DNA from: a virus
DNA length: 48,966 bases
Virus record (IMG/VR): IMGVR_UViG_3300013947_000058
Coordinates: 1-48,966 of that record
Reading direction: 5' to 3' (one strand)
Part shown: piece by piece, positions 1 to 48,966 of the stretch
Layout of the letters: each line of letters opens with the position of its first letter
Numbering within the stretch: position 1 is the first letter of the stretch
Notes under the pieces: generated by a model
Told to the model about the DNA's origin: nothing
Seen by the model: the letters and a program-made list of their open reading frames with translations, nothing else
The model's database searches: none
Translations under genes and position numbers: made by a program

Positions 1-99
1 AATGTTTTCACACTCAAAATAGTCCTCCATATCACTGCTGAATTGCGCTTTCAATTCATTGAACTGTGATTGCACTTGCTTAAATTTTGATTGTTTTTC
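1..99. repeat. Terminal direct repeat, exact copy of 48868-48966 (circular-closure overlap)
   Basis: The first 99 nt (aatgttttcacactc...gattgtttttc) are identical to the last 99 nt of the window. Identity ends exactly at the window edge. Confidence 0.95.
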
Positions 100-174
100 A
101 AAGAACTTACGAACAGATTGTCTACACTCAATTGAACTAAGTTTAGCTTCTCTGTTCCTCTTTGCCAATCTCAT
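1..174 (-). CDS. 5' portion of a junction-spanning hypothetical gene (continues at 48478-48867 after circular closure)
   Basis: ATG at 174-172 has AAAGGA 7 nt upstream. The frame stays open to base 1 and is in phase with ORF 48478..48942 once the 99-nt overlap is collapsed (564 nt in total). The track start at 48942 is a GTG without an RBS. Confidence 0.5.
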   Translation of the reverse strand, partial: MRLAKRNREAKLSSIECRQSVRKFFEKQSKFKQVQSQFNELKAQFSSDMEDYFECENI

Positions 175-652
175 CAACCCATCCTTTCAAAAGTTTATAA
201 ACTCCACGAGGCCAACGCTTACCAGTACGTACCCATATAATATCATTATATGATACAATATACTCAGCACCATAATCTGTTTCAAGCTTAAGCTTACGAT
301 TCTTTGTAGACTTACGCGTTACCTTTGCGGATTTTACTTTACCATTTGAAAGACGGAATGCAACAAGAGTTCCGACTTCAATGTTTTCGATATAAGGCAT
401 TTTTTGCTTCATATCAATGCCGGCGGATTCTTTCTCAACTTTATCTTCCGCCTCTACAATTTCTTTGTGATTGTCAATCTTACATTCGTCTTTAGCACTT
501 TTAGATTCATTAGTCGTCTTTACAGCTTCCGCTCCTAAGATTGCATCAATCAGCTGTCCTTTAGTCATGTCCCATCTACCAGAGATGCTCATACTCTTTG
601 CAAGCTCTCTGAGCTCTTTGCAAGTTTTATTCTGCAGATTTTCTTTAGACAT
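143..652 (-). CDS. Hypothetical protein with SAP/Rho_N-like N-terminal motif
   Basis: AAGGAGG RBS before the ATG. N-terminus NKTCKELRELAKSMSISGRWDMTKGQLIDAIL resembles SAP/Rho_N helix-extended-helix. C-terminus is basic and beta-rich. Own promoter P1. Confidence 0.55.
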   Translation of the reverse strand: MSKENLQNKTCKELRELAKSMSISGRWDMTKGQLIDAILGAEAVKTTNESKSAKDECKIDNHKEIVEAEDKVEKESAGIDMKQKMPYIENIEVGTLVAFRLSNGKVKSAKVTRKSTKNRKLKLETDYGAEYIVSYNDIIWVRTGKRWPRGVYKLLKGWVDEIGKEEQRS

Positions 653-771
653 ACCTATGTCCTCCTTTAATGTAATAATTTAGTAGCTTACGCCACCAAC
701 CGGATTATACCGGTTTCGTCTTAATTTTCAAAGACTCATCAGGGCAGCTTATAATTTTAATTTACGATTTT

Positions 772-800
772 ATTATACCATGTAGGGTGTAGCTTGTACA
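772..800 (-). promoter_or_regulatory. Promoter P1 (TGTACA -35, 17-nt spacer, TGGTATAAT extended -10)
   Basis: Minus strand reads gggTGTACAagctacaccctacaTGGTATAATaaa. One of a 9-member conserved cassette. The -35 sits in the inverted repeat GGGTGTA/TACACCC. Confidence 0.75.
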
Positions 801-811
801 CCCTTTATTTA

Positions 812-1192
812 TTAAATTTTCCATGCTCGATATACACACTTTTCTGAGCAATCCCATGTATCATAAATTATACCATCAACACATGCAGTTAAATGACCTG
901 CCATTTGAAGAACATAACTTCCTTTTGGATATGCTTGACAAAATCTTTCACCATTCATTCGTTTCTGACCTTTAATCGCTGGAAAACTCATCTTTGTTCC
1001 ACCACATACATTCTCGATATAACTCAACCAGTTATAATCAGAATTAAATGTCTTTGCTCCTGTGATTTTCTTGTGTCGATTAAGCCCAAGCGAAACATCA
1101 TGATAATCCATACCTGTTGCTTTAGCAATTGCTCGCTTAACACAATCATTAACTATTTTTCCTTGTGGATGCAAATTTAAAAACTCATACAT
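812..1192 (-). CDS. Hypothetical protein in a stand-alone cassette behind P2; possible Cys/His/Asp hydrolase-like residues
   Basis: TAGGAGG RBS. 126 aa with NDCVKRA...AGHLTACVDG...YDTWD spacing. No family recognised by eye. Confidence 0.45.
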   Translation of the reverse strand: MYEFLNLHPQGKIVNDCVKRAIAKATGMDYHDVSLGLNRHKKITGAKTFNSDYNWLSYIENVCGGTKMSFPAIKGQKRMNGERFCQAYPKGSYVLQMAGHLTACVDGIIYDTWDCSEKCVYRAWKI

Positions 1193-1253
1193 AATTTATT
1201 TGTTCCTCCTAAACACTTATCATTTTGCAGGCCTTATCTTTAACCTTGATTAT

Positions 1254-1282
1254 ATTATACCACATTGTCTTGAATTTGTACA
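1254..1282 (-). promoter_or_regulatory. Promoter P2 (TGTACA -35, 17 nt, TGGTATAAT)
   Basis: Minus strand reads aaaaacttttcaaaaaagtaTGTACAaattcaagacaatgTGGTATAATataat, with an A-tract UP-like element upstream. Confidence 0.8.
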
Positions 1283-1403
1283 TACTTTTTTGAAAAGTTT
1301 TTAATAAAGTTTCAGGGCAGCCAGAATCAGCTTCTGACCACCCCTACGCTTATCAATCAAAAATTCAATTACATACCAATGATTGCTGCTATAGCATAGC
1401 TTA

Positions 1404-1736
1404 TCATTTTTCAATCAAAAATTTCTCCAGTTCGTCTCTTTGCTCTTTAAGCTTTTCAATCCCATTGCCTGTAATTTCGTGATTTAACAAAACAAGTAAT
1501 GCTTTACAAATCTCTTTATTTGCACATTCATTCTGTCGATTCTGTCTTTCAACTTCTTTAAATCTATTCCAGTCTCTTTCTAAAAATTCTTCGCTTTTAT
1601 CGACTCTTTCTTTTAGCTTTCGAATTGGACTAAATAATTTAATTATTGCTGAAACGCCTCCGGCTATTACTGAAACTCCTCCAAAGATTGAAAGCGCAAC
1701 AGAAATAAAACTTCCGAATTCTTTTATTCCAAACAT
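1404..1736 (-). CDS. Small membrane protein (one N-terminal TM helix plus coiled coil); possible lysis accessory
   Basis: AAGGAG RBS before ATG at 1736. Hydrophobic FGSFISVALSIFGGVSVIAGGVSAII is followed by a charged helical tail. Confidence 0.45.
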   Translation of the reverse strand: MFGIKEFGSFISVALSIFGGVSVIAGGVSAIIKLFSPIRKLKERVDKSEEFLERDWNRFKEVERQNRQNECANKEICKALLVLLNHEITGNGIEKLKEQRDELEKFLIEK

Positions 1737-1748
1737 CAATTTATCTCC

Positions 1749-3326
1749 TTAATCTAAACCTCTAATCCAACTTGCACTTTGAGAACCAGAAGAATAAGGA
1801 GAACTCAAAGAGAATCTTCTTATCAAAACTTTATATTCGGATTCATCTATCGGATTTTCTGGAATATTGTCGACATATATGACGGCCTGTTGATATTTTA
1901 AATCTCTTTTAATCTCAAAAGTAAGATGAAGATTACCGAATAGACTTGGTACTTTTTCTACGCTACCTGTTCTGCTTCTTAAAGAAATCACTCCGACGTC
2001 ATACAAACTTGCAGAAGCTGTTCCTTTGAATAACTCAGAAACTCTTGGAAGATTTCTAAAAAGTAAAATTTCAAAATCATAATCAAGAAATAATCTCTCA
2101 GTATCATCAATAAAAGGAAAAGAGAAAGTTTTTCCTTGACCCGGTGGATTTAATCCTTCAAAAGGAATTCCTTCTAAAGACATCAAACTCATTGCATACA
2201 TATATTCTAATTGATTTTCTTGTGCTTCTTTTATCTTACTCCAAGTAGCTGCATCAACCATACAATCAGGTCCACCGTATTGAGTTCCTGGAACCAAATA
2301 TTGAGAATTTCTATTTAGCGTTCCATTTGACCTATCATATTCAAATGGATTTGTATCATCAAAAATAGATCTCACATCTATTGAAGAAATAGAGCTTAGG
2401 CCCTTTCCGTTCTTTCCTTTAGCTAAAATCTTTCCGGCTTCAAAATTCAAGGAACTTATGAATTTAACAGAAGAAGTATCAATTGAGCCATCTGATTTAT
2501 GACCGATAGACGGAATGAAGTCTTCTTGATTCACTGTGACCTCACTCGTAGGAATATTCATCTTCTTGTCAATTTGATTTTGAAGATTCGTAGCAACGTC
2601 TCCATCTAATAATCCTCTAATCTCTTCAATTAACCCGTTTACTTCTGTAGTAGCAGTATTTTTTAGTGTGTCTAAATCACCTTGAAATACTGTAAGATTT
2701 GAATCTGCTGAACTTTTTTTAGAATTCAAATAAGTCGTAAAAGTCTCATAATCTTCACCAACCATTGAGATATAATCTTCTAACCAATTATTCAGTTGAG
2801 TATAAAATTCAGTTGTATCTATTTGGTCAATTACTCCTGTTACAAATCCACAAACTGAATTATCTCCTCTTTTGTCTACAATATTTGATTGAGAAATTGA
2901 TATACTTCCCGCACTTACTTTTACATAAGCCAAAACTAACTCATAAATATCACCATCTCTAATAGGAGCTGGGTCATTAATATTTAAACCTCCTGGCTTT
3001 ACAAAACAAGTAATCGCTCTACTTGTACCCCAATAGCGCAATACAACTGAATCTATTCTGTAACCAGTCGCAGGCGCTGTAGATAAACTAAGAGACAAGT
3101 CACTATCATTTTCATACCAATAGCCATTAATCCAGGCTTGACCTGACCTTACTTTTAAAGTCATTCCTGAATCTGCTAAAACTTGTAAACCATTCAATTT
3201 TTTAGCAAAAACTCCATTGCCAACAAAAGACGCAAAATAATTCGCAAAATTTTCAGCAAGATATACTCTGTCATAAGACCCATCTTCTAAAACTTTTGCG
3301 TTAAAAAAACCACTTTGCTGTGACAT
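1749..3326 (-). CDS. Tail fibre / baseplate upper (BppU-like) receptor-binding protein
   Basis: N-terminus GFFNA...DRVYLAENFANYFASFVGNGVF is typical of BppU-type fibre N-domains. Last large gene of the tail module. Confidence 0.55.
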   Translation of the reverse strand: MSQQSGFFNAKVLEDGSYDRVYLAENFANYFASFVGNGVFAKKLNGLQVLADSGMTLKVRSGQAWINGYWYENDSDLSLSLSTAPATGYRIDSVVLRYWGTSRAITCFVKPGGLNINDPAPIRDGDIYELVLAYVKVSAGSISISQSNIVDKRGDNSVCGFVTGVIDQIDTTEFYTQLNNWLEDYISMVGEDYETFTTYLNSKKSSADSNLTVFQGDLDTLKNTATTEVNGLIEEIRGLLDGDVATNLQNQIDKKMNIPTSEVTVNQEDFIPSIGHKSDGSIDTSSVKFISSLNFEAGKILAKGKNGKGLSSISSIDVRSIFDDTNPFEYDRSNGTLNRNSQYLVPGTQYGGPDCMVDAATWSKIKEAQENQLEYMYAMSLMSLEGIPFEGLNPPGQGKTFSFPFIDDTERLFLDYDFEILLFRNLPRVSELFKGTASASLYDVGVISLRSRTGSVEKVPSLFGNLHLTFEIKRDLKYQQAVIYVDNIPENPIDESEYKVLIRRFSLSSPYSSGSQSASWIRGLD

Positions 3327-3342
3327 TCTTAACCCTCCTTTA

Positions 3343-4515
3343 TTAAGAAATTACTCTTTTTATCTTTTGAATTAAACTTGGATAACCATATCCGAAAGTA
3401 AATATCTTCTTGTGTTCATCTGAATAATCATCTTCAACCGCCGTAATTCTTGCATCAATAGTTATTCCCAAAGCTGTATCAACAAAAGTCACTATATCTC
3501 CAAGAAAGTAATCTTTATCAAATTCAAACTGTGCTCCATACATTCTCAAGTCACATTCAAAATTTTCTATAACAGCATTTTCTGATAGCTTTTCTTCTCC
3601 TCTATGAATCAGAGTGCCTAAATATTCCAAAGTCGATAGAGTTTTTTCATTACCATCATCATCAGTATATGTACTTTGCAAATCTCTTGCATCAATAAAC
3701 ATTTCATCTCTCAGTAAACCGGTAGGCTTTACTTTTTCGCCTTTTTCATCTGTTATTGAATCTTCAACATTAACATAAGTTCTTAAGCTTCCTTCTCCCT
3801 CACCTGCTACTTTAGCTACATTCTTATAGCCAGTAGAATTCATCTCATAAGAACTTGTTAAAATATCATCAGTATCATCTGAAAACACAATAGCATCGAC
3901 GTCATTCTGATTGATAGTTCTATTTTTGCCTTTGTAAACTCTAAAAATTAAGCTCTCTAAATCTGGAACAAACTGTATCTCAAAACCCATACCTGCCTCT
4001 TGAACCAAGTCACTAATCGCTTCATAAACAGTTCCTCCAGTTTTTTGATATGAGTCTTTCTTACTCTCTCCACTTGAAATATACGGACTTATCGTCATTC
4101 TTGGAATCTTTCTTTTTTCTTCGAAAGGACTTACACAATTTTGATTAACCAGGTTTTCAATAATCTTTGAAACTTCCAAATTGTTTGCTTGATATACATT
4201 CCAAACGATTCTTTTTTCTAAAAGACATTCCAAAGTTCTTCCTTTTATCTCGAAAACCTTTGAACCATCATCTTTTACAGAAGAATTAATAATCTCAATT
4301 ATTGCTGCGGTATTATCTCCTACTCTCCACAATACTCTTCCTTTTTTAAAAAATTCTTTATTCTCATCAGTAATTGGAGCAGTCAATTTAATTTGCGAAT
4401 AACCTGAATAATTCTTAGGCCACATTAGAGATTCAAGTTGATTTATTTCTCCTATATTTTCAAACTTTTCATTCGTCATTTCATATACTGCAATTCTCAA
4501 ATTTTCTATTTGCAT
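3343..4515 (-). CDS. Tail-associated (Tal / gp27-like) baseplate hub protein
   Basis: Position directly after Dit. GGAGG RBS 8 nt before ATG 4515, overlapping the Dit stop. Size and N-terminal pattern match siphovirus minor structural proteins. Confidence 0.5.
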   Translation of the reverse strand: MQIENLRIAVYEMTNEKFENIGEINQLESLMWPKNYSGYSQIKLTAPITDENKEFFKKGRVLWRVGDNTAAIIEIINSSVKDDGSKVFEIKGRTLECLLEKRIVWNVYQANNLEVSKIIENLVNQNCVSPFEEKRKIPRMTISPYISSGESKKDSYQKTGGTVYEAISDLVQEAGMGFEIQFVPDLESLIFRVYKGKNRTINQNDVDAIVFSDDTDDILTSSYEMNSTGYKNVAKVAGEGEGSLRTYVNVEDSITDEKGEKVKPTGLLRDEMFIDARDLQSTYTDDDGNEKTLSTLEYLGTLIHRGEEKLSENAVIENFECDLRMYGAQFEFDKDYFLGDIVTFVDTALGITIDARITAVEDDYSDEHKKIFTFGYGYPSLIQKIKRVIS

Positions 4516-5411
4516 TCTTGAACCTCCAACCATTTATCTTGATGGTAGATATAAATATCTAAATTATCAACATTGCTTGAAGCACCATAACTAAAAATGT
4601 TTTGACCTACTTCAAGTTGCAACCAAGAACTTCCTATATCCTTATATTTAAAATAATTTTCCGGAGTTGCATCTTTTTTAGTTGAGATTATCTTCTTTTC
4701 TCCCATCATTGTATTTATAACAATCTCTTGACCTGCCTCCATGATGGTATTAATCTTCATAAATTCTCTCGTTTTAGCATTAGCAATATAAGGATTTGAA
4801 AGCGTTCCATTTGCTTTAAATACCAATCTAAAGCCTGTAGAAACTGAACCATCATTATTTACCGTTATCAACGATTCTCTTGACCTTTCACCAAAGATTA
4901 TTCCCCCTGGCGGATTTGGTATCTCTGAAATATTTAGAGGAAAATGAAATTTTGGACGATATAAAGCGATTTCTTCCTTCTTTTCCTCAATGCTTCTAAA
5001 CAATGGATTCGAACAAACTCCTGAAATTTGAAATTTGCACATCACTTCATTATTCTCTCTTGAAGTAGATGAATAACCTATTGTTTCACTCAGCATAAAA
5101 TCTAACTCATAGTCTTTATAGTAACACCTAAAAGAATTCTGAGGATTCATTAACTTATTGAGATACTCTTTTCTTGAGTCCATTTCCCCTTCGCTTGAAG
5201 CAATAATCCATCCAATTATTCTTATATCTCGTGTGCCTAAATAAGTTCCTGAAACATAAACACCTATCTGATTAATAAACTTATAAGAATAATGAGTTGC
5301 TTGAATTGTTCCCCAATCTACCGATTCCAAAATGTAGAAGGGAGTAGTCAACATACTAAGAGATAACTTTTCATTCTTATCCAAATTTTCAACAATAATA
5401 TCTTCTACCAT
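4506..5411 (-). CDS. Distal tail protein (Dit)
   Basis: Immediately downstream of the tape measure. GGAG RBS before ATG 5411. About 300 aa, the usual Dit size and position. Confidence 0.6.
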   Translation of the reverse strand: MVEDIIVENLDKNEKLSLSMLTTPFYILESVDWGTIQATHYSYKFINQIGVYVSGTYLGTRDIRIIGWIIASSEGEMDSRKEYLNKLMNPQNSFRCYYKDYELDFMLSETIGYSSTSRENNEVMCKFQISGVCSNPLFRSIEEKKEEIALYRPKFHFPLNISEIPNPPGGIIFGERSRESLITVNNDGSVSTGFRLVFKANGTLSNPYIANAKTREFMKINTIMEAGQEIVINTMMGEKKIISTKKDATPENYFKYKDIGSSWLQLEVGQNIFSYGASSNVDNLDIYIYHQDKWLEVQECK

Positions 5412-5427
5412 ATCAACCACTCCTTCT

Positions 5428-8247
5428 TTAGAATCCTTCAATTATATCTTTTTCAGTTTTTCTTACAAGTCTTGCAGCTTCAATTGCATTAATAGGCTCA
5501 GGACTATTGAAGATAAAAGTATTGCCATTGCTTTGAGTAGGTTCAGATTTATTCTCAAAACCTCCAACGCTGCTTGGCTCTCTCTTAAATCCATTATATC
5601 CTATATAACCTAAATTCGTATCCAATAAAGAACCATTTGAAACTGAAAACAATGAATAAATCATACCTTGTATTGACTTATTTACTCTCTGCTCTACCGA
5701 TTCAAACCACAATGCTAACTCTTCATATTTACTTTTTAAAGAGTCAACCATTAAATCAGTAGTTGCATCAGTCTCTATATTTTTTGTTCCTAATTTATTG
5801 AGATTCTTATTAAGCGCGCTTTGCATTTTAGATATTGCTGCAGGCATTGATTTAATAAAACCATTCGCAATACCTGGCGGCATAAATTTACCAACCTCTT
5901 TCTCCATTACCGTAGAAGGAGAATGAATTCCTAAAGCGTCCTTTAAACCATCAGTAATACCACTTGCAAAACTCTTAAACTTATCAATTAACCACTGCTT
6001 TGCGTTCTTGATACCATTCCAAATTCCTTCTACAATATTCTTGCCTATTGATTTCATTTTTTCTGGTATCTCTTTTAAACCGTTAGTTAATTTTTCTTTA
6101 AACTCTTGAGCTGCCATTTTGGCTCTCAAGGGAAAATTAACGATGAAATAAGCCATCTTGATTAATACTTTATCAAGCCAACCCTTAACCTTTCCTGGTA
6201 ATTCTGACAACCACTTTTTAATATTTTCTACAAAATTCGTTACCGCTGTCTTTGCTTTTTCTGGAAATTCTTTAGCCCAAATTATAGCCTTACCAATTAC
6301 TTGGCCAAGCCAATATCCTATCTTATATGGCAATTCACTAAAGAAAGTCAACATTTCATTCCACTTTTCTTCAAACCAATCTTTTACATTTTGCCACAAT
6401 TCAGTCCACTTGGTACTAATCTCTTTTTTAGTTGTACCAAATATAGAGAGAATCGTAGTAATCACATTGCTAAATGTATTCTTAATGTAATTCCAAACAG
6501 CGCTAAATATCTCTTTAACGCCTTTCCAAGCTTGGTCCCAATTACCAGTAAAAATACCAATAAATACGTCGAAGATTCCGGTTAATACATCAAACACTGT
6601 TTTGAGAGTCACTTTTATCTGATTGAAAGCTCCTTCAAGTATTGGAGCAAGCAAACTGCAAAAACCGTCCCAAATTGCTTTTATAACTTCACCAAAATTC
6701 TCAAAATCAAAACCAAGAGCATTTAATCTATCGACTATGCCTTGAGCAAATAATTCAAAGTTTATTTTTATGCTGTTCCAAATTATGGTCATCTTATTTC
6801 TGAAATCTTCGTTCGTTTTCCACAAATGCACAAATGCAGCAATCAAGATACCAATAATAGCAACAACCGCTACGACTGGAGCAGAGATTCCTCCAATAGC
6901 TGTGCTAACTGTAGTAAATGCTCCTTTTATTTTCGTAATTGCTGCCGGAATCTTACCAAATGTAGTAATTATACTTCCAACACTTGACGTTAATTTTCCA
7001 AAAATAATAAGTACAGGACCAATTGCTGCTGCAATAGCGGCAAACATAAGAATTGCCTTTTGAGTTCCGGGGTCTAAATTTGTAAACTTATCAACTAAGT
7101 CAGTTAACCATTCAACAAACTTCTGTAAGTTTGGAATTACATAGTCAGAAAGTTTTATAGCCAAGCTTTCAAGTGAACCACCTAATTGCTCAACTTTAGA
7201 TTGTAAATTATCTTGCATAGTAGCTGCAGTTTTCTCTGCAACGCCACCAGCATTATCCATGCTCTCTGCAATCTTATTATATTCGTCTTCAGACAAATTT
7301 AATAACGCTAACAAACCTTTTTGTCCTTCTTGCCCAGCTAATATTGTTGCGTAATAAGCTTTTTGGTCGTCTGTCATACCTGAGAAAGAATCACGAAGAA
7401 CAGCTACAATATCATCTAATGATTTAAATGAGCCATCGGCATTTGTAATTTCAATGCCAAGTTTTTTCATCGTGCTTCTAACTTTTTCATTATCACCATT
7501 TAATCGTGACAAAACACCACTTAAAGCTGTACCAGCTTGTGAGCCCTTAATACCTGACGTAGACATGGCTGAAATAGCAGTCACTGCATCTTCTACACTT
7601 ATTCCCATTGCATTTGCAAGAGGAGCAACATACTTAAATGACTCACCTAAGTCACCGATTCCAATTGTACCGGCGTTAGCTGCTTGCGTAAGCAAATCAG
7701 CAACTTTTGTTGAATCAGATGCAGCTAAGCCAAAACCGGTAATTGTGTCAGCAACAATTGTTGATACAGTAGAAAGTTCTTCACCAGATGCTGCAGCTGC
7801 GGCAAGAACACCACCCATACCATCTATGATTTGTTTAGAATTCCAACCTGCTTTTGCCATTTCTGACATAGCATCGGCAACTTCATTTGCACTAAATGCT
7901 GTATCAGCACCAAGCTCAATTGCTTTATTTCTTAAAGCAGTAAAATCGTCTCCTGTAGCACCAGAAATTGCTTTGACTTCTGACATTCCCTTTTCAAAGT
8001 CAGTAGCAACTTTAAGCCCAGCAACACCAACGGCTGCAATAGGAGCTGTAACATTTTTGGTAAGAGTTGTTCCAACTGATGAAAGTCCCTTACCTACACT
8101 CTGGAAATTATTGCCAATCTTCGTTGCTATATTTTTGCTTGCTGTATCAGCTTCGCTTTGCGCTGACTTGAGCCCAGCTAAAAATCTTGATATATCAAGG
8201 TCAAGATAACCAACGGCAGAGCCAACATCAACTGCCACAACTCTCAC
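5428..8247 (-). CDS. Tail tape measure protein
   Basis: 939 aa. TP901-type core (AISGATGDDFTALRNKAIELGADTAFSANEVADAMSEMAKAGW), central hydrophobic segments and long helical repeats. Exact start uncertain (GTG 8247 or GTG 8238). Confidence 0.9.
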   Translation of the reverse strand: MRVVAVDVGSAVGYLDLDISRFLAGLKSAQSEADTASKNIATKIGNNFQSVGKGLSSVGTTLTKNVTAPIAAVGVAGLKVATDFEKGMSEVKAISGATGDDFTALRNKAIELGADTAFSANEVADAMSEMAKAGWNSKQIIDGMGGVLAAAAASGEELSTVSTIVADTITGFGLAASDSTKVADLLTQAANAGTIGIGDLGESFKYVAPLANAMGISVEDAVTAISAMSTSGIKGSQAGTALSGVLSRLNGDNEKVRSTMKKLGIEITNADGSFKSLDDIVAVLRDSFSGMTDDQKAYYATILAGQEGQKGLLALLNLSEDEYNKIAESMDNAGGVAEKTAATMQDNLQSKVEQLGGSLESLAIKLSDYVIPNLQKFVEWLTDLVDKFTNLDPGTQKAILMFAAIAAAIGPVLIIFGKLTSSVGSIITTFGKIPAAITKIKGAFTTVSTAIGGISAPVVAVVAIIGILIAAFVHLWKTNEDFRNKMTIIWNSIKINFELFAQGIVDRLNALGFDFENFGEVIKAIWDGFCSLLAPILEGAFNQIKVTLKTVFDVLTGIFDVFIGIFTGNWDQAWKGVKEIFSAVWNYIKNTFSNVITTILSIFGTTKKEISTKWTELWQNVKDWFEEKWNEMLTFFSELPYKIGYWLGQVIGKAIIWAKEFPEKAKTAVTNFVENIKKWLSELPGKVKGWLDKVLIKMAYFIVNFPLRAKMAAQEFKEKLTNGLKEIPEKMKSIGKNIVEGIWNGIKNAKQWLIDKFKSFASGITDGLKDALGIHSPSTVMEKEVGKFMPPGIANGFIKSMPAAISKMQSALNKNLNKLGTKNIETDATTDLMVDSLKSKYEELALWFESVEQRVNKSIQGMIYSLFSVSNGSLLDTNLGYIGYNGFKREPSSVGGFENKSEPTQSNGNTFIFNSPEPINAIEAARLVRKTEKDIIEGF

Positions 8248-8255
8248 CCCCTCAT

Positions 8256-8444
8256 TTATTTTGTGTAATGTTTATACAAGTCTTTAAATGACCTAAATTT
8301 CAACTTAAAAATTGGCTCTTCACCATCTTCCATTTTCTTTGTAATATAAGCACATGCTTCATCAAAGCAGAAAGACGTATAAGGGTCAATTATATCCAAC
8401 AAAGAGCTAGGGCGGCAATGATAAACATTTGCCAGCCCTAGCAC
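8256..8444 (-). CDS. Tail assembly chaperone, T-like segment (possibly expressed by frameshift from 8458..8940)
   Basis: Short ORF between chaperone and tape measure with no good RBS. RPSSLLDIIDPYTSFCFDEA resembles the C-extension of G/GT chaperones. Lies in the +1 frame relative to the upstream ORF. Confidence 0.4.
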   Translation of the reverse strand: MLGLANVYHCRPSSLLDIIDPYTSFCFDEACAYITKKMEDGEEPIFKLKFRSFKDLYKHYTK

Positions 8445-8457
8445 ATTTAAAATCTTT

Positions 8458-8940
8458 TTACTCTTTACGAAAGGATTCCAAAGCTTTCACTCCATTTTGA
8501 GTGTAATTAAAAATTGCCATAATTTGGTCATCAGATAATTCCATACCTGCATTCTGAATATCGTCATAAGTAGGCTGAATAAGAGAAGCTCTTGCAATTA
8601 CCTCACAAATGCCATATATATCAGAAAGCATATTCTCATTATCAGAGTCAAAGCTTCCTCCTCCTTTTGAAAACAACTCACCAGCTGCAGTCAAAAGCGT
8701 ATTTGGAATTTTTCCCTGCTTAGCTAAAACCAACATACTCGGTCTGCGAACACGAGCAACAAACGGTTGGCCTTCAGCAAAATCTGGGAATCGAACAACT
8801 GTACCAGCTGCATAGCTCTGCAAGTCTGTAAGCGTTGTGATATTCATAGGCTCATCACAATTTGCAGGCTTAACTTGCTGAGATGCATCATATCCTCCAC
8901 ACTGATTGTTGAATCTATCATTTCTATACATGTTTTCCAT
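8458..8940 (-). CDS. Tail assembly chaperone (G-like)
   Basis: Canonical position between major tail protein and tape measure. ATG 8940 with AAAGGAAA upstream. Confidence 0.55.
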   Translation of the reverse strand: MENMYRNDRFNNQCGGYDASQQVKPANCDEPMNITTLTDLQSYAAGTVVRFPDFAEGQPFVARVRRPSMLVLAKQGKIPNTLLTAAGELFSKGGGSFDSDNENMLSDIYGICEVIARASLIQPTYDDIQNAGMELSDDQIMAIFNYTQNGVKALESFRKE

Positions 8941-8980
8941 GATTCTCAATTTCCTTTCTTTTATTTATATTTATATTTAC

Positions 8981-9559
8981 TTATGCGTTCTGAAGAGTAG
9001 GTAACTCTGCAACATACGAAATAACGTAAGGTGCTTCGCCTGTTTTAGGAGCAGAATTAATCGTATACTCAGGTGCTCTAAATACACCATCTTCAGAACC
9101 AAATGCAACAGGCGTTCCCTGACAATTTGGATAGGTGATTTTCTCATATTGAACAATCTGGCCAGATGCATCATACTGAGCAGAATAAGCATTAAGTTTA
9201 AATACCTCGCCCTTATCTGCAGAACCTGCTACAGGCGGAGTATATCCAACAATTTTGCTTGTATCAACGGTATCATATTTAATTTCGCCGCCCTGAAGAA
9301 TAAGCACAAGCTCTGGGTTAAAAACATTATCGGTAAGAGTAATCTCATTACCTGTAATAGTAGACGTCTTCGGTTTCTGTGCACGTAAAATACCTTTTAC
9401 AACAAGTTTAATTGCATCTTCTTCTTCAATCTGTGGCTCAACTTCAATCTTGTTTGCTGTATCAAAACCAAACTCTCCATCTATAGTTTCGATTGTAACA
9501 AGACAGCAATCAATAGTTGCGATTTCTGCTTTTGACTTCTTTACATTATTATCAGCCAT
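8981..9559 (-). CDS. Major tail protein
   Basis: AAGGAGG RBS before ATG 9559 (MADNNVKK...). 192 aa, beta-rich. Position upstream of the chaperones. Confidence 0.6.
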   Translation of the reverse strand: MADNNVKKSKAEIATIDCCLVTIETIDGEFGFDTANKIEVEPQIEEEDAIKLVVKGILRAQKPKTSTITGNEITLTDNVFNPELVLILQGGEIKYDTVDTSKIVGYTPPVAGSADKGEVFKLNAYSAQYDASGQIVQYEKITYPNCQGTPVAFGSEDGVFRAPEYTINSAPKTGEAPYVISYVAELPTLQNA

Positions 9560-9572
9560 TGTAATTTCCTCC

Positions 9573-9950
9573 TTATAAAATTTTCTTATGATTCTTATAT
9601 TCAATACTAATCATGTGAGCCTTATAACTATCATCATAATAGCTTGGAGTCTGACTGCCGTATGGCTTAATCATTGGCTCTAACTCCTTCATAGCCTTTT
9701 TAACTTTTTGAACCATTGGCTCAAGTTTACTATATGCTTGCTTAGGCACATAACACATTACTGCATACAAATCATCATCAGTACTAAAATTAGCTAATTT
9801 TGATGAACCATCATTCTTTATAACAATGTATTCTTTAGTACATTCACCAATTTTCATTCCTGGAGAATATACATCAAAACCTAATTTCTTCAGATGCTTA
9901 AATATATCTTGCCATCTTGATTCTGCATACTTATAATTTGCATCAATCAT
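9573..9950 (-). CDS. Tail terminator / tail completion protein (putative)
   Basis: Position between the gp10-like protein and major tail protein. GAGGTG RBS before ATG 9950. Confidence 0.35.
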   Translation of the reverse strand: MIDANYKYAESRWQDIFKHLKKLGFDVYSPGMKIGECTKEYIVIKNDGSSKLANFSTDDDLYAVMCYVPKQAYSKLEPMVQKVKKAMKELEPMIKPYGSQTPSYYDDSYKAHMISIEYKNHKKIL

Positions 9951-9960
9951 ACATATCACC

Positions 9961-10323
9961 TCACAACTTTAACTTACTCATTAGATTATTCAGGTCTTTT
10001 ACAATTCTTGGACCTTCCTCTCTAATTGTTGGAGCAATGATAGCATAATTCTTTTCATGTGCAAGCTCAAGCCAAATACCATAATCAACACCATGAGCAA
10101 GTGTAATTCGAATTATGTTTTGACTTGGCTGCGATACTTTTGCATTTAATGTAGCTTTTGCCATACCGGTTCTGTCAGTCCAAGGCCTATTTACTTTCAT
10201 CTTAGCTTGTAACTCACTTGCTTTTGTTGCTGAATACATCAAAACAACCGTACCAAGCTTAACTGACATTTTATCGATATTCTTTTTTAGTGAGCTTGTG
10301 TCATAATTAATTTTGAATGACAT
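9961..10323 (-). CDS. HK97 gp10-like head-tail joining protein
   Basis: RPWTDRTGMAKATL...GVDYGIWLELAHEKNYAII matches the gp10-family pattern (TG...YG.y.E). Confidence 0.6.
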   Translation of the reverse strand: MSFKINYDTSSLKKNIDKMSVKLGTVVLMYSATKASELQAKMKVNRPWTDRTGMAKATLNAKVSQPSQNIIRITLAHGVDYGIWLELAHEKNYAIIAPTIREEGPRIVKDLNNLMSKLKL

Positions 10324-10690
10324 TGTCTACCACCTCCAAAGATATATCTGAAATAATATTCCATTCTTGAATATTTGTAACACCTGTTACTTTAAATTGC
10401 CTTTTATTTATTTCAAGTAAGTCACCAACTTGTAAAGCTAAAGAAGCGGCATCATCATACAAGCATAAAATCATAGGAATTTTCTTTGTTCGAACTTGAG
10501 TTGTGTCTCCAGTTGTAATCTGGATATTACTGTTTTGCTCATGATACAATCCTTTAATTATACCAACAGTAACTGAATCATTATCAGGTTCACCAAACTC
10601 ATTCAAACTAAACCTCTTAAACTCGTAATCAATACCGCTTCTTTTTAATTCTCTTTCTATTTTATACGCTTCAAATTTTTTGTTTATCAT
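10307..10690 (-). CDS. Head closure / head-tail adaptor protein (putative)
   Basis: GGAGGTG RBS before ATG 10690. Position in the connector block. Confidence 0.4.
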   Translation of the reverse strand: MINKKFEAYKIERELKRSGIDYEFKRFSLNEFGEPDNDSVTVGIIKGLYHEQNSNIQITTGDTTQVRTKKIPMILCLYDDAASLALQVGDLLEINKRQFKVTGVTNIQEWNIISDISLEVVDNVIQN

Positions 10691-10701
10691 CTTCACACCT
10701 C

Positions 10702-10977
10702 CTAATTTTCGGAGAGAATGCAAGAATTAAACTTTTTAAATCGAGACGCCAATCTTCTAAAATAACCAGAGGTGTCGCTTGTGCTGAGACCACTTACAGA
10801 AATAGTAGAATCTTCAGCTTTAATAAGTAGCATCTCATAAATCGTAGAACGAACGTCTTCATTATTTTTTTTCAAATAATAATAAAAATCGTCATCTTCA
10901 AAGTATGGGCACTGTCCTTCTCTCGTTTCTCTTTTCACCTCAGCTATTTTATCTTCTATCTCTTTAGTAAAGCTCAT
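10702..10977 (-). CDS. Head-tail connector protein (putative)
   Basis: AGGAGGTG RBS. 91 aa. First gene of the connector block after the capsid region. Confidence 0.35.
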   Translation of the reverse strand: MSFTKEIEDKIAEVKRETREGQCPYFEDDDFYYYLKKNNEDVRSTIYEMLLIKAEDSTISVSGLSTSDTSGYFRRLASRFKKFNSCILSEN

Positions 10978-11001
10978 CTCGACACCTCCTGAATTTGTTA
11001 T

Positions 11002-11301
11002 TTATTCGATATAACTTTTTATAATTTCTTTTGCTTCATTAGCATTCTTAGTGCCGGAAATATCAATTTCTTTAACAGCTGCAAAATGCTTTACCTCTTC
11101 CTTACTCCATTGAGAAATAGGCTTTTCAAGCATCTCTTCAATAAAAATCTCATCCTTAGACTTTTCAGGAATAGTAGGTGCAGTTGAAGCATCAGGCTTC
11201 TTATCTTCATTTACAAGGTGATAGCCTTGACGAGAATAAATCCCGTCAAAAGCACCACGAGTTACTTCAAATAAGTTTACGCCATTTGTAATCTTAACCA
11301 T
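11002..11301 (-). CDS. Hypothetical protein following the capsid gene (C-terminal SAP/Rho_N-like motif)
   Basis: AAGGAGGAG RBS. C-terminus SKEEVKHFAAVKEIDISGTKNANEAKEIIKSYIE. Confidence 0.4.
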   Translation of the reverse strand: MVKITNGVNLFEVTRGAFDGIYSRQGYHLVNEDKKPDASTAPTIPEKSKDEIFIEEMLEKPISQWSKEEVKHFAAVKEIDISGTKNANEAKEIIKSYIE

Positions 11302-11320
11302 GCCATTACTCCTCCTTTAC

Positions 11321-12355
11321 TTAGCCTGCATTAGTGTCCAAAATATAAATCTGGTCAGCGGCTTCAAAAGAAGGCAAGCAAATCATCGAAACAATAGTTT
11401 CAACCTGAACAGGGTCAGCTTTCTGAACAGTAGTAACTGTAACACCGGTATCAGTAATAGATACGTTTGCAACAGAGCCGGACATAAGGTCAGATTCAGC
11501 AGGAGTAGTACCAAACCAAGTCTTACCAAGGTCGCCATCTGGGAACATAACAAAAGTGTTATCAGGCATAAACTTAGCAGTCTGCTCATTCTCATCCTTG
11601 TAGCGTTTATCGTTAACAACAATGTCAATTTCAAGCTCGTCCATAAGATACTGACGAAGCTGCTTATCAGAGACAGCACCAGCACCATTAGTAAGAACGA
11701 AGATTGCTTTCTTAATCTTTTCGTTGTTACGAATATTTCTCCAAGTCTTGCCGTCACACATCGCACGAGTAATTACCGCACCTGTTTCATCTTGAATCTT
11801 TTCCTTAGCGACTCTAATATCCTCAATCGGGTCAGAATTAGCATGGTCAGACCAAGCAGTAGCCGCATTACCCTTATGAGTTACACCATAATCAAAGCTA
11901 AAGTTCTGACCATTAGCGGCCATAGAAATAATGCCTGTAGTAAGTGCCATCATACGCATTCTTTCACGAGCAGCACGAGCACCACGAAGCAAACGAGTTT
12001 CATCATCAAAAATCTTATTCATTACGGAATCAATATAAGCTTGATTGCCGGTCTCAAGAACAAGATTGAGCTCCTGACGAAGTTCTTCATCAATATATGT
12101 AGATTCCTTAAAGTACGGCATTTCAGCAGTAAGCTTATCAAAGCCAATACGTGCACGAGGAATCGCATGCACATCAAATGCAGAAGTCTTAAGCACAACA
12201 GGCAAACCTTTACTACCCTTAATCCATTTAAGAGAAATACCTCTCTTTTTATCATCAGGGAAAAGCTCTTCACAAGGATACGGAGCTTCGTCCTGAATGA
12301 GCTCTTCCCAATATGCAACGAGTTCAGTACTCTGCATTAAATCGAAAATAGTCAT
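11321..12355 (-). CDS. Major capsid protein (lambda gpE-like family)
   Basis: 344 aa. N-terminal pattern ...EELFPDDKKRGISLKWIKGSKGLPVVLKTSAFDVHAIPRARIGF...MPYFKES is typical of the capsid protein E family. Preceded by decoration-like and scaffold genes. Confidence 0.75.
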   Translation of the reverse strand: MTIFDLMQSTELVAYWEELIQDEAPYPCEELFPDDKKRGISLKWIKGSKGLPVVLKTSAFDVHAIPRARIGFDKLTAEMPYFKESTYIDEELRQELNLVLETGNQAYIDSVMNKIFDDETRLLRGARAARERMRMMALTTGIISMAANGQNFSFDYGVTHKGNAATAWSDHANSDPIEDIRVAKEKIQDETGAVITRAMCDGKTWRNIRNNEKIKKAIFVLTNGAGAVSDKQLRQYLMDELEIDIVVNDKRYKDENEQTAKFMPDNTFVMFPDGDLGKTWFGTTPAESDLMSGSVANVSITDTGVTVTTVQKADPVQVETIVSMICLPSFEAADQIYILDTNAG

Positions 12356-12376
12356 TTTCTTTTTCCTCCTTCTTAC

Positions 12377-12787
12377 TTACGCCTTCATAAACGTAATCTT
12401 ATCAGTAGAACCAGAAATAGCAACTGCAGTTGTGATAGCAGCAGCAACATCAGAATCCACACGATTCACATTTACAAAACCAAAAATCAAAGCAGTGCCA
12501 TTAGCATTGCCATCAGTTACATCAACATCATGAAGCAATACGGCGTTCATCGGAACAGCTGCAGCTCCACCTCCTGTAGTGTCAGGGTCTACCTTCTTTG
12601 CTGCAGTCTGAAGATTCATCAAATCAATATTGATAGGAGTACCTGCCTTTGCAATCTTCTTGGTACCTACAGCAACACCAAGAGCTTGAGGCACGATACA
12701 ACCAACAGAACTCTGAAGCTCAACATTAGCAAGAATCTGCTTAGTTGCAGTCAGAGTAGTCTTAGAAATACCACTACGATTCAGCAT
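12377..12787 (-). CDS. Head decoration protein (putative, gpD-like position)
   Basis: 136 aa, Gly/Ala/Val-rich and beta-type. Located directly upstream of the E-like capsid gene. Confidence 0.45.
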   Translation of the reverse strand: MLNRSGISKTTLTATKQILANVELQSSVGCIVPQALGVAVGTKKIAKAGTPINIDLMNLQTAAKKVDPDTTGGGAAAVPMNAVLLHDVDVTDGNANGTALIFGFVNVNRVDSDVAAAITTAVAISGSTDKITFMKA

Positions 12788-12807
12788 TCTTATATACCTC
12801 CATAAAT

Positions 12808-13524
12808 TTATTTGTTATTACCCCAGTAACTGGACTTTTTACCAGTACCACGGCGCTGTGCGGCAAGACGAGCACCAAGACCTTTCTCTTCACCCTTACC
12901 TTTTTCTTCCTTAGATGTTTTAACTGAAGAGCCAGTGCCTTTCTGACCAGTCTTACCTTTATCCTTACCACCCTTGTCATCATCTTCGGATTTACCGAAC
13001 CAAACAGGGTACTTAGTTTTGAACTCACCGATAATAGTCTTCATGTCAGAATCTTCTGTCATCTTTGCAAGTGCAAGAGTAACCACATCATCAACATATT
13101 GAGTTTTTACACCCAACATCATAGCTTCTGCTTTAGCTTCTGCAACCTGAGCTCTCTGCTCGGCTTCATTCATTTTGTTCTGATTTTCGGCATCCTTTTC
13201 TGCAGCCTTCTGCTCATCAGTCTTCTGACTTTCAATAAGTGCCTTAACCATTGCAACCATCTTGGAATCCTTAGGGTCAATACCAAGTTCCTTAAGAGCA
13301 GCACTACGACCCTGATTCTTTTCACGGGTCATCATCTTATTTACCTGCTCCTGGGTAAAAGTCTTATCTGATTTACCCTTGTCTCCATCTTTTTTACCGC
13401 CCTTATCAGATTTATCATCTTTACCGGACTTTCCAGAATCATCCTCATTATCGTCCTGGTCCTCAACGTCCTCGTTCTCTTCAATTTCCTCATCAGTGAG
13501 GCTGTTCTTATTTTCTTCTGCCAT
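12808..13524 (-). CDS. Capsid scaffolding protein
   Basis: GGAGG RBS before ATG 13524. Highly charged coiled coil (EQKAAEKDAENQNKMNEAEQRAQVAEAKAEA). Position upstream of the head genes. Confidence 0.6.
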   Translation of the reverse strand: MAEENKNSLTDEEIEENEDVEDQDDNEDDSGKSGKDDKSDKGGKKDGDKGKSDKTFTQEQVNKMMTREKNQGRSAALKELGIDPKDSKMVAMVKALIESQKTDEQKAAEKDAENQNKMNEAEQRAQVAEAKAEAMMLGVKTQYVDDVVTLALAKMTEDSDMKTIIGEFKTKYPVWFGKSEDDDKGGKDKGKTGQKGTGSSVKTSKEEKGKGEEKGLGARLAAQRRGTGKKSSYWGNNK

Positions 13525-13550
13525 TTTAATTTCCTCCTGTTCCATGATTC

Positions 13551-13955
13551 TCATGGTAGATATTTGATAATTTGTTCCTTGTGATTATTTTCAGACGCCA
13601 CAAAGGTAAACGTACCTGGGAACATCTTATTCACTTTATCTACGTATTCTTCGAGACGTTGCTTCTTTTTGAACACCATAGAATTTAGCATTCTTGCCAT
13701 TTCCTGATTATTGCTACCATGGTTTCTTCGTATCCTCTTTTTTGTTTTCTCAAGGTCCTCAACTAATTCATAGTAACGTTTATCTTGAATAGATATACGG
13801 TAAATCTTATTACACTTTGGACACGCAAAATAAACCAAGTTAACAGGCACACCATTCAATTCAATGATGGCCTCATGTATTCCCACAGCATCCAAGTAAA
13901 ACTCATGTTTACATTCATCACACACGATTATTGCTTTTTCTTGTTCTTGATTCAT
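13551..13955 (-). CDS. Zinc-ribbon protein, paralog B of a tandem pair
   Basis: CDECKHEF...(~30 aa)...CPKCNKIY followed by a basic helical tail. Same architecture as 13952..14371. Confidence 0.6.
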   Translation of the reverse strand: MNQEQEKAIIVCDECKHEFYLDAVGIHEAIIELNGVPVNLVYFACPKCNKIYRISIQDKRYYELVEDLEKTKKRIRRNHGSNNQEMARMLNSMVFKKKQRLEEYVDKVNKMFPGTFTFVASENNHKEQIIKYLP

Positions 13956-14371
13956 ACTGAAAACCTCAACATAAAATCAGAATCCGTTTCGTTGTCGTGT
14001 ACCAACTTACCGGTATATTCTTTCATAAGTTTCATCCTGTAATCAGACAGGTGCTGTCGAGCTTTCTTGAATTTTGCTGATTGTTTTTGTGGAATGTCTT
14101 TGCCCTTTTTCTTTGCTACAGCAAGTTTTACAAACTGTCTGGAAACTTCCTTAAGTTTATTAAGCGAAACTGCATCATCAATCTGGACGTAATGGCGTCT
14201 ACCACACTTAGGGCAATCGTAATACGTAAGAAATATTGATTGTCCATTTACATTAAACTCTTTTTTATGAGTAACTGCATTTGCCGCCTCGCTTGCTGAA
14301 ATACTAAACTTAGTTTTACAATCTTCACACTCAACAAGTAATAGCATTGTTTCTTTATCAATTTTACTCAC
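13952..14371 (-). CDS. Zinc-ribbon protein, paralog A of a tandem pair
   Basis: GTG start with AAGGAGG RBS. CEDCKTKF...CPKCGRRHY followed by a basic helical tail. Driven by promoter P3. Confidence 0.6.
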   Translation of the reverse strand: MSKIDKETMLLLVECEDCKTKFSISASEAANAVTHKKEFNVNGQSIFLTYYDCPKCGRRHYVQIDDAVSLNKLKEVSRQFVKLAVAKKKGKDIPQKQSAKFKKARQHLSDYRMKLMKEYTGKLVHDNETDSDFMLRFSV

Positions 14372-14420
14372 TTGATTTCCTCCTTTTTCTGGAAATTGGT
14401 CAACATAACCACTTGTTTAT

Positions 14421-14449
14421 ATTATACCACACAAAATTAGATTTGTAAA
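14421..14449 (-). promoter_or_regulatory. Promoter P3 (TTTACA -35, 17 nt, TGGTATAAT)
   Basis: Minus strand reads cctaTTTACAaatctaattttgtgTGGTATAATataa. Overlaps the 3' end of the ARH gene. Confidence 0.75.
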
Positions 14450-15234
14450 TAGGAAAATACAAAAATTTTGAACTTTTCCAAATAAATTTTAACCTTAGAA
14501 TCCAGTTGGTCAATCCATCTTTGCGGTATAGCATCATAACCAAATCTTGCCCCTGCAATACTACCGGTAATAGCAGCTATCGTGTCTGCATCACCACCAT
14601 CATTTACTGCACCAATTATGGCCTTTTCAAATGATGGTTTACTTGCCCAATATAATGAATTATTGAATGTATCTTTGATATATCCAGAAGGCTCCAGAAT
14701 TGATTTTACTTTATAGGTATATAAATTATTATATAATATATTCTGAATCAATCTGGTGTACTCCAGAATTATCTGGGAACATTCTGAATTATTATGAGTT
14801 AATTTACTTTGTGCCACATTCAAATCAGGTCTATTTATTAAAGCGCATGGCATAGCTCTCATCAAGCTACCATTACCAAGAGCTGTATTATCTCTTTTAA
14901 TAAAATGACCTGTTGACATTGCATAGATTATTCCTTTTTGACATTGACCACCTATATCTTTTGGCCCCATTCGATACCACTCAATAAAATTACCCATGCA
15001 ATGCTTTTCAAATAACTTAATATTATTCATCAAAGCATCCATTACACAGATAGTCATTTGAGTATCATCCGTTACCTTACCAGCTTCAAGATTTAACCAA
15101 CCACCACCAATAATATCGGTTACCTTACCATATTGCTTTTTGATTTGTTTATGATTCATAAACTCAGTAGTTGCACCCATTGCATCACCGATAGCAAATC
15201 CATATATTGCACCTGCAATCTTATTCTTTATCAT
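14437..15234 (-). CDS. ADP-ribosylglycohydrolase (DraG/ARH family)
   Basis: GFAIGDAMGATTEF, VTDDTQMT and NDGGDADTIAAITGSIAGA are hallmark ARH metal-binding motifs. Start uncertain (ATGs between 15234 and 15279). Overlaps the end of the preceding small ORF. Confidence 0.85.
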   Translation of the reverse strand: MIKNKIAGAIYGFAIGDAMGATTEFMNHKQIKKQYGKVTDIIGGGWLNLEAGKVTDDTQMTICVMDALMNNIKLFEKHCMGNFIEWYRMGPKDIGGQCQKGIIYAMSTGHFIKRDNTALGNGSLMRAMPCALINRPDLNVAQSKLTHNNSECSQIILEYTRLIQNILYNNLYTYKVKSILEPSGYIKDTFNNSLYWASKPSFEKAIIGAVNDGGDADTIAAITGSIAGARFGYDAIPQRWIDQLDSKVKIYLEKFKIFVFSYLQI

Positions 15235-15451
15235 ACTCAACATCATACTCAACACACTCACCTCCATCAAGGACTTCATCGGGCTTTACTTCATATTTGA
15301 CACATTTAGATGTGTTGCAAGGCATTCCTTTATCTTTGAAACGATTTCGACAATCCTTGCAAATCAGATTATCATTAGTTACCAAATTAAAGCTTAACTT
15401 ATCTTTTTGAAACTTCTCATCAATAGTACTTAAATTTTTATTTGTTGCCAT
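15221..15451 (-). CDS. Small Cys-rich (zinc-binding type) protein
   Basis: AAAGGAGG RBS before ATG 15451. CKDCRNRF...C...C...C pattern. First gene behind promoter P4. Confidence 0.6.
   Translation of the reverse strand: MATNKNLSTIDEKFQKDKLSFNLVTNDNLICKDCRNRFKDKGMPCNTSKCVKYEVKPDEVLDGGECVEYDVEYDKE
15230..15253. repeat. Perfect 12-bp tandem duplication (atcatactcaac x2)
   Basis: In frame in both overlapping ORFs. Gives VEYDVEYD in the small ORF and LSMMLSM in the ARH 5' extension. Confidence 0.9.
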
Positions 15452-15480
15452 AATTAGCACCTCCTTTTACTTCTATAGAT

Positions 15481-15509
15481 ATTATACCACATTACACTCA
15501 ATTTGTACA
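15481..15509 (-). promoter_or_regulatory. Promoter P4 (TGTACA -35, 17 nt, TGGTATAAT)
   Basis: Minus strand reads attttcaaaaagtaTGTACAaattgagtgtaatgTGGTATAATatctatagaag. A TCTATAGA palindrome sits at the predicted start site. Confidence 0.8.
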
Positions 15510-15523
15510 TACTTTTTGAAAAT

Positions 15524-17509
15524 TTATTTCGAACCTTTTAAATTTTTTAAAGTCATATAAATTCGTCTTACATCGCCACGACTATTAAATTCAACATTGT
15601 CAACCATAAATTTGCCACCACAATTCACAAGAAGCTCTCGCTCACTATAAAATTGAGAAATAGGCGCAACATACATTGCTTGACTTCCTTTAGGAATCTT
15701 AATAATATATTCAATACCAATATCAAAGCCACCACTTGCATCTGGCGACGTAGATAAGAATCCAGAGTCTTGAACAATACCACCAACAAGTCTATCCTTA
15801 TTCTCTTTGGAAATATCAAGACCAAGCTCTTCAAGCATATTGTATCTGGAGCCACGACGAACTATTACATCCTCAGGAAGACTTGCTTTCTTTAATGCAG
15901 CTTGACACTGCTTAATAAGCTGCTTAATTTCATCAGATGCATCAAGAGTACCTTTTGACCTAAGATAATCGTTCATTGCATGATATGTCGAGCTTGTATA
16001 TTTAGTAATTGCATCTCTCTGCGCATGGTCTAATGTTGTTAACCAATCGTGACACCATTCTTCCATTACTTTCATTTTTTGTTTTCTCATCATTTTGCGC
16101 CAAGCAGCAGAGTCAAACTGAACACCAACAGTTTTTGCAGTACTTGCAGTTTTCTTGGTAGTCATTGTAGTTTTTATAACAAAGTTCTTATCAGTCAAAT
16201 ACTGATTATAAAACTTCATTAATTGCTGATATGGATGCGGGTCAGACCAGCTTGTTCCCATACTTTTAAGAATTTCACTTGCTTGTTCATAACTAATCTT
16301 ATGAGACCAATCATCAAAATCATACGGCATTTTATCTTTTGTAAATCCATACGGTTTAAGATATTTTTCTTGAATATCACTAAATGCTTGAATCTTTTTC
16401 TTCCCACCAAGATTAGAACCATCACCATTATAAATATTCTTTTCATACCACTGATTCCACGTAAGACCAGATTCATTTTTAAGAGCTTTAGCTTCAGCTT
16501 TTTGAGCTTGTGTCAAGCTATTAAACCAAGAAGAAGGCGACTTTGACGACATACCATATTTGTTAATAAAATCTTGAACATTTCCTACTTTAGAAACTTG
16601 ATAACCAAAATTACCAGCAAACTCATCAATCTCAGGATATGTTCCATCAGGACTATTAAACCAGTCTGCAAGCTTATCAGCCATTTTATCGTCAATAACC
16701 GGTTCCATTGTACACATTCCATTTGGGTGGTCCATCGGCAAATCATCTTTACTGTAATGAACACCATCACGACTTGCACATAATTCACATGTACGGCTAC
16801 CATTGCTTCTCCAAACATATTCTGTTATAAATGGATTCTTTTGAGTAGTTTCAATGAAACTTTGCTGATAGCCATGCTGAACCAATGTCCTTGCTAATCT
16901 CTGAGCATTATAATCAACTTGCTTTTTATAGATTTTCTTGCCATCAGCCATTCGTAAATTCCAAGGCAATTTAGCATTTGGTCTTACATAAGATTCAAGA
17001 TCTTTAGCAATCTCATAAATGGGTTTATTTTCAGCCAAACCTCTTGCCATAACTTGATAAATATCTTTAAGTGTTTGCTCGTTATCACTCCAAATTCTTG
17101 AGCTTAAGCTCCAACCACTTTCATATATTTGACCAGTTATTAGCTTTTGAACAGTTTCATGTGGCACATAACTAAATGCGGCATTCAAACCACCAGAAGA
17201 AAAACCAAAACTCTCTAGCCACTTAGCATTATCTGACACAACTGCATCAGCTACAGTATAAATATTCGACTTTATCTTTTTATGAATTTCATTAGAAACC
17301 TCTTGGCTTGTTTGTCTTAATTGCTTCTGCAATTCTTTGTAATATCGCTCAGACACTGGAGCACTTGCAGTGGATTTGTGAGAGTAGTATTTAGCTCTCT
17401 CACCAATCTCATCTGCCCAATCTTCATAGAGCTTTGCAATCTCTTTTTGCTGAGATGCCATAATGGCAAATTTAGCATCTTCAGCATTTTTAAAAATTAA
17501 ACCAGCCAT
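15524..17509 (-). CDS. Minor capsid protein (SPP1 gp7 / Mu F family) fused to a C-terminal ADP-ribosyltransferase toxin domain
   Basis: MuF signature WRSNGSRTCELCASRDGVHYSKDDLPMDHPNGMCTMEPV. C-terminal R-S-E ART triad: YTSSTYHAMNDYLR, VIVRRGS, GFLSTSP, SERELLV. Confidence 0.85.
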   Translation of the reverse strand: MAGLIFKNAEDAKFAIMASQQKEIAKLYEDWADEIGERAKYYSHKSTASAPVSERYYKELQKQLRQTSQEVSNEIHKKIKSNIYTVADAVVSDNAKWLESFGFSSGGLNAAFSYVPHETVQKLITGQIYESGWSLSSRIWSDNEQTLKDIYQVMARGLAENKPIYEIAKDLESYVRPNAKLPWNLRMADGKKIYKKQVDYNAQRLARTLVQHGYQQSFIETTQKNPFITEYVWRSNGSRTCELCASRDGVHYSKDDLPMDHPNGMCTMEPVIDDKMADKLADWFNSPDGTYPEIDEFAGNFGYQVSKVGNVQDFINKYGMSSKSPSSWFNSLTQAQKAEAKALKNESGLTWNQWYEKNIYNGDGSNLGGKKKIQAFSDIQEKYLKPYGFTKDKMPYDFDDWSHKISYEQASEILKSMGTSWSDPHPYQQLMKFYNQYLTDKNFVIKTTMTTKKTASTAKTVGVQFDSAAWRKMMRKQKMKVMEEWCHDWLTTLDHAQRDAITKYTSSTYHAMNDYLRSKGTLDASDEIKQLIKQCQAALKKASLPEDVIVRRGSRYNMLEELGLDISKENKDRLVGGIVQDSGFLSTSPDASGGFDIGIEYIIKIPKGSQAMYVAPISQFYSERELLVNCGGKFMVDNVEFNSRGDVRRIYMTLKNLKGSK

Positions 17510-17525
17510 TATGGCAACCCCTTTC

Positions 17526-19106
17526 TTAAATCATTTCATCTTCTTTAAAATCATCAGCCGGATTATCAGACTTATTCTGATTTTCTATACCACCAGAAGG
17601 ATATGGCTCTGTATCATCACTTACAGCAAATGAACTTTCTTCAAGCATTTGTCTTTCAAGAGCAATCTGCTCAAGTTCCTCTTGAGCCTCATCATCAGTG
17701 AGCCCTCTCCACTTTTTCATATAAGCCTTACGACTCATAGTCTTAGATTCAACCTCAGACAAGTCCATGTTCTTCTCTTCAATTTCATCTTCAGGAAGTG
17801 GAGTATTTTGCTCAATCTTAATCTCATAATCAACAGCTGACACTGTACTGTTTGTATATCTTGCAATACAACCAGGATAAACCATTGCACCTTGAAGAAT
17901 AATGTTAACCATATTTCTCAGTTGAGGTCCCCAGGTCTTCATCTTTTCTTTACACCTTACAAGCAAAGGCCAGTAAATTGCTTTTAGTGCTTTGCCGCTT
18001 GTAATTGTAGCTTGAACCTCTTCAATATCAGGCATATCAACCTGCTCATAGGCAGACTTCTTTACTCTCTTAAGTGTAACATCAAGAGAAGCACTATAAT
18101 TCATACTTGGCTCAAGTAAACCAACTTGAGGATGCGCATTATCCAAGTTTTGGTCTGAACCTAAATCCCAAAAAGCACCTGCAGCTGTAGAAAGATTCTT
18201 GGTAGAATTTGATTCCATATCCACAGTATACTTAGTAGGATTCATTGATTTTCTCTGAGCGTCAATATCTGCATTAGACAACTTACTATACCAAGACTCA
18301 TCATCTTGCAAAATCTCAATCTCAGATTCGCCTTTATCCTCACCAGATAAGCCATCGTTAATGAAAATGCTTACCGGAATCATTGGCATCAAAGTTTCCT
18401 GATATTCAGTAACAACTTCCAATTCTTTTCCGGCTCCATCATAAAGAACTTCCTCAAGATAAACCACATCATCTACTAATTCGAATTTCTTCTTGAATAT
18501 TCGTTTTTCACTTAATGTAATTGAATCCTTTACGATAATAAAGCATACAAATTTTGTTATAATATTTGAGTTGCCTATCTTGGTATCATAAATAAATTGA
18601 GTTGATGGAAGGAACGTGACTGTTACACCATCATCTTCATTGAAATTTACTAAACCAGCAACTCGCTTTCCAATAAAACAATCCTTGGCTGCTTTAATAA
18701 GAGCTTCCTCAAATTTATTAGCATCAAGGATTGTCTTAACTAAGTCATTCATTACAGTCAGCGCATTCCTTGCCTCTTCTGTAATTTTACCAACATCGCC
18801 TTTAGGCTCAACCGTAATGTCAGGTGGCTCAGCAAAGAGAAACCTTGCTTCCTTATTAATAAGGGATGCGGCCATCTTATAGTTAAGCTTAGCAGGCACA
18901 TAGTCACCATTTGTGCCCTCAACAGTAAAGCTTGCACCTTTCTTATACACTTTATAGTATTTGCAGATTTGTGTCAACTCATCCAAAGTGTCCTTTGTCG
19001 CACCTGAAACTTCTGCATTGATTAATGCATAAGGAATACGGTTGAAAGCTGTCAAGACTTCAGTACTGTTCTCGGCTTCAATGACCTTAGCTTCTTCACT
19101 AACCAT
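17526..19106 (-). CDS. Portal protein (SPP1 gp6-like)
   Basis: 526 aa with an acidic C-terminus. Directly upstream of the MuF-family gene, the canonical portal-MuF pairing. Confidence 0.75.
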   Translation of the reverse strand: MVSEEAKVIEAENSTEVLTAFNRIPYALINAEVSGATKDTLDELTQICKYYKVYKKGASFTVEGTNGDYVPAKLNYKMAASLINKEARFLFAEPPDITVEPKGDVGKITEEARNALTVMNDLVKTILDANKFEEALIKAAKDCFIGKRVAGLVNFNEDDGVTVTFLPSTQFIYDTKIGNSNIITKFVCFIIVKDSITLSEKRIFKKKFELVDDVVYLEEVLYDGAGKELEVVTEYQETLMPMIPVSIFINDGLSGEDKGESEIEILQDDESWYSKLSNADIDAQRKSMNPTKYTVDMESNSTKNLSTAAGAFWDLGSDQNLDNAHPQVGLLEPSMNYSASLDVTLKRVKKSAYEQVDMPDIEEVQATITSGKALKAIYWPLLVRCKEKMKTWGPQLRNMVNIILQGAMVYPGCIARYTNSTVSAVDYEIKIEQNTPLPEDEIEEKNMDLSEVESKTMSRKAYMKKWRGLTDDEAQEELEQIALERQMLEESSFAVSDDTEPYPSGGIENQNKSDNPADDFKEDEMI

Positions 19107-19120
19107 CTTCCATTACCTCC

Positions 19121-20269
19121 TTATTTTATTCCACCATTATAGGAAACGAAACCAACTTTACAGTTTGAGCTTCCGTTAATCTTATAAAGTACAAGATACA
19201 TTCCGTCAACAATTCCTAAGCATACACAAGATTCATTCTTATCAAGGTTTCCGATTAAGTTTTTCTTAGCTGTATCAGAATACACCTTTTCAATAGTCGA
19301 ACCATTCTTATAGTGTTTTCCGCCGGACGGAATTGATTTTACTCCGCCTGCATATTTAACAAATCCAACCTTGTGCTTGCTTGAACCATTAATTTTGTAA
19401 ACAACAACATATCCTTTGGACTTTTTGCCATAGCATTTTGCTCCTTCTCTTGGAGATATACTTCCTATATTACCTGTGAGATTACATGCTTCAAATACCT
19501 TTTCAATAGTTGAACCATTTTTCCAAGCAACCGACTTTACAAAATGTGAACTATGAGAAGTGTTTGAAGATATACCTGACTGATTCTTTGGTCTTAAGAA
19601 ATTGATATTGCTCCAATCAGTATGTTTGATATTCTTAACAATTCTGTTACCGTTATAATTCTGCTCAATAGTATAAAAATAATCTTTAGTTGCCGATATA
19701 ATTATACCGATATGACCATAAGTACCACTCGTTCTTACAAATACATCACCCTTTTTTGGAATAAACTCAGGAGTGTTTGGAATAGCCGTAAACAAACTTT
19801 TGATATAACTTGAATTTCTATTAAGCCAATAATCTTTAGCATTACCTGCGGCTTTAGGAGGCACCCCTAAAACATCTCTTATATAATTCTTTACAAAGCT
19901 TACGCATTCGCCTACATAAGTACCGTCAAAACCATAAGAATGATTGAGCTTATACTTTTTACAGAACTCATCAAACGTTATTGTACTTGAGCCTCCCTTT
20001 TCTTCATCTGAATCAGAATGAGGCTGATTATAAGACATAGCACGTTGACTATCTGAAATTCCTTTTGTAGTTGGATCAGTAATAATCCCTATTGTAGCAG
20101 GAACCATCAGAATAAGAGTGATAACATCGAGAATCTCTTTCTCTGATACTGAAGTTTCTACTCCACACAATCTCAAAATCGAAAAGATTGCTATAACAAT
20201 AGCAGAAATTACTGATAACCACCAAGAACCATTGTTGATTCTTACTTTCCAATTTATATTATTATTCAT
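19121..20269 (-). CDS. Holin (phi LC3 family) fused to a CHAP peptidoglycan hydrolase with two SH3b-like repeats
   Basis: N-terminus INWKVRINNGSWWLSVISAIVIAIF...LILMVPATIGIITDPTTKGISDSQRAMSY is holin-like. CHAP Cys/His: GECVSFVKNY, YGHIGII. Two repeats KNGSTIEKV...YKINGSS.KVGFV.Y.GG. Confidence 0.75.
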   Translation of the reverse strand: MNNNINWKVRINNGSWWLSVISAIVIAIFSILRLCGVETSVSEKEILDVITLILMVPATIGIITDPTTKGISDSQRAMSYNQPHSDSDEEKGGSSTITFDEFCKKYKLNHSYGFDGTYVGECVSFVKNYIRDVLGVPPKAAGNAKDYWLNRNSSYIKSLFTAIPNTPEFIPKKGDVFVRTSGTYGHIGIIISATKDYFYTIEQNYNGNRIVKNIKHTDWSNINFLRPKNQSGISSNTSHSSHFVKSVAWKNGSTIEKVFEACNLTGNIGSISPREGAKCYGKKSKGYVVVYKINGSSKHKVGFVKYAGGVKSIPSGGKHYKNGSTIEKVYSDTAKKNLIGNLDKNESCVCLGIVDGMYLVLYKINGSSNCKVGFVSYNGGIK

Positions 20270-20291
20270 AACATTTGCCTCCTTTAATTAT

Positions 20292-22292
20292 TTAACTGGA
20301 CGTAATCCATAATTTATAAAAAACATCTACAGCTGTACCTTTAGTAAAATTACCTGCTGAAGTTCTTAAAGTTACTGATGACTGACTTTTCATTAATATA
20401 GGGAATGTTCCTTTAGTCCTATCGATATTTAAAGTATAATCATTACTTGAGATAGCATCAAAGAAGTCAACTATTGCATATTGCTGATTACATCTTACAA
20501 CGTGAAGAAAGATATTTTTAGTATCAGTTTCCAGATTACCTAAAGTAACAGTATTACCGAAAAGATCCAATGTAAGTACACCCTGCATACCCGTGTTAAT
20601 CCCATCTTTTCTAAATAACCATATATACATTTCTTGAAAATCTCGTGCATTAGAAATCGTATAATGTTCCGTATCTTCTTTAATATTTTCTTGAGTACTT
20701 AACCAATTTAATTTTGAAAATCTATCATTATAATTGCCTATTTCTTGCATCATAGGAAGCAAAATATCAGACATTAAAGACATTGTAGGAATCTCTTGAT
20801 CGGCATCTTCAACAGTTGCTTTTGAAATATCAAGACCTTCTGTATTGACTGATAATTCTTGATTTTCAAGTTTTAGTCCTTTGCCTATGCCTGAAGTATT
20901 TAAAGTGGTTATACCAGTTTCTTCATTAAGTTCTTTAGTAGTTACTAATCTTCCTGCTTCTTGTTGGCTTACAGCATCATTAAAAACCATATCTACTATA
21001 TTCAACATATCTTGTATATCTTGAATTTTTGAATATTTGATTTGACTACCATCTTTTTTACTTCTTACACAAAAAAGTATATCTCCATCGGGAGTCGTAT
21101 GTATTAAAGTTGAATAATTTTTACTACTGTCAGTTCTATCATTAATTTTCGTTGTTAATAAGCAAAGATTATTTTTAGAAACAACTACGTGCTGAGTTTG
21201 ATTGTTAATAGTCCAATCAAAAGTCCACTCTATCGCTGCATAATATAATCCATCTTTAGTTGGTACATATCCGCTCTCGTTAACAACCGTAATAGGACTT
21301 TTAGGCAATTCAAAATTACCATTACCCAAAATAGACTCATTATTTATAGTCTTGATATTTTGCCCACTTACGAGTGTATCTTGCTTATCGTCTAACTCTT
21401 TTTGCGTTACAAAATTTGCATGATTCCACGAATTCACATCTGAAGAATCTGGGATGTATCCTCCATTGGCGTATTCTCCTTCTCCACCAAATTTGCCAAT
21501 TAAACACATTTGACCATCAGCGGATTTAAAAATAAAAGTACCTTTTGATAAACTAAATAAACTAGCAACTGGAGATTTGCCATTTACAAGAACATTAACA
21601 CTTTCAACATTAACTACATAAGCACCCTCTTTTAGAGTAGTAACCTCCAAAGTATCACTTAAAATCGGAGTGAAGGGAATACTCTGTAATTCATTAAAAT
21701 CAGTAGTTCCGGGTTCGCCTTTTAAACCTTGTGGTCCTTGTGGACCAATCGGGCCTTGTATTCCTTGTGGACCTTGCTCTCCATCTCTTCCGTTATAAAC
21801 TCCATCTTCTGCATTCTTTTGAATTTGGTCTGCTATTGTTTTCGCTTGTGCTGAAGTTTCTTGAGCCTCTTTTACTTTATCAGCACTTGCTTCCGTTTCC
21901 GCTGCATATCTCTTAATCTCACTAATCAACTGATTATAAAGATTCGGAGTAGGTGGAATAGGTTCTTGCTCTGTCGAACTTAAACCTGCTGGATATACTT
22001 CTATCTCATAACCATTAACTGTACCAAAAACTGCTGTATCTGCTTTTGCACCAAAACAAGAAATCATTAACCAACCTGCACTTATATCAGCCGGGACATT
22101 AAGTGTTCTTGCTTCGCCTATGTACTTATTAATCGTCTTACCTTTTTGAATGAACTGAACTGTCATAAGCAATCCATCCCAATCACTTGAGCATTGCAAT
22201 TCAATAGGAACGAATTCTGTACTACCTGCAACCAACCTAATAGGTGGACTGTCAAAAGAACTTATTTTCTGACCTTCAACCAATAATTTCAT
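20292..22292 (-). CDS. Collagen-repeat-containing fibre / structural protein
   Basis: [31 protein letters not shown] run at about aa 165-195. 666 aa and beta-rich. Confidence 0.5.
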
Positions 22293-22330
22293 TAATATAA
22301 CCTCCTTTATTATTTATAATATTAACAATA

Positions 22331-23695
22331 TTAACCAGCTTTACTATTGAAGACCTTATCTTTCACATCTGCAACTGTTACAGTATCTAATGCATACCAA
22401 ATAGCAGAAAATGTATGAGGGTCAATATTAAACTGGTCATAAATAACATTGCCTTTTGCGTCTTTCTTATATGTTAAATCCTTAAGCTCTCTTATTACAT
22501 TCTTACACTTTGGACTTACTACGATTTTTCTAAATCTCTTTACCTTTCTTGTGTTAGATAATCTTGAGCCTTTAAACTTATTACGACATGCTCTGATTTT
22601 AAAACCATTTTGTTTGTAATATGATATTGCTTTAGGGTCTTCGTTATCTGCAACAAGAACCTTTTTATAGCCTGCATTGTTTAGGTCATTTAATCTTCTT
22701 CTTAGCTTTTGCATCTCTGGCTGATTTACAAATACATCATCTGTTACATGATTTATATATATTTCATCCCAGATATATAAGATACCTCTCTTTGAGTCTA
22801 CACTCATACTAATAACAGCGTTGAATGATTCTTCAAAACCAAAGTCGAAACCAAAGTATTGATTTTCTTTGCCAAGCTTTTCAATAGCTCGTTTAAATTT
22901 GTCTTTGTCTTTTGCAACCAAGAACTGTGGAAGAACTCTTGTACCTGTAGCACCAAACCTTCCCCACCTTGCAACCATATAAAGTGGATAATCATAGTTT
23001 TTAAGGTCATCCAATCGTTTCATATATTGCCAAGGTAACCATGGATTGTCATCAGGTGTTGAATGATGGTAATATGTACCATTATGCACAATGCATTTCT
23101 TTTCATAGAACTTGGCTTCATCTACCAATATATTCTCTTGACCTTCATCATCCAGTCTTACAAAGAAGTGTCTGTATACCCAGTTATCTCTACCAATAGG
23201 ATTACAGCTTAAGATAAAATGCATACTTGCATTCGGTGTACGAATACGACCAAGCAATTCCTTATAACCTTCATACTTAATCTCAGAACACTCTTCCAAC
23301 CAAACAATAGAAACACCATTAATAGACTTTACCTTTTCAGGCTTATCCATACCCTTAAAGATTATTTGACTACCATTTTTGAACCTAAATCTTAGTGGGC
23401 TTCTTAATGCCAGAACTTTATTTTGTTTTTGCTTAAACTCTTTAGGGTCTGTTGTTGCTAAACCCATATCATCAAGTATCTCAAAAATCAAATCATAACA
23501 AGATTCCTGAATAGTATCATATACTTCTCTGATAACCAATGCTTTACGTTTTTCTTCAAGTAGCTTTAAAATTATCTTGAATGCAATATGATATGACTTA
23601 CCTGAACCATACCCACCAATAAGCAAATATCGTTCATAGTCCCAATCGAATAAGAAGTCTTCAAATGCTGGACTAACGGCTTTTGTTATTTTCAT
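22331..23695 (-). CDS. terL: Terminase large subunit
   Basis: Walker A LIGGYGSGKSY. PBSX/Terminase_3-like layout. Follows the small subunit. Confidence 0.9.
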   Translation of the reverse strand: MKITKAVSPAFEDFLFDWDYERYLLIGGYGSGKSYHIAFKIILKLLEEKRKALVIREVYDTIQESCYDLIFEILDDMGLATTDPKEFKQKQNKVLALRSPLRFRFKNGSQIIFKGMDKPEKVKSINGVSIVWLEECSEIKYEGYKELLGRIRTPNASMHFILSCNPIGRDNWVYRHFFVRLDDEGQENILVDEAKFYEKKCIVHNGTYYHHSTPDDNPWLPWQYMKRLDDLKNYDYPLYMVARWGRFGATGTRVLPQFLVAKDKDKFKRAIEKLGKENQYFGFDFGFEESFNAVISMSVDSKRGILYIWDEIYINHVTDDVFVNQPEMQKLRRRLNDLNNAGYKKVLVADNEDPKAISYYKQNGFKIRACRNKFKGSRLSNTRKVKRFRKIVVSPKCKNVIRELKDLTYKKDAKGNVIYDQFNIDPHTFSAIWYALDTVTVADVKDKVFNSKAG

Positions 23696-23698
23696 AGT

Positions 23699-24418
23699 TT
23701 AGTCCTCCCACTCTTCATCTTCGTCTTCCCAATCATCAGGCCAATAGTCTAAATCCTCATCAGATGCTTCATTTTCAACTTTAGTTGTTACATTTGAAAT
23801 GTTTTGCTTAGTTGCTTGAGCCTTCTTCTTAGCTGCTTCTGCTTTCTCTTCTTCTGTAGCATTACGAATTTCAATCGACTGATTTACTTCATCTTGCCAC
23901 TCTTTATCATCTGATTTATCTTGTTGAGCTTTATTTGATTGATTTGCACTCGCTCTTGTTACTGTAACTTGAATCTTTGTGTCTTCATCATTAAGCTCAA
24001 TAAGCTGGTCTCTATTCTTCTTCCACTTATCTGGGAGTCTGTTATATAACCAACACTGAATAGCAGAAACATTTGGCGATTGTTCTTTATCTGTTACTTC
24101 TTTAACTGTTTCAACTACTTTACCATAACGCATTGTAGTTGTTACTTTTATTTCTTTTGTTTTATACCCTAAAGCTGATTTAAGTAAAGCATTTTCAACT
24201 TTATAGTCAATTATCTCTCGACCTTTTTTAAGAGCATTATCAATATCAGAATATTGAGCTCTCCACATTCTTAGTGTAGATAGTGAAATACCAATACGAT
24301 TTGCAATATCTTGAAACGTATATCCATCTCGTGCCCAACATTCAAGTAGCATCAGATTGTCTTCTTCCAACCATTCTGTAGCAATGCATTCATTTTTAGT
24401 TTTGCTTACTGACGCCAT
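23699..24418 (-). CDS. terS: Terminase small subunit
   Basis: HTH GYTFQDIANRIGISLSTLRMWRAQ, acidic tail, immediately upstream of TerL. Confidence 0.75.
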   Translation of the reverse strand: MASVSKTKNECIATEWLEEDNLMLLECWARDGYTFQDIANRIGISLSTLRMWRAQYSDIDNALKKGREIIDYKVENALLKSALGYKTKEIKVTTTMRYGKVVETVKEVTDKEQSPNVSAIQCWLYNRLPDKWKKNRDQLIELNDEDTKIQVTVTRASANQSNKAQQDKSDDKEWQDEVNQSIEIRNATEEEKAEAAKKKAQATKQNISNVTTKVENEASDEDLDYWPDDWEDEDEEWED

Positions 24419-24441
24419 TTGATTGCATTCTCCTTTCTTCT

Positions 24442-24477
24442 AAAATAAAACAAAGCCTGGAGTATTTCATCCAAGCT
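24442..24477 (-). terminator. Rho-independent terminator-like hairpin just upstream of terS
   Basis: Minus strand reads AGCTTGGAtgaaatacTCCAGGCTttgttttatttt. 8-bp stem with one mismatch, followed by a U-rich tract. Confidence 0.5.
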
Positions 24478-24557
24478 CGTTTGTCTAAACTCTTTAGTCC
24501 TTTAAGAACATGTATTCCTTAATGGTCATGTTCAATTTTATCTTTTCTTTTCACAGA

Positions 24558-24704
24558 TTAAAGTTCTTCTTTTGTTTCAGTATTAAACACTTTAAGATTT
24601 TCTACACAATCTAAATTTGTATGCTCAATTATGTCAGCGATAGTAAACCAGGGTGTATAACGTTCTGGATATATTTCACACTCAAATTCTACTTTTACTT
24701 TCAT
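24558..24704 (-). CDS. Small hypothetical protein (48 aa)
   Basis: Not in the track (under 60 aa). ATG 24704 with AAAGGTAG upstream. Encodes MKVKVEFECEIYPERYTPWFTIADIIEHTNLDCVENLKVFNTETKEEL. Confidence 0.4.
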   Translation of the reverse strand: MKVKVEFECEIYPERYTPWFTIADIIEHTNLDCVENLKVFNTETKEEL

Positions 24705-24722
24705 TACTTTGTCACTACCTTT

Positions 24723-24957
24723 TTAGTTTCTTAGCGTGTGTTTTGCTATTCTTAACATACTTTCTAACTTTGAACGTTCTATATTTATTTTAACACGTTT
24801 AGCAAGTAGCTTATTAAGTTCCTCATTAGTTCCATATAACTTACAATAAGTTATTTTGTTTTGTATATCAATATATCTTTTATTCAGCTATTCAGCCGCT
24901 CTATATATTCAGCCGCTCTATACGAATTTCAATTTCTTTTGTAATAGCATTTTTCAT
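24723..24957 (-). pseudogene. Small coiled-coil ORF interrupted by a 25-nt tandem-duplication insert
   Basis: ATG 24957 with GGAGG RBS encodes MKNAITKEIEIRIERLN, then stops. Deleting 24882-24906 fuses it in frame to KRYIDIQNK...RIAKHTLRN, giving 69 aa in total. Confidence 0.5.
24882..24923. repeat. 17-bp tandem duplication plus 8-bp partial third copy (attcagccgctctatat)
   Basis: Plus strand reads ATTCAGCt ATTCAGCCGCTCTATAT ATTCAGCCGCTCTATAc. Each full unit contains CTCTATA. Confidence 0.9.
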
Positions 24958-25016
24958 TTTCGTTCCTCCGAACATTTAACTTATTTGATTTAGGCTCATT
25001 CCTTAACCTTGATTAT

Positions 25017-25045
25017 ATTATACCACAAATATATAGGTTTGTACA
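25017..25045 (-). promoter_or_regulatory. Promoter P5 (TGTACA -35, 17 nt, TGGTATAAT)
   Basis: Minus strand reads caaaaatttttaagaaaaggGTGTACAaacctatatatttgTGGTATAATataat. The only cassette copy upstream of the packaging/structural block. Confidence 0.8.
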
Positions 25046-25131
25046 CCCTTTTCTTAAAAATTTTTGAAGATTTTTGTATTTTATTTTAGCAATATCAAGC
25101 TGATTTATTTTCAGGCTATTTCAGAAAGTCA

Positions 25132-25213
25132 CCAGATAATCCAGAATAAATCCAATTTATTTTATATAGATTTATATTGAATATTAAATAAAGTTAACCA
25201 GAAGTCATTCTGG
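25132..25213. repeat. Intergenic AT-rich element E1 bounded by CCAGAAT/ATTCTGG half-sites
   Basis: CCAGATAATCCAGAAT...(AT-rich core)...CCAGAAGTCATTCTGG. The core matches E3 in the opposite orientation (ttaactttatttaata). Confidence 0.7.
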
Positions 25214-25228
25214 ACTATCTTGGGATTA

Positions 25229-25885
25229 TTATTTATAAAATCTCATTCCTTCTGATTTATATAGAAATTCAAGATTTCTGCTATGCCAGTTATTTTCATT
25301 AGTGCAACTTTCAAAATATGTTGCACCTTCACTATAATCATACTTTGCTTCAGCAACTATTCTTACAGCTCTATAACAATCTTTGTTTGGCTCAACTCTA
25401 TCCCATCGTCCATCGTCAACAGGACTAAATTGATTTTTCTGAAATATTACTTCTTTAATTGTATCAGGAAACTCATTAGACTCTACACGATTTAATACAC
25501 ACATAATGATTAATGCTTTTGTTTGTGTATTGCATCCTTCAGCTTCTGCCATTGCAATCTTCGCTAATAGATAACTTTCTTGTGCTGACCAATCTTTACT
25601 ATATGTAAATTCAGGATAGTAATCAACATCAATATTTAATTCATGCTTTTCTTTTGTTTGTGGCTCAAATGTAATCAAATTATGCACCTGAGGTTTAATT
25701 GTCTCAATGTTTTGAGATTCATTTACTAACTCAGCATTGTTTATTACGTCTGTTTGATTTGACAGCTTAAATAATGCTATAAACATCATAATAAATACTA
25801 TTATTACATGCCATACTAAATTCTTTCTTGTGATTCTCTCAAGATTTCTTTGACTAATACGTCTTCGCTTTGTAGTCTGTTTCAT
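25229..25885 (-). CDS. SleB/CwlJ-type cell wall hydrolase with N-terminal signal-anchor
   Basis: TM segment VWHVIIVFIMMFIALFKL. Hydrolase_2-like LLAKIAMAEAEGCNTQTKALIIMCVLNRVESNEFPDTIKEVIFQKNQFSPVDDGRW. Confidence 0.75.
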   Translation of the reverse strand: MKQTTKRRRISQRNLERITRKNLVWHVIIVFIMMFIALFKLSNQTDVINNAELVNESQNIETIKPQVHNLITFEPQTKEKHELNIDVDYYPEFTYSKDWSAQESYLLAKIAMAEAEGCNTQTKALIIMCVLNRVESNEFPDTIKEVIFQKNQFSPVDDGRWDRVEPNKDCYRAVRIVAEAKYDYSEGATYFESCTNENNWHSRNLEFLYKSEGMRFYK

Positions 25886-25904
25886 TTTGTTTCCTCCGTT
25901 CCTT

Positions 25905-26405
25905 TTAACACTTAAATCTTAATTGAAAACCAGTCGTAATAGGGCACTCATCGCAGATACCATACTCACATGCAATTCCTTCTTCTAAACATTTACGTAG
26001 TATTTCAATGTCCTGTCTGAATTGCTTAAGTTTTTCTTCATCTTCTTTTTGAGATTCCAATTCTGTTGACTTAATGTCTTCTTCAACTTCTGCTTGCTTT
26101 TTGCTAATAATCATTAATTGCTTCCAATATTTCGGCATTTTATTACGTGCTTTAGCAAGCTCTCCTTTTGTTAGCTTTTTATTAGCTTTTATTTTTCTTG
26201 CAATATCTCCCATTTCTTTAGCATCGATTCTACTAAAACCAACACAATTATCATCAATACTTTCACCTTTGTTTTTCTCTTCAGGTGTTTGATTGTCATA
26301 TATTAATACAATAGACTTAAGCAATGCTTTATCATTAGTCTTTAATAAGCCTTTAAGATAAACTTCCCACTGTTTTTGATTAGTGAAATATTTCCATGCC
26401 GCCAT
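25905..26405 (-). CDS. Hypothetical protein
   Basis: AAAGGAGG RBS before ATG 26405 (MAAWKYF...). The longer track start at 26447 would contain its own RBS. C-terminal Cys cluster CEYGICDEC. Confidence 0.55.
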   Translation of the reverse strand: MAAWKYFTNQKQWEVYLKGLLKTNDKALLKSIVLIYDNQTPEEKNKGESIDDNCVGFSRIDAKEMGDIARKIKANKKLTKGELAKARNKMPKYWKQLMIISKKQAEVEEDIKSTELESQKEDEEKLKQFRQDIEILRKCLEEGIACEYGICDECPITTGFQLRFKC

Positions 26406-26446
26406 TTGATTTCCTCCTTTGATTTTTAACATATCATAACATATCA

Positions 26447-26553
26447 TCAGAATTGTCCAGAATGACCTCAGATTAATTTTTACTTATAAGATATATATTT
26501 TCTTATCTTAATAATTAAAATTAAACCTGAGACAATCTGGATAACTTCTGAAT
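26447..26553. repeat. Intergenic AT-rich element E2 bounded by CAGAAT/TTCTGA half-sites
   Basis: TCAGAATTGTCCAGAATGA...cttataagtaaaaattaatct-type core...ATCTGGATAACTTCTGAAT. The core matches E4 in the opposite orientation. Confidence 0.7.
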
Positions 26554-26948
26554 TATAATAAGCCTTTACGTTCAAGCCAATCTTCAAGGTCAGCCAAGTA
26601 TAAAATCAATTCTTGAATACGACTATTCCTAATTGATACCTCACCGTCATCATCGACTTCTGTAAATCTTTTCTCAGGAACAGGAATCGTTGTACCTTTT
26701 CCAATTTTATTAGCATAAGAACGAATATAATATGTAATTACACAAAATACGATTGGAATAAGTAGTTCACCACCGAAAGCAATTTTTCCTCGTTCTAAGC
26801 ATACTTTTTGTCCAATAATATACATTATGTAGGGAAGAATAAAACTTAAAATCCGTACAAAGTTTCTTAAATTATTTGTAATAAAGTAACGAATAGCTTG
26901 TACAACATCATGAATGATTGCACCCGTAATTTTTAAAAATCTTTTCAT
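26553..26948 (-). CDS. Membrane protein (2 predicted TM helices)
   Basis: Hydrophobic stretches ILSFILPYIMYIIG and LLIPIVFCVITYYI. Confidence 0.5.
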   Translation of the reverse strand: MKRFLKITGAIIHDVVQAIRYFITNNLRNFVRILSFILPYIMYIIGQKVCLERGKIAFGGELLIPIVFCVITYYIRSYANKIGKGTTIPVPEKRFTEVDDDGEVSIRNSRIQELILYLADLEDWLERKGLL

Positions 26949-26950
26949 TA

Positions 26951-27334
26951 TTATTTCTCCAGTCGCTTTCTAAGCATCTCTTTGTAATAATTCATCTTTA
27001 TATTTATTTTTTCTTCAAGACGTCTTTGAAAGCCTGCAGCACTGCATCTACTACAATGCGTATCTTCATTAATAAAGAAACTATGATGCATTTCTTTACA
27101 GCATTGACAATGTTGAGACATCACGTCTTTCTCTCCATCTTGAACTGCGAACAAATGTATTGTAATAGTTGGACATTCGATTTTGTTCTCTTTAACAAAT
27201 TGTACTTGAACATTTTCAAATTCAGCTTTGCTTAATACGTTTGTCGAATACCATTTTACAGCTGACATATATGCCGATTTCATTGTATTGGCTGTAAATG
27301 ATTTTTTGCAAAATTCTCTTGAGTACTTAATCAT
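26951..27334 (-). CDS. Cys-rich hypothetical protein
   Basis: CQCCKEMHH...HCSRCS motifs. Start is coupled to the upstream stop. Confidence 0.5.
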   Translation of the reverse strand: MIKYSREFCKKSFTANTMKSAYMSAVKWYSTNVLSKAEFENVQVQFVKENKIECPTITIHLFAVQDGEKDVMSQHCQCCKEMHHSFFINEDTHCSRCSAAGFQRRLEEKINIKMNYYKEMLRKRLEK

Positions 27335-27804
27335 CAGCTAACACCTTCTTTTGCTTTAAACGATTCTTCTTTCGCGAGCTTATCAACAAGCTCATTAAAA
27401 GTATTTCCTGCGTGACCTTTAATTTTAATGATTTGTATGTAAATTCCAAGAGATTCTACTTTATTCTTTAGATATGCGAATTCTTCCCATAGATCTCTAT
27501 TCTTTACATCATCATTTTTAGTTGTCTTCCAATTATTTTGTTGCCACTTGTCAATCCATCCATTATTGATTGAGTTAACAACATAAGCACTATCTGAATA
27601 CAACTCATATTCTGCATTTTTATTTTTAATTAGCACTCTCTTAAATGCTTCAATGACAGCTTTAAGCTCCATACGATTATTTGTTGTTGTCTTTTCGTTT
27701 CCACTAATCGTTGAACACTTGTTTGCTGTATTAAAAACTGCAGCCCATCCACCTGGACCAGGATTCTCTAAGCAAGCACCATCAGTGAATATTCTTACTT
27801 TCAA
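27334..27804 (-). CDS. rnhA: Ribonuclease HI
   Basis: IFTDGACLENPGPGGWAAV, TNNRMELKAVIEAF, YSDSAYVVN and KGHAGNTFNELVDKLA match the DEDD RNase H pattern. TTG start at 27804 with AAGGAGG 8 nt upstream. Confidence 0.9.
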   Translation of the reverse strand: MKVRIFTDGACLENPGPGGWAAVFNTANKCSTISGNEKTTTNNRMELKAVIEAFKRVLIKNKNAEYELYSDSAYVVNSINNGWIDKWQQNNWKTTKNDDVKNRDLWEEFAYLKNKVESLGIYIQIIKIKGHAGNTFNELVDKLAKEESFKAKEGVS

Positions 27805-27817
27805 TGACTTTTCCTCC

Positions 27818-28258
27818 TTAACTCCAATCTTCATTAGCTTTGGCTAATTTAGCATCAGCTTTCTTTGCAAGCCTCTCTCTTTGCTTTTCTTCTTTTGTCA
27901 TTGTTTTTACAGGTATATTTCCTGACTTTATATCTGCATACATTTTAATTGCTAACTTAGCAAATACTTCATATAAGCACATCCCATATACTGTTCCTAA
28001 CCACTTATGGTCTGTTGTTGTTTTTACACTAATTGAATAAATACCAAGAACAGGCTCAAAATATGACATGCTCATCCATTGTGGCGTAATTTCATATTTT
28101 TGAACCATTACACGAACAAGCTTTTCAATTGCTTCAATAGGAACATTAATCTCATCTGAGTATTTAGAAAGTGGCTTGATTTTTCTCAACACCTTCTGAA
28201 TTATTTCTCTATTTTCTTCTTTTCTGTAGTCCAAATTTAAAATTTGTTCTGTTTTCAT
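27818..28258 (-). CDS. Hypothetical protein
   Basis: AAGGAGG RBS. 146 aa, no recognisable motif. Confidence 0.5.
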   Translation of the reverse strand: MKTEQILNLDYRKEENREIIQKVLRKIKPLSKYSDEINVPIEAIEKLVRVMVQKYEITPQWMSMSYFEPVLGIYSISVKTTTDHKWLGTVYGMCLYEVFAKLAIKMYADIKSGNIPVKTMTKEEKQRERLAKKADAKLAKANEDWS

Positions 28259-28277
28259 GATACAGCTTGTACCTCCT

Positions 28278-28324
28278 TAAAACAAATATAAGCTGGATAT
28301 ATGTAAGTAACATATATCCAGCTT
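28278..28324 (-). terminator. Rho-independent terminator
   Basis: Perfect 15-bp stem AAGCTGGATATATGT/ACATATATCCAGCTT with a 5-nt loop, followed on the minus strand by atatttgtttt. Confidence 0.8.
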
Positions 28325-28364
28325 ACAGTTTCTTATTGAGCCGGATTCATAAGTTAACTAAGCA

Positions 28365-29120
28365 TTAGATATCCCAGTCATCATCGTCATCATCAGACTC
28401 AGCTTCTGTCTTCTTTGCAGCCTTAGCTTTACCAGTCTTAGCAGTTGCTTTCTTTGCAGTCTTCTTAGGAGCTTCAACATCTTCATCATCGCCCCAATCA
28501 TCATCGTCAGCTTCAGCTTCTGTAGTCTTGACTTTTGCAGCATCATTCTTAATGAGTAAATCAGCATAGAACTTAGCAGGCTTCTTAGGAGCTGCTTTAA
28601 TCTTACGAGCTTTGCACTCTTTGAAGAGTTCCATAGCGGTCTTACCTTCATAAGGATTAGCCTCAGTAGCATCTTCCTCTTCCTTGGCTTCTGCATCTTC
28701 GCCAAATGCTTTCTTGCAAGCTTCAATTAAGTCAGCCTTTTTAGTAGACTTAGCAAGCTTTCTCTTACCAGCCTTACCAAGAATTTCCCAAAGCTGCTTA
28801 GCGCTCATAGATTCATTCCACTGAGCAGTAGCTTCATCTTCAGCTGCGTCCTCTGTAGCAGCTTCAGCTTCGTCTGCATCCTCATCATCAGATGCAGTTT
28901 CAGTAATGCTTGCTTTAATTGCTGTGTTTACTTTGTTTGCCGTAAGATAATCAGGCATATAGCTCATAAGGTCAACAAAATCCTTACCAGCTTTTGCTAC
29001 AACAACTGCAACCTTAGTCGCAAGAACAGGATAACGTCTACCGATATCTGTAATTGCCTCTAAGTCAGTACCATCTGCGATAATCTTAACTGCTTCGTTA
29101 AAAGTGTAATTTTTTGCCAT
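28365..29120 (-). CDS. Acidic/lysine-rich protein with two SAP/Rho_N-like modules
   Basis: MSAKQLWEILGKAGKRKLAKSTKKADLIEACKKAF and TAMELFKECKARKIKAAPKKPAKFYADLL. C-terminus DDDDDDWDI. Driven by P6. Confidence 0.55.
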   Translation of the reverse strand: MAKNYTFNEAVKIIADGTDLEAITDIGRRYPVLATKVAVVVAKAGKDFVDLMSYMPDYLTANKVNTAIKASITETASDDEDADEAEAATEDAAEDEATAQWNESMSAKQLWEILGKAGKRKLAKSTKKADLIEACKKAFGEDAEAKEEEDATEANPYEGKTAMELFKECKARKIKAAPKKPAKFYADLLIKNDAAKVKTTEAEADDDDWGDDEDVEAPKKTAKKATAKTGKAKAAKKTEAESDDDDDDWDI

Positions 29121-29265
29121 TTTAATTTTCTCCTTTTCGTATTTTGATTTCGTATTTTGATTTTTGATTGATTTTCCTAAACTTAGGACTTTTATATGAT
29201 TGAGGTGTTCCTCATAATCATTTAATATTCAGTTTGGAAGATATTTCCTCCTTAACTGTAATTAT

Positions 29266-29294
29266 ATTATACCACGTTATTTGCCATTTGTACA
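29266..29294 (-). promoter_or_regulatory. Promoter P6 (TGTACA -35, 17 nt, TGGTATAAT)
   Basis: Minus strand reads tttttgaaaaacttttaaaaaaacctaTGTACAaatggcaaataacgTGGTATAATataat. Confidence 0.8.
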
Positions 29295-29348
29295 TAGGTT
29301 TTTTTAAAAGTTTTTCAAAAATTTTGAACTTTTATTTCATTTATTCAT

Positions 29349-29618
29349 CTATTCATCCCATGCATCTGAATCTTTGGAATTTTCCTCAGAAATTTTGATT
29401 GCAAAATTAACTGCATCTCTAAGATTATACAGTCCATGAATATCTTCAACATGAAATGCACCCTTCATAAATACCGAAGTAGTTTTGTCATTTTCTTTGG
29501 CTTCAAGCTGCTGAGCAATTGTGAATCCTCCTTTAGAACAAGTAGAGATAACAATGTTCCTTGAGTTTGTTACTTTTGCTCTAGATAGCTCATGATATTC
29601 AATCTTACTCTTCGCCAT
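29349..29618 (-). CDS. Small protein, possibly PC4/YdbC-like ssDNA-binding
   Basis: GGAGG RBS before ATG 29618. The pattern ISTCSKGGFTIAQQ...FMKGAFHV weakly resembles PC4-like folds. Acidic tail DSDAWDE. Confidence 0.3.
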   Translation of the reverse strand: MAKSKIEYHELSRAKVTNSRNIVISTCSKGGFTIAQQLEAKENDKTTSVFMKGAFHVEDIHGLYNLRDAVNFAIKISEENSKDSDAWDE

Positions 29619-29988
29619 CTTCAATATCCTCCATTTCGTCTATCTCAATATCTGCTTCCATGAGAACAATAAATTCTTTATTCTCATCAGAGTTCAAAGG
29701 AAGCAAATTAAGATTGTCCATTTCAATATAATCGTTAAGTCCATTAAGCTTGATTATAGACTCACCATCACCATCAATGACAATCTGCTTTATCCTGAAG
29801 AATCCAAGCTTCATAGGACTACCACCAGGAATTTTAGCTTTAATACTTACATCATTATTAAGCATCTGCATAAGCTGAATTGTATTTGCAAGCTCAGAAT
29901 ATTGAGCTTTAAGTGTAAAGTTAACTGAGCCATTAGCTGATAAGCTATGGCCACTATATTTCACGACCTCTTTAACCTTTACTTTCAT
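29605..29988 (-). CDS. Hypothetical protein
   Basis: Start coupled to the upstream stop. 127 aa with an acidic C-terminus. Confidence 0.5.
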   Translation of the reverse strand: MKVKVKEVVKYSGHSLSANGSVNFTLKAQYSELANTIQLMQMLNNDVSIKAKIPGGSPMKLGFFRIKQIVIDGDGESIIKLNGLNDYIEMDNLNLLPLNSDENKEFIVLMEADIEIDEMEDIEDGEE

Positions 29989-30467
29989 GTCGCTGACCTC
30001 TTTTCTTTTTTAAATCGTTTCTCATTTTCTTCATTAAATTGTTTACGTGCTCTTGAGCTTGATTTGATAGTCTTACCACCAATAGTAGTCATATCTTCAT
30101 GCTCACTTAAATCAACACCTAAAAATGCATTTGCATCGGTGTATTCTCCTGTTTTAATATATTGAGCTGCTTCACAAAGCATATCAGGTTTAACCAACAA
30201 ATAAACCTCATTTGATTGCAGAAATTGAATCGCAAACACAGGTAGTTTGTGAGCAACAGCTGCATTATAACTCAATGTATCTAAATCTTTCTTATGTATT
30301 CTAATACTCTCTGCGTCAGTTGATTTTAACTGACAAATAACTTCTTCTGATTGACCATCTTCCTTTTCAACCCAACCGGAACCTGAATTCTTTGTAGGCT
30401 TTAATCCAAGGGATTCCATCACTTCTGCTTCGTTCTTTCTGTAGAACTTTCCTGACCTTTTCATCAT
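29985..30467 (-). CDS. PD-(D/E)XK-type nuclease / Holliday-junction-resolvase-like protein (putative)
   Basis: NSGSGWVEKEDG...VICQLKSTD resembles the D...E-x-K nuclease core of small phage resolvases. Confidence 0.35.
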   Translation of the reverse strand: MMKRSGKFYRKNEAEVMESLGLKPTKNSGSGWVEKEDGQSEEVICQLKSTDAESIRIHKKDLDTLSYNAAVAHKLPVFAIQFLQSNEVYLLVKPDMLCEAAQYIKTGEYTDANAFLGVDLSEHEDMTTIGGKTIKSSSRARKQFNEENEKRFKKEKRSAT

Positions 30468-30469
30468 AC

Positions 30470-30808
30470 TTACATTCCCTTTAATACATCACCAAGCATA
30501 AAATCATATTCAGACTTGATTTGTATTTCTTCCTTAAGATATAGCTGAAAGTATTTAAGACCAGTCGCTGCAATTAACTCAAGCGGTAGATTTGACTTTG
30601 GCATAATATATCCAAACGTATATACTTGACTGTCAGCATCTCGTGTTCTATCTAACACAATACGCATTTGCCACTCATTCTCTTCTTGACCTCTTGTAAA
30701 GTTTGCTTTAAGCTTTGGCTTACCTTTATCGTCTTTCAGAATATAACTAAACTCTGAGCAAATCTTACCACTGTAAACTCGATTATCTAAATCCTTTAAT
30801 GTTAGCAT
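30470..30808 (-). CDS. Hypothetical protein
   Basis: 112 aa, tightly packed between its neighbours. Confidence 0.5.
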   Translation of the reverse strand: MLTLKDLDNRVYSGKICSEFSYILKDDKGKPKLKANFTRGQEENEWQMRIVLDRTRDADSQVYTFGYIMPKSNLPLELIAATGLKYFQLYLKEEIQIKSEYDFMLGDVLKGM

Positions 30809-31168
30809 TTATTGCCCTCCTTCTTTATTTTCTGCGGTCGAATCCTTCCATTGCTTATATACATGAGAAGCTATATTTGTTAGATAGTCTTTATCATACT
30901 TTGTTAATCTTGATGGAATATCAAATCCTGTATTTCCATCAAAATCATACATTGCATAATAATATGTTGAGCGTCTAAACTCTGCTGGGTCGCATGTTCT
31001 TTGTAACTCAACCAATTGATGAGATATACTATCATAGTATTGGTCAGATACGCAGCTCTCATTTTGCTCGTAATACATTATACTGTATACGATTATACGC
31101 CTTTGCAAATAGCTAATCTTAGCTGAATCAGACCAGTAGATGCAAGGCATCTTACTGAAGTCTATCAT
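30809..31168 (-). CDS. Hypothetical protein resembling domain Ia of NAD-dependent DNA ligase
   Basis: ISYLQRRIIVYSIMYYEQNESCVSDQYYDSISHQLVELQ matches the YY...SD..YD...L..L pattern of the LigA N-terminal domain. Confidence 0.3.
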   Translation of the reverse strand: MIDFSKMPCIYWSDSAKISYLQRRIIVYSIMYYEQNESCVSDQYYDSISHQLVELQRTCDPAEFRRSTYYYAMYDFDGNTGFDIPSRLTKYDKDYLTNIASHVYKQWKDSTAENKEGGQ

Positions 31169-31434
31169 TTATTATATTCACCTCCGGAACGTAATCCTGT
31201 TTTACTTTTGCGTTCACGAATAATTATCATTTCTTTTTGAGATTTTACTCTGCCATTCTTTATGCATTCTGCACTTAAGCACTTATTAAATAGCTTTTCA
31301 TTGCAAGCATCACATATTGTAAAAATACTGCCACCGATGCATAAATCAAACATATTTAAAACTTGGTCTTGACGCTCACCACACTCACAGCATATAGCAT
31401 CTGATTTTGTATTGTTTCGCATTTTAATAGCCAT
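31165..31434 (-). CDS. Zinc-ribbon protein
   Basis: CCECGER...CDACNEKL motifs. 89 aa. Confidence 0.5.
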   Translation of the reverse strand: MAIKMRNNTKSDAICCECGERQDQVLNMFDLCIGGSIFTICDACNEKLFNKCLSAECIKNGRVKSQKEMIIIRERKSKTGLRSGGEYNK

Positions 31435-31685
31435 TTGTTTTTAACCACTCTTTCATATCATAATCATACCAATCAAGAAAAACTCCTTCACCTTTAAGCA
31501 TGATAGATTGAACTTTCTTAGCAATTTTCTCGCCGATAGACTTATCAATTCCCTTCCATACAACAAAATGCTTTTTCTTAATTTGAACCCTTACTATATA
31601 CCGATGGTCTCTATTGGTCTCTATCAATATTTAAGTATTTAACACCCGTTGTACTTCTTGAATTTGGAGTTGTTCCTTTAATCAT
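31424..31685 (-). pseudogene. AP2-like DNA-binding domain ORF interrupted by a 10-bp tandem duplication
   Basis: ATG 31685 encodes MIKGTTPNSRSTTGVKYLNIDRDQ then stops. Removing one copy of atagagacca joins it in frame to HRYIVRVQIKKKHFVVWKG... (track ORF 31424..31627), giving 83 aa in total. Confidence 0.55.
31605..31624. repeat. Perfect 10-bp tandem duplication (tggtctctat x2)
   Basis: Each unit contains CTCTAT. Confidence 0.9.
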
Positions 31686-31899
31686 TATGACGTTTCCTTC
31701 CCCTTTCACAACCGCAGCTATGAACATGCTCACTTACTAATTGTCCTCTTCTCATTATCTTATCTGTTCCACAATCACAATGAACTCTATAGTAATGACG
31801 CATTTTGTCACCGCCAAGAGTCTTTTCATAATTGTGTCCTGCGTAGCTCATGACTTCAAGCTTACCTAAGCGTTTACCGATAATATCATTGACATTTAT
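31678..31899 (-). CDS. Zinc-finger protein of the GKxxGxLxV...CxCxCG...SCGC phage family, lacking a canonical start codon
   Basis: Frame encodes (I)NVNDIIGKRLGKLEVMSYAG...RVHCDCGTDKIMRRGQLVSEHVHSCGCERG. The only in-frame ATG (31851) lies inside the conserved N-terminal motif. The best-placed start position is an ATA (31899) after AAAGGAAAAG. Confidence 0.45.
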   Translation of the reverse strand: MNVNDIIGKRLGKLEVMSYAGHNYEKTLGGDKMRHYYRVHCDCGTDKIMRRGQLVSEHVHSCGCERGRKRHND

Positions 31900-32175
31900 C
31901 TGTACTTTTCCTTTTGTTGCTTTTTGTTGCTTTTGACATATTTATTCCTTCTTTCTCTAAATGCTTTTGTAAAATTTCAGCAAAATTATTTAAGCATTTC
32001 GTACACAAATAAATTTTTGTAGCATAATTATTTCTGCCAAAACTAAGTTTATGCATTTCACGTATTTCATTATTTTCGTTTAAATTATTTTCACCACATA
32101 CATTGCAAAATCCAAACTTATTAAATTTTTCAATTTTTAATATCTTTTTTTTAATATCTTTGTATTTGTATTCAT
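31886..32175 (-). CDS. Zinc-ribbon protein readable only with a -1 shift at an A8 run
   Basis: ATG 32175 with TAGGAGG RBS encodes MNTNTKILKK then stops. The -1 frame from the run at 32145-32152 continues KILKIEKFNKFGFCNVCGENN...YLCTKCLNNFAEIL... for 86 aa and has no start of its own. Confidence 0.45.
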
Positions 32176-32216
32176 GCTTATTCCTCCTAAGTATTTATTA
32201 TCCTCTCCTAAGGTCT

Positions 32217-32297
32217 CCAGATTAATCAGAATTAACTTTATTTAATAATTATATAAATATATAGATTATATATTAAAATTTATTCTGATTAATCTGG
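32217..32297. repeat. Intergenic AT-rich element E3 with a perfect 16-bp terminal inverted repeat
   Basis: CCAGATTAATCAGAAT (32217-32232) and ATTCTGATTAATCTGG (32282-32297) flank a 49-bp AT-rich core. Confidence 0.8.
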
Positions 32298-32319
32298 TAA
32301 TCAACCTAATAAACCATCA

Positions 32320-32336
32320 GGCCGCATTAAGCGGCC
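32320..32336 (-). terminator. GC hairpin overlapping the stop codon of the AAA+ gene (possible terminator)
   Basis: GGCCGC attaa GCGGCC. The downstream U-tract is weak (tgatggtttatt). Confidence 0.4.
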
Positions 32337-33418
32337 ATCTGAATTTTTCTTAATGCGATATGATACTTGGTACTTCCATTAGGATTAAATGTATTGATTG
32401 TATCTTTGTCTAAACCTTTAACAATGCTAATCTTCATTGCCATCTCTAAGTTCATACCTTTTGCTTCAAGTTTGGTAATCATTGTTATGCATCTATAGGA
32501 GAATGTAGCTCTAATTCCTTTTGATTCAGCTTCTTTTCTCATTTGATGAATAAATTCAACCAATTCTGAATTATTATGAGTAAGTGCCATTTCAATCTTC
32601 AAACAATAATCAAACTCAATGATTGCAAATCTATCAAGTGTTGCTTGGTCCAAAACCATGCGTCCTGTATACATATCATCTGCACCACTTCCTACTGTAT
32701 TACCAGCAGCTACAAAATGCACATGGTCAAAATCAACTCGACCATTAGGAAATTCAAAGTAACCATTAGCAATTGCTGCATTAAGAAGAACCAGAACTTC
32801 AGGAATTGAAGCATCCATTTCATCAAGAAAGAAAATGCATTCATTTTCATCTGTACAAGCTTTGTAGAATTCTGTTTCGTGGAAGTCACCACCTGCATCA
32901 ATGAATCCTGTAAGTTTATATTCTTGTTGGATTGAATTACTGAAGTAAAAATTCCACCCAAGCTCTTTTGCAATCTGCTCAACTGTGTGATTTTTACCAG
33001 AACCAGCAGGACCTGCAAGATAAACTGGAATGTTACATTCCAAACAACACTTAATTTCATCGTATCTGTCATGATGAACTTCATCATTTTCTTCAACTCG
33101 AGGAATAATAGTTGGCATTTTAATTCCTTTTCCTTCAAGTTTATTTTTAATTTTTGATGACGTGGTACCTACTTGCTTAGCTGTTGACATTTTCTTAATG
33201 CCCTTGGTTTCGTATTCACGTTCAACCTTTTCTACCTGATAGTTTGCATCGAAGTAAATTCTGCAACCATCAATCACTGTTGTGTTGTTGTATGCTTTAC
33301 GCACATAAGTGAACTCTTTACTTGAACCTTCAAACTTAAGTGTAACAACTACACAGCCATGTTTCATTGCTTTTTCAATTTTGATAACTTCGAAATTTAC
33401 GTTTGTCATGTTTGTCAT
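32327..33418 (-). CDS. AAA+ ATPase (MoxR / AAA_5-like)
   Basis: Walker A VYLAGPAGSGKNHT. Walker B IFFLDEMDASIPEVLVLLNAAI. Driven by P7. Confidence 0.7.
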   Translation of the reverse strand: MTNMTNVNFEVIKIEKAMKHGCVVVTLKFEGSSKEFTYVRKAYNNTTVIDGCRIYFDANYQVEKVEREYETKGIKKMSTAKQVGTTSSKIKNKLEGKGIKMPTIIPRVEENDEVHHDRYDEIKCCLECNIPVYLAGPAGSGKNHTVEQIAKELGWNFYFSNSIQQEYKLTGFIDAGGDFHETEFYKACTDENECIFFLDEMDASIPEVLVLLNAAIANGYFEFPNGRVDFDHVHFVAAGNTVGSGADDMYTGRMVLDQATLDRFAIIEFDYCLKIEMALTHNNSELVEFIHQMRKEAESKGIRATFSYRCITMITKLEAKGMNLEMAMKISIVKGLDKDTINTFNPNGSTKYHIALRKIQMAA

Positions 33419-33486
33419 AATGTTTTTCTCCTTTTCAACTGAAAACTTTGTGATTTGTTCGTAGGCTTTATGTACCTTACGATATT

Positions 33487-33515
33487 ATAATACCATATAA
33501 GCTGGAGTTTGTACA
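33487..33515 (-). promoter_or_regulatory. Promoter P7 (TGTACA -35, 17 nt, TGGTATTAT)
   Basis: Minus strand reads tttttgaaaaattttcgtaaaaaggGTGTACAaactccagcttataTGGTATTATaatatc. Confidence 0.75.
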
Positions 33516-33529
33516 CCCTTTTTACGAAA

Positions 33530-33565
33530 ATTTTTCAAAAACTTCAAGGGAGGTTTTAGCCTCCC
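33530..33565 (-). terminator. Rho-independent terminator
   Basis: Minus strand reads GGGAGGctaaaaCCTCCCttgaagtttttg, directly after the stop at 33573. Confidence 0.6.
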
Positions 33566-33572
33566 AATCAGT

Positions 33573-34385
33573 TTAGATATTTTCAAGGTCATCAATTGTT
33601 TTAATTGTGTTTACGTCCTTCTTAATGAAGTTAGGTAGTAAATATTCACCTTTGAATATCTCACGCATTTCATTTGAAGTAGCTGGACTACCATAATTAC
33701 TTACAAAACTCTTTGTGACGTTTGGATAAACCTCAATGAATCTAAAGAACAAACGACGAAGCATTGATGGATGAACCAATGGGAATGCAAGTTTTGAAAC
33801 ATTCATCTTTTCATTTGCCGATTTGATTCTCACTTTAATAACGAATTGTTTTGAAGGATAACCAGCAGTTGTACCAAGCACAATGTTCAAGTTGCATCTG
33901 TAACATTGAGCCTCAAGCTTCTTGACAATCTGCATTGCTTTTATACTTTCTTCAATTATTTGCTCTGCACTTACACCACCATTGTAGTCGATTGATTTGT
34001 TTAATGTAATGACTTTCTGCTTAACAGGTGTCATTTTCTTTGTGACCATGTTATTTGGTACACCTTGCAAATACAATGGAACAATTGCTTGATAACCTGC
34101 AATGCTCAATGTGTTTTTAGGTTTCATTGTTGGCTCTGTTTTGCTCTCAATTACCTTGAGTTTTTGAACCAATTTAGTTGCCATATCTGACCAACCGTTC
34201 TTAAACAACTCAACTGCTTCACTGAAGTCTCTTGTTTTTGTGAAATAGTAGTCACCATCAACTGATGAATGTTTAGCCCAACAGAAAGCTTCATTGAATG
34301 GTGTATGAATTAGATACTCATAAAACTCATGTAAGCTATCATACTCAATAACTTCTGTTTTGTTTGTGATTTGATTTGATTTCAT
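33573..34385 (-). CDS. Hypothetical protein (partner gene of the AAA+ ATPase)
   Basis: AGAGGAGG RBS. 270 aa, no motif recognised. Driven by P8. Confidence 0.5.
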   Translation of the reverse strand: MKSNQITNKTEVIEYDSLHEFYEYLIHTPFNEAFCWAKHSSVDGDYYFTKTRDFSEAVELFKNGWSDMATKLVQKLKVIESKTEPTMKPKNTLSIAGYQAIVPLYLQGVPNNMVTKKMTPVKQKVITLNKSIDYNGGVSAEQIIEESIKAMQIVKKLEAQCYRCNLNIVLGTTAGYPSKQFVIKVRIKSANEKMNVSKLAFPLVHPSMLRRLFFRFIEVYPNVTKSFVSNYGSPATSNEMREIFKGEYLLPNFIKKDVNTIKTIDDLENI

Positions 34386-34436
34386 GTTGTTTTCCTCCTC
34401 TAAGGATTTATGTGTTATACCTTAACCACTGTAATT

Positions 34437-34465
34437 ATTATATCACAAGGATTTTGATTTGTACA
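34437..34465 (-). promoter_or_regulatory. Promoter P8 (TGTACA -35, 17 nt, TGATATAAT)
   Basis: Minus strand reads catagggtaTGTACAaatcaaaatccttgTGATATAATaatt. Confidence 0.75.
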
Positions 34466-34500
34466 TACCCTATGTAAAATTATTTTAGTTAGTTAAAAAT

Positions 34501-34623
34501 GAAATAGACTTTATAGAAATAGACTTTATAATAGATAAGGGTCTATATAGGGTCTTCTATATAGGGTCTATAGATTTTAGACTTTAAGCTCTATAAGCTC
34601 TATAAGCTCTATAGACCCTATCA
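34501..34623. repeat. Iteron-like repeat array (candidate origin or operator region)
   Basis: gaaatagactttata x2 (34501-34530). gggtct(tc)tata x3. aagctctat x3 (34586-34612). Perfect 13-bp inverted repeat atagggtctatag (34561-34573) / ctatagaccctat (34609-34621). Adjacent CACGTG. Confidence 0.8.
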
Positions 34624-34645
34624 CGTGCACACGTAAAAAAAATAA

Positions 34646-34792
34646 TTATTTATAATATTTATATTGCTCTTTGCGTATTAGTTGTTTTTGCTCTTCCCAT
34701 TTAGCTTTCTCTTTCTGATATTTATCACACTCAGCGTGACACCCTATATGCCTTGTTGGAGGCACGCAGTCTTTACAACACTTAATTTGCAT
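34646..34792 (-). CDS. Small Cys-rich protein (48 aa)
   Basis: Not in the track. ATG 34792 with AGGAGG RBS. Encodes MQIKCCKDCVPPTRHIGCHAECDKYQKEKAKWEEQKQLIRKEQYKYYK. Confidence 0.5.
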   Translation of the reverse strand: MQIKCCKDCVPPTRHIGCHAECDKYQKEKAKWEEQKQLIRKEQYKYYK

Positions 34793-34793
34793 A

Positions 34794-35477
34794 TTATTTT
34801 TCCTCCTGAAGTTTGTCTTGGTCACCTACAAAACCAAACATAGCTATTCCTGCACTATCTGCAGCGTCATTGTTATACATGTATTTCTGCCCATCTCTGA
34901 CAAATGTTCCTTTAGTCTTTCTACCCTCTATTGGTATAAGAATATTATTTTCCCAGCCCTGTTTTAGTAGCCATTTGACTGTAGGCCATTTCTCTTCTGG
35001 AACTCCAAACTTATTTGCCATAGGTTTACTTGTGCCTATTACTTGAGCTTTCCAGCATCTTGTATCTACACTATAAACTGGGACACAATACTCATGGCAT
35101 TTGTCTACTATGATACTGTTTAAAGCACCAATAGACTTTATGTAGTCGATATTGAGAAAACCCTGAGAACGAAGCCTAATTCTTTCTATGATGCAAATGA
35201 CTTCTCTTGCTTTTGGACAAACTGCTTTAAGGAGACCATTAAGCGTATTTGCTAATGCCCTCCTTTTATCGCTATTTGTTTTGTATGTACTTAATTGTAA
35301 GCTTCGTACTTTTACAAGCTTTCCATCTGCTGCAATACTAATACCAGTATTATTATATGATTGGTCTATGCCTACTATTACTTTCTGATATTTATAGTGC
35401 TGCTTACATTGCTTGTCTTCGCAATCTAAACAATCCAGATAGACAGCTGTACCTAGTAAAGGGCAAGGCCTACCCAT
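34794..35477 (-). CDS. RuvC-like Holliday junction resolvase
   Basis: Catalytic-acid pattern VIVGIDQSYNNTGISI ... ICIIERI ... NNDAADSAGIA. N-terminal Cys cluster. Confidence 0.55.
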   Translation of the reverse strand: MGRPCPLLGTAVYLDCLDCEDKQCKQHYKYQKVIVGIDQSYNNTGISIAADGKLVKVRSLQLSTYKTNSDKRRALANTLNGLLKAVCPKAREVICIIERIRLRSQGFLNIDYIKSIGALNSIIVDKCHEYCVPVYSVDTRCWKAQVIGTSKPMANKFGVPEEKWPTVKWLLKQGWENNILIPIEGRKTKGTFVRDGQKYMYNNDAADSAGIAMFGFVGDQDKLQEEK

Positions 35478-35518
35478 ATCAATTCCTCCTTTTATTTTGA
35501 TATTTATTCCAAGGGGCT

Positions 35519-35611
35519 CCAGAATTATCCAGAATGAATTTTAATTATTAGGATATGAATTTATATACCTTATAAGTAAAAATTAATCTGAATAATCCTG
35601 AAACCTTCTGG
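35519..35611. repeat. Intergenic AT-rich element E4 bounded by CCAGAAT/TTCTGG half-sites
   Basis: CCAGAATTATCCAGAATGA...ccttataagtaaaaattaatctga...CCTTCTGG. The plus-strand core equals the minus-strand core of E2. Confidence 0.7.
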
Positions 35612-35644
35612 AAATATCTTAATTATTATAAATAATTTAATATA

Positions 35645-36175
35645 TTAGTCTTTTATTTTAATTCTTTCCAAAATCAAATCTTTTGGCAAAATGTTATAAC
35701 ATAGATATGCCGACTGAAATACACCGCCGCCTTGCTTTCTTATGCCATCTTCATAAAAGAAATATGGGACTCTTGGATATAGATAGAGCAAACCAATGTT
35801 CTTATCTTCAAAATATGAGAATCTTTTGTTATTATCAAACAGACCTAATGTATTAATCAGCATAGCAAATGGAATATCTAATTCAAATAATTTTTCGAAG
35901 ACCTCTGTCTTTTTTGAATATGGAGGATTGCTAATAATATAGTCCACCTTTGTTCTTATTTTTCTTAATTTAAAAAAATCTTTACCTTCAGAAATATGGC
36001 TATGCAAAACATTAAAACCCTGCTCTCTAAGAACTTTTACAAAATTAGAATCCTCTGTATCAAATGGACACAATACTGTGCTACCTGGCTTTAAAAATTT
36101 AATGATAGGATATATAGCACATTTTGGCGTATAGTATTCGTCTTGTTTATTTAGCTTTAAAGTATGACTTGACAT
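35645..36175 (-). CDS. N6-adenine DNA methyltransferase
   Basis: DEYYTP near the N-terminus and catalytic DYIISNPPYSKK. Confidence 0.75.
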   Translation of the reverse strand: MSSHTLKLNKQDEYYTPKCAIYPIIKFLKPGSTVLCPFDTEDSNFVKVLREQGFNVLHSHISEGKDFFKLRKIRTKVDYIISNPPYSKKTEVFEKLFELDIPFAMLINTLGLFDNNKRFSYFEDKNIGLLYLYPRVPYFFYEDGIRKQGGGVFQSAYLCYNILPKDLILERIKIKD

Positions 36176-37042
36176 TTAGTTTAACCTTACCTTTCCTTTT
36201 CCTATGCCCCAGCAAGCTTCACGCATAAAACATTCTTTGCAACGTTTACATGTAGGACTACTTGCATCTTTTGGTCTCTTAACCATCTTATGCTCTTCAA
36301 ATACACGGTCATAATGGAACATAATAGAATCTGCTCTACCAGCAAATGGCTCAATTTTTGTTGGGTCATAATCATACACTTCAATCTTAAAATCTTGCGT
36401 GTTCTTATCTTCTGAAAGTACAAAACCTTTTGTATAGTCTTTACCGTTCCATGCTCCATCTGCTTTTGCTTGTTTAATACACAAATGCATATACCATTGA
36501 CATTGCTTCCAAGCCGAAGGATGATGAGTCATTCTCTGAAACTGATATGTATTTACAGACTTAATCTCACCAATCATTCTTCCTTCAAAGAACTCAGGAA
36601 TTAAACAATCAATATCTGGCGTATAGCTTAGCATATACTCATCACAAAATCTTGTGTAGTCCATATTTTTTGCTTTGCCATAACCAGCTCTAATTAGAAG
36701 TCTTTGCCATTTTTCATGAATTGCATTGCCTTGCTCAAAAATACGCATAAGACCAACAGGTGTCTGCTGACCTTGAAGCTGCTTATAAATTAAACTAAGA
36801 ACCTGAGCTCTTAAACAGAAGTCCTTTTCACCAACCAACATTGCTGATGCATGAAGACCAACACGCTCTTGAGATTCAAGACCTCTTGTCATAACTTGCT
36901 TTACAAATTTTGTTTCCTCTTCGATATTCTTATCAAGATAGAATGTTGCATTTAAAATTTTCTCAAGTGCAGCAGCATCGGTACTTTGAATTTTCGTTCT
37001 ATTGCCTTGAGCTTCTTTTTTAATGTTGTTAATAAGACCCAT
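36176..37042 (-). CDS. Cas4/RecB-like PD-(D/E)XK exonuclease with Fe-S cysteine cluster
   Basis: YTPDIDCL...GEIKS (D...E-x-K), QCQWY (QxxxY), an N-terminal Cys plus C-terminal CKRCKECFMREAC. Confidence 0.6.
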   Translation of the reverse strand: MGLINNIKKEAQGNRTKIQSTDAAALEKILNATFYLDKNIEEETKFVKQVMTRGLESQERVGLHASAMLVGEKDFCLRAQVLSLIYKQLQGQQTPVGLMRIFEQGNAIHEKWQRLLIRAGYGKAKNMDYTRFCDEYMLSYTPDIDCLIPEFFEGRMIGEIKSVNTYQFQRMTHHPSAWKQCQWYMHLCIKQAKADGAWNGKDYTKGFVLSEDKNTQDFKIEVYDYDPTKIEPFAGRADSIMFHYDRVFEEHKMVKRPKDASSPTCKRCKECFMREACWGIGKGKVRLN

Positions 37043-37044
37043 TG

Positions 37045-37239
37045 TTATTCCTCTCCTACAATTTCAAGGTATTCGTCTTTCCACTTTCTGACGTTATCTA
37101 AGTCGTATGAACCGAAACCTATATCACTGTACTCCTTACCTACTTCATGATACCTTATCTCAAAATAAGGCTTTTCTTTTGTACCACTTACAATAATATA
37201 AGCCTCTGTTACTTTAGTTTTATTCTGTTTATCCATCAT
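37045..37239 (-). CDS. Hypothetical protein
   Basis: 64 aa. Start overlaps the upstream stop. Confidence 0.45.
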   Translation of the reverse strand: MMDKQNKTKVTEAYIIVSGTKEKPYFEIRYHEVGKEYSDIGFGSYDLDNVRKWKDEYLEIVGEE

Positions 37240-38036
37240 CTCGCCTCCTTTGGTCTGTTTAAAATATGATGAACGATATACATATAAACAATACCTTTTT
37301 CTTCTATATCACTGAGATACCAATCAGCAAATTCTTTAGGATTCTCTTTAAAGTTTTTCGTTATTGTATCTTCAATTCTTATCATTGGAAACTGTGACAT
37401 ATCATGCTTGCCAAATAATCTAAAAAGCTCATTATCTGAATGTGTATATGCATAATTCTCATTGATTATTGCTTCACACAATCTCTTTAAAAACCTTTTT
37501 ACTTTGTTATCCGGTTTAAGCTTTTCTTTATTCAGCTTTTCAAGTAGTATCTCTGGAGTTGGCCACTCATACCAAGTTATTCTTCCGGCTTCTCTCATAC
37601 TCTGATTATGTTCTATGCCGTATGTTTGAGCAATTCTGTTCATTAGCTCTCCTGCTTTTCTGTAACCAACATATACAATAAGCTTTGCAAGTACATAAGC
37701 TTCAAACTCATCTTGATGCATTATATGAATTCCACTTCCACGATTCGCTGGGATTTTAAACTTTCCACCAAGATGCTTAACTCTCATATTCACATCTAAG
37801 CAATCTGTTTTTAAATCAAAATACTCAAACCAAACATTATAAAAATCATCTGCTGAACAACTCATTATAAGTCTGTATTTATTAAAGTTAAACCTATCTC
37901 GCTGTTGCTCAATCTTAAGTGCTTTATCTCTAAATGGAATCACATATTTTCCTTCTTTTAGCTTTATCCATCTTGGAACTTGTCCCGAATTATAAATTTG
38001 GTCAAGATTGAAATAAGGCACATCAATTACAAACAT
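37236..38036 (-). CDS. OGG1/AlkA-like DNA glycosylase fold protein (catalytic motif not recognised)
   Basis: N-terminus FNLDQIYNSGQVPRW, YFDLKTDC, GIHIMHQDEFEAYVLAKLI and WYEWPTPEILLEKL parallel Ogg-family landmarks. No clear HhH-GPD Lys/Asp seen. Confidence 0.35.
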   Translation of the reverse strand: MFVIDVPYFNLDQIYNSGQVPRWIKLKEGKYVIPFRDKALKIEQQRDRFNFNKYRLIMSCSADDFYNVWFEYFDLKTDCLDVNMRVKHLGGKFKIPANRGSGIHIMHQDEFEAYVLAKLIVYVGYRKAGELMNRIAQTYGIEHNQSMREAGRITWYEWPTPEILLEKLNKEKLKPDNKVKRFLKRLCEAIINENYAYTHSDNELFRLFGKHDMSQFPMIRIEDTITKNFKENPKEFADWYLSDIEEKGIVYMYIVHHILNRPKEAR

Positions 38037-38488
38037 ACATCACCACTCCTATTTACAACTCGTATAATTCCTGCATTTTTAAGCATTCTTGCACATATAT
38101 TGCAAGGAACAGGATTCTTATCTTCATGAAAGTCAACAACTTTCTCTTCCCACATTGCAGATTTTTCTTCATTTAGACCATATTCTTCACAAGCCAAATA
38201 TACCGTCGCACCAATCAATCTCTCACGACCTGTAGCAATCAAAGCATTTTGCTCTGCATGAACACTATCACAATTTTCGTAGCATGAATATCTTTCAGCA
38301 TTTGCTCTTTTGCATGTGCCTCTATCACAACAATTTTCTTCGCCTCTCGGACTGCCATTGTAACCGGTAGCAATAATAATATCATCTTTAACAATAACAC
38401 AACCATAATGACGTTTGAGGCATGTACTTCTTTTCGAAACTGCAAGAGCAATACCAAGATAATATTCATCTTTTGTTATTCTTCTCAT
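38027..38488 (-). CDS. dCMP deaminase
   Basis: VHAEQNALI and PCNICARML zinc-binding motifs. AGAGGA RBS before ATG 38488. Confidence 0.85.
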   Translation of the reverse strand: MRRITKDEYYLGIALAVSKRSTCLKRHYGCVIVKDDIIIATGYNGSPRGEENCCDRGTCKRANAERYSCYENCDSVHAEQNALIATGRERLIGATVYLACEEYGLNEEKSAMWEEKVVDFHEDKNPVPCNICARMLKNAGIIRVVNRSGDVCL

Positions 38489-38499
38489 AGTTTTCCTCT

Positions 38500-38709
38500 T
38501 CACTTTCTTTTGCTCTTTGTTATCATTGATTCTTCCCATTTTTCAATATTGCAGTCTTGATAGCCTAATCCTGTTAGTGCAAGTGCAAGCTGCTCAGGCG
38601 CAATTATAATATCAATATCTTTTTTAAAATTATTATCTGTAACAGATATAATAATTTGATTTGTATTATTAATATTACGAGAAATAGTTATTTTTGCATT
38701 AGTTTTCAT
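38500..38709 (-). CDS. Hypothetical protein
   Basis: ATG 38709 (MKTNAKITISR...). 69 aa. Confidence 0.45.
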   Translation of the reverse strand: MKTNAKITISRNINNTNQIIISVTDNNFKKDIDIIIAPEQLALALTGLGYQDCNIEKWEESMITKSKRK

Positions 38710-38747
38710 TTGCCTGCCGCCTTTCAATATTTTACACTTTAAATAAA

Positions 38748-39680
38748 TTAAATAAACTCTTTTGGAATACGCTTACCAAATTGCTGAGCTCTTTTTACCA
38801 TGATTTCTTTTCTGATAGATTGAACATCATCAAAGCTTACAAATCCTCTATCAAAAAATAGTGGTATTTCACATTCACCCATTGGATTACTTACTTTTGA
38901 TTTAACCACTTTACATTTCATAATCAGCCCAATTTTCTCTGTTGTAGCTGAATTACATGGATTTTTATTCGGAATCTCAATCCAGGCTTTTCTTGCAACC
39001 TGAATACGCAAAGAGCATGCGTGCTTAAGCTTACGTCCTCCAGGTGTATCTGTCTTTTCACCAAATAGCATTGCATTCATCTTATCTCTTACTTGATTAA
39101 TAAAGATTAGCGTTGTTCCTGTCACCTCAATGATTTCCTCAATTGTAGGCAAATACTTATTCATTAGTCTCGCTGTGCCACCAATTCGCTGTTCTTCAAT
39201 TGAATCCTTTTCAGCAGACTTAAGAACCTTTTCAGCATCTTCCTTTGGTACCATACTTGGCACACTATCAATACCAATAAGAGGGATTCCTGCTTTTGCA
39301 AATTGAATTGTTTTGTTAAATGCATCTTCACCATACTTAGCACGATAAATCAACATTTGCTTTGGTCTATTTCCAAAGACCTTTGCACGTTCTGCATCAA
39401 ATGTTCCCTCAATAGGAATATCCAAACACATAGGATGAAGTCCACATAAATGATATAACAAAGTTGTTTTGCCTGAACCTTCAGGACCAAAAATTTCAAC
39501 CACTCGTCCTTCAGGCATTCCACCACCAATGATTGCATCAAGGTCCTCAATGCCAGTTGACCAACGATTGATTTTAAGGTTAGCGTGTTTTGAGCCAATT
39601 GAATATACAGCACCTTCGCCTTCCTTTTTATTGATATCATTACAAAGTTTTATAATAGCTTCCTTATTTGTTTTTGCCAT
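38748..39680 (-). CDS. recA: RecA-like recombinase
   Basis: STGIEDLDAIIGGGMPEGRVVEIFGPEGSGKTTLLYHL is the RecA-family Walker A context. 310 aa. Confidence 0.8.
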   Translation of the reverse strand: MAKTNKEAIIKLCNDINKKEGEGAVYSIGSKHANLKINRWSTGIEDLDAIIGGGMPEGRVVEIFGPEGSGKTTLLYHLCGLHPMCLDIPIEGTFDAERAKVFGNRPKQMLIYRAKYGEDAFNKTIQFAKAGIPLIGIDSVPSMVPKEDAEKVLKSAEKDSIEEQRIGGTARLMNKYLPTIEEIIEVTGTTLIFINQVRDKMNAMLFGEKTDTPGGRKLKHACSLRIQVARKAWIEIPNKNPCNSATTEKIGLIMKCKVVKSKVSNPMGECEIPLFFDRGFVSFDDVQSIRKEIMVKRAQQFGKRIPKEFI

Positions 39681-39756
39681 ATTGGCTACCTCCTTGAATT
39701 ACTTGGATAGGCGGCCAACCTGTGACTGCCCTCCATTTTCATTCTCATCTACAAAA

Positions 39757-40035
39757 TTACTCTTTATCAAGTTCAATGATTTTAACACCACTAATATCAT
39801 CATGAGTATCAGCAAATGCTGCAACCATTGCCAACTTATCTTCAAGCTCAATCATATCATCTTCAGCTTGAAGGAAGTTCTTAAGCTCTTCCTCTGAAGC
39901 ATCTTTAGCAAGAGTATGAATCGAGTCAACAAACTCATTAACAGCTTCATCTGCCATCTTAGCTGCTTGGTCCATCTTGATTTTCATAATCTTCTTGTTT
40001 TCTTTAAATTTGTTTAATATATTCGTTTCCTCCAT
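39757..40035 (-). CDS. Acidic hypothetical protein
   Basis: First ORF behind P9. 92 aa, strongly acidic. Start uncertain because GGAGG lies just inside the ORF. Confidence 0.45.
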   Translation of the reverse strand: MEETNILNKFKENKKIMKIKMDQAAKMADEAVNEFVDSIHTLAKDASEEELKNFLQAEDDMIELEDKLAMVAAFADTHDDISGVKIIELDKE

Positions 40036-40069
40036 TTTAATTTAATAGGCATGTACAACCTTTAATTAT

Positions 40070-40098
40070 ATTATACCACAATAACCAAGGGTTGTACA
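40070..40098 (-). promoter_or_regulatory. Promoter P9 (TGTACA -35, 17 nt, TGGTATAAT) with a second TGTACA downstream
   Basis: Minus strand reads tttagggTGTACAacccttggttattgTGGTATAATataattaaaggtTGTACAtgcc. Confidence 0.8.
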
Positions 40099-40104
40099 CC
40101 CTAA

Positions 40105-40128
40105 ATTTTAACTTTAATTTTAACTTTA
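40105..40128. repeat. Perfect 12-bp tandem repeat (attttaacttta x2)
   Basis: Overlaps the DnaE stop codon and lies just upstream of P9. Confidence 0.9.
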
Positions 40129-42828
40129 TTGATTTGATTTTGCATACAGTGTGCTATTGTATTTGGTCACACGATTAATATAAGTTCGTTTATTGAACTC
40201 CAATGCACCTTGCTCTTTCAAAATCTGAATAACTCTCGACGTAACAGTTCTTGATTTGCACCTATCATAAAAATCATCAAAGCTTATAAATACACCATGA
40301 GCTTTTCGTTCCTCTTCAATTGCTGTGGCTGCTTTTTCACCAATTCCTTTAATTGAACTTAATCCTTCTTGAATTACCATTTCACCCTCGACTTTTCGAA
40401 GTGTATAATTAGCTGAATAATTAACATGCGGCAAAAACAATATTGCATTATCACGAACAGCATTTTCTTTGAATTTAGCCATCTTAGCTTCATCACCACT
40501 GTACTTCATCTTTACATACCAAAACTCTGTAGGATAATAGATTTTGTAGTACATTTCCTCGACCGAGATTAAACTATATCCTGTAGCATGCCCTTTATTA
40601 AATGCATAGTTAAAGAATTTATCAAAAATTTCAAATGCCTGTTCTTTAGTCATACCATGTTTCTTTGCACCAGCTTCAAACTTCTTTACAAAGTTGTCAT
40701 AATTTTCTTCAAAGTTTCTGATTGCCTTTTCAGTACCACCACGTTGCATCTTCAAAATCTTATCAGCTTCAGGCCATTCCAATCCACCAATGTTAACTGC
40801 AATAGCTTGTACTTGTTCTTGATATACTACACAACCATAAGTTTTCTCAAGATATTTTGAGTATGGCAAACTCGTATCAATATGAGCTTGGTCAACCTTA
40901 TTGGCTGCATATACTTCCGGCATCTTTAAGCTCAGTGGACCAGGCCTGTTCATAGCCGATGCAGCAATCACATCTTCAAAACAATCACATTGCATTACTC
41001 TCAGCATTTCTTGAACTGATTTCTTTTCAAACTGGAATACACCATCACAATTGCCTTCACCAAAAGCTTTCATGACTTGCTCATCATTTACCCAATCTTC
41101 ATCAAATTCATCATGACCTGTAAGTTGTCTAAGTTCACCAATACTTGACATTGTGGTAAGACCAAGAATATCAAACTTAATTACTTTGATTTTTTCCATA
41201 TCGTTCAAATCATAATTTGTGAAATGCTTACCTGTTTTTGAATCAATACGAACAGCTGTATAGTCCAGAATATTTCCACCAGTAATTGCAACACCAGCAG
41301 CATGAGTTCCGATATATCTGATTTTATTATACAGCTTGCAGAAATGCTTAATGATATTATCATATTGAGCATTCCACATTTTTGCTTCAGCTGATTTAGA
41401 TACTTTGTCAAGGTCAAGTAAACCTTCATTTATATTGCTGTTTACAAAGTTTTTAATCTGCTTTATTTCGTCTTTGTTTCCCTCAAGACCACAAACTTTT
41501 GCAAGGTCATTTATAAGGTTATCAACACGATATAAACCATAAGAACAGATTTGAGCTGCATTATTTGGATATCTATCCAGCAAGTGCTGAATTACTTCTG
41601 CTCGACGTGACGTTTCAAAATCAAGGTCAATATCAGGCATTTTCTTCTTATCAATTCTTAAGAATCGACTAAAATCAAGGTCAAATAAAATCGGGTCAAC
41701 ATCAGTAATATGCAATGCATAGTTAACCAAACAATTACAACCAGAACCACGACCAGGACCAACTTGAATCCCATGCTCTTTTGCCCATGTTGCATACTCA
41801 GCAACCATCAAAAAGTAATCTTCAAAGCCATGATACTTAATGACTTTAAGCTCTTCCTTAATTCTTGCTGCATACTTCTTATTCCACTTGCCTCGTTTTT
41901 TAAGCCCATCCTTTATTTTCTCTTTCAATAAATCAAGCGAATCTCTCTCAGGGTCAAACTGAGGAAGCTTAAGTTCAAGCTCATCAAGAATATCACCATC
42001 AACTTTGTCTTCAATTTCCTGCAGGTTTCTAACCATTTCTTTTGCCAGAGCTTTTACTTTAACATTACCAAAATCACCTTTATGCATTTTATAAAATCGC
42101 TGCATAATTTCCTTTTCAGTTGGCATATAACGTTCTTTATACGTTGCTTCAATATCATCGAAATTATGCTTAGCAACTTCATGCATTTTCATATAAGTAT
42201 CAAAATCTTCTTTTGCGCCTCTATGAGAATCAGAGGTAAGTATAAGCTTAATACCTAACTTCTTAGCTAATTTAATTGACTCAACATTTACCTTTTCTTG
42301 AAGCCCTGGCTCAGTAATTGAATACGGCTGAATTTCAATATAAAAATCATCGCCAAAAATATCAACCATCTTTCTAAGATACTTTTCAGCTTGGTCAATC
42401 TTATCTGATTTAATACACTGAGCTAAGTAACCTGCAACACAAGCACTCGTACAAATCAATCCTTCATGATATTCCTCAAGTAGTTCAAATGTCCAAATTG
42501 GATTGTAGTACTTGATTTTCTCACCTTCATACTGAAGTGTATTTAGATTCGTATATCCTTGCTTTGTCTTGGCAAACAAACATAAGTGGTAGCCTCTTGT
42601 TTGAGGCTTATACTTTGGTAAGAAATATCCTTCGCATCCCATGATAGGCTTAATACCTTCCTCTTTACATGCATAGAAATGTCTTACCAATCCATTTGTG
42701 TTACCATGATTAGACGTACCAAGAGACGTATATCCAAGCTGTTTTGCTAAAGCAGCAAGCTCTTCCGGTTTACCAAAACCATCAAACGTACTACACTCAT
42801 CGTGTCTGTGTAAATCTACCATTTGCAA
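40126..42828 (-). CDS. dnaE: DNA polymerase III alpha subunit (DnaE-type, N-terminal PHP domain)
   Basis: PHP start VDLHRHDECSTFDG. Palm/fingers GPGRGSGCNCLVNYALHITDVDP. PDIDLDFETSRR. 900 aa. Confidence 0.95.
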   Translation of the reverse strand: MQMVDLHRHDECSTFDGFGKPEELAALAKQLGYTSLGTSNHGNTNGLVRHFYACKEEGIKPIMGCEGYFLPKYKPQTRGYHLCLFAKTKQGYTNLNTLQYEGEKIKYYNPIWTFELLEEYHEGLICTSACVAGYLAQCIKSDKIDQAEKYLRKMVDIFGDDFYIEIQPYSITEPGLQEKVNVESIKLAKKLGIKLILTSDSHRGAKEDFDTYMKMHEVAKHNFDDIEATYKERYMPTEKEIMQRFYKMHKGDFGNVKVKALAKEMVRNLQEIEDKVDGDILDELELKLPQFDPERDSLDLLKEKIKDGLKKRGKWNKKYAARIKEELKVIKYHGFEDYFLMVAEYATWAKEHGIQVGPGRGSGCNCLVNYALHITDVDPILFDLDFSRFLRIDKKKMPDIDLDFETSRRAEVIQHLLDRYPNNAAQICSYGLYRVDNLINDLAKVCGLEGNKDEIKQIKNFVNSNINEGLLDLDKVSKSAEAKMWNAQYDNIIKHFCKLYNKIRYIGTHAAGVAITGGNILDYTAVRIDSKTGKHFTNYDLNDMEKIKVIKFDILGLTTMSSIGELRQLTGHDEFDEDWVNDEQVMKAFGEGNCDGVFQFEKKSVQEMLRVMQCDCFEDVIAASAMNRPGPLSLKMPEVYAANKVDQAHIDTSLPYSKYLEKTYGCVVYQEQVQAIAVNIGGLEWPEADKILKMQRGGTEKAIRNFEENYDNFVKKFEAGAKKHGMTKEQAFEIFDKFFNYAFNKGHATGYSLISVEEMYYKIYYPTEFWYVKMKYSGDEAKMAKFKENAVRDNAILFLPHVNYSANYTLRKVEGEMVIQEGLSSIKGIGEKAATAIEEERKAHGVFISFDDFYDRCKSRTVTSRVIQILKEQGALEFNKRTYINRVTKYNSTLYAKSNQ

Positions 42829-43567
42829 TTCTCCTTTTCTTACATATCATCAATATTTGACGATTGGCTTGAGTAGGAGACAAGCAAGCAATTATTGCTC
42901 TTATATAACTTTCAGGGAATGCGCCTCTGAGCTTTGAAGCAATCATACTCAAATTAGCATTAGTCTCTAAAAGCTTATTATATTCTCGTTCTTCAAGACT
43001 CCAACCAATCTCTTTATTGATTTTGAACTCCTTATTTATTATACCATAAATCTCAGAATTTGTAAACTCTTTTTTATGGTCAGTTGGCCATACTCTATCT
43101 TCATACATTCCCTCGTATGGAGGAGTAGGAGTCGTAAATAGTAGCAGTCCTTCTGGCACCAACCAACTTGCAATTCGCTCAAACATAGTAGCTGCAAAAT
43201 CTTTGTCAATGTGCTCAATCACTTCCATGAATACCACACAATCATAAACAATCTTCGCATGCATTCTTATGTTGAACTCTTTTGATGTGATATCGAAAAC
43301 GGTAATCGTCTTATCAGATTCGTATCGTTTATCACCATCAACTCTCATGAACTTAATATCATCACGCTTAAAATTTTTCTTAACCATATTCTCTAAATCA
43401 CTTGAGCCAGCACCAAGCTCTAATACTCTAGAGTCTGCAGGCAGCTGAGCAATTTGCCCAGCCACCATAAGAATTCTATTAAAGTTTGAGAAGCTCCAGT
43501 GTAAGTTGTAATCACATTCAGAGAATTTGTCAAATCCCATTTCTCTATTTGCATTCTTACAATTCAC
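42797..43567 (-). CDS. Class I SAM-dependent methyltransferase (substrate unknown)
   Basis: Motif I VLELGAGSSDL, post-I and motif-II-like VFMEVIEHI. Start uncertain: GTG 43567 with GGAGG 9 nt upstream, or ATG 43540 or 43597. Confidence 0.65.
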   Translation of the reverse strand: MNCKNANREMGFDKFSECDYNLHWSFSNFNRILMVAGQIAQLPADSRVLELGAGSSDLENMVKKNFKRDDIKFMRVDGDKRYESDKTITVFDITSKEFNIRMHAKIVYDCVVFMEVIEHIDKDFAATMFERIASWLVPEGLLLFTTPTPPYEGMYEDRVWPTDHKKEFTNSEIYGIINKEFKINKEIGWSLEEREYNKLLETNANLSMIASKLRGAFPESYIRAIIACLSPTQANRQILMICKKRRIANGRFTQTR

Positions 43568-43994
43568 CTTGCTGTACCTCCTTAAGCTTTTCAACAATCA
43601 GCTCAACACACTCATCAATGCTTTTGTTTGTAGTATCAAGCTCAAGTGTTTTTTCAGCTTTATAATACCTATGAATATTATCACAATAAAGTTTCTGAGC
43701 TTTATCATAATCATAAGGACAAGTCTCATTATGAAATATAAGACGTTCTTTAGCAGTTTCTTTTTCCACTTTACAATATACAACCACAAAATCATCAAAC
43801 TTCATGATTTTTCGTGCTTGATGAATAAGTTCCTGATTGCCATGCTTTGTTTCACGACCAAAAATTTTATCAAAAGTCATATAACCAATAGGACCTCTAT
43901 CAATCACAACATGCTTAAAGTTTGTTGCTTTCAGAAACTCCCATTCCAAAGTTGTTTTACCGGCCTTATCAAGCCCTTCGAAAATCACCCACAT
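43557..43994 (-). CDS. dNMP (thymidylate-type) kinase
   Basis: P-loop VIFEGLDKAGKTT at the N-terminus. 145 aa. Adjacent to ThyX. Confidence 0.65.
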   Translation of the reverse strand: MWVIFEGLDKAGKTTLEWEFLKATNFKHVVIDRGPIGYMTFDKIFGRETKHGNQELIHQARKIMKFDDFVVVYCKVEKETAKERLIFHNETCPYDYDKAQKLYCDNIHRYYKAEKTLELDTTNKSIDECVELIVEKLKEVQQGEL

Positions 43995-43997
43995 ATA

Positions 43998-44909
43998 TTA
44001 CAATATCCAACTTTCTATCATTTCAGATTCGCCAGGAAGTAAAAGCTCAGGCTCTTCAAAATATATGCGCTTTAATTCTTGATACCAAGCAGATTTCGTA
44101 AAATCAAACTTACAATTTTCAGTTGCATGAGTTACATGCTCATTGGCATCTTCAAATCTCTTAAAAGAGTTGCCAAATACATCATCACATGTAAAGCACT
44201 TCTTAGCCGCTGCACCAAAACAATCACATCTCTCAAGATTTTTAGCATAAACCAACTTATCAAGCTCGTCCATTTCATTATCAAGAGCAATTGCTTTTTT
44301 AAGTTCTTTAAGCAAAAGTCTGAATGCATAGTTAATTTCATCAGCTGTATTATTTTCCAACCTCTGACCACATACATTCACAAGCTGAGGAAGTGTGAAA
44401 GAGCAAGAAGCATCGCATGTCTGCCCATGCATTAATAAATAACGTGCATCTTGATATGGAATAACTGTATTGTCTTTTCCATCATCGTTTCCTTTGGTCA
44501 TATCATCATACAGTTTTTGAGATTCCTCAATAAGCTTTACAGCTCTCTCATAAAACTCAGATTGAACAATATTCAAAGGAAGAATAACATTATGCTCGAC
44601 ATGCTGAGGCATCTGAGATTCAACTTGAAACAACCAACCACGATGACGAGTAAGCTGCGCAAGATTTACTCTCGAAATGTTCTTGAAAACGCATTGAATA
44701 AGTACAGTTTCCTGAGGAGTAGGATTCAATCTCTTACCAACCGAACCTGCAATAAACTCCTTCACAATAGGAAGCTCCGGATTGTACTCAATATTCTGAA
44801 GCTGAATCCATGTCTGTTTAAGCATATCCCACATCACTTTTGCAGGGTGCTTTGTGTAGTTAATAATTTCTACACTAATTCCTTTGTAACCATTCTGAAT
44901 GCCATTCAT
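43998..44909 (-). CDS. thyX: Flavin-dependent thymidylate synthase ThyX-like
   Basis: RHR-x7-S signature present (RHRGWLFQVES). Size is about 300 aa. Confidence 0.7.
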   Translation of the reverse strand: MNGIQNGYKGISVEIINYTKHPAKVMWDMLKQTWIQLQNIEYNPELPIVKEFIAGSVGKRLNPTPQETVLIQCVFKNISRVNLAQLTRHRGWLFQVESQMPQHVEHNVILPLNIVQSEFYERAVKLIEESQKLYDDMTKGNDDGKDNTVIPYQDARYLLMHGQTCDASCSFTLPQLVNVCGQRLENNTADEINYAFRLLLKELKKAIALDNEMDELDKLVYAKNLERCDCFGAAAKKCFTCDDVFGNSFKRFEDANEHVTHATENCKFDFTKSAWYQELKRIYFEEPELLLPGESEMIESWIL

Positions 44910-45407
44910 TTATTTGGCCTCCTTCTCAATTAGTTTATTAATTTCATTTGTATATTTATCAAGACGTTCTTTAGACTCAAAGTAAATCTCACCAATACAA
45001 TCTGAAGAATTACCAAGAGCTTTTTCATTCAAACACCATTGATATACGCTGTAGGCATCTGCCAACTTAAGAATATTATACACTATCGGTTCAGGTTTGT
45101 ACACATCTCCAAGATAGTTGCTCCAATGTTCTTCATAATAGTCTTGCTCAATTTTACCAAGTATCTGCTGCATCTCAGGATAATTTGCTTTGACATCATG
45201 AGGAATATCGGACGTACGACTTTCACATGTATCGTGCAATGCTGCAAGAATTAGAACTTGTCGTTCTTGCTCATGCGTAAGATTAAGCTGAGTCATAATC
45301 TTAAGACAAAATAGAGAAACAAAGCATGTATGCTCTGCAACACTCTCATCTTGAAGTCTGCTACGGTGATTGTACCTGATAATTTTCTTAAGCGGGTATT
45401 CGCTCAT
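44910..45407 (-). CDS. HD-domain 5'-deoxynucleotidase (YfbR-like)
   Basis: ESVAEHTCFVSL ... ALHDTCESRTSDIPHDVK (H...HD...D). Confidence 0.7.
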   Translation of the reverse strand: MSEYPLKKIIRYNHRSRLQDESVAEHTCFVSLFCLKIMTQLNLTHEQERQVLILAALHDTCESRTSDIPHDVKANYPEMQQILGKIEQDYYEEHWSNYLGDVYKPEPIVYNILKLADAYSVYQWCLNEKALGNSSDCIGEIYFESKERLDKYTNEINKLIEKEAK

Positions 45408-45417
45408 TATAGATTCT

Positions 45418-45894
45418 TTACTCAACAATTCCAGCATAAGCAAGCCCCTCATTCTTTTTAATTAATTCAGGAAGCTTGTCAAGGTCTTCAAACTTTGTAA
45501 CTACAATATCTCCAGATTGAGCTAACATCAAATTAAATTGACCATTAGGACCAAGTGTTTCACAATAATATACAATAATAATATGCTTATCAGTTGACTC
45601 CAGCATATAATTAATACCATTTGCAAAACCTGCTTCCCAGATTGTGCCCATATCTTTACCATCAGTAATTGCAAAAAGAATATCGCAAGTTTCAATATTG
45701 TATGTATTATCTCTGAAAACTTTCTGGCGTGTTTCTTCATCAGAGATAGGAGAACATACACAATTATCTTTTGGACTCCACACATTGAATCCAAGCTCTC
45801 TCAAACGTCCTTTGACACGTTCCTCACGTTCCGCTTGGTCAGGATTAAACCAAGGGCTTGCAAAATACACTTTCATATTTTTAATATCGTTCAT
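45418..45894 (-). CDS. Nucleoside 2-deoxyribosyltransferase-like protein
   Basis: KVYFASPWFNPDQ ... DILFAITDGKDMGTIWEAGFANG matches the family pattern (YLAGPFF ... D.GT.fE.G). Confidence 0.65.
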   Translation of the reverse strand: MNDIKNMKVYFASPWFNPDQAEREERVKGRLRELGFNVWSPKDNCVCSPISDEETRQKVFRDNTYNIETCDILFAITDGKDMGTIWEAGFANGINYMLESTDKHIIIVYYCETLGPNGQFNLMLAQSGDIVVTKFEDLDKLPELIKKNEGLAYAGIVE

Positions 45895-46211
45895 TCTTTT
45901 TCAACTCCTTGCATATTTTCCTTGTAATCTTGTATCGCTTTTTCAATACAATTTTCAACACTTTGTTTTTCTAATAAGCACTCTCTTGCAAAGAAACTGA
46001 CTTTGTTTTTATCATGCCAATCACCGGCTATAAATAAACTCGCATTTGCTGTTTCAATAGGTGTAGTAAAAACGTGTGCGTTGATATGAATTTCATAACA
46101 AGCATTTGCACTGACTACATAACGATATAAGCCTTTCGTAATCTCTTTCCAATTATTAAGGTCTTTCATTTGTTCTAATTCAGTATCTTTAATATCGTTG
46201 ATATCATTCAT
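45891..46211 (-). CDS. Hypothetical protein
   Basis: AAGGAGAAATCG RBS region. 106 aa. Confidence 0.5.
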   Translation of the reverse strand: MNDINDIKDTELEQMKDLNNWKEITKGLYRYVVSANACYEIHINAHVFTTPIETANASLFIAGDWHDKNKVSFFARECLLEKQSVENCIEKAIQDYKENMQGVEKE

Positions 46212-46234
46212 AACGATTTCTCCTTTTCTAAAAT

Positions 46235-46264
46235 GTAGGGAGGGAGCTTAACCCCTCCCACTAC
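46235..46264 (-). terminator. GC-rich hairpin terminator after the dUTPase-like gene
   Basis: Minus strand reads GGGAGGGgttaagctCCCTCCCtacatttt. Confidence 0.5.
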
Positions 46265-46277
46265 GTGAATACTTTCA

Positions 46278-46694
46278 TTATAAAGTTTCAATACGGTCAG
46301 ATACAACACCAAGCTTTTGCTGAATCGCGTTAGCCAGGTCATTGCCATCAAATCCGGAAAACATTGCAATATTCATAAGTACCACAAAACAATCAGCTAA
46401 TTCCTCAAGCTTTGCATTTTTATCGTACTTGTTATTGCGATGTGATTTCCACCTTTTGTCAGCGTCCAATACCTCACCAATCTCTGACATAAGCTGCTGA
46501 ATATGATATGATGCTAAACCAACATCATCTGCTGGAACAGTAACCGTATGCTCATCTTTGTATCTGTCATAAACACCTTTATGAATGAGCTTATCTTGAG
46601 TCATGAGTTGAGTATTGAACAATTGTTGTAAAGTTATTGCATTAGTCTGCTGTGAAGTTATTGCATTAATCATCTTTTTTACTGCATTAGTCAT
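46278..46694 (-). CDS. All-alpha NTP pyrophosphohydrolase (dimeric dUTPase / MazG-like)
   Basis: SEIGEVLDADKRWK ... LEELADCFVVLMNIA (E..E ... E..D pairs). ATG 46694 overlaps the SSB stop. Confidence 0.6.
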   Translation of the reverse strand: MTNAVKKMINAITSQQTNAITLQQLFNTQLMTQDKLIHKGVYDRYKDEHTVTVPADDVGLASYHIQQLMSEIGEVLDADKRWKSHRNNKYDKNAKLEELADCFVVLMNIAMFSGFDGNDLANAIQQKLGVVSDRIETL

Positions 46695-47520
46695 CTTCCC
46701 AGTCATCCTCATCTTCGCCCCAATCTTCTTGAGCTGTATCCCATTCCTCAAGCTGATTGATATAGTATTTAGCAGGTTTCTTTGGAGCTACTTTGATTTC
46801 ACGTTCTTTGCAGAGGTTGTACAACTCTTTGGCAGTCATTTCAGAGTAATCAACTACATCGTCGTCATCCTCTTCGCCCCAATCTTCATCATCATAATCA
46901 TCCTCATCTTCATCATCTTCCGGCTCAGATTTACGAGTATTTTTCTTACCAATAGACTTCTGAGCACGTTTCTTAGGTGCTTCATCCTCATCTTCATCAT
47001 CCTCAGCTACATCACAAGGGAATGCTTTATCAAGCATCTTAAGGATAGACTTTTCAGAATAAGCTTTTGCTTTCTCATTTCTGAATTTAACTTTGTCCAT
47101 GGGAACAACAGAAAACGTCTTATTCTGTTTCTTACCGGAGACACTAATCACATAGTCACGGTCAGTGATTGTACCATAATTTTCATACATTGCCATCAAT
47201 GCAGGAATTGGACTGCAGTTATTTACAGGGAACATAAACAACTGAACTTCTTTGGTCTCATAATTCCATACAGACCAAATATACTGAGAACGAGTACGAA
47301 GACTGTCATCATCGCAGTAAGGGCAGTTCTTTCCAAAATGCTCCTGACAAGGAACATTAATTCCGGCTTCAAAACTATCATGAAATGTGACTTCCATTCC
47401 GTCATCCATATCAGCCAAGAAACGAATTCTAATTTTCTGACCTTCTCTAAAATAGATGAACTTACCTTTATTCTGACCAGACTTCTTTACGTCTTGCTTA
47501 ATTTTATCGACTAAACCCAT
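46687..47520 (-). CDS. ssDNA-binding protein (T4 gp32-like zinc OB-fold) with SAP-like module and acidic tail
   Basis: IRIRFLADMDDG...HDSF...CQEHFGKNCPYC parallels the gp32 His/Cys3 site. TAKELYNLCKEREIKVAPKKPAKYYINQL. C-terminus EDWGEDEDDWEDD. Confidence 0.55.
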   Translation of the reverse strand: MGLVDKIKQDVKKSGQNKGKFIYFREGQKIRIRFLADMDDGMEVTFHDSFEAGINVPCQEHFGKNCPYCDDDSLRTRSQYIWSVWNYETKEVQLFMFPVNNCSPIPALMAMYENYGTITDRDYVISVSGKKQNKTFSVVPMDKVKFRNEKAKAYSEKSILKMLDKAFPCDVAEDDEDEDEAPKKRAQKSIGKKNTRKSEPEDDEDEDDYDDEDWGEEDDDDVVDYSEMTAKELYNLCKEREIKVAPKKPAKYYINQLEEWDTAQEDWGEDEDDWEDD

Positions 47521-48497
47521 TACGGTTTCCTCCTTGTTTTTGTTTTGTAAATTTCCATAGTTTTCTTAAACATTTTGTTAAACAACTCTTGTGTCATATC
47601 GCCCGGGTCTTTTACTTTTTTGAGATATTTAAATCTTGTTACCTCAAAATGTTGCTCAAGGAATTTAGTACCTTTACGACCATACTCATCATTGTCTAAC
47701 GCACTTATCACTTTTATGATTCCTTTATCTTTCAGCTTTTGAATTTGCTGAGGTGACATTTTCCAACCTAAAATAGCAACTACATTATCTTCACCAAATT
47801 GTACAAACTTTAATCTGTCCATATAGCCCTCAACCACAAATACGTAGTCTTTCGTTCCATAATTTCCTACAAGAGTTGTTGCTCGACTAAATCCTTCATT
47901 ATACAAATATTTACGTCGTTCTTCGATTGACTTAATCATCGTACGACACACCCAGCCTTTGAACTTTCCATTATCAAGCATTGGGAATATTATTCCATAA
48001 CTCTTGTTGTATGTAACCTTAGCTTTACATTTATGTAAAGTGCTCGGTTTAAATCCTCTTTTAGTCATGTACTCTTTGGCAGCCACCACTTCAGGTTCAT
48101 CAGAATCCCTCCAGTTAACTTTTTTTAATCCGTGGTAGTAATCATAGGCCTCATTATATAAATCCCTTTGAAGTGGCTTCTGTGACTTCTGACGAATACC
48201 TATATGTATCTTACTACACTTATCTGATTTTAAAATACGAAGATATTTTTGATAAGCTTGTAAATCATTCAATCCATTATTATATTTGGATTCCATAAGC
48301 TTCACAAACTTCTTTGCATCACCAGTCAATCCACATCCAAAACAAAACCATGAACCATCTTCAAGATTCACAATCATGCTTGGATTTACATCATCATGAA
48401 ATGGGCAAACGATTTTCTGACTTAATGATGCGGTATCTGGTATTAAATTATAATACCACAAAACTTTTGCTAATGATTCACCGTTTTTGTTCTCCAT
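47520..48497 (-). CDS. dnaG: DNA primase (DnaG-type: CHC2 zinc finger plus TOPRIM)
   Basis: CPFHDDVNPSMIVNLEDGSWFCFGCGLTGD. TOPRIM VFVVEGYMDRLKF ... ALDNDEYGRKG. Confidence 0.9.
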   Translation of the reverse strand: MENKNGESLAKVLWYYNLIPDTASLSQKIVCPFHDDVNPSMIVNLEDGSWFCFGCGLTGDAKKFVKLMESKYNNGLNDLQAYQKYLRILKSDKCSKIHIGIRQKSQKPLQRDLYNEAYDYYHGLKKVNWRDSDEPEVVAAKEYMTKRGFKPSTLHKCKAKVTYNKSYGIIFPMLDNGKFKGWVCRTMIKSIEERRKYLYNEGFSRATTLVGNYGTKDYVFVVEGYMDRLKFVQFGEDNVVAILGWKMSPQQIQKLKDKGIIKVISALDNDEYGRKGTKFLEQHFEVTRFKYLKKVKDPGDMTQELFNKMFKKTMEIYKTKTRRKP

Positions 48498-48966
48498 CTT
48501 CATGCCCTCGTTTCACACCAACAGTGAAGTAGGGTCTCTGACGTTTTACAGTGTAACAACCTTGTACTTGTTCTATGGTTATCTTCCCAATCTCTTCCAG
48601 TCTATCAAGTTCTTGAGTATCAACTGCTTGTGACACATTCAGAAATGACTTAAAGATTTTAGGATTTACATCACATTCTTTAAGGTAAGCAATCAATGCA
48701 TCTATATCAGTGATTTCGTACTTCTTAATTATTACTTGCTTAGCAAGTTGTTTTCCTAAAGCTTTTGCAAGCTTATCAGGGTCGAACTCAACACTTGACT
48801 TTTGAATACGATTGACCACTAAGTTACTTTCGATTAAGTCATCATACGAAAATGTAAGTGACTTATCAATGTTTTCACACTCAAAATAGTCCTCCATATC
48901 ACTGCTGAATTGCGCTTTCAATTCATTGAACTGTGATTGCACTTGCTTAAATTTTGATTGTTTTTC
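48478..48966 (-). CDS. 3' portion of the junction-spanning hypothetical gene (see 1..174)
   Basis: Open frame runs to the window end. Stop at 48478 overlaps the primase start region. No motif recognised. Confidence 0.55.
   Translation of the reverse strand, partial: EKQSKFKQVQSQFNELKAQFSSDMEDYFECENIDKSLTFSYDDLIESNLVVNRIQKSSVEFDPDKLAKALGKQLAKQVIIKKYEITDIDALIAYLKECDVNPKIFKSFLNVSQAVDTQELDRLEEIGKITIEQVQGCYTVKRQRPYFTVGVKRGHEDGEQKR
48868..48966. repeat. Terminal direct repeat, exact copy of 1-99
   Basis: See feature 1..99. Confidence 0.95.

Follow-up and report, generated by a model that had tools for sequence, protein, structure and literature searches.

Ten copies of a repeated cassette in a siphovirus genome appear to be strong promoters read by the host primary-sigma (sigma-A) RNA polymerase and built like the T4 early promoters, with UP, -35, TGn and -10 elements; we put the probability of this reading at about 0.75. 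The window, i.e. the whole stretch of 48,966 nucleotides that was analysed (IMG/VR record IMGVR_UViG_3300013947_000058), is a complete circular 48.9-kb assembly with a 99-bp terminal overlap. Relatives of the genome are cultured gut Clostridia phages, and a megablast search of 12 kb against cultured phages shows no match. The host is tentatively a gut Clostridia bacterium. The endolysin displays 68-70% protein identity and 67-73% DNA identity to genes in a Ruminococcaceae MAG and a Eubacterium MAG; a search for CRISPR or prophage links in the candidate hosts yielded this endolysin similarity only and no convincing spacer.

A search for TGTACA-N15-19-TATAAT gives eight matches on the minus strand, compared with 0.09 expected from shuffles. 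Seven of these are among the nine copies listed in the original prediction. P3, which carries TTTACA, and P7, which carries TATTAT, bring the set to nine, and all nine are found at the predicted minus-strand positions. The eighth match is intragenic and has no TGn (the weak site in Table 1). With a position weight matrix built from the nine copies and rescanned over both strands, these score 37-49 bits (leave-one-out 25-44), and the best shuffled score is 14.3. The rescan adds a tenth copy, P10, and finds none on the plus strand, so that all copies are on the gene strand. Generic sigma-70-like matches in the genome are at chance level, thus no promoter class other than the cassettes stands out. 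This supports the earlier proposal that the copies are extended -10 promoters of the sigma-A type and mark off the transcription units.

The cassette consists of phased A-tracts at -55..-51 and -44..-40, (G/A)T(G/T)TACA, a spacer and TGnTATAAT. The -35/-10 spacer is exactly 17 nt in all copies, as had been claimed for the nine. TG(G/A)TATAAT is present in nine of the ten copies, P7 having TGGTATTAT, and the -35 hexamer is TGTACA, a perfect 6-bp palindrome, in eight; half of the copies show G at -36. Two subtypes are found as described before, with GGGTGTACAA in P1, P5, P7 and P9 and (G/C)TATGTACAAAT in P2, P4, P6 and P8. However, the cassette had been given a length of roughly 55 bp, and the conserved unit is about 70-76 nt; copies are 60-80% identical over about 76 nt. 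Conservation is confined to the positions read by RNA polymerase (-35, TGn, -10 and the UP registers), and the spacers vary freely. The cassettes are situated 17-145 nt upstream of RBS-preceded starts, P10 lying farther out (Table 1).

P1 and P9 also display the inverted repeats that had been noticed. In P1 the -35 lies inside a repeat with the 8-nt arms AGGGTGTA/TACACCCT. In P9 the 9-nt arms TGTACAACC/GGTTGTACA span the promoter, and the second arm holds the further TGTACA reported 41 bp downstream (positions 40052-40057). Genome-wide, TGTACA occurs 15 times with 15.5 expected, which is no enrichment, and eight of the 15 are -35 boxes. A restriction or methylation site was considered and rejected, as the count equals expectation and the methyltransferase at 35645-36175 is not common to TGTACA-type relatives.

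Table 1. Promoter cassettes and associated predicted elements in the window (positions are those of the window)
Feature	Position	Strand	Elements	Score or energy	Context
P1 cassette	765..825, core 772-800	-	TGTACA, 17 nt, TGGTATAAT	43.3 bits	ahead of hammerhead leader, ORF 143-652 and, past the circular junction, the replication module
Type I hammerhead ribozyme (predicted)	692..748	-			P1 leader, upstream of ORF 143-652
P2 cassette	1247..1307, core 1254-1282	-		48.9 bits	ahead of variable gene 812-1192
Terminator-like hairpin	1302..1355	-		-22.5 kcal/mol	ends 19 nt upstream of P2 -35, closes tail operon
P3 cassette	14414..14474, core 14421-14449	-	TTTACA	40.7 bits	ahead of two zinc-ribbon paralogues, then scaffold, capsid and tail genes
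P4 cassette	15474..15534, core 15481-15509	-		40.8 bits	ahead of 76-aa ORF and ADP-ribosylglycohydrolase gene 14437-15279
P5 cassette	25010..25070, core 25017-25045	-		46.1 bits	ahead of terminase, portal, MuF-ART late operon
P6 cassette	29259..29319, core 29266-29294	-		42.1 bits	ahead of 28365-29120, then RNase H region beyond strong hairpin 28287-28327
P7 cassette	33480..33540, core 33487-33515	-	-10 TATTAT	43.9 bits	ahead of AAA-type gene 32327-33418 and downstream genes
Terminator-like hairpin	33539..33574	-	GGGAGG...CCUCCC	-14.3 kcal/mol	immediately upstream of P7
P8 cassette	34430..34490, core 34437-34465	-	TGATATAAT	37.3 bits	ahead of DUF7192 gene 33573-34385
P9 cassette	40052..40123, core 40070-40098	-		45.0 bits	ahead of recombinase and nucleotide-metabolism block
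P10	43032-43070, core 43038-43066	-	TTTACA-N14-TGGTATAAT, without A/T tract	24.3 bits	inside methyltransferase-like ORF, 209 nt upstream of DnaE-like DNA polymerase start
Possible weak eleventh site	45075..45103	-	TGTACA, 17 nt, TATAAT, no TGn	15.1 bits, borderline	intragenic

The cassette architecture is common to the whole family and is found in 72 relatives, including the cultured Agathobaculum phage AB434P2. The -35 differs by genome: seven genomes have T(G/T)TACA, five have TTGACA, and the two are never mixed. The T(G/T)TACA genomes show 30 TGTACA, 22 TTTACA, 5 TTTACT and no TTGACA; the TTGACA genomes show 24 TTGACA and no T(G/T)TACA. Because the -35 type is fixed per genome in this way, TGTACA occupies the canonical -35 slot, and the corresponding place in related phages holds TTTACA or the canonical TTGACA. 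Over 57 family cassettes, position 3 of the hexamer (-33) is T in all 57, and position 2 (-34), the one variable position, has 33 G and 24 T. Orthologues of P2, P3 and P7 differ in this G/T choice, and it switches between orthologous promoters of genomes whose polymerases are 96% identical. The A-tracts at -44..-40 and -55..-51 are the consensus over 54-57 family cassettes. P10 is kept in the relatives G001, G002 and G003, and the place in G003 orthologous to the weak eleventh site carries a full TTTACA-N14-TGTTATAAT core.

Similar cassettes occur outside of the family. Unrelated marine T4-type contigs have 3-5 TGTACA/TTTACA cassettes each with an A-rich tract at -44..-39, and no TTGACA type. 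In 201 bacterial genomes of the candidate hosts' order, TGTACA-N14-TGnTATAAT is found 53 times versus once for the reversed control, with three or fewer TGTACA-type sites per genome. Therefore host polymerases can use this promoter form, but rarely. A host-wide TGTACA preference was rejected, as the candidate host MAGs have 24 TTGACA, 10 TTTACA and 1 TGTACA. The sigma-A of the candidate host MAGs displays a canonical region 4.2 helix, the same as in E. coli and B. subtilis.

The closest likeness is to T4 early promoters, which are of the UP/-35/TGn/-10 type and are used by the unmodified host RNA polymerase (Hinton, 2010, PMC2988021). The T4 -35 is GTTTAC at -36..-31 with an A-rich segment at -40..-44, and -33 is T in T4 and G in RB49, RB43 and Aeh1 (Nolan et al., 2006, PMC1524935). 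A T4-type -35 was taken here as an element 16-18 bp upstream of the -10, of GTTTAC form and with T at -33. The cassettes share with T4 the A-rich tracts at about -42 and -52, in the same registers, the G at -36 (in half of the copies), a T-rich -35 with T at -33, the TGn, the perfect TATAAT, the many near-identical copies per genome and the T-versus-G split at -33 among related phages. As in T4, a virion-borne ADP-ribosyltransferase is encoded in the same genome. However, -34 is G in eight of the ten copies (TGTACA and not TTTACA), the cassettes also drive late terminase and head genes, and the phage is an unrelated siphovirus with a putative Gram-positive gut Clostridia host. Unlike T4, the phage genome yielded neither a middle system of the MotA/AsiA type nor a late sigma factor.

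From the sequence we infer recognition by host RNA polymerase as follows. The alpha C-terminal domains would contact the phased A-tracts as an UP element or as curved DNA; with the A/T tract and TGTACAA compared by eye, the registers of the phased A-tracts fit UP elements better than a CodY box or Spo0A box. The (G/A)T(G/T)TACA at -36..-30 would act as a non-canonical -35 in which T replaces G at -33 and -34 is G or T. Most of the binding energy would come from the fixed 17-nt spacer, the TGn extension and the perfect TATAAT, and the start is predicted about 7 nt past the -10, within a conserved ATAATCAAGG stretch. Ten coding-strand promoters, some with an upstream terminator hairpin, would split the genome into about ten transcription units, which would cover replication as well as virion genes.

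The cassettes had been seen as promoters of the early region. The cassette is not early-specific, however, because P5 drives the terminase/late operon and P1 heads the replication operon; with P5 (terminase) and P3 (scaffold, capsid and tail) the cassette type extends past the early genes. P1-P4 had in turn been described as insertions into or after the late region. This holds in part: the P4 module is missing in G001 and the P2 gene is variable, but P1 heads the replication operon. As the genome is circular, P1 and P2 are directly upstream of the wrap-around replication module and not "after" everything else. Some points count against the host-polymerase reading. Temporal control is left unexplained when replication genes and late genes are under one promoter type. 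Also unexplained is the total lack of G at -33 in 57 cassettes from seven diverged genomes, when TTGACA dominates in the tentative host MAGs and their sigma-A is canonical.

A further role, compatible with promoter function, is possible, though we hold it tentatively. The cassettes may be mobile terminator-promoter modules, offering short stretches of homology through which genes are gained, lost or shuffled. They would then resemble the PeSLs (promoter-early stem-loops) of RB49/phi1, described as stem-loops combined with strong promoters of sigma-70-like type that bring about the shuffling of modules (Arbiol et al., 2010, PMC2839356). Both sets are repeated strong sigma-70-like promoters that flank dispensable, variable genes. 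The sequence identity among the copies extends over the whole 76 nt or so, and some copies are coupled to terminator hairpins (P2 and P7, which form terminator-plus-promoter units) or to inverted repeats (P1 and P9). Genes adjoining P1, P2, P4 and P9 are variable among 92-96% relatives. What is absent from G001 at P4 is an accessory ART/ARH module, the P2-driven gene is found among the relatives only in G002, and P1 itself is found only in the present genome (G000) and G002. However, most cassettes have no adjacent stem-loop, six of them showing neither hairpin nor inverted repeat, and the largest variable genes, at 19121-22292, do not adjoin any cassette. PeSL-style recombination or mini-circles would be hypothetical here.

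The strict per-genome split of the -35 hints at some trans-acting determinant. One reading, which seems rather unlikely, is that an RNA polymerase that has been modified or remodelled reads the T at -33. T(G/T)TACA would then single out the phage promoters, to be preferred once the host is taken over. Candidate modifiers would be a virion-delivered ADP-ribosyltransferase (cf. T4 Alt and -33) or a small sigma region 4 binder. The uniform -35 type within genomes and the lack of G at -33, set beside candidate host promoters and sigma-A that are canonical, speak for it. The phage also encodes a MuF head-morphogenesis protein fused to an ADP-ribosyltransferase (ART) domain that matches Alt-like families, and the ADP-ribosylglycohydrolase gene is under a separate promoter, P4. 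In T4, ADP-ribosylated alpha is believed to make a preferred contact at -33 (PMC1524935). However, the ART domain does not track the -35 type. Two T-type genomes, G002 and G003, have it, and so do the G-type genomes G008 and G009, but G001, G004, G005 and AB434P2, all of T type, lack it. A tblastn presence/absence screen of all proteins of the present genome against 12 genomes tied no gene, nor the nucleotide-modification module, to the -35 type. The Alt effect in T4 is not accounted for by any single promoter position (PMC2988021), and the first promoters after infection must function with unmodified polymerase unless the modifier is injected. We consider it unlikely that the per-genome choice of T or G at -33 reflects such a polymerase modifier, be it an injected ADP-ribosyltransferase or a small sigma-region-4-binding protein.

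The original prediction took the palindrome at -35 for the site of a dimeric regulator. TGTACA would then be an operator for a phage or host regulator, superimposed on the -35 and switching all cassettes together. This is very unlikely. The hexamer is a perfect palindrome in most copies, P1 and P9 have longer inverted repeats, and TGTACA overlapping a promoter is also the core of the YefM-YoeB operators. However, YefM-YoeB/Axe-Txe operators require a pair of TGTACA boxes at a distance of 12 bp, and in one of the boxes the symmetry must be extended (Kedzierska et al., 2007, PMC1802561). Paired boxes at this distance, extended symmetry and a cognate antitoxin gene were not found here, nor was a shared TACAAY-N-RTTGTA motif or any longer shared palindrome. 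The G that makes the palindrome is replaced by T in 24 of the 57 cassettes and at orthologous promoters, and one T-type genome mixes four TGTACA with seven TTTACA. Dyad symmetry ends at the hexamer, the next symmetric pair matching in 8 of 57 cassettes. The P1 and P9 repeats are peculiar to those copies, and the P9 repeat is missing in G002. Pfam and PHROGs searches of about 70 ORFs, many of them small and without an assignable family, gave no HTH, RHH, Phd or sigma domain. The dimeric-regulator reading is thus not supported, because of the G/T swap, a symmetry of only 6 bp and the failure to find a regulator gene whose presence tracks the motif. On the host-polymerase reading TGTACA looks palindromic only incidentally: TGTACA and TTTACA are interchangeable variants of a -35 typical of the lineage. 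That the repeats are some other cis element (replication, packaging or recombination sites) and not promoters is hardly credible: they are multiple, AT-rich and intergenic, but all are co-oriented with genes and upstream of start codons, and they are conserved exactly where RNA polymerase reads, with free spacers.

The leader of P1 contains a conserved type I hammerhead, predicted to be self-cleaving, with cleavage expected after GUU and before GGUGGC. The MFE fold is a three-way junction (z = -3.3). The core is invariant in 8 sequences, and 9 of 17 pairs show double compensatory changes (7 sequences). Like type I hammerheads, the element has complete CUGAnGA and GAAA cores, a non-G residue at the cleavage site, a G-C pair closing stem II, an A-U pair closing stem III and three stems with compensatory changes. 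Unlike them, it scores under the Rfam gathering thresholds, with 19.1 bits versus 48.5 (Hammerhead_3) and 18.2 versus 56.3 (RAGATH-1-hammerhead); Rfam and tRNA scans over the whole window gave nothing.

A short palindrome inside a -35 box need not be an operator, and this calls for caution. For synthetic biology, the cassettes are candidates for very strong, compact promoters in gut Firmicutes. If a polymerase modifier were at work, the cassettes would be a Gram-positive counterpart of the Alt-enhanced T4 early promoters, and TGTACA/TTTACA would be a phage-specific "self" mark for a remodelled RNA polymerase. As host-polymerase promoters, the cassettes provide a predicted transcription map of an uncultured gut Clostridia siphovirus, with ten promoters, few terminators and one leader ribozyme, and the map extends to the family, whose cultured members include Agathobaculum and Clostridium phages. 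The T4-early design with T at -33 recurs in phages that infect Gram-positive gut bacteria and are unrelated to T4, and also in marine phages of the T4 type, and the old question of what the T at -33 is for becomes testable in new systems.

A search for TGTACA-N15–19-TATAAT returns eight matches in the window, all on the minus strand, where 0.09 would be expected. The nine cassettes P1–P9 of the original prediction are all present as described (seven of the core matches, plus P3 with TTTACA and P7 with TATTAT), and their 17-nt spacer, TGn extension and two flank subtypes are confirmed. A 39-nt position weight matrix built from the nine copies and run over both strands scores them at 37–49 bits (leave-one-out 25–44), the best value from 50 shuffled genomes being 14.3; plus-strand scores reach 2 bits at most. 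The rescan adds a tenth cassette, P10, which lies within a methyltransferase-like open reading frame with the polymerase start 209 nt downstream and is kept in close relatives. Generic sigma-70-like matches show no excess over chance anywhere in the window, which leaves the cassettes as the one promoter class that can be recognised. The hexamer TGTACA as such is not enriched (15 copies, 15.5 expected), and eight of the 15 are -35 boxes.

At 48,966 bp and 35% GC, the window corresponds to one complete IMG/VR virus record. The 99 bp at its start recur unchanged at its end, which indicates an assembly that is circular or permuted and about 48,867 bp long. The minus strand carries all of the genes, and by PHROGs and Pfam they follow a siphovirus layout. 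The replication/nucleotide-metabolism half carries a primase, DnaE-like polymerase, RecA/UvsX-like recombinase, Cas4-type exonuclease, RuvC and RNase H, together with a ThyX-like protein, HD dNTPase, MazG, deoxyribosyltransferase and dCMP deaminase. The virion half encodes TerS, TerL, portal, a MuF-type head protein fused to an ADP-ribosyltransferase, scaffold and major capsid, and for the tail the tail tube, tape measure, Dit and Tal. Among cultured phages, those with the most similar polymerase are the Agathobaculum phages AB434P2/P3 (59%) and the Clostridium phages CS266P1-4 (52%), and each of these is a gut Clostridia phage. AB434P2 grows on A. butyriciproducens DA434 and is of the TTTACA type. 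In addition, 72 metagenomic relatives range from 51 to 96% identity.

The nucleotide-metabolism block suggests virion DNA in which thymidine, or another base, has been replaced or modified. It is limited to the window (G000) and the relatives G001–G003 and G010, and the AB434P2 annotation has a dUMP hydroxymethyltransferase in its place. Neither the lysin gene nor the fibre-like gene of the TerL–portal interval has a counterpart among the 12 relatives compared. Two palindromic hexamers, TGATCA and CATATG, do not occur anywhere in the window, and TCTAGA and AGATCT occur only two and three times; hexamers of like composition have 5–30 copies each. This looks like restriction-site avoidance.

Coordinates of the added sites and of other elements in the window, with hammerhead copies on related contigs (L-numbers)
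Feature	Position	Strand	Details
P10	43038–43066	−	TTTACA, 17 nt, TGGTATAAT; 24.3 bits
Borderline site	45075–45103	−	no TGn; orthologue in relative G003 has the full core
Predicted type I hammerhead, complete	692–748	−	20 nt 3′ of the P1 -10; 5′ of Rho_N-domain gene 143–652
Hammerhead copy	L085:2300–2356		
Hammerhead copy	L089:7065–7121	−	
Hammerhead copy	L014:2227–2283		
Hammerhead copy	L034:3549–3605		
Hammerhead copy	L031:3163–3217		
Hammerhead copy	L083:42214–42270		
Hammerhead copy	L013:285–362		
Terminator hairpin upstream of P2	1302–1355	−	ends in GGCUGCCCUGAAAC
Perfect hairpin	28287–28327	both	18-bp stem, T-runs at both sides; 3′ of the P6 unit's first gene
Accessory module	14437–17509	−	MuF ART domain, P4, 76-aa ORF, ADP-ribosylglycohydrolase
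TerL–portal interval	19121–22292	−	holin-CHAP-SH3b fusion lysin, 666-aa fibre-like gene
Nucleotide-metabolism genes	42797–46751; 38027–38539	−	ThyX-like, HD dNTP triphosphohydrolase, nucleoside deoxyribosyltransferase, MazG, P-loop kinase-like ORF, SAM methyltransferase-like ORF, dCMP deaminase
36-nt match	31311–31346		89% identity to contig C66 of Eubacterium MAG G007 (E = 4.5e-4)

When the copies are aligned in register, conservation spans about -60 to +10. The consensus of 57 cassettes from seven genomes shows A-tracts at -55 to -51 and -44 to -40 with T-runs between (phasing ~10–11 bp), followed by (G/A)T(G/T)TACA(A), a variable spacer, T at -17, TGn, TATAAT and a predicted start region that resembles ATAATCAAGG. 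Leaders are 17–145 nt long. Terminator-like hairpins are found immediately 5′ of P2 (-22.5 kcal/mol) and P7 (-14.3 kcal/mol), and the hairpin at the P6 unit is a putative bidirectional terminator-like element. Circularity places P1 and P2 after the tail operon and ahead of the replication module, which runs on across the junction; P1 heads a replication unit of ~9.6 kb, with P10. By position, P5 serves the operon from terminase to MuF and P3 the one from scaffold to tail. Use of the cassette is thus not confined to early genes. Anatomy, statistics and conservation make a promoter function well supported, and, judged from sequence, the cassettes are T4-early-type strong phage promoters, a kind already known.

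The palindromic TGTACA at -35 had been taken for the site of a dimeric regulator superimposed on host-polymerase promoters, and the comparative data are against such an operator. Members across the phage family share the cassette architecture, always on the gene strand, with a hexamer that varies by genome. Seven genomes (G000–G005 and AB434P2; 33–47% GC) hold 30 TGTACA, 22 TTTACA, 5 TTTACT and no TTGACA; five others (G008, G009, G011, G012, CS266P1) hold 24 TTGACA and no T(G/T)TACA. Since the two forms alternate by genome in one architecture, TGTACA occupies the place of a canonical -35. The G that makes the palindrome is the sole variable position of the hexamer (33 G, 24 T). At orthologous P3 it flips from TTTACA in the window and G002 to TGTACA in G001 and G003, the P2 and P7 orthologues in G003 are TTTACA, and a single genome carries both forms (4 TGTACA, 7 TTTACA). 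Dyad symmetry does not extend past 6 bp, the next pair matching in 8 of the 57 cassettes, and neither a second box nor a longer palindrome common to the cassettes was found. The longer inverted repeats reported at P1 and P9 do exist, but are peculiar to those copies, and that of P9 is absent in G002. YefM-YoeB operators also have a TGTACA core but require two boxes 12 bp apart (PMC1802561), and the window cassettes are without such pairs. Pfam and PHROGs searches of about 70 open reading frames, many small ones of which have no assignable family, turned up no HTH, RHH, Phd or sigma domain. A dimeric-regulator site is therefore not supported.

The two genome types differ at -33, with T in T(G/T)TACA and G in TTGACA. 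The choice in each genome was possibly inherited with the lineage and kept by purifying selection, or is possibly set by a factor that escaped recognition. When the full set of 69 G000 proteins was screened by tblastn for presence or absence in 12 genomes, no gene proved confined to T(G/T)TACA genomes. Host preference for TGTACA is rejected as the determinant: extended -10 boxes in the two candidate-host MAGs, both gut Clostridia, pair with 24 TTGACA, 10 TTTACA and 1 TGTACA, and the candidate hosts' sigma-A has a canonical region 4.2 helix. TGTACA-N14-TGnTATAAT occurs 53 times in 201 genomes of the candidate hosts' order (reversed control 1) and seven times per 49 kb in the phage. The 53 against 1 indicate that TGTACA is usable by bacterial polymerase, but with at most three per genome and TTGACA-dominated MAGs it is not a host preference. 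The virion ADP-ribosyltransferase fails as well, as its ART domain (present in G002, G003, G008 and G009; absent in G001, G004, G005 and AB434P2) does not follow promoter type. The accessory module that contains this domain behaves as one and is wholly absent in the 96%-related G001, where MuF stops before the ART domain; in the window this domain forms the C-terminal part of ORF 15524–17509.

Two contigs of a gut 'Ruminococcaceae' MAG have genes that match the endolysin CHAP domain at 68–70% identity, and a gene of the Eubacterium MAG matches the endolysin at 46%. At the DNA level the endolysin region has 67–73% identity to several loci in both MAGs. This suggests a lysin region recently captured from the host lineage, which is tentatively placed in the Ruminococcaceae/Eubacterium MAG lineage. 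The 36-nt match to the Eubacterium MAG may represent a degenerate CRISPR spacer or have arisen by chance.

The P1 leader carries the predicted hammerhead ribozyme. Stem I is GCUGCC/GGUGGC, followed by the CUGAUGA core, a 5-bp stem II and GAAA, and an A-U pair closes stem III before the U at the cleavage site. The minimum free energy fold is exactly the hammerhead junction (-19.9 kcal/mol, z = -3.3); the Rfam score is below threshold. Copies in G001, G002, L013, L014, L031, L034 and cultured AB434P2 keep an invariant catalytic core while both strands of stems I and III are altered, with compensatory double changes in 9 of 17 pairs. The distance from P1 is not constant: the ribozyme is ~360 nt downstream of P1 in G002, and G001 has the ribozyme without P1. 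With a hammerhead in the leader, the mature P1 transcript is predicted to begin with a 5′-OH at the cleavage site, so standard 5′-RACE could mislead at P1. The GGCUGCCCUGAAAC end of the hairpin upstream of P2 reads like the stem I strand plus core of this hammerhead minus the stem II part, and may be either coincidental or a remnant.

The early promoters of T4 have the 'über' UP/-35/TGn/-10 design and are read by unmodified host polymerase, and Alt, an injected head protein and ADP-ribosyltransferase, enhances some of them (PMC2988021). Their -35 is GTTTAC at -36 to -31 with an A-rich -40 to -44; at -33, T is found in T4 and G is preferred in RB49, RB43 and Aeh1, and this position has been suggested as a contact of ADP-ribosylated alpha (PMC1524935). 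The window cassettes agree with this design position for position. However, they mostly have G at -34, belong to a Gram-positive gut siphovirus and also precede late genes. The terminator plus promoter at P2 and P7, and the variable genes adjoining P1, P2, P4 and P9, are reminiscent of the PeSL cassettes that mediate shuffling in RB49/phi1 (PMC2839356).

IMG/VR was also scanned for TGTACAA-N13-TGGTATAAT. Many contigs among the matches listed have no protein similarity to this phage family, yet display T(G/T)TACA cassettes. These include 14 uncultured marine contigs (L133, L135, L141, L142, L150, L152, L161, L175, L176, L181, L193, L197, L198, L202), each with 3–5 TGTACA/TTTACA-N17-TGGTATAAT cassettes on a single strand, an A-rich tract at -44 to -39 and no cassettes of the TTGACA type. 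They encode a family-B polymerase, gp46-like nuclease, DnaB-like helicase and ligase. The polymerases are nearest to those of Phage C48C1 and T4-like Synechococcus/Prochlorococcus phages, which identifies the listed contigs as marine T4-type myoviruses. Among marine T4-type myoviruses, T4-early promoters with TGTACA appear to be common.

Follow-up and report, generated by a model that had tools for sequence, protein, structure and literature searches.

The locus lies at positions 14421 to 17509 of the window, which is the whole 48,966-nt stretch of viral DNA that was analysed (IMG/VR record IMGVR_UViG_3300013947_000058). On the minus strand it holds an ORF fusing a MuF head-morphogenesis domain to an ADP-ribosyltransferase (ART) domain, an ORF for a small protein with four cysteines and a gene for an ADP-ribosylhydrolase (ARH), together with two promoter-like elements, P4 and P3 (Table 1). 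A sequence-only reading of this DNA had described an SPP1 gp7/MuF core joined to a C-terminal ART with an R-S-E triad, a full copy of a promoter cassette (P4) after the stop codon of the fusion, a 76-aa Cys-rich ORF behind it and an overlapping ARH/DraG-family hydrolase. It had taken these as a writer/eraser module whose eraser is made independently of late transcription. All of the elements were recovered and the reading of a single module stands; the independence from late transcription does not.

Table 1. Features of the MuF-ART locus, in window coordinates
Feature	Position	Strand	Remarks
MuF-ART fusion ORF	15524..17509	-	661 aa; every motif quoted in the sequence-only reading present
MuF/SPP1-gp7-like head-morphogenesis domain, aa 1-305	16595..17509	-	PHROG 1657, TIGR01641, portal adjacency
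Middle/linker region of the fusion, aa 306-470	16100..16594	-	No Pfam or PHROG domain
C-terminal ADP-ribosyltransferase domain, aa 471-661	15527..16099	-	C3/VIP2-like R-S-ExE; R551/R552, S586-T587-S588, E623-x-E625
Promoter P4	15481..15523	-	Upstream A/T-rich block TTTTCAAAAAG; -35 TGTACA 15509..15504; extended -10 TGTGGTATAAT 15491..15481; directly after the MuF-ART stop codon
76-aa four-cysteine small protein	15221..15451	-	C31, C34, C50, C66 invariant; motifs CKDC, NTSKC, KPDEVLDGG.C
ADP-ribosylhydrolase (DraG/Tri1-like ARH), ~271 aa	14437..15255	-	Pfam ADP_ribosyl_GH; ORF open from 15279 (280 aa)
Promoter P3	14421..14449	-	-35 TTTACA within the final ARH codons; extended -10 TGTGGTATAAT; leader alignment

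The MuF-ART fusion and its phage background

The N-terminal domain of the fusion matched PHROG 1657 'head morphogenesis' in a profile search (5.5e-53) and scored 39.2 bits (7e-10) against TIGR01641 (SPP1 gp7), 0.45 bits under the cut-off of 39.65. Its gene lies directly downstream of an SPP1-type portal gene, in a module ordered TerS, TerL, ..., SPP1-type portal, MuF-ART, ..., scaffold, capsid. Three Pfam profiles had been named as a check on the sequence-only reading, of which ADPrib_exo_Tox and ADP_ribosyl_GH scored above their cut-offs and Phage_Mu_F fell below (18.9 bits against 29.6 on the fusion protein). Phage_Mu_F reaches or exceeds its threshold in homologues that match this MuF domain at 3e-79 (31.8 bits in L058). 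Close relatives have a free-standing MuF protein of 308 aa that is 83-90% identical to the domain. The linker contains a repeat unit (KYG.S.KSP..WF.SL...QKAEAKALK..SGL.WN.WYE.NI) that alignment shows to be duplicated in a 724-aa variant (P0104), and no signal peptide or translocation domain was found in the 661-aa protein.

Residues 486-658 matched Pfam ADPrib_exo_Tox (PF03496) with an E-value of 1e-29 (103.7 bits; cut-off 23.4). Across 27 ART homologues the R, the T-S and both E residues never vary, and 26 of the homologues also keep the first S of S-T-S; the catalytic E-x-E of the fusion protein reads E623-R-E625. The motifs align with those of Lmo0066 and VIP2 in sequence comparison, and matches in the PDB include 8za7_B (9e-20) and VIP2 (4e-16). 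Structure prediction, also proposed by the earlier reading, gave a confident AlphaFold model of the ART domain (pLDDT 93.2, pTM 0.88) with 8za7_B as its best fold match (TM 0.78/0.83; 30% identity), followed by Plx2A, C3, Certhrax, VIP2 and CDTa. The top 50 PDB fold matches listed for the model were all C3/VIP2/iota/CDTa-type ARTs (E down to 9e-17). On account of the E-x-E motif and of a hydrolase partner of the arginine-ADP-ribose (DraG) type, arginine is the predicted acceptor of the ART. The domain evolves fast despite its invariant catalytic residues, with a dN of 0.14-0.35 compared to 0.04-0.08 in the flanks and a dN/dS of 0.13-0.29 compared to 0.05-0.12 in most neighbour genes (ZnR1 up to 0.19).

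The phage carries all its genes on one strand, among them genes for a DNA polymerase, a primase and a recombinase of its own. Neither an integrase nor a repressor turned up among the ORFs scanned, a set that leaves out about 25 small ORFs. The phage family comes from gut metagenomes, where the relatives are stand-alone ~50 kb contigs in MAG bins. The phage is a siphophage of gut Clostridia (Oscillospiraceae-like hosts) with an apparently virulent lifestyle.

The hydrolase, the small protein and their promoters

The ARH gave a strong match to Pfam ADP_ribosyl_GH (PF03747; E = 4.4e-52, 178 bits; cut-off 26.2) and, in the PDB, matched DraG (2woc; 2e-40), Tri1 (6dre; 2e-28) and Lmo0067 (8za7_A; 4e-27). 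Its metal-site motifs (GDAMGATTEF, TDDT, DIG and GGDADT) align with those of DraG (2woc, 3g9d), pointing to a conserved binuclear site. The protein stays under the NCBIfam equivalog cut-offs for both DraG (TIGR02662; 188.6 against 337 bits) and Tri1 (NF041672; 130.7 against 490 bits), and by these scores it is related to both and an orthologue of neither. Translation probably starts at GTG 15255 or TTG 15252, which follow closely on a GGAGG; the protein would then have ~271 aa and its gene would overlap the last ~35 nt of the small ORF, an arrangement suggestive of translational coupling.

The small ORF begins 73 nt past the MuF-ART stop, with an ATG at 15451 (79 aa if the GTG at 15460 is used) and a strong Shine-Dalgarno sequence (AAGGAGGTG). 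The protein had no match in Pfam, PHROG, NCBIfam or PADLOC, and its predicted monomer model was unusable (pLDDT 47). Its family comprises 148 representative clusters, one of which (P0284) is a natural in-frame fusion of the small domain to an ARH domain. The domain is also fused to the unrelated DUF1643 and DUF6508 and possibly to GNAT, and so may be a generic module. Compared to L001 the small protein is 88% identical and the ART 58%; such a lack of co-divergence is unlike what would be expected of a tight, specific active-site binder. The protein is a candidate non-enzymatic immunity or partner protein, of what appears to be a previously undescribed family of small Zn-proteins.

Within P4 the -35 and the extended -10 are separated by a 17-nt spacer. 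The extended -10 motif occurs nine times in the window with one mismatch allowed, compared to 1.4 copies expected, a number reached in 0 of 100 shuffles, and an upstream block (TTTTCAAAAA..TATGTACAAAT) is common to seven or eight of the nine copies. All of the 12 inspected relatives with an ARH (11 distinct sequences), the most distant at ~33% ART identity, have a promoter-like element just after the MuF-ART stop. The same type of cassette also precedes other gene blocks, one of them the block with the MuF-ART itself (promoter at 25017), and no terminator was found between the ART stop and P4. ART-less relatives have a single head-gene promoter, the upstream half of which aligns with P4 and the leader half with P3. 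P4 was consequently rejected as a separate regulatory class, being the positional homologue of that head-gene promoter, and it is on these grounds that the claimed independence of the eraser from late transcription was dropped. Because P4 shares the promoter class of the head block and no terminator follows the ART stop, it suggests an extra dosage of antidote, with no indication of distinct timing. P3 would restart transcription of the core head genes (the zinc-ribbon pair, scaffold and capsid). The two zinc-ribbon genes behind P3 were considered as members of the module and rejected, as they are core head-module genes that are also found in ART-less relatives.

Occurrence in the phage family

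Co-occurrence was scored within the phage family over 60 distinct loci, 28 ART-bearing and 32 ART-less. The small family was present in 26/28 of the ART-bearing loci, a full ARH in 18/28 and an ARH fragment in 1/28; neither the small family (0/32) nor the ARH (0/32) was found in the ART-less loci. Some relatives with a highly similar MuF (83-89% identity) have the 308-aa MuF without the cassette, and the MuF C-termini of other relatives are ATLF/zincin-like, DUF3626-like or unknown. This co-occurrence tied to the ART, together with the variable C-termini, is the behaviour of polymorphic toxin–immunity cassettes, and the MuF-ART, the small ORF and the ARH are a real, well-conserved module. The confinement of the ARH and the small ORF to ART-bearing relatives also supports a single functional toxin/antidote module of ART and hydrolase, as does the match to the 8za7 pair. 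The ARH is missing or truncated in lineages with an intact-looking ART (L016, L025 and L005/L006) and the ART itself is broken in several ARH-less loci, indicating that neither gene is essential to the phage.

Function and relation to known systems

We consider it likely that this gut Clostridia siphophage, apparently a virulent one, carries in the locus a polymorphic toxin/effector module of the MuF type and of the same kind as Bxa. SPP1 gp7 binds the portal; each head holds one or two copies, which exit with the DNA. By analogy the MuF domain, as the equivalent of SPP1 gp7, would take the ART along into the capsid and from there into the next host, and the ART would ADP-ribosylate arginine in its target. 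While the toxin is being synthesized in the infected cell, the two products encoded downstream would keep it harmless, the DraG/Tri1-like ARH by enzymatically stripping ADP-ribose and the small four-cysteine protein, as a counterpart of Bsi and Tis1, through binding to either the toxin or the hydrolase. Transcription of the antidote genes would come both from read-through and from their own copy of the phage's standard host-type promoter (P4), and the antidotes should therefore outnumber the toxin.

In the Bxa/BAH/Bsi system of a Bacteroides stercoris prophage, the ARH (BAH) and the small binder (Bsi) have each been shown experimentally to neutralise Bxa (Alexei et al., 2024; PMC11699363). Both systems have a MuF-ART fusion in the head-morphogenesis block, an adjacent ARH and a small non-enzymatic ORF, and in both the N-terminal domain is common to relatives bearing other toxin domains. 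The present system, known from its sequence, differs in belonging to a Clostridia-associated, apparently virulent phage rather than a Bacteroides prophage, in the length of the fusion (661 aa compared to 869 aa for Bxa) and in having a DraG/Tri1-like ARH, BAH being described as ARH1-like. The four-cysteine protein has no detected similarity to described families and is set beside Bsi by description only, and a separate promoter such as P4 is not reported for Bxa. The same toxin–eraser pairing is found in Lmo0066/Lmo0067 (8za7, 'ART-ARH type toxin effector-immunity protein pair of Listeria monocytogenes'), of which chain B (ART) matches the ART best in both sequence and fold and chain A (ARH) matches the ARH, with DraG and Tri1 matching better. 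Lmo0066 is, however, a 180-aa stand-alone or secreted effector and not a phage head fusion. Phage T4 Alt is a head-packaged ART that is injected with the DNA and modifies host proteins on arginine; it has a capsid-targeting sequence and prohead protease processing in place of a MuF fusion, and T4 is not known to encode a cognate ARH beside it.

An R-S-E ART neutralised by an ADP-ribosylarginine hydrolase immunity protein is seen in Tre1/Tri1 (Serratia T6SS) and in Tox-ART-RSE, which are delivered by T6SS or T7SS; here delivery would be by the capsid. Tri1 has an N-terminal extension of ~60 aa that occludes the toxin. The present ARH has no extension of this type, its residues 15-187 aligning to Tri1 model positions 64-242. 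The writer/eraser idea was published with the pairing of Tox-ART-RSE and Imm-ADP-RGHD (Zhang et al., 2012; PMC3482391). Jamet et al. (2017; PMC5576092) described MuF polymorphic toxins, 14% of them ARTs, as confined to temperate phages. The fusion resembles them, including the EFV toxin of the Enterococcus faecalis V583 prophage, in its MuF N-terminus and variable C-terminal toxin, its portal-adjacent gene and the small ORF (<150 aa) immediately downstream (PMC5576092), and differs in that lysogeny genes were not found among the scanned ORFs of its phage. MuF-ART fusions of lytic actinophages had previously been deposited in GenBank. Apk2/Tis1/Aph1, a MuF toxin with an always-present small binder and a variably present reversing hydrolase (Ahmad et al., 2023; PMC10083569), likewise has two antidotes, to which the small family (26/28) and the ARH (18/28) are analogous in their counts, with (p)ppApp synthesis and hydrolysis in place of ADP-ribosylation.

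Bxa, of homologous architecture, modifies epithelial cytoskeletal proteins and aids gut colonisation (PMC11699363, PMC10083569), the nearest ART folds are those of exotoxins such as VIP2, C3 and CDTa, and the phage family is found in gut metagenomes. These points would fit a MuF-ART freed at lysis or on leaky particles that hits neighbouring bacteria or the animal epithelium, with the ARH and the small protein merely shielding the producing cell until lysis. We regard such a released exotoxin as rather unlikely, since the stand-alone contigs and the lack of lysogeny genes among the scanned ORFs leave no lysogen to gain from a colonisation factor, the protein has neither a signal peptide nor a translocation domain, and fusion to a portal-associated head protein indicates loading into the capsid.

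The similarity of the ARH to DraG above all others, an eraser of regulatory arginine-ADP-ribosylation, and the position of the genes in the head-assembly block under the same promoter class would also be consistent with an intracellular switch of the DraT/DraG type, acting reversibly on a phage or host protein during morphogenesis (e.g., at the portal vertex) with nothing delivered. This is distinctly unlikely, however, as the cassette is accessory and close relatives build heads without it, and as an ART that is polymorphic, fast-evolving and swapped for unrelated domains in relatives has the pattern of a conflict effector and not of a housekeeping regulator. The same confinement of the ARH and the small gene to ART-bearing loci, with neither kept by ART-less relatives that presumably face similar hosts, makes it very improbable that the two proteins undo ART marks of host defences and lie beside a phage ART incidentally; no PADLOC-type context was found, and DraG-like enzymes target protein arginine-ADP-ribose rather than the DNA or RNA adducts of DarT/CmdT.

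It is possible, if unlikely, that this is a 'poison at entry' device in a virulent phage, in which the injected ART poisons every cell it enters and the sole antidotes are those encoded on the incoming DNA, their genes coming immediately after a strong host-type promoter whose leader is short. With antidotes only on phage DNA, a cell that destroys or silences the genome (restriction, CRISPR, abortive systems) would stay ADP-ribosylated and be arrested or killed. If true, this would be a retaliation against resistant hosts or a takeover commitment device, and the fast evolution of the substrate-recognition region of the ART, with a dN/dS three- to fourfold that in the upstream MuF and portal genes, would reflect an arms race with the host target.

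The gain is incremental, because the concept of a toxin writer, an eraser immunity and a small partner is already established, and the novelty is mild, lying in the apparently virulent Clostridia phage host, the rapid evolution of the ART and the putative family of small Zn-proteins. The virion carriage and injection of MuF-fused toxins, and their benefit to the phage, were called open by those who studied Apk2 and Bxa (PMC10083569, PMC11699363). The phage family described here lends itself to that question as a natural series of near-identical ART-less members, members with the ART, small protein and ARH, members with the ART and small protein only, and members with decaying ARTs, and it adds a previously undescribed small four-cysteine family whose members accompany ART toxins and now and then are fused to the hydrolase. 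The series is set in an apparently lytic background, in which a role as a weapon of lysogens is unlikely.

Domain composition and gene order

At 48,966 bp the window matches a complete phage-sized contig, with every gene on the minus strand, and an identical copy of the MuF-ART protein, which joins a MuF head domain to a C-terminal ADP-ribosyltransferase (ART), was recorded on a 48,896-bp contig. All ORFs and motifs quoted in the sequence-only reading were present in the window sequence. The domain assignments made there from motifs held in profile searches, with the C-terminal domain matching Pfam ADPrib_exo_Tox (E = 1e-29) and the downstream hydrolase (ARH) matching ADP_ribosyl_GH (E = 4e-52). 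The predicted MuF domain was weaker by Pfam (Phage_Mu_F, 18.9 bits, sub-threshold) yet is secure from PHROG 1657 (5.5e-53), TIGR01641 at threshold, synteny, and the 83-90% identity it shares with MuF proteins of 308 aa that stand alone in sister phages. In the ART the catalytic positions are R551/R552, S586-T587-S588 and E623-x-E625, and the R, T, S and both E residues were invariant in 27 homologues that are elsewhere only 32-68% identical. Structure prediction for residues 470-661 gave a confident AlphaFold model (pLDDT 93.2) whose best PDB matches were all to ARTs: 8za7_B (TM 0.78/0.83), Plx2A, C3, Certhrax, VIP2 and CDTa. The ARH aligned over its full length with DraG (2e-40) and Tri1 (2e-28) with conserved metal-binding motifs, and scored under the equivalog cut-offs of both. 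It had 39 protein-level hits in GenBank phages, mainly in jumbo, Streptomyces and Rhodococcus phages, and none of these hits was among the 30 listed MuF/ART match records. PADLOC defence-system profiles matched neither the ART nor the ARH, nor the small ORF that lies between them.

Features from the terminase genes to the capsid gene in the window
Feature	Coordinates	Strand	Position
Small terminase subunit	24418..23699	-	
Large terminase subunit	23695..22331	-	
Collagen-repeat ORF, 666 aa	20292-22292	-	between large terminase and holin-CHAP gene
Holin-CHAP fusion, 382 aa	20269..19121	-	
SPP1-type portal	19106..17526	-	
MuF-ART fusion protein, 661 aa	17509..15524	-	
Small four-cysteine ORF, 76 aa	15451..15221	-	3' of promoter P4
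ARH	about 15255..14437	-	followed by promoter P3
Two zinc-ribbon genes	13551-14371	-	3' of P3; then scaffold
Scaffold, small head protein, lambda-E-type capsid protein		-	3' of zinc-ribbon pair, in that order

The small four-cysteine protein has 63 close clusters, and a profile search of its family recovered 148 representative clusters at E≤1e-3, nearly all of 55-95 aa. Alignment of 16 close homologues showed C31, C34, C50 and C66 and the motifs NTSKC and KP..VL.GG.C to be invariant, and divergent members retained the CxxC and the last two cysteines. A chance ORF was rejected, since the cysteines are invariant across the 63 clusters and the ribosome-binding site is strong. No annotation was obtained from any library searched, and the AlphaFold model built on the 16-sequence alignment was too low in confidence for use (pLDDT 47.5). 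One homologue (P0284; E = 2.8e-7) is an in-frame fusion of the small domain to an ARH, which links the domain functionally to the hydrolase. The domain may also be a general-purpose module, as it is fused to DUF1643 in P0227 and to DUF6508 in P0248; GNAT acetyltransferases gave borderline matches to it at their C-terminus. In two relatives (L039:5921-6130, L037:1383-1598) the place of the four-cysteine protein is taken by another small, acidic ORF (69-71 aa, MKKYKNYEAIYYIL...), which adjoins different ART subtypes; the C-terminal domain of L037 carries an apparent Q-x-E in place of E-x-E, and this locus is without an ARH.

Phage background

The replication genes of the phage comprise a family-A-like DNA polymerase, a primase, a UvsX-like recombinase, an SSB, a Cas4-like exonuclease and RuvC, and nucleotide-metabolism genes are numerous. 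The window ORFs scanned yielded neither an integrase nor a repressor, and a tRNA scan was negative. Megablast of 13500-19200 against GenBank phages gave no match, relatives being found at the protein level only. The nearest isolates were Agathobaculum phage AB434P2 (polymerase 59% identical) and Clostridium_AP phages CS266P1-4, whose MuF proteins are without an ART. GTDB relatives were stand-alone 48-54 kb contigs binned with Oscillospiraceae, Faecousia and other Clostridia MAGs; together with the absence of an integrase or repressor among the scanned ORFs, this suggests that the phage is probably virulent.

Lysis genes lie between the large terminase and the portal throughout the phage family (compare L001:2500-4368 and L005:1-1734). 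In the window a Phage_holin_1 domain, a CHAP peptidase and two C-terminal repeats are joined in a single ORF, and relatives carry at this position a separate r1t-type holin and a GH25/CHAP/CW_7 or amidase endolysin. The adjacent collagen-like-repeat ORF gave weak matches to tail-fibre PHROGs and is missing at that position in L001. The dense nucleotide-metabolism set at 37236-38539 and 42797-46751 (minus strand) includes a dCMP deaminase, an OGG_N-like glycosylase, a methyltransferase, a ThyX-like protein, an HD 5'-deoxynucleotidase, a nucleoside 2-deoxyribosyltransferase and a MazG-type dUTPase, suggesting that the phage DNA may contain a modified base. Two distant relatives carry a 207-aa ORF just upstream of the zinc-ribbon/head genes (L056:1668-2291, L063:8231-8854) with a C-terminal stretch that by eye resembles a sigma-70 region-4 helix-turn-helix, a hint that phages of this branch encode their own late sigma factor.

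Distribution and divergence of the cassette

More than 1,500 metagenomic homologues of the MuF-ART protein were found, the closest on contigs of about 50 kb from gut metagenomes. A total of 81 loci were collected, of which 60 show the downstream region after removal of identical MuF proteins. The small family was present in 26 of the 28 loci with an ART, 18 of which carried a full ARH and one an ARH fragment; none of the three occurred in the 32 loci without an ART. ART-bearing and ART-less phages were interleaved among the relatives. In ART-less phages with a MuF 83-89% identical to that of the window, MuF is 308 aa long and the zinc-ribbon genes come immediately after it; more distant phages (28-60% identity) keep the ART and the small gene and in most cases the ARH, and further relatives carry other C-terminal extensions on MuF. 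This combination of co-occurrence, interleaving and alternative C-termini is the signature of a putative polymorphic toxin with immunity genes. The zinc-ribbon pair, by comparison, was present in nearly all relatives with or without an ART, which rules it out as part of the cassette, and the two genes belong to the core head module. The pair is paralogous (CpXC-like, PHROG 1315), and nearly all relatives have it at the same place between MuF and scaffold.

Six loci (L014-L018 and L025) carried an ART and the small gene without an ARH, with the ART split or fragmentary in four of them; in the two examined (L016 and L025) a promoterless gap of 13 nt separates the ART stop from the small gene. 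Two other loci, L005:5876-6485 and L006:2813-3417, combine an intact ART (724 aa, with a duplicated linker repeat) with an ARH cut to about 100 aa, followed by a second, divergent small-family member of 84 aa, and this variant was found in independent samples. These ARH-less and ARH-truncated loci indicate that, in the putative cassette, the small gene is nearly always present and the hydrolase variably present.

Evolutionary rates were calculated between the window and four close relatives (L001, L008, L009 and L010) using a pairwise aligner. The ART domain had a dN of 0.14-0.35 and a dN/dS of 0.13-0.29, whereas portal, MuF, linker, small ORF, ARH, scaffold and capsid had a dN of 0.02-0.08 and a dN/dS of 0.05-0.12. 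Differences in the ART clustered in its N-terminal helices and in the loop ahead of E-x-E, where C3-like enzymes recognise their substrate. Where the ART was 58% identical, the small protein and the ARH were still 88-92% identical, so neither co-diverged with it, which fits an enzymatic antidote and argues against a highly allele-specific binder. Across 14437-19106, dS in the same four comparisons fell from about 0.85-1.0 in portal, MuF and linker to 0.2-0.6 in the small ORF, the ARH, the zinc-ribbon genes and scaffold, and the position of this break at the ART domain suggests a recombination junction there.

Promoter arrangement and relation to known systems

The promoter cassette proposed from the sequence proved to be real, with TGTGGTATAAT occurring nine times in the window at ≤1 mismatch against 1.4 expected and an upstream block TTTTCAAAAA..TATGTACAAAT common to most copies. 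Eight copies on the minus strand (1254, 14421, 15481, 25017, 29266, 34437, 40070 and 43038) head gene blocks genome-wide, and a leader motif (A)AG(T)GGTTAAGG lies just 3' of the -10 in several; P3 carries a variant of this motif, P4 lacks it. No terminator was found between the ART stop and P4. The next cassette promoter upstream of P4 is at 25017, making MuF-ART the last gene of the terminase-portal unit, and the -35 of P3 lies within the last ARH codons. In ART-less relatives MuF is separated from the zinc-ribbon genes by a single promoter, whose upstream half (TTTTCAAAAAGATATGTACAAG) aligns with P4 and whose leader (ACAAGTGGTT..GACCAA..AAAGGAGGAAAT..ATGAGT) aligns with that of P3, placing the small-ORF/ARH pair within a former head-gene promoter region with duplication of the core promoter. 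P4 had been read as driving the hydrolase independently of late transcription; there was no sign of a different temporal class, and the alignment with ART-less relatives argues against P4 as a mark of early or independent expression. Most plausibly, P4 raises the antidote dosage above the toxin dosage. A promoter-like element lies directly 3' of the toxin stop in every ARH-bearing relative inspected, which argues that separate promotion of the antidotes is a selected feature. The core of the sequence-only reading, an ART writer paired with an ARH eraser, is supported by strong comparative evidence, its clause on transcription is not, and the zinc-ribbon genes are unrelated to it.

The module is of the MuF-ART/ARH/small-immunity kind already described; its activities, target, packaging and neutralisation are points that we infer. 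Tox-ART-RSE has been listed with the enzymatic immunity protein Imm-ADP-RGHD (Zhang et al., 2012; PMC3482391), and MuF-fused Alt/VIP2 ARTs have been described as head-packaged effectors, with ADP-ribosylglycohydrolases rare in phages (Iyer et al., 2022; PMC9503650). The prophage MuF-ART Bxa was shown to kill bacteria and has two antidotes, the adjacent hydrolase BAH, which acts enzymatically, and the small protein Bsi, which neutralises it physically (Alexei et al., 2024; PMC11699363). The MuF toxin Apk2, with Tis1 and Aph1, likewise combines a near-constant small gene with a variable hydrolase (PMC10083569). The best solved-structure match to the ART, 8za7, is an ART-ARH effector-immunity complex (Listeria Lmo0066/Lmo0067) whose ARH chain also matches the ARH; a literature search found no paper describing this pair. 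MuF toxins were stated in 2017 to be confined to temperate phages (PMC5576092), from which the probably virulent phage described here departs, and MuF-ART fusions of lytic actinophages are already deposited in GenBank. The finding is modestly new in its probably virulent Clostridia phage background, its new family of small Zn-proteins and its rapidly evolving ART.

Follow-up and report, generated by a model that had tools for sequence, protein, structure and literature searches.

In cluster A mycobacteriophages, stoperators are repressor sites dispersed at the gene junctions of a one-strand genome, where they affect transcription through the site. In phages P2 and 186, small proteins bind arrays of 9-10-bp boxes (the Cox-box and Apl arrays) with a periodicity of approximately 10.5 bp, oligomerise, bend DNA, and control promoters. 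T4-type promoter-early stem-loops (PeSLs) are mobile regulatory cassettes at gene boundaries, and recombination between their copies shuffles modules. The R sites of T7 and the early-mRNA sites of Bacillus phage SP82 are RNA elements of fixed orientation, hairpins that act as RNase III processing sites. REP/BIME and Rickettsia palindromic elements are numerous, chromosome-wide, and mobile or RAYT-associated. SPBRE of the Bacillus phage SPbeta is a short motif present as many intergenic, promoter-proximal repeats, bound by the master repressor MrpR; in silico work had proposed it to be a regulator site decades before its binder was discovered (PMC10516654).

Our data indicate that a 48,966-nucleotide phage sequence from IMG/VR (the whole stretch analysed here, referred to as the window) contains five copies, E1 to E5, of one conserved, near-palindromic DNA module of approximately 105-120 bp (Table 1). 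The elements belong to a family found in uncultured gut Clostridia phages. An earlier note had described four AT-rich elements with paired half-sites; their sequences at 25132-25213, 26447-26553, 32217-32297, and 35519-35611 are as quoted, including the perfect 16-bp inverted repeat of E3 (CCAGATTAATCAGAAT) flanking its 49-bp core. That set was incomplete, lacking E5, which lies within an ADP-ribosylglycohydrolase (ARH) ORF. In addition, the true extents are approximately 10-20 bp wider, because the arms usually hold three phased half-sites rather than two. An nhmmer profile trained on relatives only, with the window copies left out, recovered exactly these five sites, while dinucleotide-shuffled versions of the window (n=30) scored at most 6 bits. 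Pairwise local alignment scores were 28-56 across all element pairs, compared to shuffle means of approximately 15-17 (sd approximately 2.4), and 16 of the 94 CCAGR/YCTGG pentamers in the genome fall within the 584 bp of the elements (1.1 expected, p = 3e-14). The similarity among the elements is thus far above chance. The proposed opposite orientations were borne out, with inverted versus direct alignment scores of 43 vs 30 for E1-E3 and 56 vs 42 for E2-E4, but the two proposed subfamilies are only a loose split of a single family in which all five copies can be aligned. A motif at 1321-1337, earlier listed as related, was recovered by no profile and was rejected as a family member; it is the apex of a terminator-like hairpin, 13 bp long and G+C-rich (-24 kcal/mol, z = -4.6).

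Table 1. Elements and associated features in the window. E-values of E1-E5 are from the relatives-only nhmmer profile.
Feature	Position	Strand	Description	E-value
E1	25113..25230		Directly after stop codon of SleB-like hydrolase gene 25229..25885	7e-23
sigma-A cassette	25017..25045	-	TGTACA-17-TATAAT with upstream TG; 86 bp downstream of E1, preceding the terS/terL operon	
E2	26438..26556		Three CCAGR half-sites, core, three YCTGG half-sites	1e-19
E3	32197..32305		Perfect 16-bp arms, 49-bp core	2e-7
E4	35504..35622		Between methyltransferase-like ORF 35645..36175 and RuvC-like resolvase 34794..35477	3e-23
E5	~14677..14795		Inside ARH ORF, ~aa 164-199	1e-13
ARH (DraG-like) ORF carrying E5	14437..15279	-		2e-40 (2woc); 4e-52 (PF03747)
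sigma-A cassette	14421..14449	-	TTTACA...TGTGGTATAAT; downstream of E5	

The genes flanking E1-E4 are co-directional, all on the minus strand, and not convergently packed as had been reported. E2-E4 occupy the whole gap from a stop codon to approximately 40-50 nt ahead of the next ATG. E2 shares the stop codon of gene 26553..26948 at one end, and at the other stops approximately 40 nt short of the next ATG (start put at 26405, with an alternative reading giving an ATG with AGGAGG at 26395-26397), and the resolvase ATG lies 42 nt beyond the end of E4. E3 is placed after the hairpin ending an AAA gene and before small ORFs.

Each half-site follows the decamer consensus T(C/T)CAGAWTNA, spanning 9-10 positions, with two to three half-sites per arm spaced 10 bp apart. 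The two arrays are mutually inverted and face each other across an AT-rich, length-constrained core, which contains a covarying mini-hairpin and a near-invariant ATATAWWT centre. Adjacent half-sites of the same arm are 9-11 bp apart in 64 of 66 pairs. The distance between the innermost half-sites is 58 bp, changing to 48, 68, or 78 bp where a site has been lost or gained. Opposite-arm distances in general cluster in 10-bp steps (48, 58, 68, 78, 88, and 98 bp, all to within 1 bp; phase concentration for a 10-bp period, 0.80). Core length is constant to within 1 bp. This 10-bp quantisation and the conserved centre did not feature in the earlier note. Half-site columns are nearly invariant among paralogues and, as a check of related genomes found, among orthologues: the central half-site pairs are CG in 69-70, AU in 73, and GC in 76 of 78 sequences, and CCAG is invariant in all nine E4-type sequences. 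Spacers are variable, and their complementarity between the arms is only 52% vs 39% for the null. The asymmetric centre is oriented with the genes at E1 and E4 and against them at E2, E3, and E5.

Like SPBRE, these elements place a short conserved motif at many intergenic, promoter-proximal spots of one phage genome, but SPBRE is a single 15-bp motif of a temperate phage, whereas here four to six phased half-sites form a 110-bp composite of two inverted arrays around a conserved centre. We detected no integrase, lysogeny module, or MrpR-like protein in this phage. Phased arrays of approximately decamer boxes are shared with the Cox-box and Apl systems, in which, however, most boxes are directly repeated and sit at one or two loci (switch region, attP). 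The present elements instead pair two inverted arrays across a constant 58-bp gap and occur at five loci; no Xis/Cox-like protein was identified in the phage. Stoperators share the many dispersed copies at junctions of a one-strand genome, but they are single asymmetric sites of 13-17 bp in fixed orientation, while the elements here are composite, near-palindromic, and found in both orientations.

We found orthologous copies at matching positions in approximately 20 related IMG/VR phages. Orthologues of E1 occur at loci L001-L007, L047, and L200-L205, and those of E4 at L049-L059, L280-L289, L306, L308, and L330; at least eight relatives have an E2 orthologue, positioned approximately 590 bp upstream of the hydrolase gene, and an E3 orthologue occurs on only one other contig, IMGVR 3300026522_000007 (L054, L308), where a tRNA precedes it. 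At L308 the ORF upstream of E4 is absent, so the element adjoins the exonuclease gene. Family matches were found solely on phage-sized or short contigs. The earlier note had offered miniature mobile elements as one option, and MITEs or other selfish cassettes spreading within or between phage genomes would account for terminal inverted repeats, a length of 80-120 bp, several copies in both orientations, the presence of E3 in just two sampled lineages, and one copy in frame within a gene, reminiscent of Rickettsia palindromic elements. However, no copy (E1-E5) is flanked by target-site duplications, paralogues within a genome are strongly diverged (none near-identical) while orthologues at fixed loci are alike, and core length is constant. 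Among relatives there are no clean empty sites, and absence of E3 accompanies different neighbouring genes. No transposase gene was found, and family copies were found neither in bacterial chromosomes in a GTDB scan, including the one chromosome that was hit, nor in GenBank phages. Because the helix coded by the E5 arms can also be aligned with native DraG sequence, E5 is no simple insertion. The mobile-cassette reading is therefore largely refuted, and we regard it as very improbable. REP/BIME and Rickettsia palindromic elements are likewise dispersed imperfect palindromes between genes, and, as with the latter, one copy is translated within a protein, but here there are four to five syntenic copies per phage genome without sign of transposition.

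We considered whether the elements act as RNA, as a long imperfect hairpin serving as an RNase III processing site, an mRNA 3'/5'-end stabiliser, or both. All genes lie on one strand, so every element would be transcribed and polycistronic transcripts could be cut into units, and the intergenic position 40-50 nt upstream of ribosome-binding sites is suitable. Double-stranded RNA stems of 20 bp or more are RNase III substrates, and sense-strand folds are stable (-24 to -36 kcal/mol; z-scores -3.3 to -7.1). For E4, E1, and E3 the sense strand gives the better fold (E4, -34.2 vs -22.6 kcal/mol, with four G.U pairs), and sense rows contain 134 G.U vs 67 A.C in a structure-fitted alignment, whose model was derived from sense E4 copies and leans toward those. 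Arm complementarity, chiefly in the inner mini-hairpin, is maintained by compensatory changes: one position is GC in 43, UA in 16, and CG in 4 sequences, and the covariation score is 0.28 compared to 0.16 for shuffles and below 0.09 for slid controls. On the other hand, there is no clear family-wide sense bias, as sense-strand mismatches are 137 G.T vs 109 A.C, only 20 of the 33 copies fold better on the sense strand, and for the E2 type the antisense fold is slightly the better one. The half-sites are conserved in sequence and do not covary, most spacers are non-complementary, the RNAalifold covariation term for E4 orthologues (+0.89) gives no support for structure, and Rfam holds no matching family. 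Nor does an RNA role account for the strict 10-bp phasing maintained across the core. T7 and SP82 hairpins resemble the elements in being several related intergenic hairpins between co-transcribed genes of a lytic phage, but the present elements differ in orientation from copy to copy, show no clear excess of G.U, and have half-sites with B-DNA-like phasing. An RNA function, the main rival to the operator reading given below, seems rather unlikely to us. At the E4 position of L309, a G+C-rich 12-bp inverted repeat replaces the usual CCAGA arrays; this repeat and the compensatory changes suggest a role for nucleic-acid structure (cruciform or RNA hairpin), although templated quasi-palindrome correction could also be their source.

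The copy within the ARH gene provides a separate view of selection. In the sense direction of the gene its half-sites read > < > > core < <, and its arms code for the helix THNNSECSQIILEYTRLIQNIL and the residues EPSGY. Among ARH-bearing relatives, 5 of 114 columns are variable within E5 (4%) vs 98 of 669 outside it (15%; p = 0.0015), indicating that E5 is under extra purifying selection beyond protein coding. The distance from E5 to its cassette is approximately 230 bp here and approximately 70 bp in relatives without the ARH gene. One such relative, L080, has lost the ARH gene and kept the element, which is a recombinant with the left arm of one type, the right arm of another, and the crossover in the conserved centre. 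Such a crossover would fit elements that act via DNA structure, as cruciform-prone or easily unwound secondary origins of replication or priming, or as recombination points for module shuffling. Consistent with this are the inverted arrays around a fixed-length AT-rich core with an extrudable mini-hairpin, the strand symmetry of arm complementarity, the UvsX-like recombinase and two junction resolvases encoded by the phage, and the accessory-gene indels that border the upstream edges of E1 and E4 when relatives are compared; moreover, SPP1 has two dispersed origins, one within a gene. Five origins would nevertheless be unusual for a 49-kb genome, the iteron-rich stretch at 34470-34650 is a more conventional candidate for an origin, and ORF domain scans found no initiator, HUH nickase, or site-specific recombinase gene. 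GC skew was uninformative, and indels are equally expected at any transcription-unit boundary. We judge this possibility quite unlikely. PeSLs are similarly repeated cassettes beside variable accessory genes (compare L080 and the indels beside E1 and E4), but they combine a recognisable early promoter with a short stem-loop, whereas the elements here have phased half-sites and no clear sigma-A promoter.

The elements are associated with transcription-unit junctions. Sigma-A cassettes lie 45-90 bp downstream of E1, E5-type copies, and one L309 copy, and the region 3' of the PolIII gene in relatives contains a cassette alone, an element with a cassette, or an element alone. As the earlier note held, the elements themselves are neither sigma-A cassettes nor simple intrinsic terminators, the latter reading being rejected as they have no U-tract. 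The hairpin before E3 is terminator-like in relatives, and E1 analogues in L249-L253 also come after a terminator-looking hairpin. Little read-through RNA is expected at these copies, which counts against an RNA role, and the element is the sole remaining room for a promoter. The best sigma-70-like match of any element is in E3 (TTAATA-17-TATAAT, sense strand, 32276-32248), and TGGTATAAT is present on the sense strand in the L249, L250, and L214 cores. The region holds 47 sigma-70-like matches, no more than the 50 expected from shuffles, so any promoter within the AT-rich cores is only a candidate. The mixed orientation of the asymmetric centre is also awkward for a one-directional promoter. 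A bidirectional regulatory module is a possible alternative reading.

Among the options of the earlier note, operator or looping sites fit best, because half-sites are nearly invariant while spacers vary, because they are 10-bp phased within arms and across the core, and because copies are syntenic and the in-gene copy shows extra purifying selection. The near strand symmetry of mismatches and folds and the location at junctions are in line with this reading as well. We therefore tentatively favour, at somewhat short of an even chance, the reading that the elements are DNA-level operator arrays for an oligomeric protein controlling transcription-unit junctions; that a protein binds these putative sites, that the arrays bridge, and that transcription is affected are what we infer. 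An oligomeric, sequence-specific DNA-binding protein, probably phage-encoded, would bind the phased sites cooperatively on one helix face, after which the two inverted arrays would bridge the flexible core or wrap it. Such a complex might control transcription at the gene-module junction in either of two ways: it could block or switch on a weak promoter lying within the core or next to it, or it could insulate the strong sigma-A promoter found after some copies. A 58-bp bridge between the arrays would require severe bending, which counts against such operators, as do the compensatory changes and the L309 repeat described above. Pfam and PHROGs scans of approximately 60 ORFs gave no clear transcription factor, yielding only a Rho_N/SAP-like domain and some zinc-ribbon proteins. 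If the operator reading is true, these phages would possess a dispersed operator system for temporal control.

We found that E1 to E4, the AT-rich intergenic near-palindromes of the window, form a single family with a fifth copy, E5, which turned up as another CCAGA cluster (14684-14790) when CCAGA was counted and which lies inside the gene for an ADP-ribosylglycohydrolase (ARH, DraG-like). The four element sequences are as the earlier note had quoted them, E3 indeed carries a perfect 16-bp inverted repeat with 49 bp between its halves, and the described likeness of E2 and E4 in opposite orientations is borne out by a match of 82% over 74 nt between the plus strand of E2 and the minus strand of E4. 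Pairwise local scores between elements (28-56) exceed the means of shuffled controls (approximately 15-17), and E5 can be aligned with E1-E4 in a single shared orientation. A profile made solely from the copies of other phages found exactly five sites in the window (E = 3e-23 to 2e-7), compared to 6 bits or less on thirty dinucleotide shuffles of the window. The half-sites, CCAGR and its inverse YCTGG, are concentrated in the elements: these total 584 bp and contain 16 of the 94 such pentamers of the genome (p = 3e-14). Close inverted pairs (CCAGR-N2-6-YCTGG) number 4 against 1.2 expected, with two inside elements and no clear enrichment outside. A short motif at 1321-1337 that had been taken as related instead forms the top of a G+C-rich hairpin of 13 bp behind a gene at 1404..1739; this hairpin is probably a terminator.

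Coordinates of the elements and of other features of the window and its relatives
Feature	Position	Strand	Remarks
E1	25113..25230		AT-rich intergenic near-palindrome
E2	26438..26556		AT-rich intergenic near-palindrome
E3	32197..32305		AT-rich intergenic near-palindrome
E4	35504..35622		AT-rich intergenic near-palindrome
E5	14677..14795		inside the ARH ORF
ARH ORF	14437..15279	-	separated from the 15524-17509 fusion gene by one 76-aa ORF
Sigma-A cassettes	800, 1282, 14449, 15509, 25045, 29294, 33515, 34465, 40098, 43066, 45103	-	promoter repeat of the phage
Terminal repeat	1-99 = 48868-48966		exact, 99 bp
G+C-rich hairpin	1305-1345		-24 kcal/mol; 35 nt upstream of a sigma-A cassette
Fusion gene	15524-17509		SPP1 gp7-like minor head protein fused to Alt-like ADP-ribosyltransferase domain
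Holin/endolysin-like ORF	19121-20269		single ORF, 382 aa; N-terminus resembles holin families, remainder endolysin families
Second cell-wall hydrolase	25229..25885		SleB-like; between E2 and E1
Strong hairpin	28287-28327		16-18 bp; terminator score on both strands; separates gene 28365..29120 (acidic protein) from gene 27818..28258
Two small ORFs	31424-31851		57 and 67 aa; resemble pieces of a zinc-finger gene whole in relatives (MAKRGKVLINVNDIIGKRLGKLEVISYAGH...)
Direct repeats	34470-34650	-	CTTATAGAG x3, GACCCTATATAGA x2-3, ATAAAGTCTATTTC x2; just upstream of the cassette at ~34465, near DUF7192 and AAA genes
Nucleotide-metabolism cluster	36176-46700		dATP triphosphohydrolase-like (phrog_7076), MazG-like pyrophosphohydrolase, nucleoside deoxyribosyltransferase, ThyX-like, SAM methyltransferase, dCMP deaminase, OGG_N glycosylase-like protein
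Element-like palindromes	L309:11760-11960, L300:12730-12815		relatives; directly behind the PolIII gene, 76% and 61% PolIII clades
tRNA-like sequences	L054:6100-6200, L062:6003-6250		relatives; directly behind the AAA-gene terminator; in L054 just before the E3 copy
Hybrid element	L080 (IMGVR_UViG_3300029822_000306), 300-800		relative; ARH lost except codons 138-179, fused to the element

Given its exact terminal repeat, the window represents a complete genome of 48,867 bp in a circular or circularly permuted assembly. It has a G+C content of 34.5%, and all of its plausible genes lie on the minus strand. Replication and nucleotide metabolism are represented by a primase, an SSB-like protein, PolIII alpha, a UvsX-like recombinase, RNase H and a pair of junction resolvases. 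The packaging and structural genes comprise terS/terL, the portal and an SPP1 gp7-like head protein that carries an ADP-ribosyltransferase fusion, past which ARH and then head and tail genes follow. GenBank phages gave no DNA-level match to the window with megablast or blastn, and among isolates the PolIII alpha protein comes closest to those of gut phages of Agathobaculum and Clostridium (52-59% identity). The nucleotide-metabolism cluster hints at modified DNA, the ADP-ribosyltransferase fusion together with ARH may represent an injected toxin or modifier plus its antidote, and the two small ORFs downstream of E3 are probably a decayed homing-endonuclease-like gene.

The usual layout of an element, read in gene sense, is three CCAGR sites, a core, and three YCTGG sites, and the repeat unit is the decamer T(C/T)CAGAWTNA. 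Adjacent sites within an arm are spaced 9-11 bp apart in 64 of 66 pairs, while sites in opposite arms are separated by 48, 58, 68, 78, 88 or 98 bp, each ±1 bp, with the innermost pair at 58 bp in most copies. These cross-core distances show a phase concentration of 0.80 for a period of 10 bp, compared to 0.05 for one of 8 bp. Since the opposite-arm distances are quantised, the length of the core is constant despite the divergence of core sequence among paralogues. The most conserved columns of the family are those of the centre, ATATAWWT, which is surrounded by a mini-hairpin of 4-7 bp whose stem sequence varies between copies and whose complementarity is kept (AAGGTAT/ATACCTT, AAGATA/TATCTT, TTGGAT/ATCCA, GGGA/TCCC, GATGG/CCATC). 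E1 is not strictly symmetric because its third left site is inverted, which suggests that the sites count one by one, beyond being stem halves.

Relatives were represented by several hundred IMG/VR loci, gathered with hydrolase, AAA, ARH, terL and PolIII protein searches. The E2, E1 and E4 positions carry orthologous elements in close relatives where those regions were sampled, E5-type copies are common, and syntenic conservation extends over approximately 20 phages. At a given locus the asymmetric centre mostly points the same way, with exceptions in L214 and L058. More distant relatives use half-site 'dialects', CCTAGGATTGATT in L063 and L265 and TCAGATGAC in L249-L253, where the window has CCAGA. 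The copy that L309 has at the E4 position retains both centre and mini-hairpin, and a G+C-rich 12-bp inverted repeat replaces the usual arrays. Among the sampled loci, E3 occurs in the window and one other contig only (IMGVR 3300026522_000007). A scan of GTDB with a more specific pattern returned 72 matches, of which the true members were six loci on four contigs; all four are phage-sized or short, none is chromosomal, and they were binned in MAGs of Lachnobacterium, Oscillospiraceae, Clostridia and Eubacteriales. An exact-pattern scan of IMG/VR with CCAGAATNNNNNCAGATTNA was too unspecific, and among the matches listed most were chance-like. Agathobaculum phage AB434P2, the nearest isolate (59% PolIII identity), contains no family member and one unrelated 65-bp palindrome, and in relatives further removed by terL (73-74% identity) copies were mostly undetectable within ±10 kb of that gene.

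This distribution bears on the proposal that the elements are miniature mobile elements (MITEs), for which presence/absence in relatives had been named as a signature. Orthologues are syntenic, paralogues are diverged, and the absence of E3 goes with different downstream genes. The arms are inverted repeats, a MITE-like trait, and are built from internal decamers. We found no direct repeat common to the flanks of E1-E5 and no target-site duplication, empty site, young copy or transposase, and the core length is fixed; we therefore reject the MITE proposal.

Elements sit at gene junctions, with a sigma-A cassette or a start codon downstream, and in BLAST comparisons of the window with its relatives homology breaks at their upstream edge. 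In L200, E1 is separated from the stop codon of the hydrolase gene by 934 bp that hold a ThyX-like gene and one further ORF; in the window, a methyltransferase-like ORF of 563 bp, absent from L308, separates E4 from the exonuclease gene; and L308 has a tRNA ahead of E3. Downstream of PolIII, the window, L280, L289 and L292 have a sigma-A cassette alone, L309 has an element followed by a cassette 45 nt on, and L300 has an element without a cassette and then a ribosome-binding site. The AAA gene ends in a hairpin, and E3 comes after it; in relatives this hairpin has the appearance of a good terminator and reaches into a CAGA...TCTGG pair. The E1 analogues of L249-L253 lie behind a terminator-like hairpin and immediately ahead of terS. 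A few relatives' elements, including the E1 analogues of L249 and L250, have TGGTATAAT in the core.

As the earlier note had maintained, the elements are neither promoter cassettes nor terminator hairpins. The approximately eleven sigma-A cassettes are near-identical (TGTACA-N17-TATAAT with TG and an A/T-rich upstream tract, along the gene strand), and both their repeat families and a regular-expression scan exclude the elements. Their upstream tract is of the form AAAAnTTTTTCAAAAA and UP-element-like, and the cassettes may themselves be mobile regulatory cassettes. A generic sigma-70 scan gave no excess of matches over shuffles, and the sole 10/12 match among elements is in E3. The element stems are A+T-rich with no T-run behind, and since no U-tract follows, they are not intrinsic terminators; a terminator scan within elements flagged only a small CCAGAATGACTTCTGG hairpin inside E1.

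E5 occupies codons ~164-199 of the ARH gene. Its arms encode THNNSECSQIILEYTRLIQNIL and EPSGY, both of which align to native DraG segments, and its AT core takes the place of a longer variable DraG stretch. Across five ARH genes (approximately 90% protein identity), 5 of 114 columns are variable inside E5 compared to 98 of 669 outside (p = 0.0015), and at third codon positions 3 of 38 compared to 60 of 223 (p = 0.013). A G+C-richer version of E5 is still present in the more diverged ARH gene of L209. The glycohydrolase is absent from several close relatives. In relatives without ARH, the element lies between the head-morphogenesis gene, whose stop codon falls in the first spacer, and the same sigma-A promoter approximately 70 bp downstream. 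The hybrid element of L080 has an ARH-type left arm and a non-ARH-type right arm, so a crossover took place in the shared conserved AT centre. E5 provides a clear case of selection on a cis element within a protein-coding gene.

We asked whether the elements act as DNA or as RNA. Folding is strong on both strands, with sense-strand z-scores of -3.3 to -7.1, and a stable hairpin on the transcribed strand would suit the main rival reading, a transcribed RNA hairpin for processing (an RNase III-type site) or for stability. We consider such an RNA rather unlikely, and across the family the evidence pulls both ways. Against it, the sense strand folds better in only 20 of 33 copies, sense-strand mismatches in self-alignment are G.T 137 times and A.C 109 times, and the spacers are weakly complementary (0.52 vs a null of 0.39). 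Rfam 15 gave no match at gathering thresholds and, at E <= 1, just two chance matches to miRNA models, both outside elements, and a tRNA search returned nothing relevant. RNAalifold provided no covariation support; on the mixed 22-sequence alignment it predicted no structure because arm registers shift. In a covariance-model alignment, pairing and compensatory change exceeded the controls (0.28, compared to 0.16 in shuffled and below 0.09 in slid controls), which argues for some structural role. This covariation comes mainly from the inner hairpin and certain spacer pairs, the pairs formed by half-sites are invariant, and the pattern is equally expected from a DNA palindrome. In the sense rows of the structure-fitted alignment G.U outnumbers A.C by 134 to 67, a 2:1 excess that is weak evidence since the model was built from sense E4 copies. 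In our reading, the CCAGR decamers are under sequence-specific selection with B-DNA geometry, and dyad symmetry is also kept, either for a function as cruciform or hairpin or by templated correction of quasi-palindromes. If they act as RNA after all, the elements would correspond, in Gram-positive gut phages, to the RNase III sites of T7.

The best supported interpretation, which we hold tentatively, is that the elements are dispersed composite operator arrays that would assemble an oligomeric protein at transcription-unit junctions. The site part of the operator option raised earlier stands: the sites are short, conserved, in helical phase, located at junctions and promoters, and syntenic in relatives. 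Scans of the phage ORFs with Pfam and PHROGs gave no clear candidate for the cognate regulator. AbrB TGGNA pairs, CodY, Fur/PerR and LexA, as well as dif/Xer, resolvase res, protelomerase and pac sites, were provisionally set aside, on sequence grounds alone. The closest documented concept is SPBRE/MrpR of SPbeta, although the anatomy of the elements differs. A role in replication or recombination, including a cruciform role, seems improbable to us. Initiator-like repeats beside an AT-rich region are an architecture compatible with an origin, but there are five copies, no initiator was found among the phage genes, and a separate iteron-like cluster lies at 34470-34650. This cluster is itself a candidate replication origin; the GC skew, negative throughout, carries no information on the origin.

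Returning to operator arrays, a more specific and rather doubtful proposal is that the elements are the DNA half of a new phage timing switch, in which a putative new-family protein on six phased decamers would clamp the core. The clamped core would be of fixed length, hairpin-capable and AT-rich, with ATATAWWT at its centre, and clamping would activate or silence entire gene modules, or trigger firing at secondary origins. Such a system would be important enough for one copy to be overprinted on ARH and to outlive the deleted gene.

The regulation of uncultured gut Clostridia phages is almost unknown, and this element family makes it approachable through a conserved, concrete feature that is defined by its sequence. 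Its fixed geometry constrains any candidate binding protein, and the elements mark junctions at which accessory genes (ThyX-like, methyltransferase-like, tRNA and ARH) are gained and lost. Should a binding protein be identified, the elements would delimit the temporal transcription units in this lineage of phages, and they could also be used in Firmicute hosts as portable control modules that tolerate either orientation.

Follow-up and report, generated by a model that had tools for sequence, protein, structure and literature searches.

The dense repeat array at 34501-34634, which lies upstream of promoter P8, may well be a lineage-specific, duplication-expanded version of an older boundary palindrome, an element that is terminator-like in a sister clade. 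This reading is tentative and comes from comparing the same locus in related phages. The window, i.e., the whole stretch of 48,966 bp analysed here, is an IMG/VR record that represents the complete virus genome of a gut phage; the 99-bp terminal repeat at its ends is probably the overlap of a circular assembly.

The array itself is statistically striking and far beyond chance. No other 133-bp stretch of the genome is so self-repetitive: words of at least 8 bases that are repeated, directly or inverted, inside the stretch cover 111 of the 133 positions, against a genome mean of 11 per 133 bp, a 99.9th percentile of 93 and a maximum of 62 among 2000 shuffles. Nine of the genome's 32 TCTATA/TATAGA sites are found here (P about 2e-16). 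All the repeat elements that the initial annotation had listed for 34501-34630 are present where it placed them (Table 1), and one proved longer than described: the inverted repeat, given as 13 bp, is perfect over 14 nt (ATAGGGTCTATAGA, 34561-34574 vs. 34608-34621) and reaches 19 nt at 89%. Its left arm is the third of three arm copies. GGGTCT units start at 34539, 34550 and 34564 and include the perfect 14-bp tandem pair. The adjoining element CACGTGCACACGT (34622-34634), also confirmed, holds the only CACGTG of the genome. Altogether there are three unit types, each in 2-3 copies, and a loose TCTATA core is all they share.

Genomic context of the array

The minus strand carries all genes of the window. 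In the order of transcription, primase, SSB and nucleotide-metabolism genes lead to a DnaE-type polymerase (40126-42828), followed by RecA/UvsX, dCMP deaminase, a Cas4-like nuclease and the RuvC-like resolvase (Table 1); then come the 48-aa Cys-rich ORF, a 260-nt gap containing the array, the DUF7192 gene and a MoxR/AAA_5 ATPase gene and, further downstream, RNase H, terS/terL and the structural genes. Among cultured phages, the closest relatives, with 52-59% identity in DnaE, are gut Clostridia phages: Agathobaculum AB434P2/P3 and Clostridium CS266P1-4. Positions 33500-36500 matched no GenBank phage in a megablast search, and an exact search of IMG/VR for the 14-nt arm returned single chance matches only, with no record containing two copies. 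Rfam searched over the whole window yielded nothing at the gathering threshold; relaxing E to 1 added, for the array, nothing but a meaningless miRNA match.

The array had been placed between the RuvC-like/Cys-rich genes and P8. This position is right, with the correction that these genes and P8 all lie on the minus strand. Because P8 occupies 34465-34437 on that strand, the array is located about 70 to 200 bp upstream of the inferred start of transcription. The -10 region of P8, TGnTATAAT, ends at 34437, and the genome has about 11 cassettes of this type, P8 among them. Their GGGT(AT)GTACA -35 element is unusual and belongs to this phage family; that a family of gut Clostridia phages uses so unusual and conserved a promoter cassette is of interest in itself. 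The DUF7192 gene and the MoxR-type ATPase gene each have a separate cassette. An AlphaFold2 model of the DUF7192 protein has a mixed alpha/beta fold (mean pLDDT 68), and the top-ranking fold matches, though weak, come from VWA domains of NorD in complex with NorQ, a MoxR-type ATPase. The protein is probably a divergent VWA-like partner of the adjacent AAA_5 ATPase, i.e., one half of a MoxR-VWA pair as far as the model goes; such fold matches fit the MoxR neighbor and not an initiator.

On the other side of the array, the Cys-rich protein has a C-terminus about 20 aa shorter than in relatives. The end of its ORF (34635-34666) is specific to the window, the alignments of relatives restarting only at 34685/34686, and the 40-bp window from 34634 is in the 99.5th percentile of low duplex stability. 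Within the same ORF, at 34741-34749 on the minus strand, the window encodes H-I (CATATAGGG) where relatives encode Y-P (TACCCAGGA). The change gives a third copy of the 9-mer ATATAGGGT and may be meaningless; the 9-mer was set aside as evidence, since about 0.7 such flank matches are expected by chance in our own post hoc calculation. The 15-bp duplication creates a promoter-like site on the plus strand (34505-34532; TAGACT, 16 nt, TATAAT; 10 of 12 matches) that faces the Cys-rich and RuvC-like genes in antisense orientation. Sites of this kind are no more frequent in the region than chance predicts.

Table 1. Features of the array and its surroundings, with positions in the window.
Feature	Position	Strand	Details
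RuvC-like resolvase gene	34794..35477	-	PHROG 159, E 6e-9; upstream of Cys-rich ORF
Small Cys-rich ORF	34646..34792	-	48 aa from ATG 34792; final gene of upstream operon
A8 run and AT-rich stretch	34635..34666		Over stop and last codons of Cys-rich ORF
Alternating purine-pyrimidine tract	34622..34635		CACGTGCACACGTA; alternation read from sequence; folds as 6-bp mini-hairpin
Inverted repeat, right arm	34608..34621		TCTATAGACCCTAT
Perfect 9-bp triple	34585..34613		AAGCTCTAT x3 (34586, 34595, 34604); within centre of split palindrome
Palindrome arm, three copies	34536..34574		TAAGGGTCTAT, ATAGGGTCTTCTAT, ATAGGGTCTATAGA; contains 14-bp tandem pair 34542-34569
Perfect 15-bp tandem pair	34501-34515 and 34516-34530		GAAATAGACTTTATA x2
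Conserved promoter-adjacent block	34467..34493	-	AACTAACTAAAATAATTTTACATAGGG; aligned and kept in sister clade
Promoter P8	34437..34465	-	-35 TGTACA (34465-34460), 17-nt spacer, extended -10 TGATATAAT; sigma-70-like, kept in relatives
DUF7192 gene	33573..34385	-	270 aa; Pfam DUF7192, E 1.6e-34; first gene driven by P8
MoxR/NorQ-type AAA ATPase (AAA_5) gene	32327-33418	-

The locus in relatives and a proposed older palindrome core

With the DUF7192 protein as query, 11 viral and 30 metagenomic loci were retrieved. All close relatives share P8, its leader and the block AACTAACTAAAATATTTTTACA(C/T)AGGG; promoter and leader are kept in thirty-odd related loci. What varies is the DNA lying between this block and the upstream gene's stop codon. 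In blastn comparisons with four complete collinear relatives (80-88% identity), the alignment stops at 34494/34530 and restarts at 34685/34686. In loci of type A, a 13-19-nt alternating purine-pyrimidine tract, of a different sequence in the relatives, is followed by palindromes or repeats with a TCTATA core; this type comprises the window, the L004/L005/L011/L131/L132 group, L146, L135, L138 and L140, and L009, with a tract followed by (ACTAAT)6, was placed with it on the tree. Type B loci have ATATTTCTTTCTTTAT in 2-4 copies. The others contain one or two copies of TTTACTATATATTTTC, long TA-rich runs, or no array at all (L013, L153, L154, L142, L149 and the cultured phage CS266P3). Copy number varies even between near-identical loci: ATATTTCTTTCTTTAT occurs four times in L006, three times in L137 and twice in L151. 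A tree of the flanking gene with 28 rows requires at least 10 changes of array type, and its outgroups have no array. The array is thus not retained in collinear relatives: they carry unrelated repeats or nothing while P8 is kept. Because of this, and of the changes of type on the tree, the window's array appears to be young and the family manages without it.

Gene content differs here as well. In L144 (1-170), a ribbon-helix-helix-like ORF lies directly upstream of DUF7192, and L143 (315-737) and L160 (1-2116) have an additional small gene between promoter and DUF7192. This makes the locus a hotspot for gene exchange.

Beneath this variation an older core can be traced. The boundary element would originally have lain between P8 and the operon that runs from RecA through RuvC to the Cys-rich ORF, and would have had two parts, the 13-19-nt purine-pyrimidine tract and, after it, a perfect palindrome. 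With its extra copies collapsed, the array can be aligned with the L004 clade over the tract and GATAG(G/A)GTCTATAGA, and the right arm (34608-34621) is homologous to AGAGTCTATAGACTCT of that clade. Once the material between the arms is removed, the palindrome of the window is 20 bp long, ATAGGGTCTA followed by TAGACCCTAT; that of the L004 sister clade, AGAGTCTA followed by TAGACTCT, differs from it by a symmetric G:C to A:T change. Such a change fits a hairpin or a protein site, or could stem from templated quasipalindrome correction. From the palindrome to the promoter, 60 of 60 nt are identical within the L004 clade, against 83-95% in the flanking genes. Because the loci are mosaic, this identity could partly come from recent recombination. 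Conservation of the core in the sister clade implies that the stretch is not plain junk DNA.

In the L004 clade the palindrome has the pattern of an intrinsic (Rho-independent) terminator, with a 6-bp stem, a 4-nt UAUA loop and a U/T-rich tail, and there it would most likely act as a small terminator or 3' hairpin, insulating one transcription unit from the other. Its location also suits a terminator or a 3' stabilizing hairpin, the array following immediately on the operon's final gene and preceding the next promoter, and hairpin terminators precede other promoter cassettes in the genome, e.g., upstream of P7. In the lineage of the window, replication slippage or template switching may then have copied the arm (14 bp, 2-3 copies), the centre of the palindrome (9 bp, 3 copies) and the flanking 15-mer (2 copies). 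These duplications would have split the palindrome, leaving the 14-19-bp inverted repeat and the iteron-like appearance. The minus-strand RNA of the expanded stretch is still predicted to fold into stable hairpins (-40.5 kcal/mol, z = -3.9), while the U-tail would have been lost. In contrast to an intrinsic terminator, the window copy has a loop of 23-33 nt, no U-tract after its hairpins and no G+C-containing stem-loop joined directly to one, and no terminator-like site was called in the array. Since a hairpin is missing at this position in many relatives, termination here can be dispensed with. The role of the array today is probably no more than that of a leaky structure for transcript ends or insulation.

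The expansion step resembles slippage VNTRs in non-coding spacers. The copies in the array are perfect (100% identical) and head-to-tail, their number differs between near-identical relatives, different units occupy the same locus, and tandem duplications are in excess throughout the window. Unlike such VNTRs, the array packs three units and an inverted repeat into 133 bp around an older palindrome. If expansion of a boundary palindrome is indeed what happened, it is a caution for genome scans: tandem duplication can quickly build an iteron-like array, and comparison with collinear relatives separates such duplication-built arrays from true origins.

The genome-wide excess is considerable. The window contains 18 perfect tandem duplications with a period of 8-40; sequences simulated with a first-order Markov model average 2.4 and never exceed 6, and counts in seven relatives range from 1 to 7. 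The 15-, 14- and 9-bp repeats of the array account for three of the 18. Outside the array, no fewer than six are insertions, the unit being present once in relatives, and 12 of the 18 fall within 24.9-34.6 kb (P 2e-5). Examples are found at 15230-15254, 24881-24922, 26427-26447, 29135-29163, 31605-31624, 33401-33418 and 40104-40128, and certain duplications interrupt ORFs. CTCTAT occurs in two of the 14 duplications outside the array (post hoc P 0.003), a suggestive link of the duplication burst to this word. The G+C content of the window is 34.6%, against 37.6-39.9% in the relatives (3-5 points lower across the seven, about 5 against most). The excess could reflect a lineage-specific slippage bias, or an assembly problem; about five times more duplications than in relatives, together with the lower G+C content, point to a lineage-specific bias of replication or repair. 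The duplication excess and the promoter cassette, both side results, are possibly worth more than the array itself.

Alternative readings of the array

The initial annotation took the array for a candidate replication origin or a multi-site operator. The origin half gives way, because GC skew does not switch at the array and collinear relatives do not have it; the operator half survives, with a modest likelihood. The array would then be an operator or enhancer at which a phage or host DNA-binding protein reads ATAGGGT and/or the palindrome TCTATAGA, an idea that is possible but unlikely. With similarly limited probability, a protein on the site abutting the -35 hexamer, together with the upstream copies, might tune P8 by cooperative binding or looping. 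The main support comes from ATAGGGT, a word rare elsewhere and enriched at the promoter: all five copies in the genome lie within 34467-34747, one of them (34467-34473) abutting the -35 hexamer of P8 and one (34741-34747) inside the Cys-rich ORF. This clustering speaks against the duplication reading and hints at protein recognition, but three of the copies derive from one duplicated arm and so represent fewer independent events. Likewise, the arm ATAGGGTCTATAGA matches the -35 region of P8, ATAGGGTATGTACA, at 11 of 14 positions, and the relative L140 has ATAGAGT at its promoter and the same word two or three times in its own array; yet local duplication predicts the same sharing of words between promoter and array, and such sharing is found in just two of 31 loci.

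The relatives can be read in either direction. Repeats or palindromes with a TCTATA core follow the purine-pyrimidine tract in the L004 group, L146, L135 and L138, and the palindrome, which could equally be the operator of a dimeric protein, is strictly conserved in the L004 clade. Against an operator, the sites are wholly missing in many relatives, and the perfect tandem copies look like young duplications. Nor does a reader emerge from the phage genes: among the eight genomes compared, no phage ORF co-occurs with or is specific to the type A array, the type of Cys-rich protein does not follow the array type, and the AP2-like ORF, a window-specific candidate for DNA binding, is interrupted. 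The position upstream of about -70 is beyond that usual for operators. The core spacing of 9-14 bp, said to place the sites on successive helical turns, was not borne out, the actual distances being 30, 14, 11, 23, 9 and 9 bp (Rayleigh R 0.53, p 0.14), with no significant phasing with the helix. If the operator reading were true, the array would be a handle for finding the protein that reads the promoter cassette.

Two further links from the array to other sites had been proposed and were both rejected as being at chance level. The copy of TCTATAGA at 15472 (P4) is real, but its connection to the array is not meaningful: this is one copy outside the array, against about 1.8 expected by our own calculation from base composition, and relatives have 0-2 copies per genome. 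TATAGAT, noted in E1 and E3, occurs 10 times in the genome, no more than composition predicts; neither TATAGAT nor TCTATATA is enriched.

Among known operators, the omega repressor of pSM19035 and ParR/parC of R1 provide the closest comparison, with heptad or iteron operators that double as centromeres. The array resembles them as a short array of direct and inverted repeats upstream of a promoter. In those systems uniform repeats adjoin one another directly, and the operon also encodes the ribbon-helix-helix protein that binds them. In the array, by contrast, the units are heterogeneous and 9-30 bp apart, with no evident cognate protein.

A related but rather improbable scenario makes the locus a functional, fast-evolving control region. 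The -35-like words (ATAGGGT-N-T-N-TA-N-A) and the TCTATAGA palindromes would recruit a factor that reads the GGGT(AT)GTACA -35 element, or would instead stall or start forks and in that way drive the burst of template-switch duplications in the window's lineage.

The array is very probably not where replication starts. As an iteron-type origin, it would bind an initiator at its repeats and melt the adjacent AT-rich DNA, which is how its varied direct and inverted repeats, set in a non-coding gap of a replication and recombination block (DnaE, RecA, Cas4-like nuclease, RuvC-like resolvase, RNase H) and flanked on both sides by AT-rich stretches, could be understood. In this respect it is like the iteron origins of lambda and of P1/F/RK2-type plasmids, which have clustered direct and inverted repeats beside AT-rich DNA (PMC5043065), and it lies in a phage of about 50 kb. 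In known iteron origins a single site is repeated in helical phase beside an AT-rich region, and a replicon-specific initiator binds it (PMC5043065). Most of these features are lacking in the array. No repeat unit exceeds three copies, and the units are unlike each other; the missing helical phase counts here too, as iterons are generally in phase (PMC5043065). None of the initiator or helicase-loader families (Rep, O, DnaA, DnaD-like) was recognized in the 47 ORFs scanned, and the gene downstream of the array is predicted to be VWA-like, not Rep-like. DUF7192 itself was considered as an initiator with the array as its iterons and discarded, given its weakly NorD-type VWA fold and the empty results of a PDB sequence search and NCBIfam. 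Lambda ori, moreover, sits inside lambda's initiator gene, unlike the array. DnaA boxes do not cluster (14 matches vs. 17.9 expected), and the array is replaced or missing in collinear relatives, complete genomes included.

Instead of the predicted inflection at the array, cumulative GC skew has no sign switch: it is negative throughout and only weaker at 32-36 kb, although skew is a weak test with all genes on one strand. The detrended curve does have a local maximum at 36184, 1.6 kb away, but this extreme is shallow and its range marginal (block-shuffle P 0.036). The flanks of the array rank 4th (100-bp windows) and 9th (40-bp windows) in low stability, at the 99th percentile; the least stable duplex is found in the cores of elements E1-E4, and the least stable genome segments are those at 32243, 35620, 14703, 26485 and 25157. 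Four AT-rich elements bounded by CCAGAAT/ATTCTGG (25132-25213, 26447-26553, 32217-32297 and 35519-35611), one of them with 33-nt arms of 85% complementarity, hold the genome's least stable duplex and are stronger candidates for unwinding elements than the array.

Slighter still is the chance that the palindrome extrudes as a cruciform and the purine-pyrimidine tract flips to Z-DNA under the negative supercoiling behind P8. Such structures could, with the same faint probability, become a substrate for the RuvC-like resolvase or a site of fork stalling, and such stalling would account for the accumulation of template-switch duplications here. A perfect 14-bp inverted repeat and a 13-14-nt purine-pyrimidine tract do lie beside a strong promoter and directly downstream of the RuvC-like gene, and the clustering of duplications around 24.9-34.6 kb is in keeping with the idea. 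Against this, the argument is purely structural, the cluster coincides with the least constrained part of the genome, rich in small ORFs, and relatives that have no palindrome are otherwise collinear. A packaging site was rejected, terS and terL lying at 22.3-24.4 kb, 10 kb away.

Other features of the genome

Two observations concern regions distant from the array. In the leader downstream of a promoter at about 800, positions 708-751 (minus strand) contain a hammerhead-like core, CUGAUGAG...stem...CGAAAC, which scores 19.1 bits with Rfam Hammerhead_3 (E 0.11 when 261 bp are searched), well short of the gathering score of 48.5. At 43557-46751 (minus strand) lie genes for a dATP triphosphohydrolase-like protein, a MazG-like NTP pyrophosphohydrolase, a nucleoside deoxyribosyltransferase, ThyX and a thymidylate-kinase-like protein, with which the dCMP deaminase gene (38027-38539) can be grouped; this set of nucleotide-pool genes raises the possibility of an altered base in the phage DNA.
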